Notes under the pieces: generated by a model
Database searches by the model: none
The model's input: the letters and a program-made list of their open reading frames with translations, nothing else
What the model was told of the DNA's origin: nothing
Source of the DNA: Myxococcota bacterium
Lineage (GTDB): Bacteria > Myxococcota_A > SURF-8
Assembly (NCBI GenBank): GCA_965140415.1
Contig: OZ223209.1
Location: 2,752,001-2,816,000, forward strand
Length of the DNA stretch: 64,000 nt
Direction of reading: 5' to 3'
Shown: piece by piece, positions 1-64,000 of the stretch
Position numbering within the stretch: position 1 is the stretch's first letter
Layout: every line of letters starts with the position of its first letter
Made by a program: the position numbers and the translations under genes

Positions 1-978
1 AACTTCATTGCGAAGTTGAGCCTGCCGAACAAGCAATTCCCAAAGTTGCTCGCGCATAGTTTCCGTCTCCCGAGTTCCAGGAAGCAGATGTGTTTTACGC
101 TGCTTCCGATCAAACCAGAACCGACCACTGCTATCCTGAGGTGATTCTGCCGCTGCCAGCCACTTAATAGTATCCGCTCCTTGTTCAGGTGTTCTTAAAA
201 TAGCTTTGGTGACTCTGTAGAAGGTGGGAATGGACGTCTTCACCGCAGGTGTATCCGCCCAGCCAGGATGCATGGCGTGAAAACGAATTGGTGTATCGGT
301 ATACTTTTCGGCCATAAGTTCGTTTACAATAACCATTGCGCGTTTGCTGTTCGCATACGCTCTGACTCCATCAAATACCCTCGTGTCCCAGTTTAGATCT
401 TCAAGATCAAGTTTCTGTGGGTACATTCCTCCAGAGCTGACATAGATGACTCTAGCTCTTTTGGCGTTTTTCAATTGGGGAAGCATCAGGTGGGTCATGA
501 GAAATGGTCCCAATATGTTTGTGGCCCATGTCAGTTCCAACCCGTCATTTGTCAAAATACGTTCCGAAGGCAAAACACCGGCATTGTGAATCATGATATC
601 GAGATGCGATTCGCTGTATCTATTCACAAATTCATGTATGGAACTGAGGGATGATACATCTACAACATGCAAGGTAAGATTGGCATCGTCAATTTCCGAA
701 CGGATTGTTTCGATAGCATCTAAACCTCGTCTTCTATTCCTGCACAACATGTGAACCCGAACTCCTCGACTGGCAAGAAAACGGGTGGTTGCAAACCCCA
801 TACCGCTATTGGCGCCTGTAACAACAGCCACCTGTCCTGAAAGATCTACGTTTAGATCCGATTCGCTGAAAGATAGTTTATGAAGAAGGAAGCCGGTTTT
901 ATCGAAACTGAATACGATCGTTTTATCAGTGAAAAAGGTGACCATTCGACCTGAATAATGCAACCATTTCGAAGACAT
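1..978 (-). CDS. Short-chain dehydrogenase/reductase (DHRS12/retinol dehydrogenase-like), 3' end runs off the window
   Basis: Not in the ORF track; translated by hand from ATG at 978: VAVVTGANSGMG Rossmann motif, YxxxK (YANSK) and HAMHPGWADTP. Confidence 0.85.
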   Translation of the reverse strand, partial: MSSKWLHYSGRMVTFFTDKTIVFSFDKTGFLLHKLSFSESDLNVDLSGQVAVVTGANSGMGFATTRFLASRGVRVHMLCRNRRRGLDAIETIRSEIDDANLTLHVVDVSSLSSIHEFVNRYSESHLDIMIHNAGVLPSERILTNDGLELTWATNILGPFLMTHLMLPQLKNAKRARVIYVSSGGMYPQKLDLEDLNWDTRVFDGVRAYANSKRAMVIVNELMAEKYTDTPIRFHAMHPGWADTPAVKTSIPTFYRVTKAILRTPEQGADTIKWLAAAESPQDSSGRFWFDRKQRKTHLLPGTRETETMREQLWELLVRQAQLRNEV

Positions 979-994
979 GGTTTTATTCCCTTCT

Positions 995-1627
995 CTAAAA
1001 GCCGAGGACAATAAGTAACCAGAAAATGAGGCTGCCGAGAAGTGGTACAGCAAAATTATCCCATTCACCACCAAACAACTCAACCATCGTAACCAGTAAC
1101 CCACCAGAAACCAATAGTTCCAGCGACAGCTCGGCTCTGAGCAAACTTCCAACTAGGTAAGCTGACCCAACTCCCGCAGAATAGAAAACGGTTGATCCCA
1201 AGAGTGTCTTGTCTGCATTAAACAAACGGATCTTCCCAAAGCTTATACCGGCGATCCTTGCTAGCGGATCTCCGATGGCGGCAAACATGGTAGCAGCCAG
1301 GGCCGCTGCTTTTGGAAAGCCTGCAAACAAATAGAGGAAATTGATGATAGTGGCGGCCATAATGAAATGGGTGATAGCACTAATTCGCGTTATCTCCTTT
1401 TTCCTGACCATGTTGAGCATGAATGAGGGGAGATTCTCTCTGACAATCTTCGATCGCGTCCGAAAATAATCTGCAACCGAGATGGTGATGCCCAGAATGA
1501 GTAGAACAATGGCTCCTGTGAAATCAGATAGATAGAAGTATATGATAGCCGATGTTGCGGCTATCATATGGAAACCAGCACGAGTAAGCTCCAGTCGGCG
1601 ATATTCAGGCATTATCAGGGACGCCAT
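995..1627 (-). CDS. CTP-dependent polyprenol/phytol/dolichol kinase-like membrane protein (SEC59/VTE5/DGK1 family)
   Basis: Multi-pass hydrophobic protein; ELTRAGFH, GDPLARIAGISFGK..KTLLGS and DNFAVP motifs. Confidence 0.75.
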   Translation of the reverse strand: MASLIMPEYRRLELTRAGFHMIAATSAIIYFYLSDFTGAIVLLILGITISVADYFRTRSKIVRENLPSFMLNMVRKKEITRISAITHFIMAATIINFLYLFAGFPKAAALAATMFAAIGDPLARIAGISFGKIRLFNADKTLLGSTVFYSAGVGSAYLVGSLLRAELSLELLVSGGLLVTMVELFGGEWDNFAVPLLGSLIFWLLIVLGF

Positions 1628-2748
1628 CTGCTTTGTAAATGTGATTGACCGACACCAAATTCGTTTTTAGCCGTCATTTCAACCAGCCTAGTATCAACAT
1701 CCTGCTGCATACAATCACCGATGAGATAGTCATACAGTTCAGTCTGGCCATTCAAAACAGCCAGGAAGAAAGCTGTCATGTATTTCTGCGTCAGCATGCG
1801 CGTGACGAAAGGATCGTCAGTGCCTTTAGGGCAGATGGCGCAAGCAAGACCACAATCGGGATCATCCACAAACGACATGTGGTTAGCTCCAAGCACGTCG
1901 ATTTGAATGGCCGGGCTTTCCGCATAGGTATAGTACTGTTGGAAGTTCTCGGCAGACGGGGCGCAGGAAAGAGAACCCTCTCCGCCATTGACTGTTTCAC
2001 CGAGAGCGACAAAGGGTATGGATATATCGGGCATCTTTTCGGGCGTTACCGAAGGGTAATCTTCGGGTTCATGATCAATCGGTGGTGCGCTATCTACCGG
2101 ATCAACCCCGAATATTGCTTTGGGACGCGGATCCTGGCTTGCGAGCAGAAATGAGAGCTTGCCACCCATGGAATGTCCGGCCAGACCAATAAGACTCTCA
2201 TCCACTTTGCCAGACAACTTCACGTTTTCCGAATCGGTAGCCCAGTCCAACAAAGCGGCCAGATAATCTGCTTGATCCTGATGCGTTTCCGGGTTTGAAA
2301 AACCTCCCGGCATCTGTGGCATGATAACGACAAATCCCCAAGAAGCAAGTCTCTCACCATAAGACAAGTACATATCGGGACTGGCCGAAAAGCCATGTGT
2401 GAAGACTACCAAAGGCATACGTTCACTGATTTCTGGTATCATCAACACAAGATCCAAAACCACGATTTGGTCAGTTTTCTCAATGGCGAGTTGATCGGTA
2501 TCCTGATTGAAAACATAGATCCCATTGACCGTGACATCTGGAATCGGGTTTTCATGATCATCAGCAAATTCGCGATCCCCATTTTCCTGAAAATCATTGT
2601 CGCCATCGACAGCAGCTTCTTCCTGGTCGAACTCTAAATTATCGATGTCTCCGTCGATCGGCGCTTCATTATTTTCATTATCGGTGCATGAACAAATCAA
2701 TAATGTAGCGACCACGGATATCGATAAGTTGACGATTAAGCGTTTCAC
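1615..2748 (-). CDS. Chlorophyllase-like alpha/beta hydrolase, probable lipoprotein
   Basis: Signal peptide with Cys; VVFTHGF, GHSMGGK nucleophile elbow, DPVD, CAP..ENF and NHMSFVDD motifs. Confidence 0.75.
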   Translation of the reverse strand: MKRLIVNLSISVVATLLICSCTDNENNEAPIDGDIDNLEFDQEEAAVDGDNDFQENGDREFADDHENPIPDVTVNGIYVFNQDTDQLAIEKTDQIVVLDLVLMIPEISERMPLVVFTHGFSASPDMYLSYGERLASWGFVVIMPQMPGGFSNPETHQDQADYLAALLDWATDSENVKLSGKVDESLIGLAGHSMGGKLSFLLASQDPRPKAIFGVDPVDSAPPIDHEPEDYPSVTPEKMPDISIPFVALGETVNGGEGSLSCAPSAENFQQYYTYAESPAIQIDVLGANHMSFVDDPDCGLACAICPKGTDDPFVTRMLTQKYMTAFFLAVLNGQTELYDYLIGDCMQQDVDTRLVEMTAKNEFGVGQSHLQSRWRP

Positions 2749-3007
2749 TAGGTCCTCCTGGGAGCCGATAAGGGCGGACGATCAAAGGATCAATGCTCTA
2801 TAGCCAATATAAACTCAGTATTATCGGGTAGATCTATTAAGATATCAAACAATTCCGACCGAATAAAAACTCCAGTAATAGTAGATATCAATCCCTGTTG
2901 TCGATTTGCCGTCAGCCTGACCCGTTTGAGAGACCGCTCTGTCTCCCGGTTAGGGTCCCCTATGGTCTGATTTAAGCTCTACCGGTATCCGAGCTGGAAC
3001 GACTCCC

Positions 3008-3209
3008 CGCGCTCCACTGCTCCACCGATTTCGATGGTATAGCGTGTAAACAACCGCGGGAAGAGAACATTATCTTCATTACCTCCACAAAAGACATACC
3101 CTTATTTTGTGGAGTAGTGGAGCGTATAAGGTCTTTCCCGCGTAAGATTAGTTACTTAACTCGTTCCACCACGCGCTCCACCGCTCCACCGGATGGGCTT
3201 CCCGCGTAA
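3008..3209. repeat. Iteron-like cluster of GCTCCAC/GTGGAG direct and inverted repeats
   Basis: CGCGCTCCACYGCTCCACCG at 3008-3027 and 3172-3191; inverted GTGGAGTAGTGGAGCG at 3109-3124; CTCCACAAAA/TTTTGTGGAG inverted pair at 3083-3114; TTCCCGCGTAA at 3135 and 3199. Confidence 0.75.
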
Positions 3210-3373
3210 CAGTCCAGACGATCGGAATGGATCGGCACCGGATGAGGAAAACGTGTTCCGCCTAAACCACCTAAAAGAAGAAGCGCAAGGGCTCCTTCTC
3301 CGCCGCTTTGCGCGGCTTGGGGATGGATGGTGGGATCGGGTGGAAGGAAATACCGCTATTACGCTTACGAGAA

Positions 3374-3574
3374 CTAGCGCTTGGTGAACTTCCGGATCAG
3401 CAACTCCGCTCCGAGCTTGACACCTTCGGTCGCGGCCAGGGCCAGGAGAGTGACCAGAATGTCAACCTGACCCTTGCTGGCCTTAGTCGTAACGGGGTTT
3501 GTGGCGCGATCGACGCCTTCTGGGGCGGGGATGGCCTTCGGTTTCGTGTCGTTCATGTCCATCGGCTCCTCCAT
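3374..3574 (-). CDS. Small hypothetical protein with a C-terminal hydrophobic helix
   Basis: 66-aa ORF abutting the ThiF stop codon; GGAGG RBS ahead of the internal Met codons. Confidence 0.55.
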   Translation of the reverse strand: MEEPMDMNDTKPKAIPAPEGVDRATNPVTTKASKGQVDILVTLLALAATEGVKLGAELLIRKFTKR

Positions 3575-4284
3575 CAGCTTTCGCTTACGAGAACTACGGC
3601 CGAGCAGTCCACGACGATCTTGCGCGGGAGCGGCTGCCCCAGCGCGTGTTTCTTCACCAGGATGGCCACCAGCGCGCCGGTGAGCATACTGTTGTTGATC
3701 ACCGCTCGCGCCGTGCAGGGCAGCTGCATGGACTCCTCCGCCGGGTGCAGCGTATCCTCGTAAGCTTGCGCGCCCATTAGGTCGCCGTGGGACTTGGCGG
3801 TGTAGATCACGATGTACTCGCCGCCCTGACGCGGATCAATGACGGTGATCGGTTTCGAGCGTGTGCCTTGCGCCTTTGCCTGTTCCCAGATCGTCCGGCG
3901 AGCCGCCATGTTGTCCACGCAAGAGATGACCAGGCGCTTGCGCTCGTCACGACCGAGGGGCTGGTTGGTATATCGCTGGCGGAACTGGCCAGGCAAAAGA
4001 CCGGTGACGCGGTAGACCTCGACGCCCAGCGCCACAGCCTTGGGATGGCCCAGGTATTCCGCGCCGAAGAGTTGATTGGGTTGGTTGTGCGGCTCGACCG
4101 TGTCGTCGTCGTAGATATTCAAATCAGTGCAACCCATCTTGGCCAGCGCCAGGGCGGTGTAGGAGCCGGAAGCACCGGCGCCGATGATGGTGATGGGGAC
4201 GTCGAGCTTGTCCGGGTGGATGATATCGAGCTGGCTGTGAAACTGGGTGTCGAGGGTCGTGCGGTCCATGTTGTTTCGGTCCAT
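3574..4284 (-). CDS. ThiF/E1-like ubiquitin-activating adenylyltransferase
   Basis: IIGAGASGS, DDDTVEPHNQPNQ, GHPKA, SCVDNMAARR and DPRQGG motifs; candidate catalytic Cys in LPCTARA; start moved to ATG 4284, which follows AAGGAG. Confidence 0.88.
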   Translation of the reverse strand: MDRNNMDRTTLDTQFHSQLDIIHPDKLDVPITIIGAGASGSYTALALAKMGCTDLNIYDDDTVEPHNQPNQLFGAEYLGHPKAVALGVEVYRVTGLLPGQFRQRYTNQPLGRDERKRLVISCVDNMAARRTIWEQAKAQGTRSKPITVIDPRQGGEYIVIYTAKSHGDLMGAQAYEDTLHPAEESMQLPCTARAVINNSMLTGALVAILVKKHALGQPLPRKIVVDCSAVVLVSES

Positions 4285-4429
4285 ACTCGCTCCTTTCATG
4301 CTCCTTTCATGTAAGCTGTTGATTTGGTAAGGTTATTTCGCTATACTAAGCGATGTTGCTTTTCGACGTTTGATATGTTCCTTAGTGTGAAGAGGTTGAT
4401 TCCAGAGAAACGATAGGAGCGGAACGAAC

Positions 4430-6103
4430 ATGCGTATTTTAGCTTCAATTATTGTCCTGCTCAGTCTGACGATAAGTATGCAGGCGGTAGCAGATGAAGA
4501 TGTTGGTAATATCGCCATTGTCGAGGATTGGGATAACTCGATCCTGGTTTTTCCGACTTCAAATATGCCCAACGTCTTTTTAGCCAAAGTCGCCTGTCTA
4601 TTTTATCAGACGCACCAGGATCAATACGATGCTTTATTCGTATTCAACACTGCAATCTCTAATACACAACAAGGCTGGACCGTACGCAGTTTCACAGAAG
4701 GGATCGGCAAGCAGATATTCGATGGCACGACCACCTTCTGCGCCAATAACGGCCGCTTGCGGATCACCGTGAACATGGGTAACATCAGCACGTTGCCCTT
4801 TTCACCGGATGAAAGGGCCAATATCATACTCGGCTACCCCCTGACGGGAATTGAACTGCAGTGCCATGAGTTCGGGCATCACTGGTTGGCTTCCGTCAAT
4901 TATGACAAAGGCAGCGGCAGAGAATGCATGCTGCGAGGCTACGAACCCATTTTGGACCCCTTGCCTGGGGATCCCATGTGCAGCGGCGTTTATCTGAAAG
5001 ACTTCAACCAGCACTGGTCGAACAATTTCAATTCTTGTTCACTCATGTATGGCAGTTGCATCGAGGATCTTGGGGGAGGAAATTTCCGCTATACCTATGA
5101 CAATGTGAAATACAGTCAGTTGGATCAATACCTTATGGGTTTGCGCACCAAGGATGAAGTGGATCCCATGTTTTTAGTGGATACTGGTGAACTTTCTGGG
5201 ACGGGGGCATTGCCCATGCAGCATGGTTCCAGTCAGAACCATACCGGCGTACGCGTCGATCTTACCATTGATGACATCATCCGTGAAGAAGGTGAACGTA
5301 ACCCTCCATCCGATATGTGCCACTGGAAGGCGGCTTTTATTCTGGTGCACCCGGCTGGCCAACCGCCGACTCCGAATCAGATTCAGGCGGTGGACAATTA
5401 CCGTTTACGTATAGAAAGCTACTACCCATACGCAACCGATACTCGCGGCAGTTTCGACACCCGGCTTGACGGATGCGGTAGTGGAACGGATGCATGCCCG
5501 GGCGATCCCTCTCCACAATGTGGTGCGCTACCGGACGGAGACGCTGATGCCCCCGCTGATGGCGATGTGGATTGTACCTTCAACACTTTCCGCTGTTCCG
5601 ATACTGGGGCGGTCGAAATTTGTAACCCACAGGGTGAATGGCAACACCTGATGGATTGTGATCCTGGAATGCAATGCCTGGATGGCGAATGTATCCTGAA
5701 AGAGGATGGGGACATCTCCGATCAAGACGGTGATGAATCCTCCGATGGAGATACTGTGGATGATGTGGTTGATGGTGATGAATCCGCTTCGTACTGCACC
5801 TACAGCGAGACCCGCTGCATTGAGGGTACATTTGAGGAATGCAGTCGCCGCGGTGAGTGGCGCCTTGCAGAAGACTGCGAAGCAAAAGGTATGATTTGTC
5901 GGTCCGGTGAAGGTTGTGTAGACCAAGGTGGTCTTCCAATCGATGGCGATGGAAATGATTCTTCTTCAGTCGGTCAGGAAAATGGGTCTGAAGTGGGTTG
6001 TACAACTACGGAAGCACCTTCCATGCTCCTGTTAGCTTGTCTGATGATGTTGTGGGCAAGGAGAAGAACGTCCGTGTACGGCAGGGTTCCGTTCATCGGT
6101 TGA
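4430..6103 (+). CDS. Secreted HEXXH zinc metalloprotease-like protein with Cys-rich/DGD repeats and a MYXO-CTERM-like tail
   Basis: Signal peptide; HEFGHHW; C-terminal GC-x-hydrophobic-RRR. Confidence 0.7.
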   Translation: MRILASIIVLLSLTISMQAVADEDVGNIAIVEDWDNSILVFPTSNMPNVFLAKVACLFYQTHQDQYDALFVFNTAISNTQQGWTVRSFTEGIGKQIFDGTTTFCANNGRLRITVNMGNISTLPFSPDERANIILGYPLTGIELQCHEFGHHWLASVNYDKGSGRECMLRGYEPILDPLPGDPMCSGVYLKDFNQHWSNNFNSCSLMYGSCIEDLGGGNFRYTYDNVKYSQLDQYLMGLRTKDEVDPMFLVDTGELSGTGALPMQHGSSQNHTGVRVDLTIDDIIREEGERNPPSDMCHWKAAFILVHPAGQPPTPNQIQAVDNYRLRIESYYPYATDTRGSFDTRLDGCGSGTDACPGDPSPQCGALPDGDADAPADGDVDCTFNTFRCSDTGAVEICNPQGEWQHLMDCDPGMQCLDGECILKEDGDISDQDGDESSDGDTVDDVVDGDESASYCTYSETRCIEGTFEECSRRGEWRLAEDCEAKGMICRSGEGCVDQGGLPIDGDGNDSSSVGQENGSEVGCTTTEAPSMLLLACLMMLWARRRTSVYGRVPFIG

Positions 6104-6446
6104 TCTGTCGGATCTCCGGGATCTGGGAGAGCGGCGTGGGTGTGAAGTGGATGTCCCGTTCGATGGCCTGTAGGCCGGGAATGTGCTGGCCGTTGATGCG
6201 GGCTTCCAGGGATTCGAGTTCGGAGAGGCTGAAGTAGCCGAGTTCGCCGCAGCCGGGAAGGATCTCGGCCCAACCGAAACAGGTATCGCCGCCGCCGTGG
6301 TCGAACTCGGTCAGGTACCAGACGCCGTTGGAGGAATAGGCGCTGAAGAAGCGCAGATGCGCGATGGCGTCCATGCCTTTGCCGTCCTGGGCGTACAGGG
6401 GCGGTATCGCCTTGCGAATGGACTGGGGGAGTAGCTTCTGTTTCAT
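6093..6446 (-). CDS. DUF2958-like protein typical of mobile elements
   Basis: IPPLYAQD, WYLTEFD, FGWAE, ELGYFSLSELE and IERDIHF motifs; AGGAGG RBS. Confidence 0.8.
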   Translation of the reverse strand: MKQKLLPQSIRKAIPPLYAQDGKGMDAIAHLRFFSAYSSNGVWYLTEFDHGGGDTCFGWAEILPGCGELGYFSLSELESLEARINGQHIPGLQAIERDIHFTPTPLSQIPEIRQINR

Positions 6447-6637
6447 GGGTTAGCCTCCTTGTTGGTAGGGAAATGGGCGCTCCTGTCCGGGGCATCCGGA
6501 GTGGATAGCTGGACAGGTGGCTGGGATGAGAAGGGAAAGTCAGGCAAGAATGCGCTGTCTTCTTCTATACTTATAGCATATCTGAGAGTGGTTTTTCAGA
6601 TTTGGAAAAATGGAGTTTGTGACATCGCTAGAAGTGG

Positions 6638-9600
6638 TCACCTATCCAGCACTTCTCGCACCTTCTTGGCAAGAGCTTGAGGCGTGTACGGCTTACCGAT
6701 GAAGTTCAGACCTTCGTCCAACACACCGTGATGGGCGATCACGTTTTCCGTGTAACCGGAAGTAAACAATACCGTAAGGCTCGGATGCTCGGCCTTGAGC
6801 TTATCTGCCAATTCCTTCCCGTTCATCTTCGGCATGATGATATCTGTCATTAACAAATCGACAGTCAGATTTTCCTTTTTGAACAGCGTGAGTGCATCGA
6901 TGCCGGATTCAGCACAATGGACCTTATAACCTTGTCGGTCCAAGACTTTGGCGGCGATGTTTCTTACCAGACGTTCGTCCTCGACGACCAGCACCGTTTC
7001 CGTGCCTCTGGGTAAATCGTCAAACGTTACGATTCTGTTAATGCTTTCCGCTTTGGCTTCGATTCTTGGGAAGTACACTTTAAAAGTAGTTCCTTCACCC
7101 GGCTCGGAATAGACTTCTATGTGACCGTTGTTTTGTTTGACAGCACCATAAACCGTCGCTAATCCAAGTCCGGTGCCTTTATCTTTTGGTTTTGTCGTGA
7201 AGAAGGGTTCGAACAATCTGGAACGAACATCTTCCGCCATGCCGATGCCATCGTCGGACACGGCCAACATCACATACTCGCCGGGTGTTACATTTGCTCG
7301 TGTGCTGCAGTAAGTTTCGTCCAGGATCACGGAATCTGTTTCCAATGTTAAATTGCCACCGTCTATCATGGCGTCACGAGCATTGACAGCCAGATTGATA
7401 AGAATCTGCTCCAGCTGTCCCTGGTCGACTTTTACCTGCCCTAGCATCTTTTCTGGTCGGAACTTCAGGTTGATATCCTCACCGATTATCCGCCTCAGCA
7501 TTTTGAAGGAGTGATCGATGACACGGTTAAGATCAAGCACCTTTGGACTGATCAACTGTTTTCTTGAGAATGCCAGAAGCTGTTGGGTGAGGTGGGCGGC
7601 GCTGTCCGCAGCCTGATTGATTTGTTCCAAAGTATCCCTCAATGGATCATCGTTGGGAAGGTCCATCAAAGTCAAAGCTACATTACCAGTGATACCTGTC
7701 AACAGATTGTTGAAATCGTGCGCCACTCCGCCTGCCAGACGTCCGATAGATTCCATTTTCTGCGATTGCAGCAACTGATCTTGAAGCCGGGTTCTTTCCG
7801 CCTCATGTCGTTTGCGATCGCTGATATCGCGCGCCACTCCCCAAAGATAGACAGGACTGCCATCATCCCCGGTTACCGCATAGGATTGAAGTTCGACAGG
7901 GAAGATTTCGCCGTTCTTTCGTTGGTATTCTTTCTCGTAGGTTTCGGAATAGCCCTTCTGAAGCAGACGTTTTTTCCATATTTCGTCGTTTTCCCACTCG
8001 CGCCATCGTTCAGGCGTAATTTCATAGAAATCCTTCAAAGCTCGAAGTTCTTCGAGAGTATATCCCAACATTTTGCAGAATGCCTGGTTGGCATCGATAA
8101 ACGCCCCCTTTTTGTCAACCATGACGAAACCATCGCGGCTGCCTTCGAAGATCTCTCGATAACGCTCCTCCGTTTGACGAATAAGCGCCAGGTTCCTGCT
8201 ATTGTTCAGGGCCATAGCCGCTAGTTGCCCCAAGGCAGCGGCGATACGCTTGTTCTCCTCGGAAAAATCTCCGTCTTTATTTGCCAATCCCATAATGCCA
8301 ACGACCACACCTTTTATCGTCAAGGGGGCAAACATTACGTTTCGTAAATCGACATGCCCCGATGGCATGAAATTCACCCACTCGCTATTCATGAAATCAT
8401 TGTCGCAGACGCACTCACCGCTTCGATAGGCCTCGGCCCGTAACCCACGGATCGGCATGGGTAGACTTTCATCCACCGTGCAGGGCATTCCTCCCGCCTC
8501 GAGAAAGAGTACTTCGTTCTCCGCACCGTCTTCGCTCAACAGGGCCACGTAGCCTGATTGCGCACCAGTAAGATTACGAGCGATGTCGAATATTTTCCTT
8601 GCCGTGATTTCGAATGCGTTGTTTTCGAGGACATGTTTTGCCGCTTCTAACAATAACTCCAGTTCGTTGGATCGAGCTTGTTCCACGTTCAGAGCTCGTT
8701 CGCGCTCTTCTTCCGCTCTTTTCTTATCCGTGATATCTTGACCGACACCCTGAATATATGTGATGGTTTGGTTTTCGTCGAAAAAAGCCCGGTTGATCCA
8801 TGATTGCCAGCGAACTTCCCCTTCCTGATCGACTAGTTGCTGTTCGTGAGTCATCATAGGCTGTTCTGGTGAAACTCCCTTCAATCCATCGTGAAGCTGT
8901 TTGGTCATTTCTTCTGGTAGAAAGGAAAACAGGTTTTTCCCTGCAAGATCTTCTGCGTTCATTCCAGTGAATTCAGCCAGGTGAGAATTGACATAGGTAA
9001 GGGTGCCATCCGGCTTGAAAACGGAAATGTACACCGGCATATCCTCCGACAACCGCCGGTAGCGTTGCTCGCTTTCTTTTCGAAGTTCCTCCTCCGTGAT
9101 CTGTTCAGTGATATCGCTGACGGTGATCAGAAGCTTTCGATTCTTCGGATGATCCGTTTCTTCGTCCAACTGATTCGATGACAGGGTTTCCAGACGTGTT
9201 ATAAGCGGATCTCTCCGCCCCGCCTTGAAACGCACCACCAGGCTTTTCCCATCAGGATTTTTTATCAAACTGCTATAACGCGCCCGGAAAATCGACTGAT
9301 CCTCCGAAACCAGATAGTCGGCAAAAGCCTTATCGAGCAGGTCGGTTTTGTCTTTGTTGAGCATCCCGGCAAATGCACTGCTGACTTCTTTGATCAATCC
9401 GCCCGATTCCAAAACCACGTATCCGATGGGAGCGTAGTGAAAGAGGTTTGTATACTTTTGCCGGGTTCGTTCCAGTTCTTCCTGGGTCCGTCGCAATTCC
9501 TCATTCTGTAGTTCAAGCTCGATTTCATGGATCTGCAGTTCTTGAAGAACATTCCGAAGTTCTTTGGGATCCATATTCTCGAAGCGATTCGAACGAGGTT

Positions 9601-9658
9601 CAGCCAGCCGCTCTGCTCGCTTTCTCAAATCTTCATTTTTCTTTTCTTCATATGTCAT
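6638..9658 (-). CDS. PAS/GAF hybrid sensor histidine kinase with receiver domain
   Basis: GGVAHDFNNLL H-box, NLAVNARDAM, FEPFFTTK..GTGLGL, receiver TDIIMP. Confidence 0.93.
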   Translation of the reverse strand: MTYEEKKNEDLRKRAERLAEPRSNRFENMDPKELRNVLQELQIHEIELELQNEELRRTQEELERTRQKYTNLFHYAPIGYVVLESGGLIKEVSSAFAGMLNKDKTDLLDKAFADYLVSEDQSIFRARYSSLIKNPDGKSLVVRFKAGRRDPLITRLETLSSNQLDEETDHPKNRKLLITVSDITEQITEEELRKESEQRYRRLSEDMPVYISVFKPDGTLTYVNSHLAEFTGMNAEDLAGKNLFSFLPEEMTKQLHDGLKGVSPEQPMMTHEQQLVDQEGEVRWQSWINRAFFDENQTITYIQGVGQDITDKKRAEEERERALNVEQARSNELELLLEAAKHVLENNAFEITARKIFDIARNLTGAQSGYVALLSEDGAENEVLFLEAGGMPCTVDESLPMPIRGLRAEAYRSGECVCDNDFMNSEWVNFMPSGHVDLRNVMFAPLTIKGVVVGIMGLANKDGDFSEENKRIAAALGQLAAMALNNSRNLALIRQTEERYREIFEGSRDGFVMVDKKGAFIDANQAFCKMLGYTLEELRALKDFYEITPERWREWENDEIWKKRLLQKGYSETYEKEYQRKNGEIFPVELQSYAVTGDDGSPVYLWGVARDISDRKRHEAERTRLQDQLLQSQKMESIGRLAGGVAHDFNNLLTGITGNVALTLMDLPNDDPLRDTLEQINQAADSAAHLTQQLLAFSRKQLISPKVLDLNRVIDHSFKMLRRIIGEDINLKFRPEKMLGQVKVDQGQLEQILINLAVNARDAMIDGGNLTLETDSVILDETYCSTRANVTPGEYVMLAVSDDGIGMAEDVRSRLFEPFFTTKPKDKGTGLGLATVYGAVKQNNGHIEVYSEPGEGTTFKVYFPRIEAKAESINRIVTFDDLPRGTETVLVVEDERLVRNIAAKVLDRQGYKVHCAESGIDALTLFKKENLTVDLLMTDIIMPKMNGKELADKLKAEHPSLTVLFTSGYTENVIAHHGVLDEGLNFIGKPYTPQALAKKVREVLDR

Positions 9659-9691
9659 GACAAACCATTTCCCTCAGATAATGAAGAAGCA

Positions 9692-12600
9692 TTACTTCTC
9701 TTCTTTCAACTGCTTGACCGTCCCCATCAGACGGGCCGGAGCCCCATCCGCCGTTCGTTCGATAATCCGGCCTTCATCGCTCAGTGTCACATAGTCGCCC
9801 TTCTTCGCTTTCAGTCTGTAGACAGCAACGTAGGACGTCTTGCGCCCCTCCAGATGATCCCGCATGGAATCCATGGTCTTGTCGAAATCATCCGGATGAA
9901 TGCGCGAGGTCCAGAATTCGACATCCTCTCCAACCTCCTCGGGGTCGTAGCCGATCACTTCGGCCTTGCGATGGCTTGCCACGACCTTTCCATTCACGAC
10001 GTCCCAGTCCCACCAGGCCAGGCCAGCAGCCTGGAAAGCGAAGTCCAGGCGATCATTACTCGCTTTGATCTTTCGCTCACTAAGTATCCGCTCGGTGATA
10101 TCTTCAAAGGTTGTGTAGACTTGATATGGCGCATCATCACCCTCCTTGAATTCTGGGATGGCGTTGACCATGATCCATCGCATCTGGTCAAGATTGGGGT
10201 TGAAAACACCCATGATGAAACCCGAAACCGGTTGACCCGTCGTCAGGGCCACCATCGAGGGATGCTGATCCCCGGGCAGGTCACTTCCGTCTTCCTTAAC
10301 CGCTTTCCAGCGCAGATCCATCGATGTCCGACCTGCCATCTGATCGATGGTCAAGCCAAGAATTCTCTCGGCGGAAGGGTTGGCGGAGATGATCTTGCCG
10401 TCCGCCGCCTGGTACACGACACCTTGAGCCATCGTCTCGAAGAGGTTCCTGTATTTTGCTTCATTGGCCTTCAAGTTCAGTTCCATGCGTTTGCGATCGG
10501 ACGTGTCCTCGAAGCTGACCGCCAGCCGGTCATTGGGCAGACAGAAGGCATGAATACGGAAGCATCCGGTGAGGCGATCGTCTTCGTAATAAACATCTTC
10601 ACCGTAATAACTCTCTCCGGTTTCCAGCACCTTCAAGAAGCTCTGCGCGATCCCGCTCTTTCGCGCCTCCGGCCAGATAAGGTCGAAGCTTTTTCCCTTC
10701 CATTCATCAGACTTGATGCCGGTCAATTTCTCGGCTTCCGGATTGCCCGATTCGAAAATCAGGTCGTCGTTCTCATCTTTGCGATAGATGAAAAGACCGG
10801 CTGGCATATGCTGAATGATGTCTTCCGATTGCCGTCGGCTCTCACGCAGGTGTTCCTGTGTCCTGGTCAATTCTGAGATATCAACAAAAGTCAGTACGAC
10901 GCCGGAGAACGTCTTGGGACCGATGTGATAAGGCAGAATGCGCATCAGGTAGGTGCTTCCATCCTCCGCCAGCACATCCTTCTCGAAAGTCTTATTGCTT
11001 TCTCGAACCTTTCGGATCTCTTTGGCCGGATCGAAATCAACCAGGCGATGAGCAAGGTGCGTGATAGGGCGTCCGATATCCTTTTCCATGATGCGGAACA
11101 CCCGTCCGACCTCCGGGGAATACTTCCGAATTTCCAGATCCTCATCGAGCAGCAGCGTACCGATACGCGAATGGGTCAACAGGTTGTCCACATCATTATT
11201 CAATTCAGTCAGTTCATTGATCTTGTTCTGATACTCGGAGTTGACGGTATAGAGTTCTTCATTAGTGCTCTGCAGCTCTTCGTTGGTGCTCTGCAATTCT
11301 TCATTGCTCGCGAGCAGTTCTTCGTTGGTCGCCTGCAGTTCCTCGTTGGCTGTTTCCAGTTCTTCGATCGTGGCCTGCAGATTCTCGCGTGTGAATTGAA
11401 GATCCTGTTCCAAATCCCGGATGCGTTGTTGTGCCTCTTCGCTCAGGTCATAACTCGCAGCAATGTCTTCCTTGTCTTTTTCTTTTTCTCGTTTGATTTC
11501 TTCGAGAAAGACCGCTACCAGCGTTTCGTGCCCCTTTTTCTCCGGAAGGGGAATGATCTGCATGTGGACGCTTCGGGTTTCGTTCATATCGCGCAAGAGG
11601 ATGTTGGTGTAAGTAATCTTCTGTTTGCTACGGAAAACCTTTTGAATTCCGGTGGCCAGAGGAATCGCCAGATCCTTGGTTACCATTTTCGAGATATCAT
11701 AGACAGCGCGACCGGAGGGCAGTTTGAAATACCCCCCCGAATCGCCGATGGTATGCAGGATCTCCATGTTCTCGTTGACGACGATTGCCAACGGCACGAA
11801 GTTCTCCGAGAGAAGGTCCAACAGACGATTGATCACCCAGTATTCTTCACTGTTGGCAAAACGCCGCTGATACATGCCGGTCTGACCCGGAATGCGATAG
11901 TGGCGCTGCTCCCTGGGTTCGGCAGAGATGACCTGTCCGGAAGCCTGGGCCTTGCCCTTGGATTTGTATATTTTGTGTTTCTGATGCAGGGTTTCAAAGT
12001 ACTGTTGCATCTCTCCTACGGTTTCACTGGTCCCCAGAAAAAGCACTCCCTCGGCACTGAGAGAGAAATTGAACATTTCGAGGGCTTTCTGCTGCAAAAC
12101 CGGCTGAAGGTAGATCAAAAGGTTGCGACAGCTGACCAGATCGATGTTAGTGAAGGGGGGATCTTTGACCAGATTGTGTTGCGCAAAGACCACCATTTCC
12201 CTCACATGCCGGGCAATCTGAAAATTATCTTCCTTGCGGTAGAAGTACTTGCCGAGAAGTTTCGGCGTCAAATCCGCAGCGATGCTTTCAGGATACAGAC
12301 CCGCTCCGGCTGTGAGGATGGCGTTTTTGTCGATGTCCGTCGCAAAGATTTTTATATCGCGACTGATCCCCAGCTTTTCCATTGCCTCCCTGGCAAGGAT
12401 AGCAAGCGTATAGGCTTCTTCTCCCGTTGAACAGCCGGCCACCCAGAAACGGATTTCCCGGTTTGTAGAGCGTCCAAGGACACTCGGTAGCTGCTTCTCT
12501 TCCAGATATCTCATTGCTTCGGGATCACGGAAAAAGCTGGTGACACCGATGAGCAGCTCACGATAGAGGGTGATGACCTCCCCCGGATAATTCATGATGT

Positions 12601-13404
12601 AGCTGACGTAATCTTCGATATCCTTGATCTGGTTGATGGTCATTCGACGTTCCAAGCGCCGGATGATGGTACTGGGTTTGTAGAAGGTGAAGTCAACTTT
12701 CGTCTTTTCGCGCAACTCGGCGAAAATCCGTGTCATGCTGTCTTCATCCTTCAGCAGCTTTTCGGAGCGCTTTTGACGCGATTCATAGGGATGCTTGACA
12801 AAGGCCAGTAGTTGTTCGGGCATTTCCTCCGGAGGGAGGATAAAATCCGCCACGCCGGTCGAAATGGCCGCACGGGGCATGCCGTCGAACTTGGCGCTCT
12901 CTTCATCCTGCACCATGACCATTCCGCCGAATTCCTTGACCGCGCGCACACCCCGCGTCCCATCGCTACCCGTACCTGAAAGAACGATAGCAACCGCTCG
13001 TTCTGCTTGATCCTCCGCCAGTGAACGCAAGAAGATATCGATTGGAAGGTTAATTCCCGCAGTGGGTTCCTGTTCCTTCAGAAGAAGTTTGCCATGAAAA
13101 ATGGTCAGGTTCGTTTTCGGTGGTATGAGGTAGACGTGATCCCCTTGAACTACCATTCCTTCTTCGGCCCTCAAGACTCTCATTTGAGTCTTCTTGGAAA
13201 GGAGCTCGACCATCAGGCTCTTGTAGTCCGGGGATAAATGTTGAATGACGATAAAGGCCAAGCCGCTCTCCGGCGGCATGCTTTTGAAAAAAGCCTCTAT
13301 TGCTTCAAGGCCACCTGCGCTAGCGCCGACGCCGACATAGTGGGAAGGTCGATCATCCGGTTGATTCTGCTTGTCTTGGCTTGATCCGTTTTCTTTTCAC
13401 TCAT
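9692..13404 (-). CDS. CheB methylesterase-CheR methyltransferase-coiled coil-PAS fusion; apparent 1-nt frameshift near the start
   Basis: VGVGASAGG lies in frame upstream of the track start (13279); [26 protein letters not shown] and SCRNLLIY motifs; ATG at 13404 overlaps the upstream stop codon but is one base out of frame. Confidence 0.88.
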
Positions 13405-13982
13405 TCCTGATCCTTCCTGTCGGAGTCGATAATTTCCATGATACTGATTCGGAAATACGGATTCGATTCGAATTGAAACCCTTCATGCGAACTCAAGCCA
13501 TAATTGGCGGCCTGCAGCCTTACCCAGGGACCAGGCAGTTTGTCCACGAGAAGTTGAATACTTATGCTTTCCGATAAACCGGTTTTCACCAGACGCTTGA
13601 GCCAACTCACGTACTTGGATTGGCTGTCTTCTGAAACCAGGGGGAAGAAATGCTTACCCAGGATTTCGACCAGATCCTTGTGAACCAGACGGGTGAATTC
13701 GAGATTGGCCCGTTGAATGGCTCCATCCGAGTCGACCACCAGATAACCGATGGGGGCGAAATGAAAGAGATCAAAGTATTCGGCCCGTGATTTCTGCAAT
13801 TCTTCATGGGCGCAGCGCAGCTCCTCATTTTGCAATTCCAACTCGATCTGATGGACGCGAAGTTCATGTATTACCCGAATCAGCTCTTCGCTCTCCATCT
13901 TTTCGATATCGATGTTTTCCTCGGTGAGCAGAGCTTCCGCCTGCCCTCGGAGCGCTTCCAGACCACAGTTTTCATTGCTCAT
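13401..13982 (-). CDS. PAS domain protein with ELxVHQIELELQNEEL coiled coil
   Basis: Paralogous to the N-terminus of the 6638-9658 kinase; GGAGGA RBS before ATG 13982. Confidence 0.8.
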   Translation of the reverse strand: MSNENCGLEALRGQAEALLTEENIDIEKMESEELIRVIHELRVHQIELELQNEELRCAHEELQKSRAEYFDLFHFAPIGYLVVDSDGAIQRANLEFTRLVHKDLVEILGKHFFPLVSEDSQSKYVSWLKRLVKTGLSESISIQLLVDKLPGPWVRLQAANYGLSSHEGFQFESNPYFRISIMEIIDSDRKDQE

Positions 13983-14163
13983 TTGATAAATCCTCCGATG
14001 GTCGGATTCGGTTCTGAAATCCGATTCACGCCAGCCATCGCGGCGCAACTTAGCCGGTATGCCTGTCACTTTTTCATACTTCTTCACCTATAAAGTATAC
14101 GGCAAACGAGCAGAAAACATTATACAATTAATTTACACAGACTGGCTATGTAATACCTGTGTA

Positions 14164-15468
14164 TTAGAGAGACTTCAGGTAGGTCACGAGATTCGTCGAC
14201 TGGCCGACAAGGCCCAGCTTTTTCCGGATATTCATCCGGTGGCTGTCGACGCCACGACTGCCGATGTTCAACAAGTGACTGATTTCTTTAGAAGAAAGTC
14301 CCTGTTTGATCATCTCGCAAATCTGAATTTCTCTTGGGGTGAGGCCCAGTTCGGGTCTGGTGAACTTTGAGGAATTTTCTGAAAGCAGATCCCGCAAACT
14401 GCGCTCCAGCAGGCGTTCGTATTCCGCTCGGTGTTTACCTTCCGCCAGCGACAAGGCGGAAACCAGAGGAAGAACGATCTCTTCTATATTGTTGGAGATT
14501 CTACGTTGTAGCGATTTTGATTCCCTCTTTGAGTGGGCGACAAGCTCTGACAGAGCAACGTTCTTCCGCTCCAGAAGGAAGTTCTGTTCCTCGATTTCTC
14601 TTCGTTTCAGAATAAGCTCTCGTTCCAGTTGCTTCTGCTCGGTGATATCCTGGTGGACTCCGATCATTCGAACGGCTTCGCCTTCCCCCGTGCGCTCGAC
14701 AACCCTGGCGCTGGCTCGCATCCAGCGATATTCCCTGTTTTTCGTTCGCAATCGGAATTCATTCTCGTAGGTATCGGGCTTTGTTTTCAGGTATTCCATG
14801 GCGACCGAAAGGGCGCGGTCCAGATCTTTCGGGTGAATCAGCGCTTTCCAATTCTCGAAATCAGCGGGGAACTCGTCCGGCTCATACCCAAGCATACTGT
14901 AGTATCGGGGGCTGAATTGAAGCTCATCGGTGACAAAATTCCATTTCCAAATGCCATTGGTTGTGGCTTCGAGAGTCAGTTCCAATTCGTGCTGATGAAA
15001 GCTTGCTTCCTGCTGAATCTTAACCAGTCTGGTGATTTCCGTGTGCGATCCAAGCATGCGCACAGGATCGCCTTTCTCATCTGCGAATACGGATCCCTGA
15101 GCCAGAATATTCCGGTACGAACCGTCCTTATGGCGGAAACGGAAGCGCGCTTCAAAGTCCGAAGCCACATTGCGGATGTTCTCCTCTACCATCGCAACGA
15201 CCGCTTCCTGATCATCCGGATGAACTCGGCTTTGCCATTCTGCTAGATCGTTGCCGATTTCTTCCGGTTCGTAGCCGATTTGCCGCTTCCATTCGTCGGA
15301 GTATGACACCTTGTTTGATTTCAGATCCCAGTCCCACAAGCCGACTCCGCTGGCTTTGACCGCCTCCATCTCGCGTAAATAAGCTTCACGCTCGATCTCC
15401 TCGATACGCTTTCGAGCAAACTCCAACTCATCGATCAATTGAGCCTTGGTCTTTTCATGGTCCGCCAT
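14164..15468 (-). CDS. PAS-PAS-LuxR family transcriptional regulator
   Basis: Two PAS_3 domains (GLWDWD..RVHPDD); LTPRE..GLSSKEIS..HRMNIRKKLG HTH; start trimmed to MADHEK. Confidence 0.9.
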   Translation of the reverse strand: MADHEKTKAQLIDELEFARKRIEEIEREAYLREMEAVKASGVGLWDWDLKSNKVSYSDEWKRQIGYEPEEIGNDLAEWQSRVHPDDQEAVVAMVEENIRNVASDFEARFRFRHKDGSYRNILAQGSVFADEKGDPVRMLGSHTEITRLVKIQQEASFHQHELELTLEATTNGIWKWNFVTDELQFSPRYYSMLGYEPDEFPADFENWKALIHPKDLDRALSVAMEYLKTKPDTYENEFRLRTKNREYRWMRASARVVERTGEGEAVRMIGVHQDITEQKQLERELILKRREIEEQNFLLERKNVALSELVAHSKRESKSLQRRISNNIEEIVLPLVSALSLAEGKHRAEYERLLERSLRDLLSENSSKFTRPELGLTPREIQICEMIKQGLSSKEISHLLNIGSRGVDSHRMNIRKKLGLVGQSTNLVTYLKSL

Positions 15469-15652
15469 GGTAGCCCCAATGCCATACTGCTCTGAAAATA
15501 CAGCACATATACCTTCTCTCACAATAATTGCGCAGTGTACAATGATGTCAGATAAAAGGCGAGGAAAAGAAGAAAAGTAGATTTGAGATTCAGAGAGTAT
15601 TCGGTCAGCTAAAAGGAAGAGGCTAGCACCTCTTCCCGGGAACAGCGTTCCC

Positions 15653-16504
15653 TTAAACAATCCTTTCGGCGACACCTTCCACATAACCCCATTCTCCCAG
15701 CACCTGCAGAACCGACCAGGGATCGAACGCCCGGCCATCACCGCCGAGGACACCATCAAGGATGACCCAGAACTCGTCCAGGTCACCCTGCCAGTCCTCG
15801 ATGGCTTCGAGCAACTCCGCCGCCTGGTCGGGATTCAGGCCGACGAGTTGCAGTTCGGCGAGGATGTCGTCATCGGACGGCGAGTTGCCGGTGTGTTCGC
15901 TGAATCGACGATCAAGACCGAAGCCGAGATCGAATCCTTCATCCGGCCAGACCAGTCCCCAAGGCGCGGCGGGTGCGTTGACCTTGTCACGCAGTTCCCT
16001 TTCCAACGCCTCGTCCTGTTCCACGTTGGCCAGAAAACCGACCTTGATCTGGTCGACGGTGATGCGCCACGGTGAGTACAGGTCCAACCGAACGCGGAAG
16101 TGTCCGGCCTTGTTCGTCACAATGCTGACGAGCCAGTCGCCGTTGTCCATCTGTTCGATGGTGTCTGCATCCTCCGACGACCAGAAGCAGTTCATGTCGG
16201 CGTGGCTGTGCGCCCAGCAGCGAAGGTCGGACACGTCGTGCCCCGCTTTGACCAACTCGGTCATCAGCGCACCCATCGACTCGCGGTCGGGTGAGGTGTG
16301 GCTGTCGGTGCATGTCTGCTCCGGCAGGAAGAAGGCTTTCACGATGATAGCGCTGCTGTCGGGATCGAGTTCAGTCACCCCGAAGCAGGAAAATTCACCA
16401 CGTGCCGCCTGCGTCCAGACGCGCAACTGCTTCTCTGCTTCAGCCGACAGCAAAACCTTCGGCACACGGTTCGCCAGTTTCCGCTTCGTCTCCGTCGGTT
16501 CCAT
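15653..16504 (-). CDS. JAB/MPN+ metallo-isopeptidase (deubiquitinase-like) with an acidic C-terminal extension
   Basis: GEFSCFG glutamate; WAHSHADMNCFWSSED fits HxH-x7-S-x2-D; start trimmed to MEPTETK. Confidence 0.88.
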   Translation of the reverse strand: MEPTETKRKLANRVPKVLLSAEAEKQLRVWTQAARGEFSCFGVTELDPDSSAIIVKAFFLPEQTCTDSHTSPDRESMGALMTELVKAGHDVSDLRCWAHSHADMNCFWSSEDADTIEQMDNGDWLVSIVTNKAGHFRVRLDLYSPWRITVDQIKVGFLANVEQDEALERELRDKVNAPAAPWGLVWPDEGFDLGFGLDRRFSEHTGNSPSDDDILAELQLVGLNPDQAAELLEAIEDWQGDLDEFWVILDGVLGGDGRAFDPWSVLQVLGEWGYVEGVAERIV

Positions 16505-17987
16505 CTTCCTGCTCGTCATCGTCTTTTTCATCTTCATCAACCCAGGCGCAGCATTCGGATCGGTGCTCGCAGTCCGGGCATTCGGGTTCATTTCGTTCAC
16601 GGCAATCCTCCTCGTTTTCGGGGTGTAAGGCGCACCATTCGCGGTGGCATTGCAGACATTCATACGGCCCGCCGTCGTTGCGGCAATCGTCGCGCACATC
16701 ATCAAGATACGGACAGCGCGAATCCCCGCAGTCCAGGCACTCGCTGGGGGAGCTGTTTTCGTTGCAGCGCTCCCACCGGCTGTCCCAGTGCGGGCAATCG
16801 CGGTCGTTGCATTCGATGCAGCTGGCCTCTCCCGCATCCAGACAGTCGTCGTATTCATCACGATCTTCGTCGAACCATTGAACGTACGGGTCCAGCGGGT
16901 TGTAGCTGGTGATGTATTCGTCGAGCAAGAGTAGCAGCGTTCCCCATTCGCGCTGGGCCATGAGTTTGTTTACGTCATCGCCGATGTTGCCCAAACACGG
17001 GCTGCCCTGCGTGGAAATGTGCGGATGGAAGTAATCTCCGCGCCATTCGTTGTTGCCGACGGCTTCAAACTTAATCAGTTCTTTGCCGGTCAGCTCGATG
17101 CGGCAACGGATGTCACCAAGCTCCGATGTCTCGCCTGAATCCGGATCTTCGATCTGCACATCGGTATGCACGGCCACGAGTTCCGTGTCGCTGATGCTGA
17201 TGGACTGGAATCGTTCACCGACGAGGGACTGCAGCTGCTGGCTGATGCGCTTGACTGCTGCTTCCGTCCGCCCGCATTTCTCGTTGACGGCCAGGCGGAG
17301 CAATCTTTCCTGCTCCCTTTGCTGTGTCAGCGTGGCAATCAGGCGATTGTACTGCCGGGATAACTCCTGCATATTGCTTTCGTTGTCGCGGATGTCCTGC
17401 TGAGTGCGTTCCAAACTCTGGCGGGAGAGCGCGCTGTAGAAGCTGCCAAAGCGGCGTACCGTCTCGACCGGGTTGGGTGTCTGCATGGCATTCCGGCAAG
17501 CCCAGTCGAAGCCGTCCTTGAAGATGTGTGTCAGCAGGGAGCGCTTGGCTCCGAAGGTGACCTCCAGACCATTCTGAAACCTGATGCTGTTTTCATCGAT
17601 GCGACCGATGTACAACGTCGAGCCGTCCAGCGTCCACGCGCCATGTACGTACGGCACCTGGAGTTCGGGGCCGTGCTCCATCGGAAGCCAGCGCTTGCGG
17701 TCTTCGTTTAGCAGCTTGCGCCGCTCACCGGTCACCGCCGCGTTTACCGGCGCCAGGTAGAAGCGGAAATCATCGTCGATGTCGTTCAGCGTGACCAGCG
17801 CGGTCACCTCGCATTCCCGGCTGGTGATGATCGTCGCCACGGGGCCGAGCGTGTACGCCGCATCCGAGCGATCATCTTCCTTCACCTGGACGATGGGACG
17901 CTGATCGGCAGGGTAGTCGAGCAGCCACTCCTGCATGAGTGCCCGAAGGATCTCCGGGATGCGGGTGGTATCGTTAAGCGTGTCCAT
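16440..17987 (-). CDS. Prokaryotic E2-like (UBC fold) protein with an N-terminal coiled coil and C-terminal Cys-rich repeats
   Basis: YFHPHISTQGSPCLG resembles the E2 HPN..G..C signature (Cys codon 16995-16997); GGAGGT RBS before ATG 17987. Confidence 0.75.
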   Translation of the reverse strand: MDTLNDTTRIPEILRALMQEWLLDYPADQRPIVQVKEDDRSDAAYTLGPVATIITSRECEVTALVTLNDIDDDFRFYLAPVNAAVTGERRKLLNEDRKRWLPMEHGPELQVPYVHGAWTLDGSTLYIGRIDENSIRFQNGLEVTFGAKRSLLTHIFKDGFDWACRNAMQTPNPVETVRRFGSFYSALSRQSLERTQQDIRDNESNMQELSRQYNRLIATLTQQREQERLLRLAVNEKCGRTEAAVKRISQQLQSLVGERFQSISISDTELVAVHTDVQIEDPDSGETSELGDIRCRIELTGKELIKFEAVGNNEWRGDYFHPHISTQGSPCLGNIGDDVNKLMAQREWGTLLLLLDEYITSYNPLDPYVQWFDEDRDEYDDCLDAGEASCIECNDRDCPHWDSRWERCNENSSPSECLDCGDSRCPYLDDVRDDCRNDGGPYECLQCHREWCALHPENEEDCRERNEPECPDCEHRSECCAWVDEDEKDDDEQEDGTDGDEAETGEPCAEGFAVG

Positions 17988-18000
17988 AATACCTCCTGAT

Positions 18001-18036
18001 AAAAAGCGAACGGCGGAAGGTTTCCCCTCCGCCGCT
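18001..18036 (-). terminator. Hairpin plus U-tract between the Ubl and E2 genes
   Basis: CGGCGGA/TCCGCCG stem followed by TTTTT on the minus strand. Confidence 0.55.
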
Positions 18037-18057
18037 CTGGTCCTGACCTCCTTTCGG

Positions 18058-18324
18058 CTACTGGTTGACCACCACGCCACCGTCGACCTTCGGCGTGAGC
18101 GCGATGATGTCGCCGTCGTCGGGACGTTCGTGCAATTGGGTGTGGACGCCGTTCAGCGTCGCCATGTAGCCTTCGCTCTGAAAGCCCGCCGAGAGGAGAG
18201 CATCGGCGCAGGTAGAGCCCGCCGGGACGGTGACCTGGTGCTGCCTGCCGATCGAGACGACGGTGACGCGGATGCCGTGATTGCGGTTCTGGGACTGCTG
18301 GTCGTTGCTCTGATTCTGATCCAT
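18058..18324 (-). CDS. Ubiquitin-like beta-grasp protein, pro-form ending ...PKVDGG-VVVNQ
   Basis: 88 aa from ATG 18324 (AGGAGG RBS); VTVPAGSTCADAL..G, LNG and DGDIIALTPKVDGG fit the MoaD/ThiS/Ubl pattern. Confidence 0.85.
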   Translation of the reverse strand: MDQNQSNDQQSQNRNHGIRVTVVSIGRQHQVTVPAGSTCADALLSAGFQSEGYMATLNGVHTQLHERPDDGDIIALTPKVDGGVVVNQ

Positions 18325-18369
18325 GGTTTCCTCCTGGGATTGGAATGGTGGGCGATAGTGCCCGGACAG

Positions 18370-18392
18370 AAAAACGCCGCCTCGTGGGCGGC
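18370..18392 (-). terminator. Hairpin plus U-tract upstream of the Ubl gene
   Basis: GCCGCC-CACGA-GGCGGC-GTTTTT on the minus strand. Confidence 0.55.
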
Positions 18393-18427
18393 TGTGGTCG
18401 ATTACTGTTGCTGTCGTGGGGGGGTCG

Positions 18428-19186
18428 TTACTCGGCTCTGTCGCCGTTCTCCTCGTCCCCATTGGGCTGGATAACGCCACGCAGGTTCTCGAAGATCGTC
18501 TTGAACTGCCTGATTTCCTGCTCGTTGCAGTCTTCTTCCTTCGCCAACTCCAACACGGCATACGTACCGATGGGCATGGTGAGCGAGAGGCGGGTTTTAC
18601 ACGTGAACAGCGGCAGGTCGGCGCGCTGACCGTCCGGAAGCTGGAGCTTTCCGAGGAAGTGGCGCGCCAGATAGCGCTGGACGGGTTTGCGCGACGTGGC
18701 TTTGGCACGGACGATGAACGGATTTTCATCATCCAGATCGATACCAAGCAAGCTGTACACGACATCGCAGTCGGGAGCGGTGGGCTGGCTGTTACCGCGA
18801 CCCCACAAGCGATGTCGGCAGGTGGCGCAGTCCACGACCTCGCCGTCGGTGCGGACACCTTCCACGCCGTCATCCGAACGGCAGTGTTCGGTCATGCCGG
18901 AAGTCTCGCTGTACGTGGCCCACCTTCGGGACTTCTTGATGTGCAACAGGACGCAGGTGATCTCGTCTTTGGCTTCACCAGTCAGGCTGTTGACGAAAAT
19001 GTCTTTCGGAGCCCAGGTTCCGTTATGGAGCTGACGGCGGGTGTTGTAAGCATAGGAAGGGAGCGGCCGATCTTCATTGTCCAGATGGGACAGGGCCTGA
19101 AGACCGGCCAGCTCTTCGATGAGGGATTGGGGGATGGGAAGAATTGGCGCGCCCGTCGCCGGAGGGGAATGGGTGTTCTCGGTCAT
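18428..19186 (-). CDS. Phage-type hypothetical protein with Cys motifs (possible Zn-binding ssDNA-binding protein)
   Basis: HCRSDDG..CATC..W..PDC pattern, acidic tail, AGGAG RBS; function inferred only. Confidence 0.55.
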   Translation of the reverse strand: MTENTHSPPATGAPILPIPQSLIEELAGLQALSHLDNEDRPLPSYAYNTRRQLHNGTWAPKDIFVNSLTGEAKDEITCVLLHIKKSRRWATYSETSGMTEHCRSDDGVEGVRTDGEVVDCATCRHRLWGRGNSQPTAPDCDVVYSLLGIDLDDENPFIVRAKATSRKPVQRYLARHFLGKLQLPDGQRADLPLFTCKTRLSLTMPIGTYAVLELAKEEDCNEQEIRQFKTIFENLRGVIQPNGDEENGDRAE

Positions 19187-19261
19187 GGCGTTTCTCCTCT
19201 GTGAAATTGGGATAGGAAGTAGGAATGGTATTGCGCGACGCCTTCGGGAGCGTGATCGTCA

Positions 19262-19963
19262 TCAGACCGAAAGAGAAAGCTTCGCCGTCTGAGCCAGTTC
19301 GCGGCCAAGCGCCTTCAGGCGATGATGGGCTCGGCTGACGCTCATCCCGACCGCCTTTCCGCACTCCTGGAAACTGCCTCCGGCCAGGCGCGCCGCCAGC
19401 AAGCGGCGATCTTGCTCGGTCTGCTCGTCAAGCCAGGCTTCCAGGTCGAAGGCGCTGACGAGCTGGTCCTCCACGTCGCGGGTCGCCGCGTAGGAGACGG
19501 CGTCAACGAAGCTCATGGGATTGTCGCGGGTCAGATCGTTGTCGGCATAGGGACCGGGCTCCACGTCGGGCAAACCGTCGAAGCGCAGAACTTGGATGCC
19601 GTCCCACAGACAGGCCATTGCGCCCATGACATCCCGGCGACGGCGACGACCGGGGACGAAGCAGTGGGACGGATCGAAAGCCTTGAGTCGCAGGCCATGA
19701 ACGAGCGCCCCGCGGTCGGTGGAATGACCTTTCATCGCCGCGGAATAATAATCGCGCCAGATCAGGCACAGGGCTTCCTGGAATCGGTCTTCCGCATCGT
19801 GCGCGTCGTCCAAGTGGCGCATGACCGGATTGAAGATGTCATCGGCGATCATGTCGCTGAAATTCGCGTTGATCGCTTCGTGGGAAAGGGGAAGAGGTGA
19901 ATTCAATTGAAGGGGATGATGGGGGTGATCGGGTTGGGAATCGGTTTGCATACAGTTTTCCAT
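19262..19963 (-). CDS. Divergent sigma-70/ECF-like factor with a region-4 HTH
   Basis: AEDRFQEALCLIW resembles region 2; RLAGGSFQECGKAVGMSVSRAHHRL HTH; GGAGGT RBS. Confidence 0.6.
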   Translation of the reverse strand: MENCMQTDSQPDHPHHPLQLNSPLPLSHEAINANFSDMIADDIFNPVMRHLDDAHDAEDRFQEALCLIWRDYYSAAMKGHSTDRGALVHGLRLKAFDPSHCFVPGRRRRRDVMGAMACLWDGIQVLRFDGLPDVEPGPYADNDLTRDNPMSFVDAVSYAATRDVEDQLVSAFDLEAWLDEQTEQDRRLLAARLAGGSFQECGKAVGMSVSRAHHRLKALGRELAQTAKLSLSV

Positions 19964-20598
19964 GATTCGGACCTCCTGGTCGTGTTCAACGCGCACGAAG
20001 GCCGTTACCACCGGCCCACGCGCAGCGTCGCCGCCTTGCGGGCGGTGGGGTTGATTGGGGCGGGAAACATATCCCGCCGATCCTTGATTTATGGGTACGC
20101 GCCGTGAAAATCAGCGCGGGTTTGAGCTATAAGACTTGTGTCAAAACTTGGTGCTGGCCGTTCGGGCGGACGCGAATCGTCCGGACGTCGTGGATCCGCG
20201 CTCGCGAGGCTGGTTGGGAAATATGAGACGAGCCGGATATCAGATTCGTCACTGTTTTCTTATAGTAAAATCCAGACGGAACTTGCATTTCCAGGTCTGC
20301 TGAGCCCGTTTCATCGGAAAAATCGTCCCCAAAAATATTTGAAAGGCCGTTTTTTTCAATGGATTTGATTTTTCTCTGGAGTGAAAATAGAAAAATATGG
20401 CCGTCGTTCTAACGAAAGGGCTGATCGAAGGAATATGGAGCGTTGTTTGGCTTATGAATACCGACAAGGCGGGTGTCGCAATTGTCGGTGCTTGGGTCCG
20501 AACGGACCTGATTGTGAGCAGGGGGTGGGTCCCCTATGGGGCTGGAATTGAAATCTCCGTAGGGCTAGGGGAATACGAGTCGGTATCCTCTACCGGGT

Positions 20599-20858
20599 GG
20601 AGTGTGCAAGCATCTCGCCGACGGTTCACCCGCAGGAATCCCGATTTCTCCGGCGTTGTATGCCAGAGTGTACGAATCAAACCGAACCGGTGGAGCCTTC
20701 ACGTCGTGCAGAGTGTACAAGCCGAACCGAAACAGGCTGGAGCCTACAAGGCTTGCAGAGTATGCAACGTCAGTCTGAATGTGTAGAGCGCTCATTGCGC
20801 AGAGTGTACAAAATATTGGCTCCGCTAGAGTGTACGAATCAAACCGAACCGGTGGAGC
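20599..20858. repeat. Degenerate AGAGTGTAC repeat array containing an exact 32-bp direct repeat
   Basis: (C)AGAGTGTAC-like cores at 20664, 20709, 20756, 20800 and 20826; AGAGTGTACGAATCAAACCGAACCGGTGGAGC at 20665-20696 and 20827-20858. Confidence 0.8.
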
Positions 20859-20966
20859 ATACGCGCTTGGTCAGTTACTGTCGAATCCCCGTATTGCAGA
20901 AAGGAGGATAATGTCCCCCAGGTGGTGCTGGACGTTTCTGCGGAAAACGTTTTCCGCCCGCGTCTC

Positions 20967-21188
20967 TCAATCGCCTTCCAGATCGACACCATGGGCGAGC
21001 AAAAGTGCTTCAAGCCGGTTTACCCGGAGCTTCAAGTCGTTCAGGAGTTCGGCGCGTTGCTGCTGGGCTTCAATGTAGGCAGGCAATGCTTCTCTCGCCG
21101 CTTCCAGGTGGGGGTTCACCGGCGTGACAGTGTCTTCGCCGTTACCGGGTTTAACGTTGTTTGCGGGCGTCGGGTTTATATCGCTCAT
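20967..21188 (-). CDS. Small coiled-coil hypothetical protein
   Basis: 73-aa ORF with GGAGGA RBS, co-oriented with the HTH genes. Confidence 0.6.
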   Translation of the reverse strand: MSDINPTPANNVKPGNGEDTVTPVNPHLEAAREALPAYIEAQQQRAELLNDLKLRVNRLEALLLAHGVDLEGD

Positions 21189-21208
21189 GGCTTCCTCCGT
21201 GTAACTGG

Positions 21209-21643
21209 TTATTCGAACAGGTTCCGCAGGCTACCCTTAGATGGCCGGTCCCAGTTGGCGAACCAGAGCGGTTTGAGCGGCTCGCCGTTCTCATCCCTGG
21301 AGGTATTCATGGCCAGCGGGACCATCTTCATGTACGACCCTTCGCGCACTAGATCATATCCATTTCTGCGGCACTCTTCGCGTGCGACCCGAGTGACCCA
21401 TGATCCCCGTTTGTCGTCCAGCAGGGCGTAGTAGCCGCCAGCGTTCCATTTCCGAACCCATTCGCGGACCGACGCGGTCGAGCAGTTCGATTCCTTCGCG
21501 GAAGATTGTTGGGATTTGCCCTCCATCAACATGTGGATAGCGCGCAAGCGAAGTTGGAGCCGGTCATCTGATTCCCGGTCTATCATAGACTGGAGCTGTG
21601 CAGGACTGAACAGTGTCTGATCCGGTCGTTTCAGCGTCGGCAT
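21209..21643 (-). CDS. Transposase-type (IS630-like) HTH protein without a catalytic domain
   Basis: RLRAIHMLMEGKS..AK..CS..SVREWVRKWNAGG..AL. Confidence 0.65.
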   Translation of the reverse strand: MPTLKRPDQTLFSPAQLQSMIDRESDDRLQLRLRAIHMLMEGKSQQSSAKESNCSTASVREWVRKWNAGGYYALLDDKRGSWVTRVAREECRRNGYDLVREGSYMKMVPLAMNTSRDENGEPLKPLWFANWDRPSKGSLRNLFE

Positions 21644-22161
21644 GGGGTAACCCCTATCGCACGGTTCAGTTTCGCAATCGAGTCCTCCAGCTCCTGCCAC
21701 TGTTCATTTTTCGCCGTCCGGCAAACTGCAGGTGAAATAGCGAGGGGGACTGCGCGAGGTTTGCAGTCTCCCAGTAGAACATCCATGCCGTGATCGCGAA
21801 GGTATTTCCGCTGTGGAGGGAAGATCGGATCTTTGCCGGTCGGAGTGCGGAGCAGGAATAACCCCTCGTAGCTGCCCACGTTCCAGAATCGTGTCCATAG
21901 GACCAGTTCTTCACCGCTGATATCCTGTCGCTCAAGAATCCAGCGCCAGGACCGGCCAAGCATCAACGCTCGTATAGTGCGCAATCTGCGGACAGGTTCC
22001 TCTTCTTTGCCTTCCCGGATGAAGTACTCGATCTGCTCAACATCTTCCTGCAAGGCCCCTTTCGGCAGAAAGGTCGGATTTCTCTCCATCGGAATTCTCA
22101 TCAGTTCCAGGATGTACGACCTTACCCGATCAGCATAGACCCCATTATTTCTATTCGTCAT
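21631..22161 (-). CDS. Divergent paralog of the adjacent IS630-like HTH protein
   Basis: RRLRTIRALMLGRS..WTRFWNVGSYEGL..VPLA aligns by eye with the 21209-21643 protein. Confidence 0.55.
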   Translation of the reverse strand: MTNRNNGVYADRVRSYILELMRIPMERNPTFLPKGALQEDVEQIEYFIREGKEEEPVRRLRTIRALMLGRSWRWILERQDISGEELVLWTRFWNVGSYEGLFLLRTPTGKDPIFPPQRKYLRDHGMDVLLGDCKPRAVPLAISPAVCRTAKNEQWQELEDSIAKLNRAIGVTPCRR

Positions 22162-22423
22162 CTTCTGCACCTCGTTTCTGGCGCAATCCCGCAGCTTCCA
22201 TCACACTGGATGGGCCGAACCTTTTGTCGATCAGTCCGCTTTCGTTTCCCGCAAGGAACTGCTGCCGCCACCGGTATGCACTGCTGCGGCTGATGTTTAG
22301 TATCCGCGCCGCCGTTGCTACCGGTTCTCTGCGGCCAACGACGGCATGCAGAAACAGAGTCCGCAGCCAAAGCTGACGCTCGGGCTGAAAGACGAAAGGA
22401 TCAATGGGCATTGTGTCGAACAT
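22151..22423 (-). CDS. Small transposase-type HTH protein
   Basis: VATAARILNISRSSAYRWRQQF..GLIDKRFGP. Confidence 0.65.
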   Translation of the reverse strand: MFDTMPIDPFVFQPERQLWLRTLFLHAVVGRREPVATAARILNISRSSAYRWRQQFLAGNESGLIDKRFGPSSVMEAAGLRQKRGAEDDE

Positions 22424-22460
22424 CGCCAGTCTTCCTTGGACGGTTAGGATTCAGGAATCG

Positions 22461-22498
22461 CGGATTCACCATAGAATTCAGGTGGTCCGGTGAATCCG
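22461..22498. promoter_or_regulatory. 10-bp inverted repeat in a divergent intergenic region (operator-like)
   Basis: CGGATTCACC (22461-22470) and GGTGAATCCG (22489-22498). Confidence 0.4.
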
Positions 22499-22632
22499 TG
22501 AGTCCCAACCATTGTTTTTAGGATACACCAAGCAAGAGTTATAAGTCAAGACTACTAAATGATTAGATACTATTCACTGGACGGAACAAGCTCCTGTACG
22601 TACAATGCTGCGATATGCTTTCGGGAGGTGAC

Positions 22633-23625
22633 ATGCCCAGACCAAAGCTCGACCCCAAACAACGACTGCGCCTGCGCGCACTCAAGCGCGCGGAAAAGGT
22701 CGGCATGACCGCTGCGGCAAAGGAGTCCGGGATATCGCGCGTCATGCTGCACCGGTGGCGCGATCGGTTCGAGGCCGATGGAGTCGAGGGATTGCGCGAC
22801 CGTTCTCATCGTCCGCACCGTACACGGGCCACATCACCGGAGGTGGCTGAGCAGGTGATTCGGACTGCGCTTCAGCATCCCACCCATGGTTGCCGCAAAA
22901 TCGTCGGCGCGCTAGCCGAGCGGGGCATTTCTCTGAGCGAGCCGACCGTTCAGGGCATTCTGGTCGATCGGGAACTCGGCCTGGCTGAACAGCGTGTGGG
23001 AATGGTCGAGCGGCGTATCCTCAACGGCGTGTGCAAGCCATCCTCCGAGCTTCTCGCCGAGGTGGAGGCGGCGGATCCTTCGTTTCGTGAACGGGTTCGT
23101 CCAATACCTCGACCGGGCAGCCTTCTCATATCCGACATCCTTCGCGCAGGCATCACTGAGGACGGGAGACGGCTGCAGGTCGTAGTGGTAGTGGACGCCG
23201 GGAGTGCTTGCGCCTGGGCAATGCCGTTCACGGACATCGGGCACCTGCCGCACATCGAGATCTTGCGCAGTCAGGTTATGCCGGATCTTGAGGAATGGGG
23301 GGCTAAGCCCTTTAGCATACTCACCCCGAATCGCGCGCCATGGACCAAGGATAGTCCGGAAGGACGGGCATTCAGGATGTGGTGCCGCGAGGGATTCCAC
23401 CTACGGCAGAAGTTTCAGCCGGAGGGAGTACAGAACGGGTACATTGAGTCGTTCAAGCGCGAATTTCAATCCTGGTTCCGCGGGGAGGGACTGCACGGCG
23501 CGCCGATAATGAAGATCGAGCAGGCTCTGGGAAAATGGCTGAGTGTGCAGAACCGGCAGGCGAGGGGGACATACCCCTGCTTCGGCCGAACGCCTCTTGA
23601 GACGATCCGGCCGAAGCAAGGGTGA
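22633..23625 (+). CDS. IS481-like transposase-related protein with an apparently degenerate DDE motif
   Basis: AAAKESGISR..HRWRDRFEADGVEGLRDRSHRPH HTH; rve-like core with ILTPNR where TDNG is expected; QNGYIESF retained. Confidence 0.7.
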   Translation: MPRPKLDPKQRLRLRALKRAEKVGMTAAAKESGISRVMLHRWRDRFEADGVEGLRDRSHRPHRTRATSPEVAEQVIRTALQHPTHGCRKIVGALAERGISLSEPTVQGILVDRELGLAEQRVGMVERRILNGVCKPSSELLAEVEAADPSFRERVRPIPRPGSLLISDILRAGITEDGRRLQVVVVVDAGSACAWAMPFTDIGHLPHIEILRSQVMPDLEEWGAKPFSILTPNRAPWTKDSPEGRAFRMWCREGFHLRQKFQPEGVQNGYIESFKREFQSWFRGEGLHGAPIMKIEQALGKWLSVQNRQARGTYPCFGRTPLETIRPKQG

Positions 23626-23643
23626 CTAGGAACACCATAGTAA

Positions 23644-24153
23644 CTACTTGAACTCCGATCGGATAGCATGAGGGGTGTCGCTGAGCTCATTGTCAATCCA
23701 ATCCTTCAGGTAGTTCTTTTGGCCCGCCACAAGATCGCTGATAGCTTTCACTCCGGTCCTGTGGGTCTCCGCCATCTTATCAAACCAGATCGAGTCATAG
23801 AGACCGTAATCCGTTTGGAGAGTCTCCTCCACCATCTTTTTAAGAACGGATGGAAAAGCCTTCAATATCTGCCAATTCGTGACACCCCACCGAATCAAGA
23901 TGAAGTCATCTTCTGCGTATACCTTTACCAGTGCCTCAATGTCGTCTGCCAGGTTGTAAAGCCTATTCCAATGCAGTTGAACAGCCTCCCCAATTACATC
24001 ATTAGCGAGTGATTGCTCAAGATCGCGCGCATGATCGACTACCCAGCGGAATTCACCGATTTGCCGTTCTACTTTAACAAATCTCGCCTCCAAGTCTTCT
24101 ACTTTATCGAGCAGAAGAAATAAAAACGTACCATACTCGTGACGATCCATCAT
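23644..24153 (-). CDS. Hypothetical protein
   Basis: 169-aa ORF with AAGGAG RBS; no motif recognised. Confidence 0.55.
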   Translation of the reverse strand: MMDRHEYGTFLFLLLDKVEDLEARFVKVERQIGEFRWVVDHARDLEQSLANDVIGEAVQLHWNRLYNLADDIEALVKVYAEDDFILIRWGVTNWQILKAFPSVLKKMVEETLQTDYGLYDSIWFDKMAETHRTGVKAISDLVAGQKNYLKDWIDNELSDTPHAIRSEFK

Positions 24154-24170
24154 GTTCTCCTTGCCTCCTT

Positions 24171-24611
24171 TTAATCCTCATTGTTATTGGGTTTAGGACA
24201 ATCCAGGATCATCACCACAGGAGCCTCGTTTGTCCCCTCATTCAGTCGCTCAATCAGCCCGGCTTTCTTCAGAGCCTTGAGCGCGCGAGATTTGCTACTG
24301 CTGGAGAGATTCATCTCCTCCAACACACGGTGGTTCGAGAGTTTGACGACTGCGGTGCCATCTCGCAGCCCTCCCAAGTGCCAGAGCATTATGCCGACGG
24401 CTAGAGCCTTTCCGGGACAATGTGCCGCACGTGATATCCAATCCCATGGTATTGGCCCCAAAAGGAAATATTCACGGCTGCTCCGATCATGTCGTGGTAG
24501 AGGATGGTCAATCGCATTCTGGGACTTCGGTTTTCCCGACTTTGTCCGTGGAGTCTTTTTCGCGTTGACGAGTTGGTTAAAGATCTTCTGCTTTTTATCA
24601 CTGGGACACAT
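24171..24611 (-). CDS. Winged-helix DNA-binding protein
   Basis: GPIPWDWISRAA..GKALAV..SKSRALKALKKAGLIER; start trimmed to MCPSDK. Confidence 0.6.
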   Translation of the reverse strand: MCPSDKKQKIFNQLVNAKKTPRTKSGKPKSQNAIDHPLPRHDRSSREYFLLGPIPWDWISRAAHCPGKALAVGIMLWHLGGLRDGTAVVKLSNHRVLEEMNLSSSSKSRALKALKKAGLIERLNEGTNEAPVVMILDCPKPNNNED

Positions 24612-24878
24612 TTTTCCCTCCCCCCTCGCGCTCCCCCCTCTGGCAGGAGGAGACCCCGAGGCAACCTCCGGTTGGACCGAGGCGCAAAACGGGCACCTCC
24701 CTCCGGTCGATTTGCGCAAAATCCTGCAAGCCATTGGGGTGCCTCATAGGCCCTGTCGATACATGGCCTATACGACTACCCCAACTAGACAGTGATAAGA
24801 TGGACCTGGGGTTCGGTACTGCAACGCCAGGGTTGCAGGGTCGGGACACAGCGTCCCGCATTTGCACAGGTTGATGTT

Positions 24879-26555
24879 TCATGGTTGAACGACTCCTTTC
24901 TCGATTGTTGATGTGAAATTTGACCAGAGCTCTCCACCGACGTCGGAGGCATAGTGGTTGGGGCCATCCACCTGCCACTCGATCTCGGCATCAAGCGCAA
25001 AACCCTCCAGGACCATCCCGGAGGCATCTCTCATAGCCTGTTGGGTGGTTTTTACAATCTCGTTGATCTCATTCGTCGGACCCTGGATCAGCAGGGCGTC
25101 GTGGACCGGCAGCAGTACCTGGACCCCGCGCTCCATCGCCAGCATATGGGCGAGGCGGATCATCTCAGCGCCAGTGGACTGCTGCATCCAGTTCCGGATG
25201 GATTCGATGCTGGTGGTCGGAGTGACGGCAACCTTCCAGCCGAAGCGGGTCTTCATCTGTCGATCTAACAGGGCCTGGTTGACAATGTCATTCGACCAGC
25301 GGTGATAGATGTGGAACGTCTCCTCAAACTGGCGGCGGATCTCGCGAGCATAAGCGGGTGGTGTGTTCGTGTAGGCTGCGAGTTTTATGTTGCCCATCCC
25401 ATAACCAAGTGCGAGCGAGGCCAGCTTGTAACGGTTGCGCTCAGACCTGTGGGTCTTTTTCGTCGCATTGTCCGGCACGGCCCCACAGCGCCGGGCGAAG
25501 CCAATATAGAAATCCCCGTCCTGATAGGCTGCGATCATTTCCGTATCACCGGATAGCACCGCACCGATCCCGATTTCCTGGGTGCGGTAGTCAATGTAGA
25601 CCAGCGACCAACCCGTAGGAGGCTGTATCAGATGCCGGAACACCTTCGGGTACCCCATGACACAAGCCGCCGTACTGAACTGCGTCCGGCCTGTGACCGA
25701 GCGGAACGGCAACAGTCTGGAGCGATTCCGGCCGTCTTCGCCGATTGTGAGGCCTGTGGAACGCATCTGGTTCAGGGACCAGATAATTTGGTAGACGGGT
25801 TTCATGGCGGGATAAGCCCGGGCCAAGTCCTTCTGCGTGTCCTGTTTTATGATCGGCTTGTGGTTGGAATCGACGGGCCAGCGGACGCCATGTTTGACGG
25901 CATAGCGTAGCAGGGTGTCCACGTTCAGTTCATCATCCACGAAAAGATGCGCAATGGCCGGCTCCTGGCGCATGATGGCGCGTCGAATGCGTTTCCAGTT
26001 GGATTTGATCGCGCGCCATGTGAGCCGGTTCACGGGGATGCCGAGGATCTCGGACTGCGCGGCGGCGAGGACGTATTGGGACCGCAGGAGCGCCTGCCTT
26101 ATCAATAACTGATCGGTCGGCTGGAGGCACCCCAAGAGCTCGATCAAGGCGAGCAGATTCTGGTTTTCCGGACGCGCGCTTTCTGGTGGCCGGATGTTCC
26201 ACACGGTCAGCGCATCGAGGAAGGTTTCGAGGTCATTCCTGTCCACGATACCGTTGGTAAACCGCCGGATTTCTATTTTCAGGTCGAGCAGCTGATCAGG
26301 AATTGGCCAGCCCAGAATGCGGAAGGTCAAAATGACGGGGATAGTATCGTAGGCCACAACCAACGTATCTCTCCCGACGGGAAACGGCGGTTCTGATGCG
26401 CGCCGGAGATCGTTACAGTCGAGATGGATCAACTGACCAGATATCAGATCGTAGGTTTTCAGAGACTGGGGTTTCGGCAACTCCCCAGGGGACTCCACAG
26501 TCTGCACACCAACAGCGACGATATTTCGGTATTTGTTCGCAAGTACGGAGACCAT
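24879..26555 (-). CDS. Stand-alone A-family DNA polymerase of mobile-element type
   Basis: Motif A YIDYRTQE, motif B RNRYKLASLALGYG, motif C PVHDALL, plus TGR; no 5'-3' exonuclease domain; N-terminal exonuclease motifs not recognisable. Confidence 0.9.
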   Translation of the reverse strand: MVSVLANKYRNIVAVGVQTVESPGELPKPQSLKTYDLISGQLIHLDCNDLRRASEPPFPVGRDTLVVAYDTIPVILTFRILGWPIPDQLLDLKIEIRRFTNGIVDRNDLETFLDALTVWNIRPPESARPENQNLLALIELLGCLQPTDQLLIRQALLRSQYVLAAAQSEILGIPVNRLTWRAIKSNWKRIRRAIMRQEPAIAHLFVDDELNVDTLLRYAVKHGVRWPVDSNHKPIIKQDTQKDLARAYPAMKPVYQIIWSLNQMRSTGLTIGEDGRNRSRLLPFRSVTGRTQFSTAACVMGYPKVFRHLIQPPTGWSLVYIDYRTQEIGIGAVLSGDTEMIAAYQDGDFYIGFARRCGAVPDNATKKTHRSERNRYKLASLALGYGMGNIKLAAYTNTPPAYAREIRRQFEETFHIYHRWSNDIVNQALLDRQMKTRFGWKVAVTPTTSIESIRNWMQQSTGAEMIRLAHMLAMERGVQVLLPVHDALLIQGPTNEINEIVKTTQQAMRDASGMVLEGFALDAEIEWQVDGPNHYASDVGGELWSNFTSTIEKGVVQP

Positions 26556-26556
26556 T

Positions 26557-27222
26557 TTAGAGCCTCCGTCCGGTCAGCGCAGTCAGAACGTGGTGGTTGG
26601 GCTCGTCGATGTAGTAATCCTGGAAGGCCAGGTTAACGAGTTCCTCGTCGGTTTCCTCAGGCCATTGTGGCTCCTTGTAGTATCCGGCTATCACGATGCC
26701 GCTTTTGACAGAAGAATAATTCAGGATTCGTATCCAGGTCGATTTTGCTTTTTCAATCGCCTGGTCCTGTAGGCGCCAGAACGGCGACCGTTTGCGATCC
26801 TCGGTATTGTAAAGCACTGGCCATAGAAACGCAGCGCCCCATTGGTTGACCGTTACGTGCAGGATGTAGGGCTCAAGTTCAGCCGCCAATTGGTCAAGGT
26901 AGTCATCTGCGACATTGTATATCTCGTTATCTCGCCGCCAGTTCAATAGGGGGAGACCTTTTTTACGTTCCGGATGAACACGAACAAATTCCTGCGGCAA
27001 GGGACGCCGGCAGGCAACTGGTAGGTGAAGCGATTGGGTTGAGTGAAATTGCTGGTGCGTTTCTGCGATTGAACCGGTCTGCGCACGCCTGGCCATCGCG
27101 GCGATATCGGATGGTCTACTGAGTGAAATTCGGTGGGCAGGTCTCTCGACGCGGACACCAGAGGATGTAGGAGTGCGAGAATGTCGATTACGTTCACCTA
27201 TTTTACGAGAATTATTAATCAT
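26557..27222 (-). CDS. Hypothetical protein tightly linked to the polymerase (possible SSB/OB-fold partner)
   Basis: 1-bp gap to the polymerase gene; RRPLPQEFVRVHP..FLWPV..W.RI motif; function inferred from context. Confidence 0.55.
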   Translation of the reverse strand: MINNSRKIGERNRHSRTPTSSGVRVERPAHRISLSRPSDIAAMARRAQTGSIAETHQQFHSTQSLHLPVACRRPLPQEFVRVHPERKKGLPLLNWRRDNEIYNVADDYLDQLAAELEPYILHVTVNQWGAAFLWPVLYNTEDRKRSPFWRLQDQAIEKAKSTWIRILNYSSVKSGIVIAGYYKEPQWPEETDEELVNLAFQDYYIDEPNHHVLTALTGRRL

Positions 27223-27414
27223 CTCAATCTCCTTTCATGACCCGGCTGATAAAGCATCATGCGTGCCAGGATCGCATCTGTCTGATTTCACGTGGTTTGT
27301 TCTGTTTACGGTCAATCCGGAAATTGCCGTTTTCCGCGTTTGGCAAGAATTGTGGGGGATTTGGAAAGTATCCCACGCCCCATGCACTGGACACGAGGCG
27401 TGGGTGATACCTCG

Positions 27415-29472
27415 TCAGGTAACGAGAAGCTGAAGCGCCGTTTCCGGCTGGACTTCCTCCTCCCGCATGCCGATTGCCTCCAGCGCGCTGCGCTGAATGC
27501 AGATCAGGCGGGCGGGAACGCCCTGCACGCGTACGTTTTTCTCCAGGCGGCGGCGGTCGCCATCGACCGCCAGCCAGTCCCGGTCTCGCCAGCTGCGAAG
27601 GACGGCTTCGGCTTCGTAACCGAGGTGAGAGAGCTCGCGTTTCAGTACATGCGGATAGATGCCCAGATGCGGCCAGGCCTGCTTTTGCCCGTTGAGGCGA
27701 TCCGTATCCCAGCGACCGAGGCAGCCCTTGTTTCCGAACAGCGGCTTGCCCGTGCGATCCGTGCGATGTCGCCCCCAGAACGCCGTTTCATGCCCCTGCG
27801 CCCAGTGGGCGATGTCGCGCAGAGCGTCGGCTGGATCGTTTTTCTCCTCCAAGCTGCCGACGATCTCCGGCCACAAAGTGGCGATGTCCTCTTCGTAGCT
27901 CCAGTCGAGGTCAATCACCTCACGCAACTGGAGCGCCACAAAGTGATGCAACGCGAAAAAAGCCGCGATGCGCTGGGCCAGCGGGTTGTCCTCTGCCTGC
28001 TCGACGTAATCATCGAGAATCGCCTCGTACTGCTCGCGCCAGATTCCCCATGAATCACGGTTCGTCATCACGTAAGAAACAACATTTGGCCCTAGAAAAC
28101 CGTAGTTGCGCTCGACGAGCCGATTGATCTTGCGAACGATCTTGCCAGTTTCATCATTAGCCTCGCCGAACGGGCTGCCCCACATCTGCAGCACCCGACC
28201 GCATGCACCTCCGTCCTTGTTGGAAAACGACGTGATCGGCGCTTCACCGCTGGACAGCAGAACCGTTCGCGATGTCCGAACGGCTTTGGCGCCATGCCAC
28301 GCGCCGCGGGCGCGCCCTCGTCCCGAGTGCACGCGATAGATCATCTTCGAGACTGCAGTTTTCGATCCGGCTTTCTTGGTGTCGTCCAGAATCAACGGCA
28401 CATCCTGTACCGCTCCGATGGCCGCGCCGAAATAGACACTCGTTCCATCCCAGCTGGACACGACCGAATCCGAATCTCGTTCTGTCGGATTGCCCCACAC
28501 GCTGCCGCCGAACTTCAGAGTCGTCGTTTTCCCCGCACTCGTCTCACCGGCGAAATCCACCGTATGGTTTGGCACATCCAAAATGCCGAGGAACGGCGTG
28601 GATGCGGCAACGACCAGCCCCAGCATCACCTTGGGATATGCCGTGGCCAGGCTCACCGCCTCCGTCCACCGCTCATATGATCCACGAGGTTTGAACGCGC
28701 CGGCGATTTGCGCGGTGCCGGGATCGTTGCAGCGGAAAATTGCTTCCCTACGCTCCCAGAACTGAAGGCCTCGCCCCTCCTGGCGGCTGACATCGAGCAC
28801 TTCACCGTCCACCGCAATGGTCGTGCCACCCAGCACAAAACCATGTTCGCCATGCTCTCCATGCATCCCGAGGCGGCTGCTAACATTTACAATGGGTAAC
28901 AGATCCTCGTTGGTGATTTCGAACCGGTGCAGGTATTCGTTCACCTCCGGCAACTTCTGGCGACTGAGCGGCAAGCCGTTATTTGCCTCCTTCATCAGCG
29001 ACGAACTGAAGGCCTCCTTGCGTGGCAGCACCGTTGATTTCCACTCACCGCGCCATTTCCAGACGACCAGCAGGCTGTATTCGCCCAACTCCATGTCGAA
29101 AACGAAGCCGATGACCAGAACTGGATTGGCGGTGATATGCCGAACCACGTAAATACCGCCTTTTTCCTCCAGCCTGTTTATCCCTTTGGGGAAATACGGG
29201 CTCGTCTCAGCCTGGATGAAATACCCGCGCGGCATGGATAGATCCGCCGTCACCGGTGCATCGGGTAGCGGATCCAGGATGCTGTGGCCTGGGCCACTCA
29301 CAATTGCCTGGATCCGGGCGATCACTGCCTCTTCCTGAACCATCACCATCTGACCATGCAGGTCGAGTTCCATCGGCGGATCCGCCTCCATGTTATGGTT
29401 TTCGGGGCTCTCGGACACTTCGGCGGCCTCAACGACCGCCATCTCCGTGCCCACACTCTCTTCGTATTCCAT
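27415..29472 (-). CDS. DUF927-type (Cch-like) replicative helicase/ATPase
   Basis: Walker A GETSAGKTT, SVWGNP, Walker B PLILDD, SGRGRARG, LLSSGE; AAGGAGG RBS. Confidence 0.85.
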   Translation of the reverse strand: MEYEESVGTEMAVVEAAEVSESPENHNMEADPPMELDLHGQMVMVQEEAVIARIQAIVSGPGHSILDPLPDAPVTADLSMPRGYFIQAETSPYFPKGINRLEEKGGIYVVRHITANPVLVIGFVFDMELGEYSLLVVWKWRGEWKSTVLPRKEAFSSSLMKEANNGLPLSRQKLPEVNEYLHRFEITNEDLLPIVNVSSRLGMHGEHGEHGFVLGGTTIAVDGEVLDVSRQEGRGLQFWERREAIFRCNDPGTAQIAGAFKPRGSYERWTEAVSLATAYPKVMLGLVVAASTPFLGILDVPNHTVDFAGETSAGKTTTLKFGGSVWGNPTERDSDSVVSSWDGTSVYFGAAIGAVQDVPLILDDTKKAGSKTAVSKMIYRVHSGRGRARGAWHGAKAVRTSRTVLLSSGEAPITSFSNKDGGACGRVLQMWGSPFGEANDETGKIVRKINRLVERNYGFLGPNVVSYVMTNRDSWGIWREQYEAILDDYVEQAEDNPLAQRIAAFFALHHFVALQLREVIDLDWSYEEDIATLWPEIVGSLEEKNDPADALRDIAHWAQGHETAFWGRHRTDRTGKPLFGNKGCLGRWDTDRLNGQKQAWPHLGIYPHVLKRELSHLGYEAEAVLRSWRDRDWLAVDGDRRRLEKNVRVQGVPARLICIQRSALEAIGMREEEVQPETALQLLVT

Positions 29473-29996
29473 TTTGCTTTTCCTCCTTAGATTATTGGTA
29501 TAATTTGTTCTTCACGACTCCACCGAATATTCAATTGTCAACGAACTGCCATTTCTAGGGAGCAAAGACCGCGCCAAAACATCGACGCCGTAACTAGCTG
29601 GAATTACGTGACTATATTGGAATAGAATTACGGATATGGCTTAGGTATGGCGTTTGGCAACGATCCAGACGGATTTGGAAAGAATCCTTGGCTTTGGGGA
29701 AACCATGGGTTATCTGCGTATTGAAGGGGTCGGAAGGTAAAAAAGCTGAAGGCTACTGACTTACCCGCAATGGACAGACAAGAAGTGATGATCGAGCTGG
29801 TCAACTTGTCGCTGTCGCCTAGCGGGCACGTTCTTGGTGATCTGCCAGTCCAGGAGCGTGGGCTACGACGTTTTTAATAACCACGCTGAAACATAGTGGC
29901 AACAGAAGGATCCGTCAAAATGGGTGTAAAAACAGCACGATAGAAGATTCATCTCGTTGCCACTTTGGAAGAGTTGAATATTGGAAGGCGGCGCTC

Positions 29997-31028
29997 TCAT
30001 CCTCGAAGCTTGTAATGCGTGTTCTTTCCCTTGCCGTGGCGCTCTATGAAACCGAGTTCGATCAGCTTCTTGAAATCCAGGGCGCGAGTAGCCTTGGCGC
30101 GCTCGGTCAGGGTGGCGTAGTCCCGATCCGTGATGAAGCCGTGTTCGTCGATGTGGCGTAGGATCGCTTCATGGTGAGGTTGTAGGCGGGTTTCGGGCGT
30201 GGCGGAAAGACTGGCCAACTCTCCTCGAACACGCAGCAGTTCGTCCAGGATGCCGTCCGCGAAGTATTCGAGCCAACTCGTGAAATCGACAGCATTCTTT
30301 AGCTCGTTGTAGTCCCCAATCAGCCCCACCCGTTCGAAGTAGCGGCTGATGTTGCGGTTGTAGTAGTTCTCGAAGCTGAAAAGCGGGAAGGTGTCGATGC
30401 CCATAGCGGCCAGCAGCACTTTGGTCGCCAGACGCGCCGTGCGCCCGTTGCCATCGGTAAAGGGATGAATGATGACGAACTGTTTGTGAAAAAGGCCGGC
30501 AAGGATGAGCGGGTCCAGTTCCTTGCGGCTGGCCTGTACGAATGACACCAGGTTGTCCATGAGCGTCGCAACGTCCTTGTGGTCGGGCGTCAGGTAGATC
30601 ACATCGCCGGTGGTCGGATTGTGCACCACGACCGGCTCGGCGCGCAGGCGACCACAATGGTAGGATTCCTGTAAACCGTCCATCACCCGCTTGTGGATAT
30701 CGAGAATGAGTTGGGTCGAGAACTTGGTGTGGCTTTTTCGCAGCTTTCCATCCAGATGTTTGAGGGCGGCGTTGTAGTTGACGACCTCCCGCTCGCTCTC
30801 GCGCAGATTCTTCGGCGTGGATTTCAGGATCCGCTTCACTTCGGTCAATGGCAAGGGATTGCCCTCGATTCGCGTGGAAGCATGGGCGGAAAGCGCCTGG
30901 GCCCGTTGCTCAAGCTCCATCAGGACGACATCGGAGACAGAATGCCGATTCAACTCGGCGATCAGGACGGCAACGCGCTTGATGGTTGAAAGCAGATTGG
31001 GCGTGATGGTGTAGATGGGCTCGAACAT
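29997..31028 (-). CDS. Fic family protein with a C-terminal wHTH
   Basis: HPFTDGNGRTAR Fic motif; STRIEGN inhibitory helix. Confidence 0.93.
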   Translation of the reverse strand: MFEPIYTITPNLLSTIKRVAVLIAELNRHSVSDVVLMELEQRAQALSAHASTRIEGNPLPLTEVKRILKSTPKNLRESEREVVNYNAALKHLDGKLRKSHTKFSTQLILDIHKRVMDGLQESYHCGRLRAEPVVVHNPTTGDVIYLTPDHKDVATLMDNLVSFVQASRKELDPLILAGLFHKQFVIIHPFTDGNGRTARLATKVLLAAMGIDTFPLFSFENYYNRNISRYFERVGLIGDYNELKNAVDFTSWLEYFADGILDELLRVRGELASLSATPETRLQPHHEAILRHIDEHGFITDRDYATLTERAKATRALDFKKLIELGFIERHGKGKNTHYKLRG

Positions 31029-31053
31029 TGCGGCGGCTCCAATGTAATCTCTA

Positions 31054-31084
31054 TAGACGAATAATAGACGAATATTGGACGAAT
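31054..31084. promoter_or_regulatory. Three direct repeats TRGACGAAT at 11-bp period upstream of fic
   Basis: Copies start at 31054, 31065 and 31076. Confidence 0.5.
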
Positions 31085-31225
31085 GGCAAGGTGATTCTGC
31101 TCCCCTGATGAACGAAGCAGTTATGTCAGATTAGAATAAAGACATCTATCTGCACTTGCCTTATGAGTATTATTGCAGTACACTGCATTTAAAGATCATG
31201 TTTAATTGCAGTGGAGTCCACAATT

Positions 31226-32677
31226 ATGCCGGTTATTGACGAAAGCGAACTTCTTCAGGTTATGCAGGGAATGAATCCCTGGTGGCGCAACCCGGCCTTC
31301 AAGTCATTCCCCAAAAAGCGTGCCGCGTACGGTCAGGTCGAGCGCATCTTTTTCAAAACCGACCTGAAACGCGCCTGCGTGCTCTCCGGTCCCCGCCGGG
31401 TCGGAAAGACGGTCATTCTGCATCAGCTTGCTGAAGAGCTGCTCAAGCAGGGCCGTGACCCAAAGGAAATCCTGTATTTATCCCTTGACCATACGATCCT
31501 CAAACAGGAGCGCTTCGACCGGCTGCTGGAGATATACCGCCAGAACATCCACCCGGGCGGCGGTCCAGCGGCCTTACTCTTGGATGAGATCCAATTCCTC
31601 GACGACTGGCCGACCTGGCTTAAGATGACGGTGGATTTCTCTCCCGAATACCGGATCGTAGCAACGGGTTCGGCGGCCATCGAGATCGCCAGTGGCTACG
31701 AGGAATCCGCCGCCGGTCGCCTTCGCCTTCTGCGAGCACCCACGCTTTCATTTTACGAATACCTGTTGCTGGGCGACAAACCAACTCCGGAACTGGCTTC
31801 CTTCACCGGCATGGAAGAGATAGCACGCTTGGACAAGCCGGAACGCAATCGGCTCATGCTCGATACGCTCTCCGTCCAGGAGCATTTCCATGATTATTTG
31901 CTCATGGGTGGCTTCCCTCAATCGGGTGGTGAAAGCGACCTGGCTGAGGTGCAGCTTTCCATCCGCGACGATGTGGTCAATCGCGTACTCAAGCACGACA
32001 TGAGCGCCCTGTTCGGTGTCCGCCGCCTCCCCGAAGTGGAAAAGCTGTTCGCATATTTCTGCGTCAATAGCGGTGGCTTGATGGATCAGAAAAACCTGGC
32101 CAAAGAGCTGGGCATCAACGTCCGTACCTTGTCGGACTACACGGATTACCTCTTGTCTTCCGGTCTGATCTACCTGTTACCCGGCATCAAGACCACGGGC
32201 AAGTCTGCCTTGAAGAACCGGAGCAAAGTCTACATCGCGGATGCGTCGATCCGAAATGCGGTGCTGATGAAAGGTCGCAACTTGCTGACAGATGCTGCGG
32301 AGCTCGGCCTTCTGGTCGAGACTGCCGTGCACAATCATATGGTATCCGCCACAACGAACAGCTTTACACAATTTGGCTACTGGCGTGACCGCAATGGTCG
32401 GGAGGTGGATCTCGTGCAGATCCTGCCGGACGGTGAAACCCTCCCCATCGAAGTCAAATATAAGTCGGAAACGAAACCCGCCGACCTGAAGAACCTGAAA
32501 GAGTACATGAAGGCATCCGGTGCAAAGCTGGGGGTGCTGGCCGTCCGGCGAGCAGAGGAGTTCGATGTCTTGACGGAAGGCGAGACAAGCATACTCAAAA
32601 TCCCGGCCTATCTTCTGCTATACTTGCTGGGCCATGCGGAGTTTTTGCCGCCCGGTATGCAACATGAGGAGGACTGA
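31226..32677 (+). CDS. AAA_14 / DUF4143 ATPase with a C-terminal PD-(D/E)xK-like domain
   Basis: GPRRVGKT, LLLDEIQ, ATGS, GGFP, YWRD..EVDLV..PIEVK. Confidence 0.9.
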   Translation: MPVIDESELLQVMQGMNPWWRNPAFKSFPKKRAAYGQVERIFFKTDLKRACVLSGPRRVGKTVILHQLAEELLKQGRDPKEILYLSLDHTILKQERFDRLLEIYRQNIHPGGGPAALLLDEIQFLDDWPTWLKMTVDFSPEYRIVATGSAAIEIASGYEESAAGRLRLLRAPTLSFYEYLLLGDKPTPELASFTGMEEIARLDKPERNRLMLDTLSVQEHFHDYLLMGGFPQSGGESDLAEVQLSIRDDVVNRVLKHDMSALFGVRRLPEVEKLFAYFCVNSGGLMDQKNLAKELGINVRTLSDYTDYLLSSGLIYLLPGIKTTGKSALKNRSKVYIADASIRNAVLMKGRNLLTDAAELGLLVETAVHNHMVSATTNSFTQFGYWRDRNGREVDLVQILPDGETLPIEVKYKSETKPADLKNLKEYMKASGAKLGVLAVRRAEEFDVLTEGETSILKIPAYLLLYLLGHAEFLPPGMQHEED

Positions 32678-32895
32678 TCAGCTTGAGTTTTGAGGATGAA
32701 ATTGAGACACAATCAAAGCACGTTTCCGTTGACGAATCTTGACAAAGGTGCACGAAAATGGGTGCCTCAGGCTGCTTTTTATGCTTTATTTGCTCGTCAT
32801 GCTGTACAACCGTTGTAGGTGTATCTATTTGATATTACATATACTATCAGTGATTTTGATATGTTAGCACGATAGTGAGTAATACCGCCACGCCA

Positions 32896-32942
32896 GAATG
32901 GCATTCAAGAGGCCGGCGGTTCGATCCCGCCTAGCTCCACCA
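32896..32942 (+). other. att site: 3' half of tRNA-Ala(GGC)
   Basis: GAATGGCATTCAAGAGGCCGGCGGTTCGATCCCGCCTAGCTCCACCA comprises the anticodon arm, T arm, acceptor 3' strand and CCA; no 5' half upstream; imperfect hairpin plus T-run follows. Confidence 0.85.
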
Positions 32943-33122
32943 AATAATTAACCGGAATCATTAAGAAAATTAAGCTTAAGGTTTCGGTTTTTTTGTGTCA
33001 GAAAGTTGATCTGTGCCAAATTGAGCCAATCTCTTGCGCAAAATGCGCAACTTTGCCACATATTAAAGAGGCCGCATCAATCGGATGCGGCCTGGGGCAA
33101 TCACTCCTTGTTTTTGATATCT

Positions 33123-34526
33123 TTACTCGGTGGCAAAGGCCTCGCAAGTGGGGAAAGCGGTCATGGCAAGCTTGTTTTTAAGAATGGAAGCGCATAAAAG
33201 CTGGCAGGTGGGGGAGTCGGTTTCTTCGTCGCAGCAGGTGTTGATTGCATCGATAAACGGTCCTGCCCCATCGATGCCTGGTGTGCACTCTGCCGTGTCG
33301 TATTCCGCTGCAATGCAGGCGAGAGGGGCATCGTCGGTTTGATCGACTGCCGCATCGCAGGAATCGACGCATCCCCCACATTCCAGCATCCCTTCGCCGC
33401 TATAACCGAACTCCAATAGCTGGGCTGCCAGAATATTGGCCAGAGCAGTATTTACAACTACGCAATCTCCCATGAATTGGCACAAGGTGTCACAGTGAGT
33501 GACTGTTCCTGCTTCACAAACCACGGCATCTTCGATTTCGATATCAAAGGGCTCCAAACTTGTTTCTGCGGTGATGCTTTCTGAAATCGCAGGCAATACG
33601 AAACCTTCAGGAAGCGAGTAACCTTTCGGTTTGGAAAGAAGTACTTGCGCAAGCCAGGGGTTTAGTTCGCTTAACCATTTGTGTCCCACTTCCTGGGAGG
33701 CAGAGACCATGAATACATTGGTTTCATCGTTGTAATAGTTGGTGGCAAGAGATGCCTGGATATAGAAATCCATTTTGGGTACGCTGACTTCTCCCGGCTG
33801 TGCTTCGCCTCCCCACTGATCCTCTTCTCCACCGAAGGTAACTATTACAATCATGTCGTCAAGTGGTTGTGGATCGGCAGGATCGGTTTTATCGATCATG
33901 CCGGAGGCGGGGATACCTCCTGCAAGGATGTCGGAGCGGCGCTTCAGAACATAATTGACGAAAATGCCTCCCGCAGAATGACCTCCGATATAGATCCGGT
34001 TTTTATCTACTGGGAAATGTGCGGCGATGCATTGCACCAGGCTGTCGAATAAATCCATATCCGCGTTCGGCAGGTCCAGTTCATCATCGTTTCGGGCGCC
34101 ATCCCAAACCGGCCAGATCGTCCCGTTGCCATTGCTACTTGGGGCGACGACGATAAACCCGGTATCGGCGAAATCCTGTAACTTTGCGGCGTTCAACGTG
34201 AAATCTTTACCATCGCCACCGGTTCCGTTGAAAGCGATTAACATTGGACGGGGACCGGAAAGGTCCGACGGCAAGGTCAGGTAGAATTCTCGATCTTGCT
34301 CGGAAACGGTATAGCTCTGGTTAAGTCCTGCTACAGGTGCGCTAGTTGCAAAATCGCCAGGACAGGCTGTGGCAGCATTCGCCACAAGCGCTGTGGCCGG
34401 AACGGCTTCGTATTGCGCTTCAAAGCCGACTTCGTAGGGATTTGTGGTGTCATCGTCGCTACAGGCAGTAACGAAAAACAGTAGCATGGAAGAAGACAGA
34501 AAAACGAACCAAGAGGCTCTGGACAT
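33123..34526 (-). CDS. PHB-depolymerase/esterase-like lipoprotein with a Cys-rich C-terminus
   Basis: Lipobox VTAC; FIVVAP; VDKNRIYIGGHSAGG. Confidence 0.75.
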   Translation of the reverse strand: MSRASWFVFLSSSMLLFFVTACSDDDTTNPYEVGFEAQYEAVPATALVANAATACPGDFATSAPVAGLNQSYTVSEQDREFYLTLPSDLSGPRPMLIAFNGTGGDGKDFTLNAAKLQDFADTGFIVVAPSSNGNGTIWPVWDGARNDDELDLPNADMDLFDSLVQCIAAHFPVDKNRIYIGGHSAGGIFVNYVLKRRSDILAGGIPASGMIDKTDPADPQPLDDMIVIVTFGGEEDQWGGEAQPGEVSVPKMDFYIQASLATNYYNDETNVFMVSASQEVGHKWLSELNPWLAQVLLSKPKGYSLPEGFVLPAISESITAETSLEPFDIEIEDAVVCEAGTVTHCDTLCQFMGDCVVVNTALANILAAQLLEFGYSGEGMLECGGCVDSCDAAVDQTDDAPLACIAAEYDTAECTPGIDGAGPFIDAINTCCDEETDSPTCQLLCASILKNKLAMTAFPTCEAFATE

Positions 34527-34738
34527 GCCGGACTCCTTTGTTGTTTTGTACTGCGGGTTGATTTCGGTGAATCGTAATTCTGGAGGAGACAAATGTCAAA
34601 TAAAAAGGAGGCGCTCTTAAGAGAGAAGTCCTTTATAGCTGCTGTTTACAGACATGTATGGGCATACGCGATTGTAATTATCGAGAGTGAGGATAGTTAG
34701 TGTAGTTTTGGTTGTCGTAAAAGGAAAAGGCAATGAAA

Positions 34739-36553
34739 TCAATGGGATGCATTTGCGGATTTTAGCGTCATGTCGCTTTTCAGCACCCGATAATAACTGG
34801 CGACGATATCCCCTCGACTTAGAATGGCAAGGATTTTGTGGTGTTCGATGGGATCGACCACGATGACTTCATCGAAACCGCGTGCAGCCATCATCTGGAT
34901 GGCGTCCAGCAAGGTGTGCTCTGGGCTCACCGTTGCCGGTTCAACCGTTAGATCCGAGGCGACCAGGATAGGGCATAAATCAGGCCGGGACGTGATGGAG
35001 CGCAAGTGGCGGCCATCAACCTGGCCTATCAATTGTTCTTGTTCGTTAACGACAGGAAGGCTGGTTTTCTCCGAACGAGAAAACAATTCGATCATTTTCA
35101 TGGCCGGGTAGTTTTCTCGCACGGTGTGGACCGTTTCCGAAGCGTTCTGCTGAATGGCGTCCGCCACTTTCAGCTTTCTCAAAATGGCGTCCATCATTTC
35201 CCCCATGTGCGCGGGGGCGTGCAAGCGATTCAACGCTTGTTTTTCATAGATTCCGAAGCTCTTCGAAATCGCGTATGCCAGGAAACATACCCACATGGAA
35301 GGCACGAGCAAATGGTAGTTTCCAGTCATTTCACTGACCATGATGATTGTTGAAATCGGTGTGTTTGCTGCGGCTGCAAAGAATCCCGCCATTCCCACCA
35401 GAACGAAAGCTCCGGTTTGTATGCCGATGCCTGGCCATATTAGCTCGATCATGACTCCCACAGCACCACCCATGGCGCCACCAATGACAACCGCAGGACC
35501 GAAAACGCCTCCAGAGCCACCAGAACCGACAGAGAAGGATGTAGTAACGATTTTACCTAGCGCAATTGCCAGAAAAAGCCCGATTGTAACTTGGCCGGTA
35601 AACCCATTCTGCAAAATGCCGTAGCCGGCGCCCAGAGTTCCCGGTAAGAAAAATCCAATGATTCCAACAACAGCACCGCCTATTGCCGGTTTGTAAACGT
35701 TGGGAACGTTCAATTTGGCAAATAAATCCCGAACGCCGTAAAAGCTTTTTGTGTAGAGCCAAGCGCCACCGGAAACCGCAACGGCCAGCAATCCATAAGG
35801 CAGAAGTTGCATTGGATTCTCAAAGCGGAAATCCGGAGTGATAAACAGTGGATCCCAGCCGAATTGCATGGCGAAAACGCCGTAGGCGATGATCGAAGAG
35901 ATCACCGTAGGCATAATTACTTCATATTCAAGATCCAATTCACGGTACAGAACTTCTGCTGCGAAAAGTGAGCCTGCCAAGGGAGCATGGAAAATCGCTC
36001 CGATTCCGGCTCCCATGCCGGCGGCCAATAGCACTCGACGCTCTGTAGGATTAAGACCAAGCCACGTGGCCAGCATCGAGCCAAAACCCGAGCCGATCTG
36101 GGCGATTGGACCTTCACGTCCAGCCGAGCCGCCCGAGCCGATCGTCAAGGCCGAGGCAATAATTTTAACGATTGGAACCCGTGCACGGACAATGCCTGAT
36201 TTGTTCAAGTAAGAATCGATGGCTGCATCGGTTCCATGTCCTTCCGCTTCAGGGGCGACACGGAAAACGAGAATACCACTGAGCAAGCCGCCGATTGCAG
36301 GTAAAAACAACAACATCCAGCGTTTGAATTCATTGTCGGGTTCGGGAAATAGCGAAGGCTCTCCACCTGGGCCCATGGGATGATACCCGGCGATCAGGTC
36401 AAAGAAGAGGAATTTTGAAGCGGATAAGATCGTATAAAAGGCGATTGCTCCCAAACCGGCGACAATGCCTACCAGTACGCAAAGAAACAACAAGCGCCAA
36501 ATGCCACTTTTCATGAATGAGGGAACAAATTTTGAAATTTCTGTTTGTTTCAT
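34739..36553 (-). CDS. CLC chloride channel/antiporter with CBS domains
   Basis: GHGTD, GREGP and GGVFGP motifs; C-terminal CBS pair. Confidence 0.93.
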   Translation of the reverse strand: MKQTEISKFVPSFMKSGIWRLLFLCVLVGIVAGLGAIAFYTILSASKFLFFDLIAGYHPMGPGGEPSLFPEPDNEFKRWMLLFLPAIGGLLSGILVFRVAPEAEGHGTDAAIDSYLNKSGIVRARVPIVKIIASALTIGSGGSAGREGPIAQIGSGFGSMLATWLGLNPTERRVLLAAGMGAGIGAIFHAPLAGSLFAAEVLYRELDLEYEVIMPTVISSIIAYGVFAMQFGWDPLFITPDFRFENPMQLLPYGLLAVAVSGGAWLYTKSFYGVRDLFAKLNVPNVYKPAIGGAVVGIIGFFLPGTLGAGYGILQNGFTGQVTIGLFLAIALGKIVTTSFSVGSGGSGGVFGPAVVIGGAMGGAVGVMIELIWPGIGIQTGAFVLVGMAGFFAAAANTPISTIIMVSEMTGNYHLLVPSMWVCFLAYAISKSFGIYEKQALNRLHAPAHMGEMMDAILRKLKVADAIQQNASETVHTVRENYPAMKMIELFSRSEKTSLPVVNEQEQLIGQVDGRHLRSITSRPDLCPILVASDLTVEPATVSPEHTLLDAIQMMAARGFDEVIVVDPIEHHKILAILSRGDIVASYYRVLKSDMTLKSANASH

Positions 36554-36910
36554 GCTTTTAGCAAACTGTCATGAAATTAAATATCTCGCACTTCCGATTG
36601 AAAATAGGAACCAGGAAGTAACGGAAACAGTGGTTAACATATCGACACGTGGAAGTAAAGAACCGATTCGCAATATGAGTGCTTGTTTTTCATTTTTAAC
36701 GGAAATGTTCCCGAATTCGTAATTGTCCTGGTGAAAGTAGGCGTGGCTTTTGGCAGTCTTAAATGGAGTGTGGGGCCGATGAATTTAATAACAAAGTTTT
36801 ATTTAATTTGGTATGTTTACTTTAATTTGAGAGATTCATCATCGTTCTGGTTGATTGAATTTCACGAATCAAGTTAAAGAGTAAAACACGATAATCATAG
36901 AGAGGTTTTC

Positions 36911-37186
36911 ATGAATCAATGCGCTTTTTGTGGAGCCGAAGTGGAAATCCTGGATCGTGTATTGCGTAAACAAACCTGTCCTCAGTGTGGTGAGGATCTA
37001 CATTGTTGCTTGCAGTGCCGATTCTATGAAGAAGGTCGTCAGAATGATTGCCGGGAACCGCGAGCCGAACGAGTCCTTGACAAGGACCGGGCGAACTACT
37101 GCGATTATTTCGAGTTTCATGGTGTGTACGAAGCCATCGATTCTGTTGACGATGCGAAAAAGAAACTGAATGATTTATTTAAGTAG
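36911..37186 (+). CDS. Small Cys-rich zinc-ribbon protein
   Basis: CxxC..CPxC..CxxCxFY..C..NYCDYF; GAGG RBS. Confidence 0.75.
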   Translation: MNQCAFCGAEVEILDRVLRKQTCPQCGEDLHCCLQCRFYEEGRQNDCREPRAERVLDKDRANYCDYFEFHGVYEAIDSVDDAKKKLNDLFK

Positions 37187-37208
37187 TCCCTGAAAGTCCG
37201 ATCTGAAT

Positions 37209-37850
37209 TTATACGTTGCGGTCGAGCCAATGCACGATCAGAGTCAGCAAGATACATCCGAACAGCAATTGAATGGGACCGAGTAACCATAACACCAGAG
37301 GGATCGTCAAGTAGTAACCGCGCATACCCAACGTATTGTGTGTCGCACCACGATTCAAGGCTTTGGCGACTTCCAAGGAACTGGCTAACGGTTCTTCTTC
37401 GTCGCGCAGCGTAATCATGAAGCTGGCGTGGTTAAAGTAGCGAATGGCCAGTGCGAAATTGAAAAAGGCGATAAACAAATCAATTGCCAGAACCAGCCAC
37501 TTGATCTCCCATACATTTCCCTGTGAAAACGAGAATAAATCCAGAAGTTGCATGGATTGCGAGATGCTCTTTCCTCCGAATGCGGCATGCAGCATGGCAA
37601 GGCTCAGAAAAACGGCGGTGGAGGCCAGAAAACTGGCTGCCATGATCCAGTTGCGCATGGTTTGAATCGCTAACACGTCCGGGTGATCGGCGCGGATCAT
37701 TTTGACCCATTTATAGCGGAGATGATTGGTTACTCCGGTGGAGGTGGTTAAAGGGGCTCGCTTGAATTTGTAGATCAGGTGTAGATGGTAAAAGAACAAA
37801 ATAGAAAAAGATAATGCGGTAATTATTCCTTCTAGTGCTCCGGCGGACAT
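37209..37850 (-). CDS. DUF599 membrane protein
   Basis: LAIQTMRNWIMAASFLAST, FFNFALAIRYFNH and GMRGYY motifs. Confidence 0.85.
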   Translation of the reverse strand: MSAGALEGIITALSFSILFFYHLHLIYKFKRAPLTTSTGVTNHLRYKWVKMIRADHPDVLAIQTMRNWIMAASFLASTAVFLSLAMLHAAFGGKSISQSMQLLDLFSFSQGNVWEIKWLVLAIDLFIAFFNFALAIRYFNHASFMITLRDEEEPLASSLEVAKALNRGATHNTLGMRGYYLTIPLVLWLLGPIQLLFGCILLTLIVHWLDRNV

Positions 37851-37998
37851 GTCAAGCCTCACATCTATCAATTGGGGAAGAAGCAAATCCCATTAAATCG
37901 CACCTTCCTTGATTGTGCCAGCCGATATAAATATTCCATAAATATCAGATGGTTATTTAAGGGATCCCCGCTGCTTGATGTGTGAGTGGCAGTGCGTT

Positions 37999-38688
37999 TT
38001 ATTTCAACACTTTGTTAAGTTCCAAACTGTAGAGATATTCAACGCCGTCCTTGGTGCGCCGGGGACCGATTTCAAAACGGCCTAAAACCGTCATGTTCAA
38101 TACGCTGCGATACAGTCGTTCTCGGTCCACTCGCAGTGGATCTCCTTTAACTGTCACATAAACCAGATCCGCCATCGTCGGAGGATTACAGAATACGCAG
38201 CCGGCCATCACGACAGCGGGATTTGCGATCCAGAAACGAGACAATTCTCCATCTTTCCCAGGTGTATCGATGGGCATCACCGCTCCTGAAATCGAGACGG
38301 CTCCTCCATGGACACGCGGGAGACCTTTTTCAAAGAATTTTTTATTGATTTTATAGAACATGTAGTTCTGTTTCAGATTGCGAAAGGTAAGGGGGAACGG
38401 CTTTTGCCAGTTCGGCGTAACCTTTTCCAAGGAAACCGCAGGCATGTTTTCGAAATGACCTTTGGCTCGCAACGTTGCATTCGTGCCGTGTTGTTGGACT
38501 CGTTTCTGCATCATTTCCGGGGGCGGCTCGACCGGAGCTTCATTTTGTGTAACTAAAATAGTAACGAGGTGGGAACATGTCGATGTCATTGTCTGGCAAA
38601 ACGCATTGTTGTTAAAAGCAACTGCCAGTAAGCCCACCATTGCAATCATGCCTATTTGCACTGTTTTCGACCGTTTAAAAATCACCAC
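37999..38688 (-). CDS. Exported hypothetical protein (DUF3299-like)
   Basis: Signal peptide; V.ISGAVMP..GCVFCNPP. Confidence 0.5.
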   Translation of the reverse strand: MVIFKRSKTVQIGMIAMVGLLAVAFNNNAFCQTMTSTCSHLVTILVTQNEAPVEPPPEMMQKRVQQHGTNATLRAKGHFENMPAVSLEKVTPNWQKPFPLTFRNLKQNYMFYKINKKFFEKGLPRVHGGAVSISGAVMPIDTPGKDGELSRFWIANPAVVMAGCVFCNPPTMADLVYVTVKGDPLRVDRERLYRSVLNMTVLGRFEIGPRRTKDGVEYLYSLELNKVLK

Positions 38689-38881
38689 TGCACCTCAATT
38701 GCCACATGAGATTAACCGAGAACGTAAAACAACCTTTCCCATCCTAGTCACAATCCCTTACAGGTCAATCGGAAAAATCGAAAAATTGGTAACGTAAACA
38801 AACTTCGTCATGGCAAATAGTAATCGTTGACGCTAGATGAGAAAGAGAGCTAAAGTAAAATGCAAAGGAGGTAGATGGCAT

Positions 38882-40357
38882 ATGGATGCGCCATTGACTT
38901 TGTCGCCAAAACTCTCTTATCAACTTTACGATTCCTGTTGCGTTGCTTTACTGCATGGAACGGGGCTTGTTTTGCGTTTGAATCGAGCCGCTGGGGAATG
39001 GTTCCGAGCGTTGGATCGAGGCGAAAAGACTGCCGCTCAACTCGATTCGAAATTCTCTAACTCATTGCAGAAACTTGGGATTCTTGTCAGTTCGAAGGAA
39101 AGTAAACAGGCGCATTCAGAAGCAGCAACAAAAATGCCTTCTGCTGGCCAGGCACAGGTGCTGGAACAGTTGACGATCGATGCTTGCAAGCTGCGTATTC
39201 CCATTCATGCTCAGCTCGAATTGACGTATCGTTGCCCATTGAAATGCGGGCATTGTTATTTGCGATCGGAGAAGCCGGACAAAGGGAGTGAGTTATCGAC
39301 GCGGCAAATATTTGACTTTCTGGATCAATGGGCGGAGCTTGGCGGTCTGTTTCTACTTTTAACAGGCGGGGAGGTGTTTTTACGTAACGATTTTAAGGAG
39401 ATTTTTACTCATGCACGTCGTCGCCGATTGGCCGTATCGTTATTGACAACGGGTTATGGACAATCGGAGAGCGACTGGTTGCAATTGATTGAACAGGGCC
39501 TGGATCAGGTGCAAATCTCGTTGTATGGCCCGGATGCAGGGACTCACGATGCATTTACGGGTGTTGCGGGATCGTTTGACTATGCCTGGAATGCCTTGGT
39601 GTTACTTAAGCGCTATGGCGTGCAGGTTCGGGCCGCGATTAGTGTGAACCAGAGTAATTTTGCGCTTGTGCAAGCTTTGACAAATCGTTTGGAAGACGAG
39701 GGGATACGCTTTAATTTCAACACGGATATGCTGCCCTTGCGCGATGGTCAACGCGTTTCTGCTGTCGTGCCTTTAGAAAACGATCAATTTGAGACGTTAG
39801 TTCGAATGTATCCCGACCATTGGACGCATGGACATATGACGGGTAAAGCGATGGGGGATCCTCCTTGCAATGCCGCCAGAGCGATGCTGGCGCTAGATCC
39901 ATACGGCAGACTTTCTCCTTGCCTGATGTGGCGTGAGTTTGCAGGTTCGATTGTGGATAATGAGAATTGTGAATTACCTGATAATATTGCTGTTGATAAC
40001 ATGGATAGTGTTGTTGATAACTTGTCTAATATACCGAAAATAAATGATAATACTGAAATTGATATTGTGAATAACTCTGTGGATAACTTTGTGGATAAGT
40101 CTGTTGAAAAGCTTGTTGATAACCCTGTGAATAACTCCTTGGCTCAGCTTTGGAATACGTCGGAAGTGTTTCTTTCCGCTGCGAATTTGTCGATGAAAGA
40201 TTTAGATGATTGTGCATCTTGTGAGCAGCGAGAAGTCTGCCGCAGATGTACTGGTCTGAATATGCAACGCGGTTTCTCAAAGAAAGAGCATTCTTTGGTT
40301 GACTGTTGGCAAACCAATGTGATATACAATATTCAGACTATGAAAGAGGAGAAGTAG
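38882..40357 (+). CDS. Radical SAM/SPASM maturase (PqqE/MftC-like) with a possible N-terminal RRE and an Asn/Asp-rich insertion
   Basis: CPLKCGHC, LTGGE, QISLYG; SPASM CNAA..DPYG.LSPC and CASC..VCRRC..C. Confidence 0.9.
   Translation: MDAPLTLSPKLSYQLYDSCCVALLHGTGLVLRLNRAAGEWFRALDRGEKTAAQLDSKFSNSLQKLGILVSSKESKQAHSEAATKMPSAGQAQVLEQLTIDACKLRIPIHAQLELTYRCPLKCGHCYLRSEKPDKGSELSTRQIFDFLDQWAELGGLFLLLTGGEVFLRNDFKEIFTHARRRRLAVSLLTTGYGQSESDWLQLIEQGLDQVQISLYGPDAGTHDAFTGVAGSFDYAWNALVLLKRYGVQVRAAISVNQSNFALVQALTNRLEDEGIRFNFNTDMLPLRDGQRVSAVVPLENDQFETLVRMYPDHWTHGHMTGKAMGDPPCNAARAMLALDPYGRLSPCLMWREFAGSIVDNENCELPDNIAVDNMDSVVDNLSNIPKINDNTEIDIVNNSVDNFVDKSVEKLVDNPVNNSLAQLWNTSEVFLSAANLSMKDLDDCASCEQREVCRRCTGLNMQRGFSKKEHSLVDCWQTNVIYNIQTMKEEK
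39952..40134. repeat. Cluster of about ten co-oriented DnaA-box-like 9-mers inside the radical SAM CDS
   Basis: TGTGGATAA at 39952, 40078, 40090; TGTGAATAA at 40066, 40126; TGTTGATAA at 39991, 40012, 40114; TGTTGAAAA at 40102; TGTGAATTA at 39968. Confidence 0.8.
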
Positions 40358-40360
40358 GTT

Positions 40361-40453
40361 ATGGAAAACCCGACTATCGAAATCGTTGAAGATCTGGAAG
40401 TAACCGACACTGCGGACGATTGTCAATACTGCGCTGGTCGTTCGATCTGCTGA
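40361..40453 (+). CDS. Candidate RiPP precursor peptide MENPTIEIVEDLEVTDTADDCQYCAGRSIC (30 aa)
   Basis: Translated by hand; ATG 3 nt after the rSAM stop codon, AGGAG upstream; acidic leader and a 3-Cys C-terminal core. Confidence 0.75.
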   Translation: MENPTIEIVEDLEVTDTADDCQYCAGRSIC

Positions 40454-40477
40454 TCAGCTTCCAATAATTCCGCTACA

Positions 40478-41488
40478 TTACATTGCTTGATCCGACTGGA
40501 CCTGCACATTGGGAAGTCGTTTATGTAGATTTTCGATTTCTTCCTGTGTTACCTTGGTTTCTGTCACAATCAACGTCTTCAGCATTTTCATGTCATAAAG
40601 CGGGGCAAGGGAAACCACCGGAGTTTTGGCAAGATCCAGATACTCCAGTTCTTTCATGTGGTTGAGCAAGGATAAATCCGTAATCGGAACTCCCCACAGT
40701 TTTAACATCTTCAGTTTCGTAAATGGTTTGAGCATATTCAAGTCCCGCAACGGAGTGTTGCAGAGATCCAGATAGGTAATTCGTTCTGCTATCGGAAACA
40801 ACGGGGACAGATCCGTAATCTGGGTGCTGCAAGTCAATATCTCCGTGATGTTGGGCATTTGAGCTAAAATACTGATGTCTGTAACCGGGCATTGCAGCAG
40901 GTCGATGCGCTTCAACTGTTTCATTTTCAGTAATGGCGTAAGATCTGAAATGTGTGCCATTTTAGCATCTATTTCCGTCAACTTGGATAGACCTATCAAT
41001 GGTGTCAGGTCATGAACGCCAGTCCCCCAGATGTTCAAATACTCCAGGTTTTCCAATGTTGAAAGTGGTGTTAAATCCGTTACGTCCGGAGAGATGCGCA
41101 TGTCGAGGCGGCGTAGGTTTGTCAAACCGGAAAAGAGCGACAAATCTTTCAATCCTGCAAAACCGACAAACATGGAGGTTAACTCCGTGCAGGTTGGAAT
41201 GATCGAAAGATCGGCTTGCTTCATTCTGCCAGAAATCGATTCAAACCAGATCTGCCCCTGATCGGGATGCGCCATCCACCAGTCGTACCAATATTCATCT
41301 CCCCAAGGCGGAACGAAAGCCGCACAGCCGGTTGCTTCTTCTTGCTGCACAGGAATGGCTTCGATATCTACTGGCACCTCTTGAACATTTTGATCTTTTT
41401 GGTGTGCCGTGCTGGATGTTGTGGGGGAACAGGCGCTGAAAAAGAAAACGATCGATAGGAACATCAACAGAGAAAATCGATTCATCAT
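40478..41488 (-). CDS. Internalin-like leucine-rich-repeat lipoprotein
   Basis: Lipobox FSAC; 22-aa repeats L..L.L..T.V.DL.PL. Confidence 0.88.
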   Translation of the reverse strand: MMNRFSLLMFLSIVFFFSACSPTTSSTAHQKDQNVQEVPVDIEAIPVQQEEATGCAAFVPPWGDEYWYDWWMAHPDQGQIWFESISGRMKQADLSIIPTCTELTSMFVGFAGLKDLSLFSGLTNLRRLDMRISPDVTDLTPLSTLENLEYLNIWGTGVHDLTPLIGLSKLTEIDAKMAHISDLTPLLKMKQLKRIDLLQCPVTDISILAQMPNITEILTCSTQITDLSPLFPIAERITYLDLCNTPLRDLNMLKPFTKLKMLKLWGVPITDLSLLNHMKELEYLDLAKTPVVSLAPLYDMKMLKTLIVTETKVTQEEIENLHKRLPNVQVQSDQAM

Positions 41489-41660
41489 AACCCCATTTCT
41501 AGGCACGTATTAAATGAAACCTTCGCTGCCAAGCGGAAGTCATCATAACGGAGAAAGACCGAGAGGAAAAGCGCTTTTTTAAATTTTGATGAGCAACAGT
41601 AATGCTGTTTTTTTACAGGCTTAGTTTCGGACGAGAAGATGCAGGTCTGGTGATATGCGA

Positions 41661-42704
41661 CTACTGCTTCTTATCGGCTCCCTTGCCGAGCATTCCGCAG
41701 GCCCCATAAATGTCCTGTCCTTTGGACTGTCGGATAAAGGTATTGACGCCGTTTTCCGTGAGCTTTCGCTGGAAGGCGAAGACTTCCTCCATGGGAGGAG
41801 GCTGAAATTCCGCCTGCTCATGTGGATTGAAGGGAATGAGATTGACTTTGCCGCCGATGCGACGCGCAATTTTGATCAGCCGTTTGGCATCTTCGGGCAG
41901 GTTATTGATTCCATCCAGCAATACATATTCAAGTACGATTCGCTTCTTGCGCGGCTTGGGGAAGGCTTCCAAGGCTGTAATAAGTTGAGCAAGCGGGTAG
42001 CGCTTGTTAACCGGCATGATACGCGAACGGACTTCGTCTGTCGTGGCGTTTAAAGAAACCGCTAATCCTGCACCGCAACGCTCGCCTAAAGCTTTGATCT
42101 CCGGCACAAGCCCGGATGTGGAAACCGTCAATTTGCGTCCGCTGAAGTTTACACCATGATCGTGCATCAGAATATTGCAGGCATTGACGACGTTGTCGAG
42201 ATTATGAAGCGGCTCACCCATACCCATCAACACGATGTTGCTGATGCATTCCGGGTCGTTGTCGAGATGAGCGCGTGCCTGGCGATATTGATCGACAATT
42301 TCGGAGCAAGTCAGGTTTCGCTGGAGTTTCAGGGTTCCGGTTAAGCAGAAGCGGCAGCCCATAGCACAGCCGACTTGAGAAGAGACGCATAATGTCATGC
42401 GGTCGTCGGAAGGAATCAATACCGATTCCACCGTCGAGCCATCCGACAGCTTGTATTGAAGTTTCTCCGTCCCGTCTTCGGATTGAATGCTCTGTGCAAC
42501 TTCAATAGGTTTTAAGGTGCAGCTTTGGGCAAGATCGTCTCGAAAAGCCTTGGCCAGATTCGTCATTTGATCGAAATCGTTGACATTGTGGCGGTGGATC
42601 CACTCGAAAAGCTGTTGGGCGCGGAATTTCCGATGTCCCAATGTTTCCGTAACGTAGTGGGTCAGTTCTTCGAACGTGAAATTTCTTAAATCTACTGGGG
42701 GCAT
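41661..42704 (-). CDS. rlmN: 23S rRNA m2A2503 methyltransferase RlmN
   Basis: CVSSQVGCAMGCRFC, MGMGEPLHN, NLIPFN, DIYGACG. Confidence 0.95.
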   Translation of the reverse strand: MPPVDLRNFTFEELTHYVTETLGHRKFRAQQLFEWIHRHNVNDFDQMTNLAKAFRDDLAQSCTLKPIEVAQSIQSEDGTEKLQYKLSDGSTVESVLIPSDDRMTLCVSSQVGCAMGCRFCLTGTLKLQRNLTCSEIVDQYRQARAHLDNDPECISNIVLMGMGEPLHNLDNVVNACNILMHDHGVNFSGRKLTVSTSGLVPEIKALGERCGAGLAVSLNATTDEVRSRIMPVNKRYPLAQLITALEAFPKPRKKRIVLEYVLLDGINNLPEDAKRLIKIARRIGGKVNLIPFNPHEQAEFQPPPMEEVFAFQRKLTENGVNTFIRQSKGQDIYGACGMLGKGADKKQ

Positions 42705-42756
42705 GAACGCTTACAATCTCTTTCAAGCGAGCGGACTCGATCCTGCTCGATGGTTT

Positions 42757-45015
42757 TCACAAATGCCAACGTTTTCCCGGGCCGATTGGAATGCCTTCCG
42801 GTCCGATGGGGTGGACTTTTCCCTGGTCCATATAGCCTAGGTCTACAAGGGGTTGAACCTGCTGGGAAAGTCCTTGCGGAATTCTGCGCAACGTAAGGTA
42901 ATCAAGCCCGATACCGAAATCTTTCGATTCTATCGCCTTGCCGACAACCTTCAACGCGATCCTAACCGGGCCGGTTTTCAGATGCAAGGATTGTTGCGAG
43001 CGCCACGGAACAAAACGGTAATCCGGTTGATAACCGGAAAAGATCGGCGTCAATGGCTTGTCATCAACCGATAGCTGAAAATCAGCTAAAAACGGTCCCT
43101 GCATACAGGACAGCTCAACAAGGTAGTCTCCCGGCTGGAAGATGTATTGCTCGAAGGAAATCGTGGAACCGATTCCTTTTGCTTTGAAATACACCTGTGC
43201 GGCGTCGGGATTGTCCGGGAAATAGCGGGTGGTGCGAAGGATCGTCATGGTCCCGTTGGTAAACCGCATCCCGGCGAGTTTTTCCTCGATCTCATTAAAA
43301 AGAACGCCGTTATCGGTATTGGTCTTTAGTTTTATCAAGCGGTGTTGGTAGGGAGCATAACGATAGAAGTCCCGGTTTGGATAAAGGTACATCAATTCCG
43401 CGCTGCCTTCATACAAATGCCGGGCGAAAATTACATCCTGATCGAAATCCGGTTCGTTGAAGTTGAAACCGTACATATAACTGACGGTGGAACCGGGAAT
43501 CAACACTACGGCGTTGTGGATTTCTTCCTGTTGTACCAACCGATGCAGGCTGTCGTCGACTTCCCGAAAATGCTTGTAATTGTCCCATAATTGCGGATTA
43601 AGCCAGAATAGTCCAAAAAGAAACAGGGTCAGTCCCAATGAAATGGGCAAGGCAAGCAGCAGGCGTTGAATCGCTGGAAATCGCCGACTAAGTAGCTGCA
43701 TCCAATCCATCAGGCGAGACAGGCCAAGCGCGATCAGAAAAACCATGGCTCCGATCCCTTCGAAATAGAAGCGCGGGCCATAGCAGTTGCCATGATAATA
43801 GAAAAAGAAATATCCGATGATCAGGGAAAGCAACAGCGCCACAAGTGCGGCGGTTTCCTTTCGAATTCGGCCTGCGGCACATGGTAGTACGAGCAGCAAT
43901 AGCGCCATTGGCGTTCCGAACAAGTTCAATGAAAGGCTGGTCAGTCGTTGGCTTGTAACTTTTACTGCATCTTCAGGATAAAAGCCGTTAGGGAAACCAA
44001 ATTGGCCATGCTCGTTTTTACAGCCGACATCCTCTCCGAAACCGAGGCGATGGCAAGTTGGCTGCTCTTCCGTCAGAGCGAAATATTCATCCTGGGCAAA
44101 GCGAAAAACATTGCCGGTCAGATTATGGTTGACCATCAACTGGATGGAACCGATTCCAAGCGCCAACGCCATGGCAGGCAGCATTGCAACCAATTGCCTT
44201 GGGCGCTTGATAAGCATTGGCAACAGAACGACGGCCAAAGGTAAAAGTAGCAAAATGCTGTTGTAGGCGCGAATGTTGAATAGCGCTCCAATCAGTCCGC
44301 CAATCAACAGGATGCGAAATCGGCGTTTGTCTTGGCTGTAAAGCAGGGCCTGATCGAGTGCGATCAAGGATAGCAGCCCGCTTAAGGCATGCGCCATGAA
44401 CGAGGCGGACATGAAAATATAGAAGGGGGAAACCAATAACAACAACACCGCAAGGCGTGCCAGATAAGGACCGAAACCTCTGTCTATGATGCGATAGAGT
44501 GGCCAGATCGAAAGTGCAGCTAGGACCGGGTTCACCAGCCAGGGAACATGCAACTTGACGCCTAAAGCCAGAACAAGCGGCCAGCCCGGTTGAAACAGGC
44601 TGATCATGCGTCCTTGATCCACATAATAGAAATGTGGAAGGAAAAAATCCGGTACGGGAGGTGCAGGAATCGTCAACCAACCCCGTGCAAGGGCTTTGGC
44701 CTGGAAAAGATAAGAGGACGAATCGGTTACGTGCGGAATGCTGTCCAGCACGACGATATTTGCGGTGACGGTCACCAATAGTGCAGTAACTATCGTTAAA
44801 AGCAGAAACAGGGAATCCGGAATCTTGTCGCTTATTTTGCGAAAGAGCTCCAATAACTGCGGTCCGGCAATAACTGTCAACAGCAGCAACACACCGAAGA
44901 TGATTTGTGGGATGGGCTGGAAGGTGGTCAGAATGCGCATCGGGTCGAATGACGTCACCAAAAGAAACAGCAGGATCGTCAGTGCGATTCGAACTCCTGT
45001 CGTTAAGACCCGCAT
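42757..45015 (-). CDS. GT-C (ArnT/PMT-like) membrane glycosyltransferase with a C-terminal carbohydrate-binding-like domain
   Basis: PHVTDSSSYLFQA, PGWPLVLA and GPRFYFE motifs; many TM helices; start trimmed to MRVLTTG. Confidence 0.7.
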   Translation of the reverse strand: MRVLTTGVRIALTILLFLLVTSFDPMRILTTFQPIPQIIFGVLLLLTVIAGPQLLELFRKISDKIPDSLFLLLTIVTALLVTVTANIVVLDSIPHVTDSSSYLFQAKALARGWLTIPAPPVPDFFLPHFYYVDQGRMISLFQPGWPLVLALGVKLHVPWLVNPVLAALSIWPLYRIIDRGFGPYLARLAVLLLLVSPFYIFMSASFMAHALSGLLSLIALDQALLYSQDKRRFRILLIGGLIGALFNIRAYNSILLLLPLAVVLLPMLIKRPRQLVAMLPAMALALGIGSIQLMVNHNLTGNVFRFAQDEYFALTEEQPTCHRLGFGEDVGCKNEHGQFGFPNGFYPEDAVKVTSQRLTSLSLNLFGTPMALLLLVLPCAAGRIRKETAALVALLLSLIIGYFFFYYHGNCYGPRFYFEGIGAMVFLIALGLSRLMDWMQLLSRRFPAIQRLLLALPISLGLTLFLFGLFWLNPQLWDNYKHFREVDDSLHRLVQQEEIHNAVVLIPGSTVSYMYGFNFNEPDFDQDVIFARHLYEGSAELMYLYPNRDFYRYAPYQHRLIKLKTNTDNGVLFNEIEEKLAGMRFTNGTMTILRTTRYFPDNPDAAQVYFKAKGIGSTISFEQYIFQPGDYLVELSCMQGPFLADFQLSVDDKPLTPIFSGYQPDYRFVPWRSQQSLHLKTGPVRIALKVVGKAIESKDFGIGLDYLTLRRIPQGLSQQVQPLVDLGYMDQGKVHPIGPEGIPIGPGKRWHL

Positions 45016-45020
45016 GAGTG

Positions 45021-47480
45021 TCAATCCGTTAGAGCCTGCCGGTTGAAACGGAAAACCAGCACGGCAATCAGGTAGCATCCTGCGCCCACAACACCGGTGA
45101 TCATGATTCCTACACCGATGGAAAGAATCATGGCGAAGACTGAACCGATGACCGAAAGCGCGCCGTTGATGGCCCATAACCAGGGTGTGGCGCGCGGAAC
45201 TTCACGGTCGGCTGCGGTCAATCCGATTGGAAACGCACAGCCCATCAAGATACCGATGGCAAACAGCATGATGGTTGCCAGCGCGATGCGTGGCGCCAGC
45301 TGCACTCCGTGGAATGCCTGTAACAGATGCGGCAGCAGTACCGTCAGTGCGAGTGTTCCCAAAAAGAGCAGCCAGAGCGCGATTCCGGCGCGTTTCTGCA
45401 TGTTTGCTCGACCCAACACAAAACGTCCAGCTAGCGAACTTCCGATGCCGGTGGCCAGAAGAATCGAGAACAATACAACTGTCAATGAATATACCGGGTG
45501 TCCAAGGAAGAGCGTCAGGCGTTGGATCAAGCTGATTTCCACCAGGATAAAGCCCAATCCGATGGCGGCGAAGTAGACTCCGTGACGCCCCAACGGCTTC
45601 AAAGGCAGAGGTGCAACGCCTTTGGCGCGTTGGGCGCGTTCATGCAGCCACAGAGGAATGAAAAGCCCGGCAATGGACATGAGTACGACCAACACGAACA
45701 ACACCACGAGAATGGTGATCGCCCGGACGTTGAAGTTCGTCATCCACTGATCTTGAATGTCTACACGCAGAAAGTCCCGCAGTCGAAGCATGTTGAAGAA
45801 AAACGGGGCATCGTCGGTAGTAGGACTGATATTCAGAGAATAGCCCGCAATTGCCTGTTCATGAGTCTTGGGTGACAGAACCTCCGCGAAAATCGGCATA
45901 CTGGTTTCGTCGGGAGTTAATAGCAGTGTAAAGTCCATGTTTTTACACAGATCTTTGAAGGTCGTCACATCTTGAGGGCTGAAGGGTTTGGCCGAAATGA
46001 TGATCGTTCCCACTCCGGTCGGGCTTTCTGCTGTATCGCCGTGATCGGTGGTGGCGATCAGCACATGCTGCCGGGGATCTTTGGCACCGAGGTTTCGTAG
46101 TGCCTCATAAGCCAACGTCGTGCAGCGAATCATCTCACCGGGGCGACTGCGTACCCACCAGCGCGACATTGTTAAAACTCCACGATCTGTCAGGTGAGAG
46201 AGAAATTCGGTCCAGGCTTCGACCGTATACAGACTGTTCTCGGTCAGGACAAAAGCACCGGCGCTGGTTGCGGCCCAGGAGTCGATCAGCGAAGCCTGAA
46301 TGATATCGAACTTTTCATTGCTGCGTTCGATCCAGGAGCGGGCTTCGTCGTTGACGAAGCGCAGTTTCGGGTTTTGCGCCAGATTGCCGGTAAAGGAGGC
46401 CATGTCCTTTGTGATCAGATCCAGAATGTCGTGATTGATTTCGACTCCGGTCACTTTCTTCGGGTTGTACAGCAGCGAAGTCAGCACGTCGCGACCACCG
46501 CCGGTGCCGATAATCAACACATTCGATTCCGGGCGCAAGTGATGCGCCAGGGACGTGACATCGTAGCGCAAGTGCCGGATTTCGTCCGCGTGGCCACTGT
46601 ATTTTGTAATCACCGTTCCCGCAGCGGCATCGATGCTGAGCATCAACTGCTGAGGCTCTTTTTCCGCTTTGTAGGTCGGCGACATGCCCCAACCGAAGGC
46701 AAAAGGGAGCAGATCGCGAAAGACCGTCACCACCGAATGGCTGTTCCAGCGCTCGACAAGCGGTTCCGACGGCACACGGCTGGCCACCGGAAGACCCACC
46801 ACGTTTTTTACCCATTTAATCTCAAACAATCGCACGCTTGGTTGAATCAAAGCCGCCAAGACAAGCAATGCACTTAGCACAGCGGTGCTGCGTTTGAGAA
46901 GCCGCGATTGACTGCCAAGGGAAAACATCCACGCGCCGATTGCCGCCAGTGAAGCTCCGGCAAAGACCATGCCCGGTCCCGTCAACGGACGTGTGAGCGC
47001 CCACATTAACAGACATCCGATAGATGCTCCTGCCAGATCGAAGGCGTATAACTTGCCGATTTGTTTGGGGAAACGTGTAAGAACCAGACTGACCAGAATG
47101 CCTGAGAGCGTAAAGGGAATGGTGATCAGCAGGAAGGTGCTGATAATACTAGCCATTCCTGTTACGGTCAAAGAAGGCAGAAAGGGAATCTGCAAGTGCA
47201 GCCAGAAAGTGATGACAACGGAAACGCAAAACGCCAGTGCAAGGCCAGACAATCGTTCCGAAAGCTTTTCGGTGGGAAACCAATTGGGACGCAAGTAGAC
47301 GATGACCGAACCGAAAGCCATGCCGAACAGGGCAATGCTGATCGTCATAAACGCATAATGATACCACATCGTTACGGAGAAAATGCGCGTGTAGGTAATT
47401 TCCAGTAGCAGCGTGGCGCAGGTAATGAAAGCGAGTCCCAAAGGAAGCAGGCGCGGTATTTTCTGGTTGTCAGTCGGCAT
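45021..47480 (-). CDS. Membrane protein with a central spermidine-synthase-like SAM-binding domain
   Basis: VLIIGTGGGRD, GVEIN, DEARS, FDII and LYTVEA flanked by TM bundles. Confidence 0.85.
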   Translation of the reverse strand: MPTDNQKIPRLLPLGLAFITCATLLLEITYTRIFSVTMWYHYAFMTISIALFGMAFGSVIVYLRPNWFPTEKLSERLSGLALAFCVSVVITFWLHLQIPFLPSLTVTGMASIISTFLLITIPFTLSGILVSLVLTRFPKQIGKLYAFDLAGASIGCLLMWALTRPLTGPGMVFAGASLAAIGAWMFSLGSQSRLLKRSTAVLSALLVLAALIQPSVRLFEIKWVKNVVGLPVASRVPSEPLVERWNSHSVVTVFRDLLPFAFGWGMSPTYKAEKEPQQLMLSIDAAAGTVITKYSGHADEIRHLRYDVTSLAHHLRPESNVLIIGTGGGRDVLTSLLYNPKKVTGVEINHDILDLITKDMASFTGNLAQNPKLRFVNDEARSWIERSNEKFDIIQASLIDSWAATSAGAFVLTENSLYTVEAWTEFLSHLTDRGVLTMSRWWVRSRPGEMIRCTTLAYEALRNLGAKDPRQHVLIATTDHGDTAESPTGVGTIIISAKPFSPQDVTTFKDLCKNMDFTLLLTPDETSMPIFAEVLSPKTHEQAIAGYSLNISPTTDDAPFFFNMLRLRDFLRVDIQDQWMTNFNVRAITILVVLFVLVVLMSIAGLFIPLWLHERAQRAKGVAPLPLKPLGRHGVYFAAIGLGFILVEISLIQRLTLFLGHPVYSLTVVLFSILLATGIGSSLAGRFVLGRANMQKRAGIALWLLFLGTLALTVLLPHLLQAFHGVQLAPRIALATIMLFAIGILMGCAFPIGLTAADREVPRATPWLWAINGALSVIGSVFAMILSIGVGIMITGVVGAGCYLIAVLVFRFNRQALTD

Positions 47481-47704
47481 AGATACTCCATTGCATACAG
47501 AACAAAATCACCGATCTCTTATAAAAGAAAGAAGCAGTGAAAGCAACGATATAATGGTAGTTAGGCAATAGTTTGAAGTGGAATCGCGCTGGAGAAGTCG
47601 TTTTGGTGTGGGTCGGACATTCTCCTTGGCTTGTGTCTGACAGCTTGTTGTGGTAACTAGATGATCGATTGCCCCTTGGTTAGATGTATTGGGAGGTTTG
47701 TATT

Positions 47705-49645
47705 ATGCTGAACGTTCGACGAGTAATTCTGAAGCTGATGTTTTTGCTGTTGCTTTCGCTGATGGTGGCATGTGCATCCGGTGGTCAGCCAAAAGCGGAC
47801 ACACCGACTAAAACAGAAGAATCGAAAGAAGCAGGTTCGGCTGCGCTGGATATTGAAGCCTATATGAGCATCTTGTCCGTGTCCAACCCGGAGGTATCCC
47901 CGGATGGCTGGATTTATTACAAAACCTGGTCCACCGGAGTGGATCAGATCTATCGGGTGCGTGAGAAACAAACGGAAACCGTGACGGATGAAACGCTGTT
48001 CCCGGAAGGCGTGGATTTCTTTTCCCTTTCGCCGGATGGTAACTATCTGGTAATCGGTGCGGATGAGGGCGGAAACGAACAGTTCAGTCTTTACCTGATG
48101 AAAACAGCGTCGCCGGGCGAGGGTGTACAGGCGGTAGCCGTCAACCCGGAAGAGCGCGTCGACGGTGCGCTCTGGTCCTCCGATTCCACGTTTTTCGTAT
48201 TTCGTGCCAATGGGCGTAACGGCAAGGATTTCGATGTCTGCCGGGTGGATGTGGCTACCAAAAAACGTTCGACTCTGTTTGAGCGTGAAGGCTACACCTG
48301 GATTCACGATGTTTCGCCGGATGGGAACTCGGTTCTATTCGCACGCTATTGGGGAGGAAATCTCGCGGATTTGTATCTGGGAGATGTGACGAGCGGCCAG
48401 GTTCGACAACTAACGGAAAAGGAGCGTACGAGCGGGTCCTATGATTCGGCCCGCTTTCTCAAAGATGGTCAGTCGATCATTGCAACCACCGACGATGGCT
48501 TTGAGCGCAGTGTGATCGTTCGTATGAATTTGGCGACAGGCGAGCGCAAGAAGATCAGCCAGGTGAACTGGGATATCGAATCGTTATCGCTTTCACCTGC
48601 ACGGGATCTGGCGGCTTATGTGTATAACGAACATGGTGCCAGCCGCCTGGTGTTGGCTAAACCGGAAGATCTAACTGAGATACGCAAGCCTGAATTGGGG
48701 TTGGGTTTGATTTCCGGCATCAGTTTCGGCAACGGTTTTATCGTGTGTGCCTATTCCAATCCGACTCAGACCGTGGATTTGTGGCGCATCGATTTGAATG
48801 ATGGGGCGATATCGCAAGTTACATTTTCCGATTACGCAGGGGTGGATCGTTCGCGCTTTGTCATGCCCGAACTGGTACATTACCCAACCTTTGATGGACG
48901 TTCGATTCCTGCATTCCTGTACCGTCCGAAAGGCTATGAGAATCAGCCTGCTCCCTACGTCATTTATGCGCACGGTGGCCCGGAATCACAGTTTCGTCCG
49001 CAATTCATCCGTAGTTTCCAGTTCATGTTGGAGCGAGGCATCGGTGTGCTGGCTCCCAATGTCCGGGGATCGTCTGGATACGGTCCGGCATATCTGGAGT
49101 TGGATAACTACAAGAAACGCATGGACTCCATCACGGATTTTGAATATGCCGCGCGTTATCTGATCGATAACAAAATCGCCGATCCCAAACGCTTGGGAAT
49201 TCGGGGAGGCAGTTATGGCGGCTATGTGGTCATGGCGAGTATCACGGAATATCCCGAACGCTATGCAGCGGCGATCAATTCTGTTGGAATCGTGAATTTC
49301 CTGACCTATTTCCAGCGAACGAAAAAATACAGGCGAGCCGTGCGCGAGAAGGAATACGGCCCGATGAGCGATGAGGATTTCCTGCGCTCCATCTCGCCGA
49401 TTTTTAAAATCGACCGCGTAATGACGCCTCTGATGATCGTTCATGGTGAAAACGATCCGCGCGTACCGGTTCAGGAAGCCAGGCAGATTATCGAGGCCTT
49501 GACCGCGCGTAACCAAGTGGTTGAGCCTGTGATTTTCCCCGATGAAGGTCATGGCGTTCAGAAACTGGAAAATCGTTTGGAGCTATACCGACAGATGGAT
49601 GCATTCCTGCTTCGGTATCTGAAACCGGATGAGGTTTCCGAATAG
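47705..49645 (+). CDS. S9 prolyl oligopeptidase family lipoprotein
   Basis: Lipobox MVAC; HGGP, GGSYGG, HGENDPRVP, DEGHG. Confidence 0.93.
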   Translation: MLNVRRVILKLMFLLLLSLMVACASGGQPKADTPTKTEESKEAGSAALDIEAYMSILSVSNPEVSPDGWIYYKTWSTGVDQIYRVREKQTETVTDETLFPEGVDFFSLSPDGNYLVIGADEGGNEQFSLYLMKTASPGEGVQAVAVNPEERVDGALWSSDSTFFVFRANGRNGKDFDVCRVDVATKKRSTLFEREGYTWIHDVSPDGNSVLFARYWGGNLADLYLGDVTSGQVRQLTEKERTSGSYDSARFLKDGQSIIATTDDGFERSVIVRMNLATGERKKISQVNWDIESLSLSPARDLAAYVYNEHGASRLVLAKPEDLTEIRKPELGLGLISGISFGNGFIVCAYSNPTQTVDLWRIDLNDGAISQVTFSDYAGVDRSRFVMPELVHYPTFDGRSIPAFLYRPKGYENQPAPYVIYAHGGPESQFRPQFIRSFQFMLERGIGVLAPNVRGSSGYGPAYLELDNYKKRMDSITDFEYAARYLIDNKIADPKRLGIRGGSYGGYVVMASITEYPERYAAAINSVGIVNFLTYFQRTKKYRRAVREKEYGPMSDEDFLRSISPIFKIDRVMTPLMIVHGENDPRVPVQEARQIIEALTARNQVVEPVIFPDEGHGVQKLENRLELYRQMDAFLLRYLKPDEVSE

Positions 49646-51344
49646 AGTGATACGAACGGGAGGTTCAGTGTCAAAACCAGGGCGACAGCATGTAAATCTC
49701 TTTTCGGGGGTGGAGCGGAGAGTTTCATCGCATCGGAGAATACTCTTCCAGAGTAGAGCTAAAAGAGTGTTGTTTTTCTTCGTGCTGGGAATGTGGTGTT
49801 TCGTGCTGCCTTGTGCTGCTTCGGAATATGAGAGCGAGCGCTATCACGAATCGATAAAGAGTTTGGATCGAACTGCGGGGGAGATCGCACTTGGCGACAA
49901 AATCCGCCACCGATTTGGACTGGCAGGCAAAAGGCCTCCTAGCTACGACTCCGGGGTGACACTGGCGGCGAAATTGGAAGCGGAGATGCTTTCTGACTCT
50001 GCCAATGATGACAAAACGCCGGAAAGCGAGAACCTGGAGCATATTCGAGAGCGATTGCGTCAGGCGGGAATTTCCGACTATCACGTAACCGGAGCAAAGG
50101 CGATACAGCCCACGACGAGTCTTGTCGTGGAATCGCTGTTGCGTTGGGTGGATGCGCAGAGACAGGACAATTGGAACCGGTTCGGTGTCGCTTTGGTGGG
50201 ATACGGTGAGCGCGTACTTGGCATCGTGTTTTTAACGGAACGGCAAGTGCGTGTGAATTCGATGGCGCGTCAATTGGCTAAGCCGGGAAATATCACAGTT
50301 GAAGGACAGGTGCTGCAACCGGTCAAGGATTTACAGGTTTATCTCGAATTGCCTACAGGCCGAGTAACACAACAACGTCCCATGCGATTGGCTTCCGGGG
50401 CATTTAGCCAGCTACTGAAGTTCAAGAAGGATGGCAGCTATCGGGTGCAGATCGTGATCGATCGTGGGCAAGGTCCGCAGGTCGCATCCTTAATGGATAT
50501 TTCGGTCGGCAATGCGCCGCATCGTGCAAAAGTTCCAACCTTTGGAGCGGCGGATGATGCTCCACTCGATGTCATTCAGCGACAGATGCTTGAATGGATC
50601 AATTTGATAAGAAGGGGTTATGTGCTTGCACCACTGCGACATAGTGAGCGGTTGTCCACGATTATTCAGAGTAAAGTGAATGCCACCAATGGAAGCGAGC
50701 CGTTGCGGCATCGAGGGAAAAATGGCCAGGGACCGGGTGAGTTGCTTCAGGATGCGGGAATCGATACGGAAGCGTATGGCGAGAATCTGGGGCGGAATCG
50801 GAAGCTTTCAAGTTTGATGCGCGAGTTGATACAAAGCCCGGCCCATCGGCAGAATTTGCTTGCTTCGCACTATACACATGTGGGGATTGGCCTTCGTAAA
50901 ATTCAAGACACCGGGATCTGGACGGTTGGCCAACTGTTTGCTCGTCTGCCGGTAAGTCCGATCTACAAAACGGGGCGTGTGTTGAACCTACAGCCGGAGT
51001 TCTGGCAGGATATCCACAAGGAGAGGTTTCGTCGCAAGCTTCCCGCTCTGTCCGTCAGTCGTACACTGATGAATCAAGCGAAGGAACTGGTACGTAGTCA
51101 GGGCAGGGGAGGACGTATCAACAGTATCCGTTTGCGTGAAATGGCTGAACGAAAAATCAGCTCTGCTCCCAACCAGTTGGCACAGATGGTGGTGGTGCTT
51201 CCTGTTGCTTCATTGGACGAATTGAAACACTTCGCCGGATTCGTACAGGCACGATGGAAACTGGCGGGTGTATCGCTGATTCAGACAAAGCCGAAAGGAT
51301 TATTGGCGTTAATCGTATTGGGTGAGCAATACGATAGCAAATAG
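49629..51344 (+). CDS. CAP/SCP domain protein; true start probably downstream
   Basis: WINLIRR, GENL, SPAHRQNLL..YTHVGIG. Confidence 0.75.
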   Translation: MRFPNRVIRTGGSVSKPGRQHVNLFSGVERRVSSHRRILFQSRAKRVLFFFVLGMWCFVLPCAASEYESERYHESIKSLDRTAGEIALGDKIRHRFGLAGKRPPSYDSGVTLAAKLEAEMLSDSANDDKTPESENLEHIRERLRQAGISDYHVTGAKAIQPTTSLVVESLLRWVDAQRQDNWNRFGVALVGYGERVLGIVFLTERQVRVNSMARQLAKPGNITVEGQVLQPVKDLQVYLELPTGRVTQQRPMRLASGAFSQLLKFKKDGSYRVQIVIDRGQGPQVASLMDISVGNAPHRAKVPTFGAADDAPLDVIQRQMLEWINLIRRGYVLAPLRHSERLSTIIQSKVNATNGSEPLRHRGKNGQGPGELLQDAGIDTEAYGENLGRNRKLSSLMRELIQSPAHRQNLLASHYTHVGIGLRKIQDTGIWTVGQLFARLPVSPIYKTGRVLNLQPEFWQDIHKERFRRKLPALSVSRTLMNQAKELVRSQGRGGRINSIRLREMAERKISSAPNQLAQMVVVLPVASLDELKHFAGFVQARWKLAGVSLIQTKPKGLLALIVLGEQYDSK

Positions 51345-51351
51345 GCTGCTG

Positions 51352-52404
51352 CTACCAGCGCGCCTCGTGATCTTCCACGACGCCGGGGACATCTTCCAGC
51401 CGCAGGCTGGGGCCATCGGGGATATTGAGATTTCCGCTGAACGTCCCGATCGGTTGATGAAAACAACTGACAATCAACCCGGTATTCAAGGTTTCCGAAC
51501 GTTCTCCACGCGGATTGAATTGCACATCTACCACACCATCGTCGGTTTGTACACGCCAGGGAGACAGAATCGCCCTCTTATTGTAGGTGAATGTCGCATG
51601 CCCGACCGGGTAGCGTTTGCCGTCCACCCAGATTGCATTTTCAGTGAAGGTCGGATGATGATCCGGCTGCACCAGGTTCAGCCCGATGCGAGACCCTTCT
51701 TTGCTGGTGCCACCAAAGCAGGCCCAGCGCCATTCCCAGTGATAGTCGTGATATCCGGCGGTATGATCCACCGCGCCGAAGGAATAGCCTTTGGGGAGAT
51801 CGTATTGAGTATCGCCGAGTTGAATGCGACCGCTTACCGGCAATCCGGCCAGTTTGTGCGTAAAGGCAAAGGAACCCTTCGGGGTTGGCGTAATCACCTG
51901 ATGAGGAACGGTTTTCGACGGATTTTCTTCGATCTCGGCAGTGATGCGTAACGGTCCCTGCCTGGTCGTTACATCGACATCTACCCGTTCGATATCGCCC
52001 TGGGTGCCATATTCCATGGACACACGGTTATTGCCTTGTAAAAACGTGGCATGACCCTGAGAGGCGTGATCGCTGATCGATACGCCACGCGCCAGCGGAC
52101 TCATTCCTTTGAACTCGACCAGCCGGTGAGTTGTCATATCGAAGACATAAGCAAAAGTCGTCCCAATGTATCCCGTGTCGACAACAGCGATTCCACACAT
52201 CACCGAAGGCGAAAACAGACCGACGAAGCGCCAGCGTTTTTCACGATAGCGGCGCATGAACGAAGCGAAGGAGGGCAGGTGTTTATTCAGCGCTTCCGGT
52301 GCAATCTTGGAAAGAGGATATTCAGACAAGGTCAGGTCTTGAATTTCACCCGCGTACAGTCCGTATGCAACATCGCCGGAATCTGCAAATAGATCAGAAG
52401 CCAT
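51352..52404 (-). CDS. DUF2804-like protein
   Basis: KRWRF, DHTAGYH..W.WA, ENAIWVDG, F.QP.G.FSG, GVVEDHEARW. Confidence 0.8.
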   Translation of the reverse strand: MASDLFADSGDVAYGLYAGEIQDLTLSEYPLSKIAPEALNKHLPSFASFMRRYREKRWRFVGLFSPSVMCGIAVVDTGYIGTTFAYVFDMTTHRLVEFKGMSPLARGVSISDHASQGHATFLQGNNRVSMEYGTQGDIERVDVDVTTRQGPLRITAEIEENPSKTVPHQVITPTPKGSFAFTHKLAGLPVSGRIQLGDTQYDLPKGYSFGAVDHTAGYHDYHWEWRWACFGGTSKEGSRIGLNLVQPDHHPTFTENAIWVDGKRYPVGHATFTYNKRAILSPWRVQTDDGVVDVQFNPRGERSETLNTGLIVSCFHQPIGTFSGNLNIPDGPSLRLEDVPGVVEDHEARW

Positions 52405-52512
52405 CGGTCTATCCTTTTTTTGAAACTGGGGCAAGCGCGAAGAATGGCTTTATGCTTGTATCAGGAGGTCGTCCATTCCACGATCGATCCTTCTGAAGTG
52501 TAACTCATTACA

Positions 52513-53715
52513 CTAGGGATTGCGATACTCTTTATGGAAGGCGGCGATCTTTTCATAAGCCGAAACCAACGTCTCTTCCTGCGGCAGAAAGACCACACGG
52601 AAATGCGCGGTGCCGGGGCGTTGCCCGAATCCCGAACCGGGAACCGCAACCACGCCGGTGGATTTGATCAACTCGGAAACCCAGTGATTGTCATCTTTGA
52701 CACCATGAAGTTTCGGGAAGGCGTAAAACGCACCTTGTGGCGACACGCAACTGATTCCTTCTACTTCATTAAGCATCTTGGTCGTGATGTCACGACGTCT
52801 TCGGAGTTTTTCAAGAACTTCAGGCAAATGCGCCTGATCGCCTTGCAAGCAGGGTTTGACGGCATACTGGATCGGATGATTGGCGCATAGTCTGGAGCGC
52901 AGGATTTTGTTGATCGCTTCGATGTAGTCTCCCATAATCTCCTGCTGTCCACTTACGATGCCCCAGCCGATGCGCAGGCCGGGACCGAGATAAGATTTCG
53001 ACAAGCCGTTGAAGGTAATGCAACTGAGTTCCGAATCCAGGGAAGCCGTACTGATATGCTGCACGTCATCCAATAGCAGTTTGTCGTAAATTTCATCTGA
53101 GAACAGTACGAGATTGTATTTCTTCGCCAGCGCGATGACCTGTTGCAGCGTTTCTTTCGTGTATAACGCCCCGGTTGGATTGTTGGGATTGATCAGCACG
53201 ATAGCGCGGGTTTTATCGTTGATTTTGCTTTCCATGTCCGCGATATCCGGCTGCCAGCCATTTTCTTCATCCAGATAATAAGGATTTTCTTCCGCCTGTA
53301 ACTTGGCGATAACCGCCGTATACAGGGGATAACCGGGAGCGGGCGTCAGAATGTTTTCTCCGGGATTCAGTAGCGCAGTCAGGCAGATTTCAATCGCTTC
53401 ACTGGCTCCAGTCGTTACAAAAATATCCTGGATGTTTTCAATGCCTTTTCTCGCGGCTTCCTCGTGCACGGATTGTACCGCTTCGCTAATACCGGAGGAA
53501 GGTGAGTATCCGGCGTGGTTTTCCAACATGGCTTTATGGGTGGCTTCGATGACCGGCGCGGGGACCATGAAATCGTATACGTTCGGATCTCCGATGTTCA
53601 GGTACAACATCTCTTTGCCGGTTTTTGCAACCTGTTGTGCAAGTACAACGATATCACGCACGGCATAACGAATATCCTGGGTGCGTTTGGCGGGGCGAAT
53701 GGGAGTTAAGGTCAT
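52513..53715 (-). CDS. Class I/II PLP aminotransferase (AlaA-like)
   Basis: LNIGDP, NPNNPTG, SDEIYD, NGLSKSY..G.RIGW. Confidence 0.9.
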   Translation of the reverse strand: MTLTPIRPAKRTQDIRYAVRDIVVLAQQVAKTGKEMLYLNIGDPNVYDFMVPAPVIEATHKAMLENHAGYSPSSGISEAVQSVHEEAARKGIENIQDIFVTTGASEAIEICLTALLNPGENILTPAPGYPLYTAVIAKLQAEENPYYLDEENGWQPDIADMESKINDKTRAIVLINPNNPTGALYTKETLQQVIALAKKYNLVLFSDEIYDKLLLDDVQHISTASLDSELSCITFNGLSKSYLGPGLRIGWGIVSGQQEIMGDYIEAINKILRSRLCANHPIQYAVKPCLQGDQAHLPEVLEKLRRRRDITTKMLNEVEGISCVSPQGAFYAFPKLHGVKDDNHWVSELIKSTGVVAVPGSGFGQRPGTAHFRVVFLPQEETLVSAYEKIAAFHKEYRNP

Positions 53716-53933
53716 TGTAACCTCCTGTGTTCGTTATGTTTATCGACGCACCGGCACCGGGTGACATCGGTTGCGGATGGTAACGCGGAAGGGCGGGGCT
53801 GTCAATCAAGTTTCGAGAAGGGATTCGGATTATTACTGAAATCAATCGCGTCGTTATTTCCTTGAGGTGAGAAGGGGCATCTGCTATACAGGAGCATCTG
53901 TTATTAGACCTTAAAAGGACGTTTGACTGCCTC

Positions 53934-54509
53934 ATGAAACGACTTGCAACACTTTGCCTGTTTTTCATCCTCCTGCTGATGGCTCCTGCCGTATTCGCTC
54001 AGGATTATTCCTACCTCGACGACGAAGAAGAGGATCACTGGATGTTTTCCCTTTCTCCCGGCTACGGTTTGCTCTACGTCAGTGGGGAAGAGGATATTCG
54101 ACATGGGTTCGGTAGCAGTATCGAAGGAAATTATGAAGTCGCTCCGGGCTGGCGCGTGGGATTGAAAGCAAAGCTTGGAATCTACGATGGAGATAAAGAT
54201 CAAGACCAGGGAATCTATACGCAAGTCGCCTTGTTGGGAGGCGCGCGCTACACTTTTCTACGGGACTGGGTACAGCCGTATGTGTTTGTCGATCTGGGGT
54301 GGGTGCGCACGGAACTGGATAGGGAAACCGATACGATACTGACCAGTCATTCCATGCAGATCGAGGGTGGCCTGGGAGTCAGCTTCCGCATTCTGAAAAG
54401 CTTTTATTTGGGGTTGGAAGCCGCCGTGGGACCGCAGCTTTTCGGCCACGACGATATCCACGGCAGCTTCTATTTCCACGGACTGCTCTGTTTCGAGCTT
54501 CGAGTCTAA
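53934..54509 (+). CDS. Outer-membrane beta-barrel protein
   Basis: Signal peptide, alternating beta strands, QPYVFVDLG. Confidence 0.7.
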   Translation: MKRLATLCLFFILLLMAPAVFAQDYSYLDDEEEDHWMFSLSPGYGLLYVSGEEDIRHGFGSSIEGNYEVAPGWRVGLKAKLGIYDGDKDQDQGIYTQVALLGGARYTFLRDWVQPYVFVDLGWVRTELDRETDTILTSHSMQIEGGLGVSFRILKSFYLGLEAAVGPQLFGHDDIHGSFYFHGLLCFELRV

Positions 54510-54524
54510 CCTGTTAAAAACCTA

Positions 54525-55238
54525 TTATTTTCCTACGGTTGTGCCAATGGCCTTACCCAGCAGGGCCTGTTGGATGTTTCCCGCCTTCAGTTGACTGAAT
54601 ACCCGGATCGGCAGGTTGTTGTCACGGCAGAGTGAAAAAGCGGTCTGATCCATTACCCGCAATGACTTTGCCAGCGCTTCGTCAAATGACACGCTGTCGT
54701 ACAGTTCCGCATCATCGAATTTTGCAGGGTCTTTGGAGTAGACACCATCGACTTTCGTCGCTTTCAATAGTTCATCGCAATGCAGTTCCACCGCACGCAG
54801 CGCCGCTGCCGTATCCGTCGTGAAGTAGGGATTTCCAGAGCCACCGGCCAGAATGACGACTTCCCCACGATTCATCGCCTGTTCGGCTGCCGGTTGAGCG
54901 TAACCGGGAACGACGTGTCCGACCGCGAAGGCGGAGAACACGCAGGCAGGCTGTCCAACGGACAAAAGCGCGGATTCCATCGCCAGACCGTTGATTACGG
55001 TCGCCAGCATACCCATGTAGTCGCCTTTGTAGCGATCCATGCCCAGAGATTGCCCGATGGAACCACGGAAGATGTTGCCACCCCCGACCACGATTCCGAT
55101 TTGTACTCCGGCGCTAGCTGCCGCTTTGATTTCCGTTGCCAATTCTTTTGTAAATGAGGCGTCGATCACTGCGCCTTTTCCGGAAGGACACAACGCCTCC
55201 CCGGACATTTTAAGCAGTACTCGTCTGGTTTCGCTCAT
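54525..55238 (-). CDS. pyrH: UMP kinase
   Basis: RVLLKMSGEAL, GGGNIFRG, DYMGMLAT, PYFTTDTAAALRA. Confidence 0.96.
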   Translation of the reverse strand: MSETRRVLLKMSGEALCPSGKGAVIDASFTKELATEIKAAASAGVQIGIVVGGGNIFRGSIGQSLGMDRYKGDYMGMLATVINGLAMESALLSVGQPACVFSAFAVGHVVPGYAQPAAEQAMNRGEVVILAGGSGNPYFTTDTAAALRAVELHCDELLKATKVDGVYSKDPAKFDDAELYDSVSFDEALAKSLRVMDQTAFSLCRDNNLPIRVFSQLKAGNIQQALLGKAIGTTVGK

Positions 55239-55340
55239 GTTTCGCTCCTTGGTTGTAAAGGATGTCATGTTTTTCCGGTTATATGCTCAGATTATATCCG
55301 GTTTTGTCGTTCACGTCAGTATGTTGCTAATAAATCCCAG

Positions 55341-55375
55341 AAAAACGCCCCTGGCCGGTTCGGCTCAGGGGCGTT
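55341..55375 (-). terminator. Intrinsic terminator after tsf
   Basis: AACGCCCCTG/CAGGGGCGTT stem with a T-run on the minus strand. Confidence 0.7.
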
Positions 55376-55406
55376 GAAAAATCAGTCATCGCTTGTTTAT
55401 CGTATC

Positions 55407-56363
55407 TTATTTTCCGTCCAGTTGAGCGGCGACTTCGGCGGCCAGGTCGTTGGAACGTTTTTCCAGTCCTTCACCTACCTGCCAACGAGTGAAGCGGCGA
55501 ATGCTCAACTCTTTGCCGATTTCTTTGCCAACGGCTGCCAGGGCTTTGCTAACCGTCAGACTGGTGTCATGTACCCAGATCTGCTCGAGCAGGACGTTGT
55601 CTTTGAAGTACTTATTCATTTTGCCGTCCACAATGCGGTCGGCCAATTCCGCCGGTTTGCCGGATTCGATAACCTGCGTTTTGTAAATCTCGCGTTCGCG
55701 GGCTAACAGGTCTTCCGGAACTTCTTCACGAGTTACGCAAATAGGATTGCTGGCCGTGGCGTGCATAGACAGCATTTTGGCGAAATTCTGAACCGGTTCC
55801 AGCTGTGCCGCATCCGCTGAACAACCCAGTTCGACCAGCACTCCCAGTTTGCCACCCATATGGATGTAGGAGTTGAACAGACCTTCGCCGTCCAGTTCCC
55901 AACGGACGAAGCGACGAGGGCTGATGTTTTCGCCGATGTTCGCTACGAGATTGTTCACGACATCGTTCACGCTCAGGTTCTCATCTGCGATCCACTTCTG
56001 ATCGTAAAGGGCATCCGCGCCTTCTTCTGCCTTGATGACCTTGGGCGCCTTGGCGGCGATGTGCATGCGAAGGTTTTCCACAAAAGCCTGGAAGTCGGGG
56101 TTACGGGCGACGAAATCGGTTTCGCAGTTAACTTCCACGATCACGCCCGTTTTGCCATCATCACTAATATAGGAGGCAACCGCGCCTTCACTGGTGATGC
56201 GTCCGGCTTTTTTCGCCGCTGCGCTCAAACCTTTTTTACGCAGGAAATCAATTGCAGCCTGCATATCACCGTCGGACTCGACGAGTGCTTTTTTACAATC
56301 CATCATACCCGCGCCGGTTTTCTCGCGCAGCTCCTTAACCATCAATGCCGTTACGTTGGCCAT
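55407..56363 (-). CDS. tsf: Elongation factor Ts
   Basis: VKELREKTGAGMMDCKKAL, EVNCETDFVA. Confidence 0.97.
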   Translation of the reverse strand: MANVTALMVKELREKTGAGMMDCKKALVESDGDMQAAIDFLRKKGLSAAAKKAGRITSEGAVASYISDDGKTGVIVEVNCETDFVARNPDFQAFVENLRMHIAAKAPKVIKAEEGADALYDQKWIADENLSVNDVVNNLVANIGENISPRRFVRWELDGEGLFNSYIHMGGKLGVLVELGCSADAAQLEPVQNFAKMLSMHATASNPICVTREEVPEDLLAREREIYKTQVIESGKPAELADRIVDGKMNKYFKDNVLLEQIWVHDTSLTVSKALAAVGKEIGKELSIRRFTRWQVGEGLEKRSNDLAAEVAAQLDGK

Positions 56364-56439
56364 TGTCTTACCTCTCTTGGTCTATAGCTCAACTCATACT
56401 TTAAATGAGTTGCGGTCAGTTATGAAAAAAACAAGCTTA

Positions 56440-57312
56440 TTATTCGGCTGCGGAATCTTCTTTAGAATCCGACGGTGCAGCTTCCGCCTCGGCTTTTTCA
56501 GCGGTGGCGTCAGCCTCGGTCTCCTTGCGCGGAGCAACCTTCTTCACAGCAACTTTCTTGCCGCCGATATCACGCTTCTCTTCGCTGATCGAACCGTCCT
56601 TCGCCTTGGCCGGAGAGGTGTCCTTTTGCAGAGCCTGGCCTTCCAAACAGGCGTCGGCCACTTTGCGGGAGAACAGGCGAATCGCGCGAATGGCGTCGTC
56701 GTTGCCCGGAATCACGTAATCCACACCATCGGGATTGCAGTTGGTATCGCAAACCGCGATAACCGGGATACCCAGGGTGTTGGCTTCGTGAACGGCGATT
56801 CTTTCCTTGACCGGATCGATGACGAACATCACGCCGGGAAGGCGACCCATTTTGCGGATACCGGACAAGTTCTTGGACAACTTCTGGCGAAGCTTGTCCT
56901 TCATCATTGCTTCTTTTTTCGTACGAACCGGGTAGTTGCCGTCTTCGAACATCTTTTCCAGTTCGTTCAGGTTGTCGATGGAAATGCGGATGGTGCGGAA
57001 GTTGGTCATCGTACCGCCCAACCAGCGGTTGTTGACGAAAAACATTCCGGCGCGTTCGGATTCCTGCTTGACCACGTCCGCCGCCTGGCGTTTGGTTCCC
57101 ACGAACAGCACGGATTCGCCATCGGCAACGCGATCGACGATGAACTGATACGCTTCGCGGAACATACGCACGGTCTGCTGCAAGTCGATGATATGCACAC
57201 CATTGCGAGCGCCGAAAATGTAAGGTTTCATTTTCGGGTTCCAACGCGCCGTCTGGTGACCAAAATGGACACCGGCTTCCAACAATTCTTTCATTGTGAT
57301 AGGTCCAGGCAT
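56440..57312 (-). CDS. rpsB: 30S ribosomal protein S2
   Basis: [37 protein letters not shown]. Confidence 0.98.
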
Positions 57313-57410
57313 GATCGATCCTTTCGTGTTATGCCTCCACCTTCGTCAAGTGATTATTGCCACCGGATGACCGGCACACAGGCAAGCTCATCGGAAGGTG
57401 TGTGAAATAC
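57313..57410 (-). promoter_or_regulatory. Probable rpsB leader (S2 autoregulatory RNA)
   Basis: Minus strand reads CACACACCTTC...GAAGGTGGAGGC ahead of rpsB, resembling the known S2 leader layout. Confidence 0.55.
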
Positions 57411-57513
57411 GTCGGTTAGGACAATCCCAACCGTCCGGGGCGCTATGTCTAGCAGACATGCCTTAAAATTGCAAGCAATTTCTTTATATAGTAGAAAACC
57501 AATCCTTCGGAAA

Positions 57514-58884
57514 TCAGGGCTGTTTTATCCAAACGGATTTCACGTTGACGAACTCCCGGATGCCTTCTTCCGATAGCTCTCTGCCATAACCCGAAAGCTT
57601 GATGCCACCAAAGGGCAGGCGAGGGTCGGATTTGACCATCCCATTGACGAAGACCGCTCCCGAATCGATGCGCCGTGCGTAGTCATCTGCGAGTTCCATA
57701 TTGCCGGTCCAGATTGAACCGCCAAGGCCAAGCGGCGATTCGTTGGCGATGCGAATCGCCTCATCGGCACTTTTGGCAGCGATCACCGGAGCCACCGGTC
57801 CGAAGGTCTCTTCATCCGCAACGTTCATTCCGGGGCGAACACCCGTCAGCATTGTAACCGGGTAATATGCTCCCGGGCCTTCCGGGATTTCTCCTCCCAT
57901 AACCAACTTGGCTCCACTGGCAACGGAAGCCGTCACCTGCTCGTGCAATTCGGCGCGCAGGTCGGTCCGCGCCATCGGTCCGATATCGGAATTTGAGTCC
58001 ATCGGGTCGCCCATGTTCAATTTGGATAAGTTCTCTTTGAATCGTTGTGCAAAGGAATCCAAAACGGGTTGTTCCACGATAAAGCGTTTTGCGGCAATGC
58101 AACTTTGACCGCCGTTGATAAGGCGGGCATCGGCGGCAACCTTGGCTGCCTGTTCGATATTGGCATCGGAAAGGACGATAAACGGATCGCTGCCTCCCAA
58201 TTCAAGAACGGTCTTTTTAAGGACCGACCCAGCCGTTGCCGCAACTTTGCGACCCGCGATTTCACTACCGGTCAATGTCACCGCCATCACGCGCGAATCC
58301 CGGATGACCTGTTCCGTCGTTCGGGCGGAAATCAGCAGCGTTTGGAAGGCACCTTCAGGGAAGCCCGCCTCAAGAAATATTTCCTCGATGGCAAGGGCGC
58401 TCATCGGTACGTTGGAGGCATGTTTAAGTAGACCGACGTTTCCTGCCATCAGCGCTGGGGCCGCGAATCGGATAACCTGCCAGAAGGGGAAGTTCCAGGG
58501 CATAATGGCAAGAACCGGTCCCAGTGGGTCGTAACGAACGTAGCTTTTATCGGCATCGGTTTCTTCCGTGCGATTTGATAGAAAGCGTTCCGCTTGTTCC
58601 GCATAAAAATCACAAACCCAGGCGCATTTTTCCACTTCGGCAAGCGACTGCTTGATGGGCTTGCCCATTTCCTGCGTGATGATTTCGCCATATTTGGCTG
58701 CATTTGATCGAAGTACTTTGGCTGAATTCGTCATGAGTTCCGAACGTTTGGCAAAGGGAATTTCTTTCCACTCTGAAAAAGTTTGCGATGCCTGTTGCAG
58801 TCGGGCTTCGATTCCATTTGCATCGGTTTCTTCAAACCGCTTGATTTCTTCTCCAGTTGCAGGATTTATACTGGCTATCGCCAT
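57514..58884 (-). CDS. NAD(P)-dependent succinate-semialdehyde dehydrogenase
   Basis: IMPWNFPFWQ, LKHASN, LELGGSDP, GQSCIAAKR, EETFGP, PFGGIKLSGYGRE. Confidence 0.92.
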   Translation of the reverse strand: MAIASINPATGEEIKRFEETDANGIEARLQQASQTFSEWKEIPFAKRSELMTNSAKVLRSNAAKYGEIITQEMGKPIKQSLAEVEKCAWVCDFYAEQAERFLSNRTEETDADKSYVRYDPLGPVLAIMPWNFPFWQVIRFAAPALMAGNVGLLKHASNVPMSALAIEEIFLEAGFPEGAFQTLLISARTTEQVIRDSRVMAVTLTGSEIAGRKVAATAGSVLKKTVLELGGSDPFIVLSDANIEQAAKVAADARLINGGQSCIAAKRFIVEQPVLDSFAQRFKENLSKLNMGDPMDSNSDIGPMARTDLRAELHEQVTASVASGAKLVMGGEIPEGPGAYYPVTMLTGVRPGMNVADEETFGPVAPVIAAKSADEAIRIANESPLGLGGSIWTGNMELADDYARRIDSGAVFVNGMVKSDPRLPFGGIKLSGYGRELSEEGIREFVNVKSVWIKQP

Positions 58885-58924
58885 GATAGATTCCTTTCTT
58901 GTTTTGTAGGTTCGTGACCCTCTG

Positions 58925-60568
58925 TCAGTGTTGCAGAATTTCTCCCAGTCGCTTGGTCAACTTCAAATTTTCTCCGTAATCGACGGGAACCACGATCACG
59001 GTCGGTTTCGATTTTTCTTTAAATGCTTTTTTCATGATTGGAATAAAGTCTTCCGTACGTTCAACTTTCACACCATTGCAACCGAATGATTCCGCCAACT
59101 TAACCATGTCAGGATTCTTGATCACCGTGTGAGATGCTTTGCCGAATTGCGCCATCTGCTTCCAGGTGATCAAGCCGTATTCATCATCCTGCCATACCAG
59201 GAAAGTGGCTGGAATGTTGTATTGTACGGCAGTTGCCAGTTCCTGCACGTTCATCAGAAAACCACCGTCGCCGCATAGGCCGACCACATTTTTTTCCGGG
59301 AACAATCGTTTGGCCGAGATCGCGCCGGGCAGGGCGATGCCCATCGAGCAGAATCCATTCGAGATGATGCAGCTATTGGGAACGTAGGTTGGAAACGAGC
59401 GGGCTACCCACATTTTATGCGCCCCAACATCGCTTATAAGAATATCGTCGTCCCGCATAATCGCTCGTAAGTCGTGCAGAATGCGTTGAGGTTTCATGGG
59501 AAAATCCGGGCTGTCGGATTCGAAAGACAATTCCTGCTGAATGTGCGAGCGTTCCGTAGCAAATTCAGGAACATCTTTCCAGTGTTTGTGTGTCAGTCGT
59601 TGATTGATCGCCCACATGGCTCCAGCCAGGTCTCCGACGACTTCGACTTCAGGGCGGTAGTGCTCATCTACTTCTGCCGGAGTGAAATCGATGTGAATAA
59701 TGCGCTTGTTATGCTTGGGATTCCAAACGGATGGGTGCCATTCGACGAGATCGTAGCCGATGCATAAAACCAGATCCGCCTGATCGAAGGATTCGGAAAC
59801 ATGATCCCTGCTTTGCAAACCAGCAGTCATTAGGCTGCGTTCGTGACGTGCGCTGACTGCGCCTTTTCCCATAAAGGTATTTGTAACGTAAAAGCCGCTT
59901 TTTTCTACTAGTATATTCAATTGCTTAGCTGCTCTTGTGCGAACGCAGCCATTGCCGGCTAAGATGATGGGTCGCTCGGCCTGGGCCAGCAATTCCATTA
60001 CCCGATCGATCGCTTTCTCGTCTGCGGCAGGGCGTCTGACTTTCGATCCTTTTTGAAAAGGAACGTTTCCCGTGTCTTCTTTTGCAATGTTTTCAGGTAG
60101 TTCAATGAGGCAGGCACCGGGCTTTTCCGTTGCTGCGAGTTTGAAAGCTTTATGAATGACTTCGGGAATGTTGCAGCCGTGATAAATGGAGTGCGACCAT
60201 TTGGTGATCGGCTCGAATAAGTCAACAATATTCATGTTTTGGTGAGATTCTTTATGGAGACGCTGCGTGCTGGCTTGTCCGGCGATTGCCACAACCGGGC
60301 TTCGATCCATATTCGCATTTGCCACGCCGGTTACCAGATTGCTTGCTCCCGGTCCAAGGGTAGCCAAGCAAACGCCTGGCTTGCCTGTTAGTCTTCCATA
60401 AACGTCCGCCATAAAAGCTGCTCCCTGCTCGTGGCGGCAGATTACGAACTCAATTGGAGAATCCAGCAAGGAAATCATCAAATCGGCGTTTTCTTCACCC
60501 GGAACGCCGAAGATCGTGTCGACTCCTTCTTCTTCCAGGCATCGTAAAAACAAATCCGATGCTTTCAT
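58925..60568 (-). CDS. ThDP-dependent acetolactate-synthase-like enzyme (possible 2-oxoglutarate decarboxylase)
   Basis: FGVPGEEN, RHEQGAAFMAD, TLGPG, KESHQ, GDGGFLMN. Confidence 0.88.
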   Translation of the reverse strand: MKASDLFLRCLEEEGVDTIFGVPGEENADLMISLLDSPIEFVICRHEQGAAFMADVYGRLTGKPGVCLATLGPGASNLVTGVANANMDRSPVVAIAGQASTQRLHKESHQNMNIVDLFEPITKWSHSIYHGCNIPEVIHKAFKLAATEKPGACLIELPENIAKEDTGNVPFQKGSKVRRPAADEKAIDRVMELLAQAERPIILAGNGCVRTRAAKQLNILVEKSGFYVTNTFMGKGAVSARHERSLMTAGLQSRDHVSESFDQADLVLCIGYDLVEWHPSVWNPKHNKRIIHIDFTPAEVDEHYRPEVEVVGDLAGAMWAINQRLTHKHWKDVPEFATERSHIQQELSFESDSPDFPMKPQRILHDLRAIMRDDDILISDVGAHKMWVARSFPTYVPNSCIISNGFCSMGIALPGAISAKRLFPEKNVVGLCGDGGFLMNVQELATAVQYNIPATFLVWQDDEYGLITWKQMAQFGKASHTVIKNPDMVKLAESFGCNGVKVERTEDFIPIMKKAFKEKSKPTVIVVPVDYGENLKLTKRLGEILQH

Positions 60569-60816
60569 TTATGCCTCCTCCGCAGGTTTGCAATGTTCGT
60601 TTACTTGCAAGAAATGTGTAGTTCTTTCATTGCGATAGCTTAACATGAAACCTCTGAAAACAGAAGCCATTGAAGTCAATCGCGAACAATAGGCGACTTC
60701 TTGTGTCAAGTCGTACATGCGTTTAAGGACATGCATAGCTATAAGTAGATCATGGAAAAGGGAGAATCATTCCACCTTGAATGGAAAATTTGAATTGTTG
60801 CAAAGTGATGGTTAAT

Positions 60817-61030
60817 TAGTGGTCATCTTGTGGCGCGATTGTGTAGCTTTTCGATTTTGCTTCCAAAATGGCACGGTGAGTGTGGCGAAATAGTGGCGCG
60901 ATAGTGGTCATCTTGTGGCGTGATAGTGTCGTTTTACGGTCCGCTTTGTGCAAAGAGATTTGTGGTCTGTAACAACGTGCTGTTGTGTTTGTGGCGTTTT
61001 ACTGGTCACCTTGTGTTGGTTTACGGTCTT
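60817..61030. repeat. G/T-rich degenerate repeat tract downstream of argH
   Basis: TAGTGGTCATCTTGTGGCG at 60817-60835 and 60902-60920; partial copy at 61003-61015; several GTGGCG. Confidence 0.6.
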
Positions 61031-61036
61031 GTGGTG

Positions 61037-62413
61037 TCAGCATGTTTCAAGCCAGTTTGAAAGCCACTGGATCTGACGGCGCACCTCTTTTGGAGCGGTT
61101 CCTCCCAATACCGAACGAGTAAGGACGGCCTGTTCATAGCTAAGCGAAAGCTCGGTCAGAGAAAGTTCGGGGAAGTCGGCTTTCAATTCCTCCGGGGTGA
61201 GAGATTTCAAGTTCTTTTGTTGCGATTCCAGCTTTGAAACAAGCTTTCCAACACGTTCGTGAGCGAGTCGGAAAGGAACGCCTGTTTTGGTGAGCAAATC
61301 TGCCAAATCAGTCGCGAGAAGATCGCCACTAAGTGAATTAGACAATTTCTCTTCGTTGAACGTTGCTCCATTCAACGCCCCGGTGAAAACGCGCAAAACG
61401 ATTTCCGTTGTATCCAGAGCATCGAATAAAGCGGTCTTGTCTTCTTGTAAATCTTTTGCATAACTCAGAGGAACGCCCTTGGTGAGAGCGAGTAAGACCG
61501 TGCATTGTCCGATGACCCGTGCCGCCTTGCCGCGAACCAATTCCATCGCGTCCGGGTTTCGTTTTTGCGGCATCATCGAACTGCCTGTCGAATAGGTGTC
61601 GTCGAAACGGATGTAGCCGAAAGCGGGATTGGACCAGAACACGAATTGTTCGGCGTAACGGGACAAATGCGTGCAGATCCCGGCGCAGGCGAACACCGTT
61701 TCCTGAACGGCGTCGCGGTCGCTGATGGCGTCGATGCTGTTTCGAAGAACATCCGAAAAGCCTAGATCCTGAGCCAATCTTTCCCTGTCTACCGGGAAGC
61801 CGGAGCCTGCCAGCGCACCGCTGCCCAAAGGACAGCAATCGGCGTGGCTATAAGCTGCTTCAAGTCGCTCGATGTCACGTTTTAGTGCGAAAGCGAGTGA
61901 TAGCAGGAAATGTCCCAGCGTTACCGGTTGTGCGGGTTGAAGATGCGTGGTCCCGGCGAAAAGAGTATCCACATGTTGTTCCGACCGTTTTAGAAGTACG
62001 CGAAGTAGTTGACGGGTCAACTCGATCTGCGCTTTCAGGGCGGACTTTAAATAAAGTCGTAAATCGCAAACAACCTGATCGTTGCGACTACGACCTGTGT
62101 GAATTTTCGCTCCTGTTGGTCCCAGTTTCTCAGTTAGAAGGCGTTCGACCAGGGTGTGTACGTCTTCATCATCGGGAAGAGTATCGAAGGCACCTTGTTC
62201 AAAATCAATAAGGATCGCATCCAGAGCGGGGAGCAACTCCGACAGTTCCTTTTCGGAAAGGACGCCGATACGCTGCAATTCCTTTGCCCAGGCTTTATTC
62301 GTTTGGATGTCGTATGGTAGAAAGCGGATATCTACCGGTAACGAGCGGTTAAGTGCGTCCATCCATTCGTCGGATTCGTTCTGAATGCGTCCCTGATAAA
62401 GTGTCACGATCAA
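61037..62413 (-). CDS. argH: Argininosuccinate lyase
   Basis: [29 protein letters not shown]. Confidence 0.96.
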
Positions 62414-63690
62414 TCCCTTTTGAAATTATAGCGGAACTTCGAATATTTCGGTGCTTGATAGCCGTTGAGGCGCTCGCCGCCTTCCATTTCGATCAAAGTC
62501 CGAACCTTGATTGGCAGACCATACAGGTTGATGAAGCCTTCCGCGTCGCTCTGGTCGTACACGTCGTCCTGGCCGAAGGTGGCGAAGTCTTCCCGATACA
62601 GCGAGTAAGGCGAGCGCCGACCTTTGACGATGATATTTCCCTTGTACAGCATCAGGCGAACATCGCCGGTGACGTTCTGCTGGGTTTCGGCGACGAATGC
62701 ATCCAGCGCCTCGCGCAAAGGTACAAAGTATCGTCCATTGTATACCAACTCGGCATATTTCGGAGCAAGTTGTTCTTTAAAGTGCATGGTCTCTCCATCG
62801 AGCACCAGACTTTCCAATTCGTGATGAGCCATGTACAGAATCGATCCGCCGGGAGTTTCGTATACGCCACGGGATTTCATGCCGACCAGACGGTTTTCAA
62901 CGATGTCCACACGCCCGACGCCGTGAATGCGTCCCAGTTCGTTCAGTTTCTCAACCAGATCGGCGGCGGAATAGGGCTCGTCATCGATGCTTTTAGGGAC
63001 TCCTTTTTCAAAGCCGATCTGTACTTCCAACCCCTCATCGGGAGCTTCCCAGGGGGCATTGGTAATATGGAATACCCGATCAGGGGCGCTTTCCCAGGGA
63101 TCTTCCAATTCGCCGCCTTCACTGGAAAGGTGCCACAGGTTGCGGTCGTGACTATATATCCCCTTGGGATCGACGTTTAGCGGAATATTGCGCTCTTTGG
63201 CATAGGCGATGGCATCTTCGCGGGAGCGAATATCCCACATGCGCCAGGGTGCGATAACCTTGATTTTCGGATTGTAGGCTTTAAAGGCCAATTCAAAACG
63301 CACCTGATCGTTGCCTTTGCCGGTGCAACCATGCGCGACGGCGTCTGCCCCTTCTTCTTCAGCCACTTCCATCATGCGTTTTGCAATCAATGGCCGGGCG
63401 ATGCTGGTTCCCAAAAGATAGCGTCCTTCATAGACTGCGCCAGCCTGCACCATCGGGAAAAGATAGTCGCTGCAAAAGATCTCCTTCAGATCATCGACGA
63501 TCAGCTTTTCGGCACCGGTTTTCAAGGCTTTTTGCTCCAAGCCTTCCAGTTCTCCCACTCCCTGACCGACATCTGCAACGTAGGCGACGACCTGGCAGTT
63601 ATAGCGCTCTTTCAACCATGAAATGATGATGGAGGTGTCCAATCCACCAGAATATGCTAATACGACTTTCTTGATTTCTTGCTCGTCCAT
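62410..63690 (-). CDS. argG: Argininosuccinate synthase
   Basis: [39 protein letters not shown]. Confidence 0.97.
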
Positions 63691-63722
63691 TGTTTGCTTC
63701 CTTTTTCTATTTGATTTTTCCG

Positions 63723-64000
63723 TTACTTGATCAGGTTTCGAAGTGTTTTTATCGCTTGCTGTGTTTTGGCAGGACCATCGCAGGCGACGAAGACGGTGTC
63801 GTCACCGGCAACCGTTCCAACAACAAAGGGGAACCTGGCGTTATCCAGGGCGATTCCTACTGCGCCTGCTTCTCCGACCGGAGTGTGAATGACCAACATG
63901 CTGTCACCCGCTTTGTTGATTGCCATTATTTTTTCTTTGAGTCTTTTCGGTAAGGGTTCCGAACGAAGTTCGGGACCAGGCAGAGCGTATTGACCTTGTG
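63723..64000 (-). CDS. argR: Arginine repressor, 5' part outside the window
   Basis: [26 protein letters not shown]; immediately upstream of argG. Confidence 0.88.

Follow-up and report, generated by a model that had tools for sequence, protein, structure and literature searches.

A ubiquitin-like conjugation cassette on the backbone of a tRNA-Ala mobile element in a Myxococcota bacterium

A 64,000-nucleotide stretch of a Myxococcota genome (contig OZ223209.1, positions 2,752,001 to 2,816,000; herein the window) encodes a ubiquitin-like protein (Ubl), an E2-like protein, a JAB protease and a ThiF-type E1. Do these genes form a working conjugation pathway, and does such a pathway benefit the mobile element that carries it or defend the host? 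We find that the complete Ubl/E2/JAB/E1 set forms part of an integrated element's backbone, where it is interrupted by cargo genes, and that it belongs to a large, unannotated family on mobile elements and phages. On balance, we lean toward a functioning Ubl conjugation cascade, on the conserved backbone of a 62.56-kb tRNA-Ala element, that serves this element rather than being host-defence cargo.

Gene layout and element context

The features of the window are as follows.

3574..4299, minus strand: minimal E1, ThiF family, 241 residues, one adenylation domain (Pfam ThiF, 1.1e-14)
4430..6103, plus strand: inserted gene outside the system, 557-residue secreted-type protein (signal-peptide-like N terminus, Cys-/Asp-rich C terminus)
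6093..6446, minus strand: DUF2958 protein, 117 residues, between JAB and E1 in the close clade (Pfam PF11171, 2e-13)
6638..~15500, minus strand: cargo between JAB and DUF2958 (Pfam; GC 0.50-0.52), with the next four genes
6638-9658, minus strand: hybrid histidine kinase (Pfam)
9692-13279, minus strand: CheB-CheR-PAS protein (Pfam)
13401-14087, minus strand: PAS protein (Pfam)
14164 to ~15460, minus strand: PAS-PAS-LuxR regulator (Pfam)
15653..16537, minus strand: JAB/JAMM metalloprotease, ~295 residues, C-terminal extension (motif, profile)
16440..17987, minus strand: E2-like conjugating enzyme, 515 residues (invariant residues, PDB profile, AF2 model)
18008..18037, minus strand: terminator-like hairpin between Ubl and E2, 13 pairs then a T-run
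18058..18324, minus strand: Ubl precursor, 88 residues, SAMP2/ThiS/MoaD-type beta-grasp (Pfam ThiS, family profile)
18376-18392, minus strand: second terminator-like hairpin, between p252 and Ubl
18428..19186, minus strand: p252, a conserved protein with four conserved Cys and an acidic tail at its C terminus; immediately precedes Ubl in the close clade
19262..20011, minus strand: sigma-like protein with a C-terminal HTH similar to sigma-70 region 4; opens the conserved block
22615..23625, plus strand: IS481-like gene (NCBIfam IS481, 3e-30; 105.7 bits vs a cut-off of 224)
24879..29472, minus strand: replication module of a PolA-like protein (24879-26555), a 221-residue protein and a DUF927 primase-helicase (27415-29472) (Pfam, PHROGs)
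32896..32943, plus strand: attR, 48-bp direct repeat of the tRNA-Ala(GGC) 3' end

The Ubl, E2, JAB, DUF2958 and ThiF genes, all on the minus strand, lie where a preliminary description of this DNA had placed them and carry the motifs it reported. It also called the genes GC-rich, with strong ribosome-binding sites: GC content is 0.59-0.67 in the cassette genes vs 0.50-0.52 in the DNA in between, and a strong Shine-Dalgarno sequence, GGAGG or AGGAG, lies ahead of Ubl, E2, DUF2958 and p252. As it also stated, CD-NTase, ParB, thiamine and molybdopterin genes are absent from the Pfam scans of the window. Which ATG starts JAB, that at 16537 or that at 16504, is uncertain; the gene and the 3' end of E2 overlap.

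The five genes are not contiguous as a single operon in the window. JAB and DUF2958 are 9.2 kb apart, the gap being filled by the sensor-kinase cargo, and the plus-strand gene parts DUF2958 from ThiF (a 1.7-kb insertion). E1 now lies ~11-14 kb from its partner genes; with the operon interrupted, it may not be co-expressed with them. The preliminary description was silent on this split, and the span 3574..18324 that it gave is not one operon. The two hairpins are only a lead, since the number of terminator-like sites in the region does not exceed that in shuffled sequences (6 vs 5.2).

The element is inserted in tRNA-Ala, is flanked by 48-bp direct repeats of the tRNA 3' end and encodes a tyrosine integrase; both the intact tRNA and the integrase lie outside the window, 29.6 kb to the left of its first position. 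With its borders found and the gene block kept in three copies, the claim that the set lies on an integrated-element backbone stands. Across the three element copies of this genome (the window, B and C), each of which carries Ubl-E2-JAB, the sigma-like/p252/Ubl/E2/JAB block has a DNA identity of 83-90%, and the flanking cargo differs. Three near-identical copies in one genome are by themselves uninformative as to which party benefits. The IS481-like gene occupies the same place in all three (the proteins beside B and C are 78-80% identical), and B and C have a 1,530-residue primase-DnaB-exonuclease-PolA fusion where the window has its replication module. The window's cargo DNA between JAB and DUF2958 is not common to the other copies; other genes fill this junction in B (27 kb) and C (22 kb), and the spacing is 4 kb in locus L016 and 15 nt in L014, a related MAG. 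Copies B, C and D lack the 557-residue gene between DUF2958 and ThiF, which adjoin each other there as they do in L014 and L016.

Upstream of Ubl, the sigma-like and phage-type genes noted previously both belong to the conserved block; the labels themselves rest on weak matches. The sigma-like protein, encoded with 100% identity in copy B, matched NCBIfam TIGR02937 at E = 1.1e-4 (21.8 bits vs a cut-off of 42.9) and no PDB sequence. The "phage-type" label of p252 derives from a PHROG of unknown function (E = 2.3e-4). Its 20 homologues include none with a name, searches against PDB sequences gave no match, and its AF2 model (pLDDT 46) is unusable.

Linkage of the cassette parts

In L014, p252-Ubl-E2-JAB-DUF2958-E1 forms one tight operon. 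E2, JAB and E1 are neighbours in all 21 distant loci examined (16/16 Myxococcota and 5/5 other sources), with the order E2-E1-JAB in one of them; none of the 21 has DUF2958. Upstream, 16/21 loci have a Ubl gene, among them 14 of the 16 Myxococcota loci; the other two Myxococcota contigs stop at E2. Because the parts are contiguous in L014 and E2, JAB and E1 adjoin in every distant locus, their association is far beyond chance. The ancestral layout would have been a single operon, (p252)-Ubl-E2-JAB-(DUF2958)-E1, whose junctions probably became cargo landing sites in this genome, which would account for the present distance of E1 from its partners.

These insertions into the former operon could instead mark a decaying remnant, in which Ubl, E2 and JAB have lost their connection to E1 and DUF2958 through the cargo and the pathway has stopped in this element. 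JAB fragments elsewhere in the genome (at 2170677, 4128899 and 5442337) and a ThiF fragment (at 4155720) would suit such decay, as would the window's ThiF-DUF2958 pair, which is without the downstream backbone DNA seen after other copies. We nonetheless consider it quite improbable. All five genes are intact, the cassette gene copies of the genome have no internal stops, and dN/dS relative to the other copies is 0.06-0.16 (E2, 0.11-0.14; JAB, 0.12-0.15; E1, 0.06-0.13 for five copies; DUF2958, 0.07-0.16); purifying selection thus still acts on E1 in this genome. Moreover, the genes retain their own Shine-Dalgarno sites, copies B and C keep the same split architecture, and an E1 from any of the cell's five intact genes could work in trans.

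Predicted conjugation chemistry

The Ubl ends in PKVDGG followed by VVVNQ (PKVDGGVVVNQ). Its match to Pfam ThiS is below the cut-off (E = 6.9e-4; 20.5 bits vs 22.5), and a Ubl profile built from 12 family members matched SAMP2 at 1.7e-7 over its full length, ending at GG. All 24 orthologues read have GG plus a variable tail of 0-5 residues, with a removable tail beyond GG in 23; by sequence, this is the look of a protease-processed conjugation tag. The JAB protein has the full JAMM motif (E53...H115-S-H117-x7-S125-x2-D128), invariant in 12/12, and its profile has as best match an Rpn11-like protein (6fjv_A, 1.8e-7), which we take to be the Caldiarchaeum enzyme, with further matches to CSN5, Rpn11 (to 1e-4) and AMSH. 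The Ubl would be synthesised as a precursor with the GG-VVVNQ end, and the JAMM protease would trim the tail to expose Gly-Gly, probably also reversing conjugates.

Invariant positions of the E1 comprise GxGxxG, D129 and C195, the latter within LPCT; its profile matches E. coli ThiF (6e-16) and UBA5 (5e-14), and its length across the family is 208-250 residues with one ThiF domain. This minimal enzyme, presumably a homodimer, would adenylate the Ubl C-terminal Gly and probably load the Ubl onto Cys195. MoeB-type enzymes are described as forming no thioester (Iyer 2006).

The candidate E2 is predicted to comprise an N-terminal beta-rich domain (~1-140), a long helix (~145-235), a UBC-like core (~238-378) and, in the C-terminal part, three and a half CX2CX4CX9C repeats (~408-480) followed by an acidic tail. 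The active-site stretch in the window, YFHPHISTQGSPCLGNIG, contains an HPH-x7-C site in which H321, P322, H323 and C331 are invariant (13/13 homologues). In profile searches, the best PDB match was Ubc13/UBE2N (E = 0.023), covering the whole domain and aligning HPH...C with HPN...C. An AF2 model (pLDDT 70) superposes on UBE2S (VIA Z 8.5, rmsd 4.7, 121 aligned), and UBE2E1 ranks first among 48,161 chains in a Foldseek-independent structural scan (Z 7.9), Z values of 7.9-8.5 being under the level that the tool calls safe. Foldseek returned no match at E ≤ 0.001 with the model, and Pfam no family even at E ≤ 10, UQ_con and Prok-E2 included. Both the profile and the model of this protein resemble eukaryotic UBC enzymes best, albeit weakly. 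The E2 core defines a large family, with 1,170 representative clusters at E ≤ 1e-10, for which Pfam has no entry. In the cascade, the Ubl would be handed to Cys331 at this classical His-Pro-x...Cys site and joined by the E2 to a target lysine; as there is no separate E3 gene, target choice would fall to the E2 itself, through its N-terminal domain, its coiled coil or its Cys-repeat tail.

Could Ubl and ThiF instead be a sulfur-carrier pair, in which a Ubl thiocarboxylate supplies a cofactor or a tRNA/DNA modification of the element, with the E2-like and JAB proteins as accessories or unrelated neighbours? The closest sequence relatives of both partners (SAMP2/ThiS/MoaD for Ubl, ThiF/MoeB for E1) fit this role, and SAMP-/Urm1-type proteins are described as capable of both jobs (PMC11354881). 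We regard it as highly improbable, given that the E1 is strictly linked in 21/21 loci to a JAMM protease and to an E2 whose Cys is invariant, that nearly all the Ubls have a removable tail, and that rhodanese, ThiG/ThiH, MoaE and other sulfur-acceptor genes are absent from all Pfam scans of the loci.

Relation to known systems and probable role

The cassette is not a new kind of system, because Bil has the same gene order. Both have four separate genes ordered Ubl-E2-JAB/JAMM-E1, with a DUB that in Bil exposes the Ubl C-terminal Gly (10.1101/2023.09.26.559546), and both occur sporadically on mobile DNA; a separate E3 is absent from the cassette, as from Bil as described in PMC11601596. A gene-for-gene match to Bil holds for the order only. 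In Bil, E1 consists of an inactive and an active adenylation domain arranged as a pseudo-dimer, with an inserted ~80-residue catalytic Cys domain, whereas the cassette E1 has one ThiF domain; the Bil E2 has a Cys and then a downstream His (CEHH), whereas the cassette E2 has a classical His-Pro-x 8 residues before the Cys. Unlike Bil, the cassette E2 also carries the N-terminal domain, coiled coil and Cys repeats, and the cassette is element backbone adjoining replication genes. No Bil protein was among the PDB sequence matches listed for E2, JAB and E1 (for E1, the best 60 of 70). Bub (6E/DUF6527) has relatives of Ubl, E1 and E2, a JAB in type I, and a mobile, sporadic distribution; it is described as using Ser/Tyr oxyesters, Ubl-E2 or E2-E1 fusions and a DUF6527 serine protease, whereas the cassette has an invariant Cys in E2 and E1 and separate genes, and DUF6527 was not found in any scan.

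Type II CBASS Cap2/Cap3 and 6A-MBL share the E1, E2 and JAB chemistry. Unlike them, the cassette has a dedicated Ubl and no E2-E1 fusion, CD-NTase or MBL. PADLOC gave no matches for E2, JAB and Ubl; the only PADLOC/NCBIfam defence matches of the window E1 were to Cap2-type models, weakly, over residues 33-97 (the nucleotide-binding loop; 43 vs a cut-off of 320 bits). PRTRC (ParB-related, ThiF-related cassette) and operon type 6d of Iyer 2006 bring together, on plasmids and ICEs, a ThiF-type E1, a JAB, a small Ubl and an E2-like protein. A PRTRC identity was rejected (PRTRC_ThiF 43.4 bits vs a cut-off of 144.75; no other PRTRC match and no ParB), and the features described for type 6d (an E2 with a downstream His in place of the classical one, a JAB with a JAB-N domain and an extra alpha-helical protein; PMC1779556) were not seen in the cassette. 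The earlier view of a distinct variant thus agrees with the absence of the features that define Bil, Bub, CBASS and PRTRC.

Archaeal SAMP/UbaA/JAMM1 is similar in its Ubl, SAMP2 being the best solved relative of the Ubl profile, in its ThiF-type E1, which has no separate Cys domain, and in its JAMM protease. Sampylation is described as working without an E2 (PMC11354881), unlike the cassette with its strictly linked, Cys-bearing E2 and its bacterial, mobile-element setting. The Caldiarchaeum-type operon (Ub, E1, E2, small RING, Rpn11) shares the classical-looking E2 site and the Rpn11-like relative of JAB, and its Ub precursor is processed by a JAMM enzyme (PMC6043591). Its E1 has a distinct ~60-residue Cys domain (PMC11354881), which the cassette E1 does not, and the cassette includes no separate RING gene.

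Given the identical gene order of Bil and the richness of the elements in defence genes, a defence role fits as well: the cassette would be a Bil-like anti-phage system, with the same Gly-exposing logic and the same lack of a separate E3, that the element only transports. The elements carry McrBC, type IIG RM (Eco57I-type), AbiE and NERD-UvrD genes, and relatives carry Thoeris-like and SIR2 genes; the cassette is sporadic (22/401 Myxococcota genomes; 3/401 and 2/401 in two other phyla). We judge such transport possible but rather unlikely. The cassette is the conserved part, into which cargo was inserted, not the reverse; it adjoins replication, recombination and transfer genes, outside the variable defence stretch; three copies, 83-91% identical, would be redundant for defence in one genome; PADLOC had no matches for its E2, JAB and Ubl; and it is found on viral contigs, with related JAB-ThiF pairs in phage genomes of the lytic type.

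Elsewhere, too, the cassette sits among the replication and recombination modules of mobile elements, as well as on viral contigs, and therefore probably serves the element, possibly in establishment, replication control or counter-defence, as its context suggests. It is accompanied by an integrase and a Mu Gam-like gene in L020, a Rad52-like gene in L067, a PD-(D/E)XK nuclease in L058, L060, L063 and L067, a relaxase, T4CP-like ATPase and DnaG-type primase in L061, and an ATPase and primase in L068. Two IMG/VR viral contigs carry it, and the replication modules of lytic-type phage genomes, those of a crAss-like phage and of Flavobacterium phage FpV4, contain homologous JAB-ThiF pairs. In the ESM Atlas, the closest cluster has a score of 0.93 and is 73% viral, based on 11 members of known phylum.

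Genes of the cassette and their linkage

The window encodes the parts of a putative conjugation cassette: a ubiquitin-like tag (Ubl), an E2-like protein, a JAB-like (JAMM) protease and a ThiF-family E1, together with two accessory genes, DUF2958 and one for a 252-aa protein (p252). ORFs and translations reproduce the coordinates and motifs given for the cassette genes in the preliminary description, which proposed a complete Ubl/E2/JAB/E1 system on a mobile-element backbone. Absent from that account is that the genes are non-contiguous, with kinase/PAS cargo and a plus-strand gene interposed. The system genes have a GC content of 0.59-0.67, against 0.50-0.52 in the cargo between JAB and DUF2958.

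Cassette genes and interposed cargo in the window
3574-4299, minus strand: ThiF-family (E1) gene, 241 aa; Pfam ThiF 1.1e-14
4430-6103, plus strand: gene for a secreted-type 557-aa protein, family unknown, at the DUF2958-ThiF junction
6093-6446, minus strand: DUF2958 gene; Pfam 2e-13
6638 to about 15500, minus strand: cargo at the JAB-DUF2958 junction (hybrid histidine kinase, CheB-CheR-PAS, PAS protein, PAS-LuxR regulator)
about 15653-16537, minus strand: JAB-like gene with JAMM motif
16440-17987, minus strand: E2-like gene, 515 aa, containing YFHPHISTQGSPCLGNIG
18058-18324, minus strand: Ubl gene, 88 aa, C terminus PKVDGGVVVNQ
18428-19186, minus strand: p252 gene, 252 aa, matching no known family
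19262-20011, minus strand: sigma-like gene, 249 aa, with a weak sigma-70 region-4-like C terminus (21.8 bits vs a cut-off of 42.9)

A search of 5.8 billion proteins returned only 13 word-sharing homologues of the E2-like protein. In a closely related Myxococcota MAG (L014), p252, Ubl, E2, JAB, DUF2958 and ThiF follow one another gap-free (4094-8072); in a second close relative (L016) the JAB-DUF2958 junction is filled by 4 kb of Lcl_C genes, and in locus L017 Ubl and E2 are separated by 8.7 kb of caspase/FGE-sulfatase genes. HMMs built from the family alignments were then applied to a distant set comprising 16 Myxococcota loci (from a scan of 401 genomes), one Ignavibacteriaceae MAG, two other MAGs and two IMG/VR viral contigs. 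E2, JAB and E1 lie side by side in 21/21 of these loci, in the order E2-E1-JAB only in L023. In the Myxococcota set, 14 of the 16 loci have Ubl upstream and the remaining two contigs stop at E2; Ubl is also seen in L020 and L024 among the five loci from outside the Myxococcota scan. DUF2958 and p252 occur in the close clade only. From this linkage, the position of Ubl and the restriction of DUF2958 and p252 to close relatives, we therefore define Ubl-E2-JAB-E1 as the core unit. The comparative evidence that the parts make up one system is strong, and the window holds a version of the cassette whose junctions have been opened by cargo. One cassette (L022) has two tandem E2 paralogues (664-1977 and 2121-3407); across about 1.2 Mb of its genome (G402), the E2 core is matched five times.

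The accessory genes yielded fewer matches. A PDB match search with the sigma-like protein came back empty, and the DUF2958 profile matched only designed TPR proteins, at chance level; in the full texts searched, DUF2958 is mentioned only in unrelated contexts. Complex prediction for E1 with DUF2958, run without controls, scored 0.00 and gives no verdict either way. p252 has four conserved cysteines (C102, C120, C123 and C140), mostly β predicted secondary structure and an acidic C-terminal tail, and its profile found no sequence match in the PDB. With a pLDDT of 46 for its AF2 model, a resemblance to phage single-stranded-DNA-binding proteins is only a guess. GC-rich hairpins with T-runs follow the Ubl gene (18008-18037) and p252 (18376-18392) on the minus strand, and could give a higher yield of Ubl than of the enzymes; the count of such sites shows no excess over shuffled controls.

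Predicted activities of the cassette proteins

In the E2-like protein, H321, P322, H323, G328, P330, C331, L332, G333 and N334 are invariant across 13/13 homologues, and H321-P-H323 stands eight residues ahead of C331. Against the PDB, the family profile aligned best with Ubc13/UBE2N over the whole UBC domain, placing HPH...C on HPN...C, with an E value of only 0.023. The AlphaFold model (pLDDT 70, pTM 0.37) consists of a β-rich N-terminal domain, a 90-residue helix, a core (residues 238-378; a helix, a four-strand meander and further helices) and a poorly modelled C terminus. Foldseek with the whole model gave no match at E<=0.001, E2 enzymes reaching a probability of 0.98; VIA-align superposed the model on UBE2S with Z 8.5 (rmsd 4.7 Å, 121 residues). 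When 48,161 chains were scanned independently of Foldseek, E2 enzymes filled the first four rows (Z 7.9-7.4), and the rows after them were long helices matching the coiled coil. Overall, the structural matches to E2 enzymes (Z 7.9-8.5, 115-121 residues, rmsd 4.7-4.8) are modest, falling in the range that the tool calls middling.

The protein thus combines, at modest scores, the features of the UBC/E2 superfamily: a UBC fold, an HPx motif and a catalytic-type cysteine ~8-10 residues downstream. Because fold, profile alignment and invariant active-site motif agree, we accept the assignment of the 16440-17987 product as a predicted UBC-fold enzyme, a fold on which the original proposal of an E2 hinged. 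No Pfam family, UQ_con and Prok-E2_A-E included, matches any of the 13 members at E<=10. Toward the C terminus (about residues 408-480; window 16440-16800), three full and one partial CX2CX4CX9C repeats of roughly 27 residues each precede an acidic tail, and similar repeats are found in the distant E2-family proteins P0014, P0016 and P0020. They could bind zinc and have a role in target choice.

The JAB protein carries the zinc site of JAMM/MPN+ metalloproteases, E...HxH-x7-S-x2-D, and its E53, H115, H117, S125 and D128 are invariant in 12/12 sequences. Its profile matched an Rpn11-like protein (1.8e-7) as well as CSN5, Rpn11 and AMSH in the PDB; the single sequence has no Pfam match. The Ubl profile (12 members) matched SAMP2 end to end (1.7e-7), followed by MoaD and ThiS. 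All 24 Ubl C termini read have GG followed by zero to five variable residues (VVVNQ, AVAHQ, C, SK, AR, AHHA and others), and one stops exactly at GG. Such strict retention of GG ahead of a variable, expendable tail suggests that Ubl is a conjugation tag matured by proteolysis; a role of Ubl as a sulfur carrier we regard as highly improbable.

The E1 has one adenylation domain (Pfam ThiF, 54.7 bits against a cut-off of 28.1) with the site features of the ThiF/MoeB/E1 family, namely GxGxxG, the ATP-binding Asp/Arg/Lys and the Mg-binding Asp (D64, K87, D129 and R134). Among the best 60 of 70 PDB matches to its profile, E. coli ThiF (6e-16) and UBA5 (5e-14) are the nearest solved relatives, with Cap2 (1e-6) and BubCD (1.7e-5) far lower. 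Cys195, in an LPCT motif 66 residues after the Mg-binding Asp, is invariant in 9/9 sequences and is probably the residue that accepts Ubl as a thioester.

Homology at each step suggests a full conjugation cascade. The Ubl precursor would be matured by the JAMM protease, adenylated by the minimal ThiF/UBA5-like E1, probably with a thioester at Cys195, and passed on to Cys331 of the E2; ligation would be independent of an E3 and steered by the extra domains of the E2.

Known systems and distribution of the family

The closest comparison is with Bil, for which the relevant parts of the sources (10.1101/2023.09.26.559546; PMC11601596) describe the gene order Ubl-E2-DUB-E1, pre-processing of Ubl by the DUB and no E3. 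The cassette has separate genes in the same order (Ubl-E2-JAB DUB-E1) in L014 and in 20 of the 21 distant loci, L023 being E2-E1-JAB, and likewise has predicted pre-processing by the DUB and no E3. Whereas the Bil E1 combines an inactive and an active adenylation domain with an inserted catalytic Cys domain, the E1 described here is a 241-aa protein with a single ThiF match, and most of its relatives have 208-250 aa. Similarly, the Bil E2 has a catalytic Cys followed by a downstream His (CEHH-type) and no classical upstream His, whereas here HPH precedes the Cys. The suggestion that this is a variant distinct from Bil is upheld for E1 architecture and E2 motif and does not extend to gene order, which is shared: the cassette is of the Ubl-E2-DUB-E1 kind already known, built from different E1 and E2 families. 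PADLOC-DB 2.0.0, a library that may lack Bil models, gave no match to Ubl or JAB; for the E2, unrelated models alone were matched, at chance level (E 0.024 and 0.072) and over the coiled coil.

Other systems differ further. Bub (PMC11601596) works through oxyesters on Ser and Tyr: its E2 has a catalytic Ser, its E1 lacks a catalytic Cys, Ubl-E2 or E2-E1 fusions occur, and the protease is a DUF6527 serine protease. Here the Cys of both E2 and E1 is invariant, the genes are separate, and Pfam scans of the window and the other cassette loci contain no DUF6527. In contrast to type II CBASS (Cap2/Cap3), E1 and E2 are not fused; CBASS and 6A-MBL need an E2-E1 fusion plus a CD-NTase or an MBL, a combination that the cassette does not have, and Cap2-type matches are confined to E1 residues 33-97 (the Rossmann loop). 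Unlike in PRTRC cassettes, the ThiF model TIGR03736 scores 43.4 bits against a cut-off of 144.75, and Pfam/NCBIfam scans of the window gave no match to other PRTRC proteins or to ParB. With no CD-NTase in the Pfam scans of the window either, the earlier remark that neither CD-NTase nor ParB is nearby agrees with these results. None of the five operon types 6a-6e, as set out in the relevant part of Iyer et al. 2006 (PMC1779556), fits. Ubl type, E1 type and JAMM resemble archaeal sampylation, which, as covered in part of PMC11354881, has no E2, whereas one is present here. The Caldiarchaeum-type operon described in the same part of PMC11354881 shares a classical E2 and an Rpn11-like DUB; unlike the cassette, it has an E1 with a separate Cys domain and a RING gene. 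We also discarded a reading as ordinary thiamine or molybdopterin genes, as no partner gene was found.

Searched against 1.84 billion representative proteins, a profile of the E2 core gave 4,730 matches at E<=1e-3, of which 1,170 reach E<=1e-10 (counted as clusters at 50% identity); most are proteins of 350-550 aa that carry the core in their C-terminal half. Among 50 relatives drawn from the top 150, 49 have no Pfam family; one touches UQ_con (PF00179) at 24.1 bits, under the cut-off of 27. In genome samples, the core occurs in 22/401 Myxococcota genomes, often in multicopy, and in 3/401 and 2/401 genomes of two other phyla. In the full-text literature searched, we found no description of the family; it may already be listed by Burroughs et al. 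2011, a survey of E1/E2/RING/JAB operons in bacteria, or in the supplementary operon tables for Bil and Bub.

Genes of replication, recombination and transfer adjoin the cassette repeatedly: an integrase and a Mu Gam-like protein in L020; a PD-(D/E)XK nuclease in L058, L060, L063 and L067, the last of which also has an adjacent Rad52-like annealase; a T4CP-like ATPase together with a DnaG-type primase in L061 and L068, joined by a relaxase in L061; recombinases of the serine or tyrosine type; and an SNF2 helicase in L024. In the ESM Atlas, the nearest cluster (score 0.93; few members) is labelled 73% viral. The window's E1 matches a PHROG of small ThiF-like phage proteins (2.1e-10), and tblastn finds E1-type proteins in 79 phage records. 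In two phages, a JAB-like gene (about 1e-7) lies directly 5' of a small ThiF-like gene (about 5e-33) annotated "thiamine biosynthesis protein"; both genes are homologues of their cassette counterparts.

Phage JAB-ThiF pairs, in the replication module beside primase and uracil-DNA glycosylase
L071, 3698-5633: Flavobacterium phage FpV4
L072, 3814-5711: crAss-like phage cr85_1

The E2-core HMM does not match the gene upstream of either pair (370-420 aa) at E<=10, and the full cassette is therefore not shown in these phages; tblastn with the full E2 found nothing in plasmid or phage collections. Overall, the family to which the cassette belongs is large and missing from Pfam, NCBIfam and PADLOC, and the cassette is tied to mobile-element and phage cores.

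The integrative element and the role of the cassette

A 48-bp direct repeat corresponding to the 3' end of tRNA-Ala(GGC) occurs to the left of the window and again within it. The repeat pair delimits a 62.56-kb integrative element that encloses the whole cassette and the window start, in line with the proposed mobile-element setting. The right part of the element encodes an IS481-like protein, an HTH protein, a PolA-like polymerase and a DUF927 primase-helicase.

Features of the element and its relatives (C1, genome contig; L012, genome left of the window)
C1:2722385-2722432 (L012:2385-2432): left repeat, inside an intact tRNA-Ala
L012:2476-3663: tyrosine integrase adjoining the left repeat
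L012:17266-18558, plus strand: gene splitting a DUF2958-ThiF pair, 430 aa with BNR repeats
Window 32896-32943: right repeat
Window 22615-23625 (plus strand), L008:4110-5114 and L011:13612-14664: IS481-like gene, same position in three elements
C1:3324298-3386703 and about 5324000-5412000 (L004-L011): related elements, copies B and C

The block from the sigma-like gene through p252, Ubl and E2 to JAB is present in three genome copies, with E2 identities of 100, 91 and 83% and DNA identities between copies of 90% and 83% over 4.9 kb. Copy C is on a 62.4-kb element at tRNA-Pro(GGG); the borders of the copy B element were not found. Both elements share a 283-aa backbone gene, an McrBC with a TY-Chap2 domain, DUF2958-ThiF and the Ubl block, and each encodes a 1,530-aa DnaB-like helicase/3'-5' exonuclease/PolA fusion, in copy B with an AEP-primase domain also detected at the N terminus. 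The IS481-like proteins are 78-80% identical between elements, and in copies B and C Pfam shows only HTH and leucine-zipper parts at the thresholds used. Instead of being an insertion sequence, the gene may have been domesticated as a regulator or recombinase of the element. Among the subset of ORFs scanned in these elements, none was seen to encode a capsid, terminase or type IV secretion protein.

The gap between JAB and DUF2958 measures 9.2 kb in the window, against 27 kb (copy B) and 22 kb (copy C) elsewhere in the genome, and is filled with unrelated genes (surface proteins, kinases, sugar metabolism). The genome has five intact DUF2958-ThiF pairs plus fragments. Two are in the window's element, each split by a plus-strand gene for a secreted-type protein (557 aa at 4430-6103 in the window); in copies B, C and D the pair is adjacent. 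Such splitting raises the question of whether the window holds a non-functional remnant. E2, JAB, p252, ThiF and DUF2958 have a dN/dS of 0.06-0.16 between copies and no internal stops, the outlier being a single Ubl pair (0.85 over 72 codons). The split genes thus continue to be maintained, and we consider a remnant quite improbable.

On balance, we lean toward a conjugation cascade that would serve the element, in establishment, control of replication/recombination or counter-defence, a role already raised in the preliminary description. It is favored because the cassette is conserved backbone that receives cargo, has genes for replication, recombination and transfer as neighbours in unrelated types of element, is found on viral contigs and has multiplied together with the element. 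Bil-like defence cargo is less probable but must be taken seriously, given the shared gene order and the abundance of defence genes in these elements. Starting again from an element-serving cascade, a bolder and doubtful possibility is that the cassette represents a fourth major bacterial class of Ubl conjugation, with the most eukaryote-like E2 and JAMM, encoded by phages and by integrative or conjugative elements, not by hosts, as part of a replication/establishment module, and used to tag proteins of the host or of rival elements such as defence or replication factors. In that case, bacterial viruses and mobile elements would carry out their own ubiquitination of the cell.

That possibility is what gives the cassette its interest. 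Bacterial ubiquitination-like pathways (CBASS Cap2/3, Bil and Bub) have until now been read as host immunity; the cassette would perform the same chemistry with a different construction: its E1 is a minimal ThiF-type enzyme, and its E2 pairs a classical site with putative targeting domains of its own. An old question thereby becomes testable: do bacterial mobile elements and phages employ protein tagging as a weapon or for self-regulation? Annotation pipelines gain a large, so far unannotated E2 family, which is also material for studies of how the eukaryotic E2 fold arose. The split operon, in which cassette gene junctions act as landing sites for cargo, bears on how such elements grow. Among the cargo adjacent to the cassette, large secreted proteins bearing an FGE-sulfatase, Lcl_C, Laminin_G_3 or Kelch domain, in some cases fused to a caspase domain, recur in L014, L016, L017, L020, L063, L068 and copies B and C, across Myxococcota and an Ignavibacteriaceae MAG.

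Follow-up and report, generated by a model that had tools for sequence, protein, structure and literature searches.

Clusters of DnaA boxes outside oriC have been described in Bacillus subtilis and Escherichia coli. In B. subtilis, the local density and affinity of the boxes decide whether DnaA binds stably, and some of the clusters repress neighbouring genes; all eight stable sites in the accessible text of the ChIP study were intergenic, and most of them were origin-proximal (Ishikawa, 2007, PMC2533591). In E. coli, DnaA is modulated by the chromosomal box loci datA, DARS1 and DARS2, which lie outside oriC. The sections of the sources drawn on here describe these loci as non-coding, and datA requires an IHF site and is origin-proximal (PMC4585315, PMC5010248). 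Moreover, E. coli DnaA prefers pairs of boxes 2-3 bp apart in vivo. The bound sites were single pairs located mostly in promoters, some bound regions were marked as intragenic in a table of the paper, and none was described in its accessible text as a six-unit, peptide-coding array (Stringer, Fitzgerald and Wade, 2024, PMC11317965).

The array considered here is located inside a gene for a radical SAM/SPASM peptide maturase. All coordinates refer to the window, i.e., the whole stretch of 64,000 nucleotides that was analysed, unless stated otherwise. The array resembled the B. subtilis clusters in that closely spaced, high-affinity boxes were densely arranged outside oriC. Ten sites, five of them exact, fell within 183 bp, compared with at least four boxes including perfect matches for a cluster in the B. 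subtilis sense, and with its 3-bp gaps the array was at least as dense as the sites in the tables of that study (PMC2533591). It differed in being intragenic (within the ORF at 38837-40357), peptide-coding and approximately 0.3 Mb from the terminus. The boxes shared the common orientation and the 3-bp gap with the E. coli pairs, whose sequence in the accessible text was often gagTTATCCACA, the reverse complement of TGTGGATAActc (PMC11317965). The likeness to datA and DARS1/2 was that of a chromosomal box locus outside oriC, for which a role in modulating DnaA is here a candidate only. The array was coding, had no IHF-like site (no match to WATCARNNNNTTR, a consensus that may not be that of the host, on either strand of 39700-40500) and was terminus-proximal, 2.64 Mb from dnaA. 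No GATC sites were found near the array. The DARS core, as generally defined, consists of three boxes in mixed orientation, whereas 10/10 boxes of the array were on one strand. Hence, the array lacks the defining features of datA and DARS, which the original note had listed as known parallels, and a titrating or reactivating role is a candidate only.

The same 12-mer design was found in two non-coding arrays. A run of TGTGCATAACTC units was present in the Buchnera pTrp plasmid (NZ_LT635895.1), where the only overlapping ORF call is hypothetical and 47 aa long, and intergenic TGTGGATAACTC / TGTGGATAAGC units were present in a microvirus (PQ006258.1), beginning at the stop codon of the gene for the replication initiator. 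The C-Y-Y gaps of the array studied here matched those of both, although this array lies inside an enzyme gene. In other phyla, 93 phased triplets were detected in 80 loci, many of which resembled the array; 62 of the 93 were without a spanning open frame of at least 150 aa, and some had up to 18 boxes nearby. No description of a dual-coding DnaA-box array was found in the literature as far as its accessible text extends, and supplements may list intragenic ChIP peaks. Given that datA, DARS and the Bacillus clusters are described as non-coding, an in-frame array kept in a diverged relative would differ from them.

Anatomy of the array and its host gene

The maturase gene occupies 38837-40357 on the + strand as an ORF of 506 codons, and the called protein (P0001, 491 aa) starts at 38882. 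P0001 matched the Pfam Radical_SAM model (E = 6e-16), and its N-terminal half matched NCBIfam rSAM/SPASM maturase families with every score under the family cut-off. The CxxxCxxC motif (CPLKCGHC), the cysteines of the SPASM clusters and, in total, seven cysteines besides the motif were invariant in an alignment of 12 sequences, and the mean AlphaFold2 pLDDT of the maturase was 80. A Cys-rich, precursor-like gene of 30 codons, MENPTIEIVEDLEVTDTADDCQYCAGRSIC, was recognized by sequence reading and conserved counterparts at 40361-40453 (+ strand). It begins 4 bp past the maturase stop and approximately 230 bp downstream of the box array. Small conserved ORFs ending in DDCQYCAGK..C follow the maturase orthologues in genomes G001, G004 and G008, and the precursor was conserved in four genera. 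The CxxxCxxC motif, the SPASM cysteine clusters and the adjacent precursor gene are those of an rSAM/SPASM RiPP maturase.

The array is carried by a lineage-specific in-frame insertion (VDNENC...PVNN) at 39953-40135 on the + strand, which comprised 61 codons, corresponded to 58 gap columns in the 12-sequence alignment and had a GC fraction of 0.31. The insertion splits the SPASM domain; the Pfam SPASM model was listed for most orthologues and not for P0001 or for P0002, a metagenomic protein with 80% overall identity to P0001. In the prediction, the insertion forms a disordered loop that lies between the beta-hairpin of the SPASM domain and the helix after it. Residues 361-417 had pLDDT values of 26-35 and no secondary structure in the AlphaFold2 model, for which the alignment was shallow in this region.

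Exact TGTGNAWAA boxes were located on the + strand at 39952, 40066, 40078, 40090 and 40126, and boxes with one mismatch were located in the same orientation at 39968, 39991, 40012, 40102 and 40114. The opposite strand of the array had no sites with one mismatch or fewer. The phased core consisted of six 12-bp units on the + strand at 40066-40137, each formed by a 9-bp box and a 3-bp gap. TRF reported a 12-bp × 6.0 array with 74% matches and the consensus TGTGGATAACTC. The phased boxes at 40102 and 40114 carried a TGTT mismatch, and the other four were exact. The core was translated as VNNS VDNF VDKS VEKL VDNP VNNS. The boxes at 39952 (exact), 39968, 39991 and 40012 were dispersed over 39952-40020. 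Within the 506-codon ORF, all boxes except that at 39968 (nine of ten) were read in the V-D/N-N frame. The stretch at 39960-40060, which adjoins the phased array, was 68-78% A+T. Immediately upstream of the phased core, this AT-rich half contained two sigma-70-like promoter candidates that overlap (TTGATA-16-GAAAAT and TTGTCT-18-GATAAT, 40014-40051, + strand). They were identified by consensus match, each scoring 9/12; eight sigma-70-like sites occurred in a region of 2.3 kb, where 3.1 were expected. The original prediction of a phased, co-oriented array in the SPASM domain next to an AT-rich stretch was thus confirmed. Taken together, these features support the view that the insert DNA has the anatomy of a true DnaA-box array and may be dual-coding.

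The array was rare. The window contained ten TGTGNAWAA matches, whereas 3.9 ± 1.8 were expected, and ten were reached in 0/100 shuffles. The genome contained 324 exact boxes in 5.98 Mb, and the genome-wide density comparison proposed earlier placed the array level with the densest 200-bp cluster (5 exact boxes, 10 with one mismatch or fewer). The sole equally dense cluster was intergenic, at 3.286 Mb of the genome, and the next cluster had six. A phased box triplet occurred in 2/401 genomes of the phylum, and the reversed-motif control occurred in 0/401. Furthermore, a box triplet with 2- and 4-bp gaps was syntenic in G000 and G001, upstream of proteins just 39-41% identical; this triplet in the sister genus shows canonical DnaA boxes to be conserved in the family. 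The DnaA recognition helix of the host, DHATVINA, differed at two positions from DHTTV[ILM][HY]A in four solved DnaAs, so the exact specificity of DnaA in the host is uncertain.

Codon usage, homologues and the level of selection

The reading that we favour, with confidence a little short of even, is that the insert is a real DnaA-binding array which is kept at the DNA level and doubles as coding sequence. The V-D-N-x frame was one of two stop-free frames on its strand, the third containing TAA. The peptide may therefore be a by-product, i.e., a loop of V-[D/N/E]-[N/K]-x units that is disordered and tolerated by the enzyme. Against this reading stands a serious rival, which is possible although on the doubtful side. 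Slippage would have expanded a 12-bp coding unit resembling a DnaA box in a permissive loop; the peptide would be harmless or mildly useful, and DnaA may bind, with no selection at the DNA level. Both ends of the insert were VDN/VNN units, as slippage would leave them. Moreover, coding tandem repeats were common in the genome, which contained 805 tandem repeats including 47 with a period of 12, and a DnaA-like unit could therefore arise by chance across such a scan.

The codon usage bears on both readings. The original argument for DNA-level selection relied on the preference for GAT and AAT. All ten Asp codons in the insert were indeed GAT. However, T occupied 61% of the third positions within the insert and 33% in the remainder of the maturase gene, and the preference is thus not box-specific, which weakened the argument and suits an incidental origin. 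Given the peptide, 0.36 exact boxes were expected by the codon usage of the genome and 0.89 by the third-base composition of the insert, whereas five were observed (P = 0.0006 for the latter). Permutation of synonymous codons inside the insert gave a mean of 2.7 exact boxes and P(≥5) = 0.047, a marginal value that leaves room for an incidental repeat, as does the synonymous GTT that breaks the consensus in two of the six phased boxes.

The variation among the six units was more informative. Positions 1, 2, 3, 6, 8 and 9 were invariant, and positions 4, 5, 7, 10, 11 and 12 varied, such that 5/5 consensus-free positions varied versus 1/7 fixed positions (Fisher P = 0.008). The change at position 7 (T to A, D to E) still fits the W of the box consensus. 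The codons of the fourth residue were TCT, TTT, TCT, CTT and CCT, in which the third base was always T and the amino acid was variable. The N/K codon at box position 10 ended in C or G (AAC/AAG) in 8/9 sites, whereas N/K codons elsewhere in the insert ended in T in 5/6 (P = 0.011), which argues against an incidental repeat. The unit itself fits the 12-mer of the non-coding DnaA arrays beyond the 9-mer, and this fit, together with the empty reversed-motif control, also counts against an incidental repeat. The copies share ancestry through tandem duplication, and the statistical tests hence overstate the case. The variation among units can also be accommodated, with one misfit, by a model at the protein level (V-[D/N/E]-[N/K]-x, x being free), which weighs against the favoured reading.

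The comparison with orthologues that was proposed earlier showed the insertion to be restricted to one genus-level lineage. It was present in two of the 12 aligned sequences, was missing from 10/11 aligned homologues of P0001 and was absent from 8/8 orthologues in the order. The two segments that matched in G001 and G008 were only 6 nt apart, and the insert is therefore absent from both genomes. Searches restricted to the insert region returned only P0001 and P0002 among proteins of near length, and such a search of shorter proteins gave no match. Among 10 genomes of the order, none had a close maturase orthologue, and a search of metagenome contigs for related loci yielded no more than two, with 29% identity. 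The sequence of the window was present with 0 differences in three sequencing runs of a single study, one contig covering 39896-40492; these runs are not independent evidence and may represent the source sample. Known carriers of the insert number only two, which limits the favoured reading and is in keeping with an incidental repeat.

P0002 has an insert of the same length in the same place, which was compared at the level of the protein sequence. By eye, V was identical in 6/6 phased units, the second residue was D/N/E and the third was N/K; all 18 residues other than the fourth were compatible with TGTG-NAW-AA. The fourth residue matched P0001 in only 1/6 units, yet it was confined to S/F/L/P, the residues encoded by YYT codons in the P0001 gene. 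The retention of length, phase, box-compatible residues and an S/F/L/P fourth position at 80% identity argues against neutrality and hence against an incidental repeat. The variability pattern of the units, the restriction of the fourth residue, AAC/AAG at position 10 and the compatibility of P0002 are better arguments than GAT/AAT usage.

The same comparison raises a further explanation, namely that the V-[D/N/E]-[N/K]-x loop serves the enzyme (e.g., through contact with the precursor, a partner protein or a metal) and the boxes are a side effect of the codons. Conservation extended over the whole insert, with 20/38 residues (53%) conserved in the non-phased half, 15/24 in the phased part and no indels, and the conservation of the non-box half is unexplained by boxes alone. 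In addition, the uncharacterised proteins P0045-P0060 contain hundreds of residues of a V-[E/D]-[K/R]-x tetrapeptide repeat (x being I/P/V in long runs), including the string VEKLVDNP found here. Real proteins of this type exist, and the V-D-N-x periodicity could therefore be upheld at the protein level. P0045-P0060 also have a membrane anchor at the N terminus and a helix-hairpin-helix-like module at the C terminus, whereas the six units studied here lie in an rSAM enzyme with no common flanking domains and do not belong to that family. A selected peptide nevertheless appears improbable. The loop lacked predicted structure in the shallow-alignment model, and 8/8 orthologues in the order work without it on the same conserved precursor. 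The S/F/L/P residues are chemically heterogeneous yet correspond exactly to the YYT codon set. Nonsynonymous changes occurred at degenerate box positions, whereas synonymous T/C changes at positions 1 and 7 did not occur.

Chromosomal position and the origin question

Replication origins contain DnaA boxes that are bordered by DnaA-trios and by an unwinding element rich in A+T, as outlined in the accessible text of PMC8287927. A second chromosomal origin, or an origin fragment captured from a plasmid or phage, would account for a box array beside a 68-78% A+T stretch, and arrays of the same 12-mer kind are present in the origin region of a plasmid and in a microvirus. We consider such an origin or relic very unlikely. 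The array lies inside an intact, conserved gene at 2.79 Mb of the genome, whereas the genes dnaA-dnaN-recF and gidB-parA map to 0.15 Mb. An origin on the side of dnaA and a terminus at approximately 3.05-3.3 Mb were indicated by the GC skew together with the rRNA operon, the tRNAs of the tuf region and the switch in tRNA strand. At a resolution of 200 kb, no disturbance of the skew was noticed at 2.79 Mb; the strand bias of long ORFs was uninformative, and the tRNA and rRNA strands were used in its place. The cumulative-skew analysis that had been proposed gave a maximum at 3.125 Mb, on the terminus side and approximately 0.33 Mb beyond the array. As originally argued from the lack of a nearby dnaA, the array is not oriC, because dnaA is 2.64 Mb away and the terminus is approximately 0.3 Mb ahead. 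The accompanying statement that rpsB points toward the site also held, since rpsB is on the - strand at 56638-57285. Inspection by eye gave no clear NAN run of a DnaA-trio near the array. A mobile-element origin of the insert was rejected as well; blastn against plasmids and phages matched the box repeats only, over at most 37% of the query. A Bac_DnaA match at genome position 2,734,795, considered as a nearby Hda/DnaA paralogue, proved to be an IstB/IS21 fragment.

Proposed effect of the array

The mechanism that we propose, somewhat tentatively and as plausible rather than probable, is that a loop of an Fe-S enzyme was colonised by a cooperative DnaA array and an accompanying promoter-like segment rich in A+T, where DNA selection maintains the array and the peptide repeat is tolerated. 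The surface loop of the SPASM domain would tolerate insertions, and the array probably grew by tandem duplication of the 12-bp unit TGTGGATAACTC, which may be regarded as an extended DnaA box of high affinity together with a 3-bp gap. We infer that DnaA binds the array, that selection acts on the DNA and that the array has some function. The six sites with 3-bp gaps would be bound cooperatively. Selection would act mainly on the DNA, with box positions 1-3, 6, 8 and 9 and the pyrimidine gaps conserved and the amino acids drifting. Most likely, the effect would be local. A DnaA filament may form in the transcription unit, approximately 230 bp upstream of the precursor gene and just downstream of the promoter-like hexamers borne by the insert, and, depending on DnaA status, it could shut off or modulate expression at the 3' end of the operon. 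A late-replicating DnaA sink approximately 0.3 Mb before the terminus would be a secondary possibility. The mechanism would thus tie either RiPP precursor expression or the late pool of free DnaA to DnaA status.

If the favoured reading is correct, coding sequence can accommodate regulatory DnaA sites by overprinting, and the sequence constraints of a DnaA site can dictate a low-complexity loop of a protein. Some odd peptide repeats in proteins would then be DNA elements, and the array could represent a class of DnaA-box arrays within genes, so far overlooked, that occupies the stop-free frames of the box. A homologue of the 3.286-Mb cluster was not found in the order at the DNA level. This cluster, the other strongest in the genome, is also located within the terminus zone, which raises the question of the role of late-replicating DnaA sites.

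The box array and its host gene

The motif TGTGNAWAA (reverse complement of TTWTNCACA) matched the 64-kb window 10 times, where 3.9 ± 1.8 matches were expected, and none of 100 shuffled windows contained 10 or more. Five of these matches were the exact DnaA boxes of the array, all on the + strand (39952, 40066, 40078, 40090 and 40126), and five one-mismatch boxes lay on the same strand (39968, 39991, 40012, 40102 and 40114). The final six sites were spaced by exactly 12 bp and formed a tandem array of 6.0 copies in TRF (40066–40137; consensus TGTGGATAACTC). The opposite strand of the array had zero sites at one mismatch or fewer. About ten co-oriented boxes, six at an exact 12-bp period, had been described in the original prediction; this observation was confirmed, and its interpretation as an intragenic locus selected for DnaA binding was supported in part. 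The GC content of the in-frame insert bearing the boxes was 0.31 versus 0.48. Two promoter-like hexamer pairs, with only 9/12 consensus matches, were located immediately 5' of the phased core (40014–40051).

The host was a radical SAM protein ORF (38837–40357, + strand; Pfam E = 6e-16). Its NCBIfam matches to rSAM/SPASM peptide maturases covered the N-terminal half only, and every one was below cut-off. A 30-codon ORF, MENPTIEIVEDLEVTDTADDCQYCAGRSIC, started four bases past the maturase stop, and the pair spanned 38837–40453. Directly 3' of the maturase orthologues, three further genera of the order had small ORFs ending in DDCQYCAGK..C, indicating a conserved maturase–precursor pair. In the four genera (window, L004, L005 and L007), the peptide had 30–34 residues, an acidic leader and the end DDCQYCAGK(S/T/R)xC. 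The precursor had zero NCBIfam or Pfam family matches, and the pair therefore appears to represent a RiPP family not yet described.

Both cluster regions kept all their Cys residues across an alignment of 12 sequences, in which the box-bearing segment was a 58-column insertion in the window protein and P0002 only, the latter a metagenome protein with 80% identity to the former. In two other genomes of the order, G001 and G008, the two segments matching the flanks of the insert site were 6 nt apart, so the insert was missing there. The check for insertion-free orthologues that the original prediction had proposed thus came out in its favor. Apart from the source genome, no member of the 10-genome order had a close maturase orthologue, and insert-restricted searches of 5.8 billion proteins returned the window protein and P0002 and nothing else. 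The AlphaFold2 model of the enzyme was good (mean pLDDT 80). Within it, residues 361–417, which form the insert, had pLDDT values of 26–35 without secondary structure, and were placed between a SPASM beta-hairpin and the next helix. The insert may be disordered; this evidence is weak because the alignment was shallow at the insert.

Constraint on the DNA and on the peptide

The original prediction had argued for selection on the DNA from the GAT/AAT codons. The T-rich codons were real, but they were not specific to the boxes; T occupied 61% of third positions both inside and outside them. The codon argument was weak as stated because the entire insert was AT-rich. Against the five exact boxes observed, 0.36 were expected on recoding the peptide with genome codon usage, 0.89 from the insert's own third-base composition (P = 0.0006) and 2.74 when synonymous codons were shuffled within the insert (P(≥5) = 0.047). 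Positions 1, 2, 3, 6, 8 and 9 were constant across all six phased units, and 4, 5, 7, 10, 11 and 12 varied; hence, consensus-free positions varied in 5/5 cases and fixed positions in 1/7 (Fisher P = 0.008). The T to A change at unit position 7 replaced Asp with Glu and retained W. The fourth-residue codons were TCT, TTT, TCT, CTT and CCT, which differed in amino acid but never in the synonymous base at codon position 3, corresponding to box position 1. Furthermore, at box position 10, the N/K codon ended in C or G in 8/9 sites, versus a T end in 5/6 of the remaining N/K codons of the insert (P = 0.011).

A genuine DnaA-binding array selected at the DNA level is a tentative reading of these results, with slightly less than an even chance of being correct. 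The box copies are related by duplication, and the tests overstate the case. Moreover, a constraint on the protein, V-[D/N/E]-[N/K]-x with a free x, explained the unit variation as well as the box model, each with one misfit; GTT occurred in two phased boxes, and the non-phased half was 53% conserved too (20/38).

The P0002 insert was identical in length to that of the window protein. By eye, the six phased units of the two proteins shared Val in 6/6, the second residue in 3/6 (always D/N/E), the third in 5/6 (always N/K) and the fourth in 1/6; in both, every fourth residue came from the set S/F/L/P, exactly the residues encoded by the YYT codons. With the proteins 80% identical, heavy substitution would be expected at neutral sites, and the preservation of length, phase and residue sets points to selection on the insert. 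That the selected object is the peptide loop is unlikely. A repeat-peptide search of 1.8 billion representatives returned 16 proteins (P0045–P0060), and all 12 that were inspected consisted of long V-[E/D]-[K/R]-[I/P/V] tetrapeptide repeats. Periodicity of this kind can therefore be a feature of a protein. This uncharacterized family has an N-terminal membrane anchor and a C-terminal helix-hairpin-helix-like module, together with hundreds of repeat residues interrupted by VEKLVDNPxHL...PPK blocks.

An incidental slippage repeat is somewhat doubtful, if a serious candidate. The source genome had 805 tandem repeats in TRF, 47 of period 12, and a scan of very large size could meet a DnaA-like unit that arose by chance; the selection argued for from P0002 bears on the other side. 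The genome was very rich in coding repeats (160 arrays of period 15 and 152 of period 18), and many units were of the GAYGGYGAY type, which is Asp-Gly-Asp pentapeptide-like.

Rarity and chromosomal position

The source genome, one contig of 5,975,757 bp (G000:C1) with the window at 2752001–2816000, contained 324 exact boxes, a count not above the composition prediction for the commonest 9-mers. The array tied with one other place as the densest 200-bp cluster; it had 5 exact sites and 10 at one mismatch or fewer per 200 bp, and the next cluster had 6. Three exact boxes at a 12-bp period occurred in 2/401 sampled genomes of the phylum, the source genome and G045, and the reversed-motif control gave 0 in the same 401 genomes. 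The G045 array was non-coding, and three TTATCCACA boxes faced it.

The dnaA gene was at 0.149 Mb, alongside dnaN, recF, gidB and parA. The cumulative GC skew was flat at its minimum between ~5.6 and 0.5 Mb and reached its maximum in a plateau at 3.04–3.26 Mb, and the + strand was rich in G and T at 0.4–3.1 Mb. The lone 16S gene (5.22 Mb, − strand) and the tRNA genes (13+/5− at 0.23–3.14 Mb; 10+/19− elsewhere; strand switch between 3.24 and 3.39 Mb) agreed with an origin on the dnaA side. Skew and gene orientation together place the terminus at about 3.05–3.3 Mb. The array, at 2.792 Mb, was about 0.3 Mb ahead of the terminus, and its host gene was co-directional with the fork. This position ruled out the array as oriC, bearing out the preference in the original prediction, and an origin or origin relic is highly improbable. 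The prediction had also cited rpsB (56638–57285, − strand), which does point toward the array; a single gene carries little weight.

The other top cluster (3286142–3287000; L020 7142–8000) consisted of two convergent arrays with 8 exact boxes and 9 at one mismatch, within an intergenic stretch of ~950 bp that separates a thioesterase gene from rsgA. The cluster resembles an oriC. GC skew and the orientation of tRNA and rRNA genes put it in the terminus zone, opposite dnaA, and no homologue was found at the DNA level in the other 9 genomes of the order. The dnaA–dnaN gap had just 2 exact boxes.

Likeness to known DnaA arrays and possible function

A scan of one genome per species gave at least 120 stretches with three exact boxes at a 12-bp period; the 80 loci listed contained 93 matches. 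Among those listed, 62/93 were without a spanning open frame of at least 150 aa, many loci had 8–18 boxes inside 300 bp, and the usual unit was TGTGGATAAC followed by TC, CC, TT or TA. The listed arrays overlapped real coding sequence at gene ends only. In L079 (1229–2704), a dnaA ORF continued through its downstream boxes, as ...PVDNYVDKYVDN; in L095 (2414–3646), a Brevibacillus Sua5/YwlC ORF had boxes about 25 codons ahead of the domain; and in a Chryseobacterium ORF, possibly one gene or two, the boxes lay between PAP2 and DSPc domains. The same 12-mer tandem occurred in a rodent-gut microvirus (L152 1501–1558; non-coding, five boxes from the stop codon of the replication initiator gene) and, as consecutive TGTGCATAACTC units, in the pTrp plasmid of Buchnera. 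The array is thus built as real DnaA arrays are.

The DARS core has boxes in mixed orientation; the array boxes were all co-oriented and lacked this defining feature. The datA locus has an IHF site and is origin-proximal, whereas the array has neither feature; no IHF-like site was found on either strand at 39700–40500 with the consensus used, from which the host's IHF preference may differ. Both loci are described as non-coding in the E. coli accounts consulted (PMC4585315, PMC5010248). E. coli ChIP-seq showed that DnaA in vivo favors box pairs 2 or 3 bp apart, often gagTTATCCACA, and the table of that study marks some intragenic bound regions (PMC11317965). In B. subtilis, stable binding is described as set by local box density and affinity; its DnaA-box cluster is the closest known kind, but the eight sites are all reported as intergenic (PMC2533591), and the present array is intragenic. 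The literature searched gave no account of an enzyme domain in which a DnaA-box array is written as a peptide repeat.

The six co-oriented high-affinity sites with 3-bp gaps lay in a transcribed gene, and the precursor gene began about 230 bp further downstream. DnaA would oligomerize on the array, where it could either hinder transcription from reaching the 3' end of the operon or repress an insert-borne promoter. Secondarily, the array might add a late-replicating sink for DnaA.

The recognition helix of the source genome's DnaA (L022 5789–7288, − strand) read DHATVINA versus DHTTV[ILM][HY]A in four solved DnaAs (E. coli, B. subtilis, A. aeolicus and M. tuberculosis), and its box specificity may be slightly altered. 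A weak Bac_DnaA score at 2734795–2735088 (L002), 57 kb upstream of the array, was rejected as a DnaA-like gene; it belonged to a fragment (141 aa) of an IstB/IS21 ATPase that is probably the remnant of an IS. A box triplet with gaps of 2 and 4 bp was present at 230876–230908 (L021) in the source genome and, with the same gaps, at C2:1484466–1484498 in G001 (L158). The triplets were syntenic and intergenic, upstream of an orthologous gene pair (414/425 aa and 799/865 aa). The encoded proteins were only 39–41% identical, and the syntenic triplet despite this divergence indicates that canonical boxes matter in the family. At 81 kb from dnaA in the source genome, the triplet may be a conserved DnaA operator or the true oriC.

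Follow-up and report, generated by a model that had tools for sequence, protein, structure and literature searches.

A conserved radical SAM/SPASM enzyme–peptide pair in Myxococcota and its envelope-type partner genes: a candidate family of modified, possibly metal-binding peptides

The analysis of the window, i.e., the whole 64,000-nucleotide stretch of a Myxococcota genome under investigation, revealed a radical SAM/SPASM enzyme gene followed by a 30-aa gene that likely encodes the substrate of the adjacent enzyme. Judging from sequence conservation, the two genes are a fixed pair, and since in the genomes compared this pair is nearly always accompanied by a lipoprotein and a distant relative of a transporter that handles zinc/cobalt, they likely mark a family of modified peptides, possibly binding metals, that has not been described so far. 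According to the reading that we favour, to which a probability of roughly 0.5 is assigned, the 12-residue core of the peptide would be closed by a thioether and would serve envelope metal handling together with an LRR lipoprotein, a DUF3299-like protein, and a MacB transporter of the Zrg/PA4064-65 type. The features involved are the following:

37999..38688, minus strand: DUF3299 (ZrgE/PA4066)-like protein, divergent from the enzyme, with an N-terminal hydrophobic stretch
38882..40357, plus strand: radical SAM/SPASM enzyme (491 aa), predicted peptide maturase, with a fused N-terminal RRE-like domain
39952..40134, minus strand: DnaA-box array, corresponding to an in-frame insert of 58 aa within the SPASM domain (aa 360-417)
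40361..40453, plus strand: candidate 30-aa precursor peptide, with a P-x-I recognition-like motif and the core [DN]-x-C-x-x-C-x-G-x-x-x-C-stop
40478..41506, minus strand: LRR lipoprotein (PF12799), with a lipobox-type Cys26 and a Trp-rich cap, convergent on the peptide
G000:C1:3026130-3028282 (the window's genome, outside the window): split MacB-type ATPase and permease (PF02687+PF12704 and PF00005)

The enzyme ORF runs from an ATG at 38882 to a TAG ending at 40357, with GGAGG 10 nt upstream. The encoded protein matches PF04055 (Pfam, E=5.6e-16) and harbors both the radical SAM motif CxxxCxxC (C118/122/125) and the C-terminal seven-Cys SPASM motif (Cys 329, 347, 444, 447, 453, 456, and 475) by which radical SAM/SPASM proteins are recognized; all 10 cluster Cys (3+7) are invariant in 19/19 aligned homologues, and PF13186 (SPASM) is annotated in 17/20 top matches. 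The peptide ORF begins 3 nt past the enzyme stop codon and has GAGGAG 9 nt upstream, in agreement with a preliminary description of the locus, whose radical SAM/SPASM enzyme and 30-aa candidate precursor were confirmed as ORFs with the upstream motifs and Cys motifs given here. A contig that the same study obtained from a second sample, covering 39896-40492, is identical (0 differences). A promoter/terminator scan disclosed 6 sites against 3.5 +/- 1.8, i.e., the chance level, and no terminator.

The peptide sequence is MENPTIEIVEDLEVTDTADDCQYCAGRSIC, with the core C-x2-C-x5-C-stop, as first noticed in that description. Over all six reading frames, the genome (5.98 Mb) contains 30 CxxCx5C-stop words, and this is the only one fitting the family motif P-x-I…[DN]-x-C-x-x-[C/M]-x-G-x-x-x-C-stop; moreover, a comparison of 7 genomes of the class shows several synonymous codons in use for the invariant residues. 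Since only 1/30 words fits the motif and the synonymous codons vary, the peptide gene is not a chance ORF. A selenocysteine read-through of its TGA was rejected, the stops of the relatives being TAA or TAG. Among 34 cluster representatives, which were retrieved with a profile based on the very motif that is counted (36 matches, two non-peptide ones of 2413 and 2242 aa being removed before the counts), Asx(-2), Cys1, and the terminal Cys are each present in 34/34, the second core Cys in 31/34 (Met in 3/34), and Gly(+5) in 31/34 (Asp, His, or Asn in the other 3/34), while position +4 after Cys1 is A/V/T/G/I in 34/34. The P-x-I motif stands 17 residues ahead of Cys1 (Cys21 in the window's peptide), a distance shared by 28/34 relatives. 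The leader net charge ranges from -9 to +11 across the 34 relatives, so that the acidic leader (IEIVEDLEV) emphasized in the preliminary description is not a family trait; within the class the core is nearly constant. Both the inter-Cys residues and the leader charge differ from one lineage to another. No aromatic residue is invariant in the 34 peptides, which disfavours an aromatic C-C or cyclophane cross-link. The comparison of the peptide alignment with NCBIfam returned 0 families for 15/15, Pfam gave no match for the window's peptide, and no signal sequence was detected on it.

Concerning the association of the two genes, the peptide lies directly downstream of the enzyme in 15/17 close-clade loci and is present in 13/13 enzyme-bearing genomes (E<1e-12), while 19 other genomes gave nothing better than E=0.002; conservation beside radical SAM homologues, suggested in the preliminary description as a check on the peptide, was thus observed. 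In one genome (G405), the peptide is located apart from the enzyme and has retained a sigma70-like promoter. The phylogenetic tree of the enzyme, built on 155/172 loci after the removal of identical sequences, frames extending for less than 280 aa from the motif, and those lacking it (L085 is absent since its enzyme frame reads CxxxCxxG), contains a single clade (SH-aLRT 98) that embeds all 12 motif-bearing rows. With close to one copy per genome, the system is harbored by 8/10 genomes of the class. A conserved adjacent precursor with a leader motif and a core, and an RRE (PqqD-like) domain fused to the enzyme, are among the features by which RRE-dependent radical SAM RiPPs are recognized, and both are found here.

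The RRE invoked in the preliminary description was recovered as an RRE-like fold: in the structure model of the enzyme (pLDDT 82), aa 5-71 form three strands plus helices that match the lasso RRE TbiB1 (5v1u; Z 8.4, rmsd 2.1, 66 residues aligned). Pfam gave no match to a PqqD domain in the enzyme, and the N-terminal 76 aa, folded as a single sequence, yielded a poor all-helix model (pLDDT 67) that was left unused. The top fold matches of the enzyme are mostly peptide maturases, i.e., CteB (Z 24.5), ChlB (23.5), SkfB (23.2), anSME (23.1), and SuiB (22.2). The best PDB sequence match is PqqE, and full-length scores place the enzyme near the PqqE, AhbD, NirJ, and MftC models; against NCBIfam, the top score is 93 bits with a cut-off of 395, and 0/25 matches listed reach their own cut-off. 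Since only seven SPASM Cys are conserved, one site is open, as described for CteB and SkfB in an extract of PMC8326336.

In line with the preliminary description, in which the core matched none of the corresponding motifs, neither the enzyme nor the peptide falls into the mycofactocin, PQQ, or SCIFF families. The peptide ends with Cys, whereas MftC/MftA requires a C-terminal Val-Tyr (PMC10288494), and the score against TIGR03962 is 80 bits versus 265. As for PQQ, TIGR02109 gave 92.5 bits versus 381, and no pqq family was seen among the neighbours scanned. Ranthipeptides exhibit a six-Cys SCIFF core or a Cys-x3-Asp/Glu motif (the latter in PapB and QhpD) and a CteB-like profile of the enzyme; here, the Cys are three and position +4 is Asp/Glu in 0/34. 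The enzyme shares with the SCIFF ranthisynthase CteB (5wgg) and the sactisynthase SkfB (6efn) the fold, the fused RRE, and the three-Cys auxiliary cluster I; however, the identity is 15-23%, the substrate would be a 30-aa three-Cys peptide rather than a six-Cys one, and the score against the SkfB model TIGR04403 is 62 bits with a cut-off of 300. The StsB/StsA and BlaB/BlaA systems (PMC10288494) also rely on an SPASM enzyme that depends on an RRE and whose full-length score falls near MftC/PqqE, and StsA has a short Cys/Gly core whose Cys6-Gly11 shows the same C-x4-G span; the StsA/BlaA core is nevertheless CxCxCx4GxGxG instead of [DN]xCxx[CM]xGxxxC-stop, the enzyme scores 72 bits against the StsB model NF045574 (cut-off 625), and the present system has a fused RRE and is accompanied by an LRR lipoprotein and a Zrg-type transporter. 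Uncharacterised SPASM enzymes whose Cys-rich peptides have a YxxP leader (55/155 tree rows) count among the nearest relatives in sequence, and their YEKP-type precursors are classified as 'Other Uncharacterized' in the PMC10288494 dataset; these enzymes have the same CxxCx5CxxC SPASM signature, and P-x-I resembles a reduced YxxP-x-hydrophobic leader, but their core is different and the clade described here is separate (SH-aLRT 98).

The residues in proximity to the catalytic site are Y/T/I/S/K/L in StsB (PMC10288494). In the enzyme under study, they are Y126/T161/L188/S213/L348/M349, with positions assigned by motif analogy. This profile is closer to those of StsB (3/6 residues identical, i.e., Y, T, and S) and SkfB (Y/T/F/S/Q/L) than to those of CteB (F/F/T/S/H/Q, 1/6 identical) and PqqE (S/S/I/S/H/A), with the proviso that Y/T/S may be common in SPASM enzymes that do not form thioethers. 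A thioether chemistry on the peptide is plausible. The RRE-like domain might grip the P-x-I motif, about 17 residues from Cys1; the 5'-deoxyadenosyl radical would then abstract a hydrogen, and auxiliary cluster I, with its three Cys, would hold the substrate Cys that couples at that position. The preferred link would join Cys1 to the C-alpha of Gly(+5), the C-x4-G span being that of the inner StsA ring, and the second choice would join a Cys to the C-beta of the invariant Asp/Asn. The middle Cys probably is not required as a cross-link donor, because it is replaced by Met in 3/34 relatives; together with the terminal Cys, it might be left as a soft-metal ligand.

The C-terminal Cys might undergo a different reaction, replacing the thioether or besides it, namely an MftC-like oxidative decarboxylation/desaturation leading to an enethiol or a heterocycle. 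The position of this Cys at the very end of all the 34 peptides suggests that its free carboxylate matters, and the full-length scores and PqqE as best PDB sequence match point in the same direction; however, the same kind of full-length similarity wrongly predicted StsB to be MftC-like (PMC10288494), the proximity residues lean to sactisynthases, and the auxiliary site is open, so that this alternative is considered unlikely.

The partner genes were mapped onto the enzyme-positive and enzyme-negative genomes. The LRR lipoprotein, a predicted periplasmic receptor or partner, occurs in 12/13 enzyme-positive versus 0/19 enzyme-negative genomes, and the DUF3299-like gene and the permease each occur in 12/13 versus 1/19, although these counts are not independent because the genomes belong to two lineages. 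Weaker matches of the lipoprotein and the permease point to one further lineage. The lipoprotein is found in 7/401 genomes of the phylum, every one enzyme-positive. The co-occurrence holds in spite of the scattered location of the genes in G005, G008, G061, and the window's genome; G003 (86% complete) contains the enzyme and the peptide with no partner match, and G407 the permease and the DUF3299-like gene with no enzyme or peptide match. The permease adjoins the enzyme–peptide pair in 5 homologous loci and here lies 234 kb from the enzyme. Hence, the system is not "minimal", as it had been called, given that three partners accompany the pair almost one-to-one; the statement that no protease or exporter is adjacent stands as far as the window contains no exporter and the neighbourhoods scanned no recurring protease, but the transporter lies outside the window, and a cofactor role, at least a redox one (MFT/PQQ-like), finds no support in the neighbourhoods.

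Orthologues of the lipoprotein are 35-52% identical and those of the DUF3299-like protein 38-49%, the latter with an invariant AGCVFC motif (CxxC). PF11736 matches 6/8 members of the DUF3299-like family below the cut-off (best E 0.0054, no match for the window's copy) and two further homologues at 0.002, again below the cut-off; the top Atlas match is DUF3299 at 0.89, taken as a lead only, and the comparison of the alignment with PDB sequences gave nothing significant. The system shares with ZrgABCDE (Vibrio) and PA4063-PA4066 (Pseudomonas aeruginosa) the split MacB-type ATPase and permease, a putatively DUF3299-like partner, a His-rich metal-binding-type segment, and, in G061, the gene order, which on one strand is LRR-ATPase-permease-DUF3299-like versus DUF2796-ATPase-permease-DUF3299 in the two best plasmid matches of the permease that were inspected, both embedded in ZrgA–ABC–DUF3299 operons. 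The permease identity to these Zrg-type matches is only about 24%. In contrast with the Zrg systems, an LRR lipoprotein occupies the ZrgA/DUF2796 position, the permease itself contains the His-rich stretch (a loop with 20-42 His in each of 6 parsed members of the class, whereas the loop is not His-rich in the 4 Polyangia-type permeases parsed, with 1-3 His), the DUF3299-like protein has a CxxC, the transporter is coupled to a radical SAM RiPP pair, and no Zur box was found, a crude scan of 15 upstream regions having disclosed no common Fur/Zur-like palindrome. The search for PF10986 (ZrgA/DUF2796) in the window's genome gave no match and is uninformative, since the controls were equally silent. 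In G061, G406, and G008, cobalamin/cobalt or TonB uptake genes adjoin the system.

The PA4063-66 operon is Zur-regulated and has been proposed, in an extract of PMC11481552, to export a pyochelin-cobalt complex. In the favoured reading, the LRR lipoprotein would fill the place of the Zn/Co-binding ZrgA/PA4063 and might bind the peptide or a peptide–metal complex. A more specific version, held to be somewhat less likely than not, is that of a radical-SAM-made, thioether-constrained RiPP metallophore, i.e., a 12-residue ring peptide offering thiol/thioether ligands, captured by the lipoprotein that would replace ZrgA and handled by the Zrg/PA4064-65-type MacB transporter.

The same thioether RiPP might instead be secreted as a signal or an antibacterial, with the LRR protein conferring reception or immunity and MacB exporting or clearing the product. 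A radical SAM RiPP with its own ABC exporter is known, i.e., darobactin (darABCDE, exporter darBCD), which, as described in PMC8442675, also lacks a dedicated protease; its links, however, are ether and C-C bonds based on Trp, and its cluster includes a membrane-fusion protein and no LRR or DUF3299 gene, whereas the present peptide has no invariant aromatic residue. RND efflux genes preceding the enzyme in G006/G009, an MFS gene in G003, and the divergence of the inter-Cys residues and leader charge between lineages would fit such a role; the location of both inspected plasmid matches of the transporter in Zrg-type operons, with DUF3299 beside them, and the near single copy, presence in 8/10 class genomes, and steady core, unlike fast-varying antagonistic peptides, render it rather doubtful. 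Metal sites typically show a CxxC together with a terminal Cys and the interchange of Cys and Met, and the peptide might be an unmodified or intracellular metal or Fe-S buffer (a mini-metallothionein), the gene links reflecting shared regulation or inherited order. The lack of an export signal and the promoter kept by the G405 peptide once separated from the enzyme agree with a buffer, but the RRE-like domain fused to the enzyme and the fixed distance from P-x-I to Cys1 are hallmarks of leader-guided modification, and the partners co-occur even when unlinked; a buffer is therefore regarded as very improbable.

A literature search, mostly of open papers, found no published account of this enzyme–peptide family. 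Its motifs are absent from the precursor spreadsheet of PMC10288494 (the logos of the six predicted new sactipeptide groups being outside the comparison) and from one supplement of PMC12710340. The same kind of search found no metal-binding RiPP made by a radical SAM enzyme; methanobactins are called the only earlier RiPP chalkophores in an extract of a 2023 paper (PMC10206099). For many radical SAM RiPP families no role is known, and here the near one-to-one envelope partners point to one. The 30-aa substrate is short, easily expressed, and endowed with a new core motif, and a new Cys chemistry is possible because the terminal Cys and the Asp/Asn are invariant. The transporter appears to be a natural variant of the Zrg/PA4063-66 one, whose cargo and direction are unsettled, with the LRR lipoprotein and the peptide replacing the zinc-binding subunit; the metallophore version, if true, would link the chemistry of peptide natural products with a machinery of metal homeostasis whose cargo is debated.

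A separate observation, on which the preliminary description is silent, concerns the 58-aa insertion in the SPASM domain. The corresponding 183 bp contain 8 DnaA boxes at <=1 mismatch, 3 of them perfect, and six boxes are spaced by 12 bp if one 2-mismatch copy is counted; this is the densest DnaA-box cluster of the genome. Among synonymous resamplings that keep the protein sequence fixed, 0.2-0.4% reach at least 8 boxes. The insert, present in 2/19 enzyme homologues, is predicted to be disordered (pLDDT<50 at aa 361-416), and an assembly artefact was rejected, since a diverged insert of 58 aa occupies the same site in P0002 and the contig of the second sample spans it; P0004 is an example of a homologue free of the insert. 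The array lies at C1:2.792 Mb, dnaA at 0.149 Mb, the skew minimum at 0.417 Mb, and the maximum at 3.127 Mb; GC skew and the dnaA position reject it as oriC, and dense boxes are thus found away from the origin, as in the non-origin cluster datA of E. coli. The array resembles the B. subtilis DnaA-box clusters (PMC2533591) in the dense same-strand boxes far from dnaA; those eight DnaA-bound sites are all intergenic, whereas here the boxes are in frame within an Fe-S domain, so that one DNA stretch would code both for a protein loop and for a likely replication-control site.

By sequence comparison, the 30-aa peptide is genuine and defines a family, and it is predicted to be the substrate of the adjacent radical SAM/SPASM enzyme with a probability of about 0.9. 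The two genes are:

38882-40357, + strand: ORF of the radical SAM protein (491 aa), with a PF04055 match
40361-40453, + strand: ORF of the 30-aa peptide, core DDCQYCAGRSIC-stop

The preliminary description placed the peptide ORF 3 nt past the enzyme stop codon with an RBS; both features hold, the site being GAGGAG. The conservation beside enzyme homologues that it presupposed is also borne out, the peptide being located directly downstream in 15 of the 17 distinct close-clade loci, with gaps of 2-88 nt among those measured. In the 172 loci examined, the peptide motif is confined to the neighbourhood of the close enzyme clade, and in a tree of 155 enzymes, constructed with a quick method, all 12 motif-bearing rows fall within one 13-row clade (SH-aLRT 98). 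At E<1e-12 the peptide profile matches exactly the 13 enzyme-bearing genomes of a 32-genome panel (next match 0.002), and a search of 1.84 billion representatives returned 36 matches, 34 of which are short peptides. In genome G405, the peptide lies on a separate contig from the enzyme, adjoining the LRR gene and keeping a sigma70-like promoter; the second enzyme copy of genome G003 has no peptide. Among seven class members, codons vary synonymously at the invariant peptide residues, which indicates selection at the protein level.

The enzyme falls short of the cut-off of every NCBIfam model shown (best TIGR04053, 93/395 bits; PqqE, 92.5/381; MftC, 80/265). In all 19 aligned homologues, the three Cys of the SAM cluster and the seven SPASM Cys are invariant, and an eighth conserved Cys is absent. 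The AlphaFold model (pLDDT 82) matches the folds of CteB (Z 24.5), ChlB (23.5), SkfB (23.2), anSME (23.1), SuiB (22.2), and PqqE (21.6). An RRE-like domain in the enzyme is supported by this model, whose residues 5-71 match the lasso-peptide RRE TbiB1 (Z 8.4, rmsd 2.1, 66 residues), a middling score that nevertheless covers most of the domain with agreeing secondary structure. In locus L085 (2433-3740), a close-clade enzyme next to the most divergent peptide has the SAM motif CxxxCxxG, possibly through decay or sequence error. A more distant SPASM paralogue (C1:13241-14278 of this genome; E=4e-69 to the clade profile) has counterparts in G001, G003, G004, and G005; the roughly 500 nt that follow it encode no obvious Cys-rich peptide.

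The seven SPASM Cys would leave one auxiliary iron open, as reported in PMC8326336 for the thioether-forming CteB and SkfB. At the six catalytic-site-proximity positions that Precord et al. define in PMC10288494, the enzyme has Y/T/L/S/L/M, which resembles the StsB and SkfB residues more closely than those of CteB or PqqE, although these positions were set by motif analogy and the assignment is not highly specific. Since the core has no invariant aromatic residue, a Cys-based link is most likely. Among the 34 short peptides, whose counts are biased towards the profile that retrieved them, Asx(-2), Cys1, and the terminal Cys(+9) are each present in all, position +3 is Cys in 31 and Met in 3, position +5 is Gly in 31 (Asp, His, and Asn once each), P-x-I lies 17 residues N-terminal to Cys1 in 28, and leader charge ranges from -9 to +11. 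The enzyme would join Cys1 to the C-alpha of Gly(+5) by a thioether, a span equal to that of the inner StsA ring; alternatively, a Cys might be linked to the C-beta of the invariant Asp/Asn, or the reaction might occur at the terminal Cys. The Cys/Met exchange at +3, seen in three separate 50% clusters, argues that this sulfur serves as a ligand and is not required as a donor. On the whole, thioether chemistry is somewhat favoured.

The two genes had been described as a minimal system, which was not borne out, since both flanking genes and a split ABC transporter recur with the enzyme:

37999-38688, - strand: DUF3299-like protein with an invariant CxxC, recurring beside homologues (38-49% identity to orthologues)
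40478-41506, - strand: LRR lipoprotein, recurring beside enzyme homologues (35-52% identity to orthologues)
C1:3026130-3028282: MacB-type transporter, the single orthologue in this genome, 234 kb from the enzyme locus
C1:3028312-3028641 (L233:9313-9642), - strand: single-copy gene for a small Cys/His protein (DUF6788), immediately upstream of the gene for the ABC ATPase of the system

The split transporter adjoins the enzyme in loci L205-L208 and L084. In the 32 genomes, the LRR gene is present in 12/13 enzyme-positive versus 0/19 enzyme-negative genomes; for the permease and for the DUF3299-like gene the figures are 12/13 versus 1/19 each. The genomes are kin and these counts not independent, so that p-values were given no weight. 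The exceptions are G003 (86% complete), enzyme-positive with no partners found, and G407, with the permease and DUF3299-like gene only. In the second lineage alone, the partners occur in 5/5 enzyme-positive versus 0-1/17 negative genomes. The LRR subfamily was found in 7/401 genomes of the phylum, all seven enzyme-positive, and five further enzyme matches lie on contigs equal in length to that of a permease match, no more than a hint of linkage. Enzyme, peptide, and partners very probably form one pathway. The enzyme clade is present in 8/10 genomes of the window's class and in 5/401 sampled genomes of the second class, whereas the phylum's remaining 391 sampled genomes gave no match at comparable score; with only 4-5 candidates scored per genome in the large searches, absences mean "not found in those searched". 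Titled relatives are labelled as Myxococcota, Myxococcales, or Polyangia MAGs. In G006 and G009, RND efflux genes (AcrB-type and outer-membrane factor; L200:3528-8043, L202:3319-7832) lie directly upstream of the enzyme and co-directional with it, and are a candidate peptide exporter there.

The transporter points towards metals. The permease is about 24% identical, over its full length, to plasmid matches, and the two opened (top 2 of 120) both sit in DUF2796(ZrgA)-ATPase-permease-DUF3299 operons, one headed by a Fur-family gene. The V. parahaemolyticus operon of this kind is induced 76-206-fold under zinc deficiency, according to PMC9817125, and P. aeruginosa PA4063-66 is described in PMC11481552 as under Zur control and modelled as a MacB exporter, with pyochelin-cobalt as its proposed cargo. 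In G061 the order on one strand is LRR-ATPase-permease-DUF3299-like, so that the LRR gene occupies the slot of ZrgA. The permease loop contains 20-42 His in six window-class members and 1-3 in four Polyangia-type ones (10/13 permeases parsed). Neighbouring genes in G061 encode CobN, a fusion of a periplasmic binding protein to CbiZ, and DUF2149; those in G406 encode MotA/ExbB and DUF2149, and those in G008 TonB and a TonB-dependent receptor. The DUF6788 gene, a possible metal-sensing regulator, precedes the ATPase in all seven window-class genomes with sequence there (58-75% identical) and was not seen in Polyangia-type loci. However, the low permease identity, the sub-threshold DUF3299 scores, the failure of a crude scan of 15 upstream regions to show a shared Zur-like box, and the lack of a signal peptide on the peptide and of any protease recurring in the neighbourhoods count against this reading, and the chances of a metal role are about even.

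The enzyme gene also carries an insert that is a lineage-specific passenger, outside the RiPP system:

39952-40134: in-frame DnaA-box array whose boxes all share one strand and one codon phase, encoding the 58-aa SPASM-domain loop
39959-40132: 58-aa insert (aa 360-417) separating the two SPASM halves and predicted to be disordered, absent from 17/19 homologues

The insert is 30% GC versus 48% in the remainder of the gene, and its DNA holds eight DnaA boxes (≤1 mismatch each); no other 300-bp cluster in the genome is as dense, the runners-up having five and four. Synonymous resampling with the protein fixed yields at least eight boxes in 0.2-0.4% of cases, although tandem duplication could also homogenise codons. 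Since the array lies a long way from dnaA, and 335 kb separate it from the skew maximum, it is likely a non-origin DnaA-binding cluster; unlike it, the eight DnaA-bound sites of B. subtilis reported in PMC2533591 are all intergenic. P0002, an enzyme homologue (80% identical), retains the insert in diverged form, with the VDN/VNN words in common, and such an array is absent from 16 other loci. Elsewhere in the genome are two intergenic clusters: nine boxes, in two oppositely oriented groups, fill an AT-rich gap of 1 kb (C1:3286142-3287000) that lies 160 kb beyond the skew maximum, and four boxes (C1:230659-230908) lie close to the plateau of the skew minimum. Beside dnaA (0.149 Mb) there is no cluster of at least three boxes, so that oriC may lie away from it.

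No paper on the peptide or enzyme family was found, though subscription papers and supplements beyond the reach of the search could describe it; the system is thus a radical SAM RiPP variant without a published description in the literature searched. Other peptides were observed beside related enzymes. A sister group of SPASM enzymes, large and uncharacterised (L008-L162, e.g., L008, L014, L019, L030, L065, L071), from Aminicenantes, Nitrospirae, Desulfobacterales, and Chloroflexota has unannotated YxxP-leader peptides before or after the enzyme, with cores GCK...C...C..GS-stop. Methanophagales/Methanogaster-type SPASM enzymes are followed by peptides of about 40 aa ending QP[FWY]...LC(C/P)P (archaeal MAGs, L021, L026, L029, L031, L037; metagenome contigs, L095, L101), a candidate archaeal RiPP family. 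Finally, at 42757-47480 of the window, genes for two large membrane proteins stand in tandem upstream of rlmN, one encoding an 806-aa PMT-like glycosyltransferase and the other an 819-aa protein with a spermidine-synthase domain.
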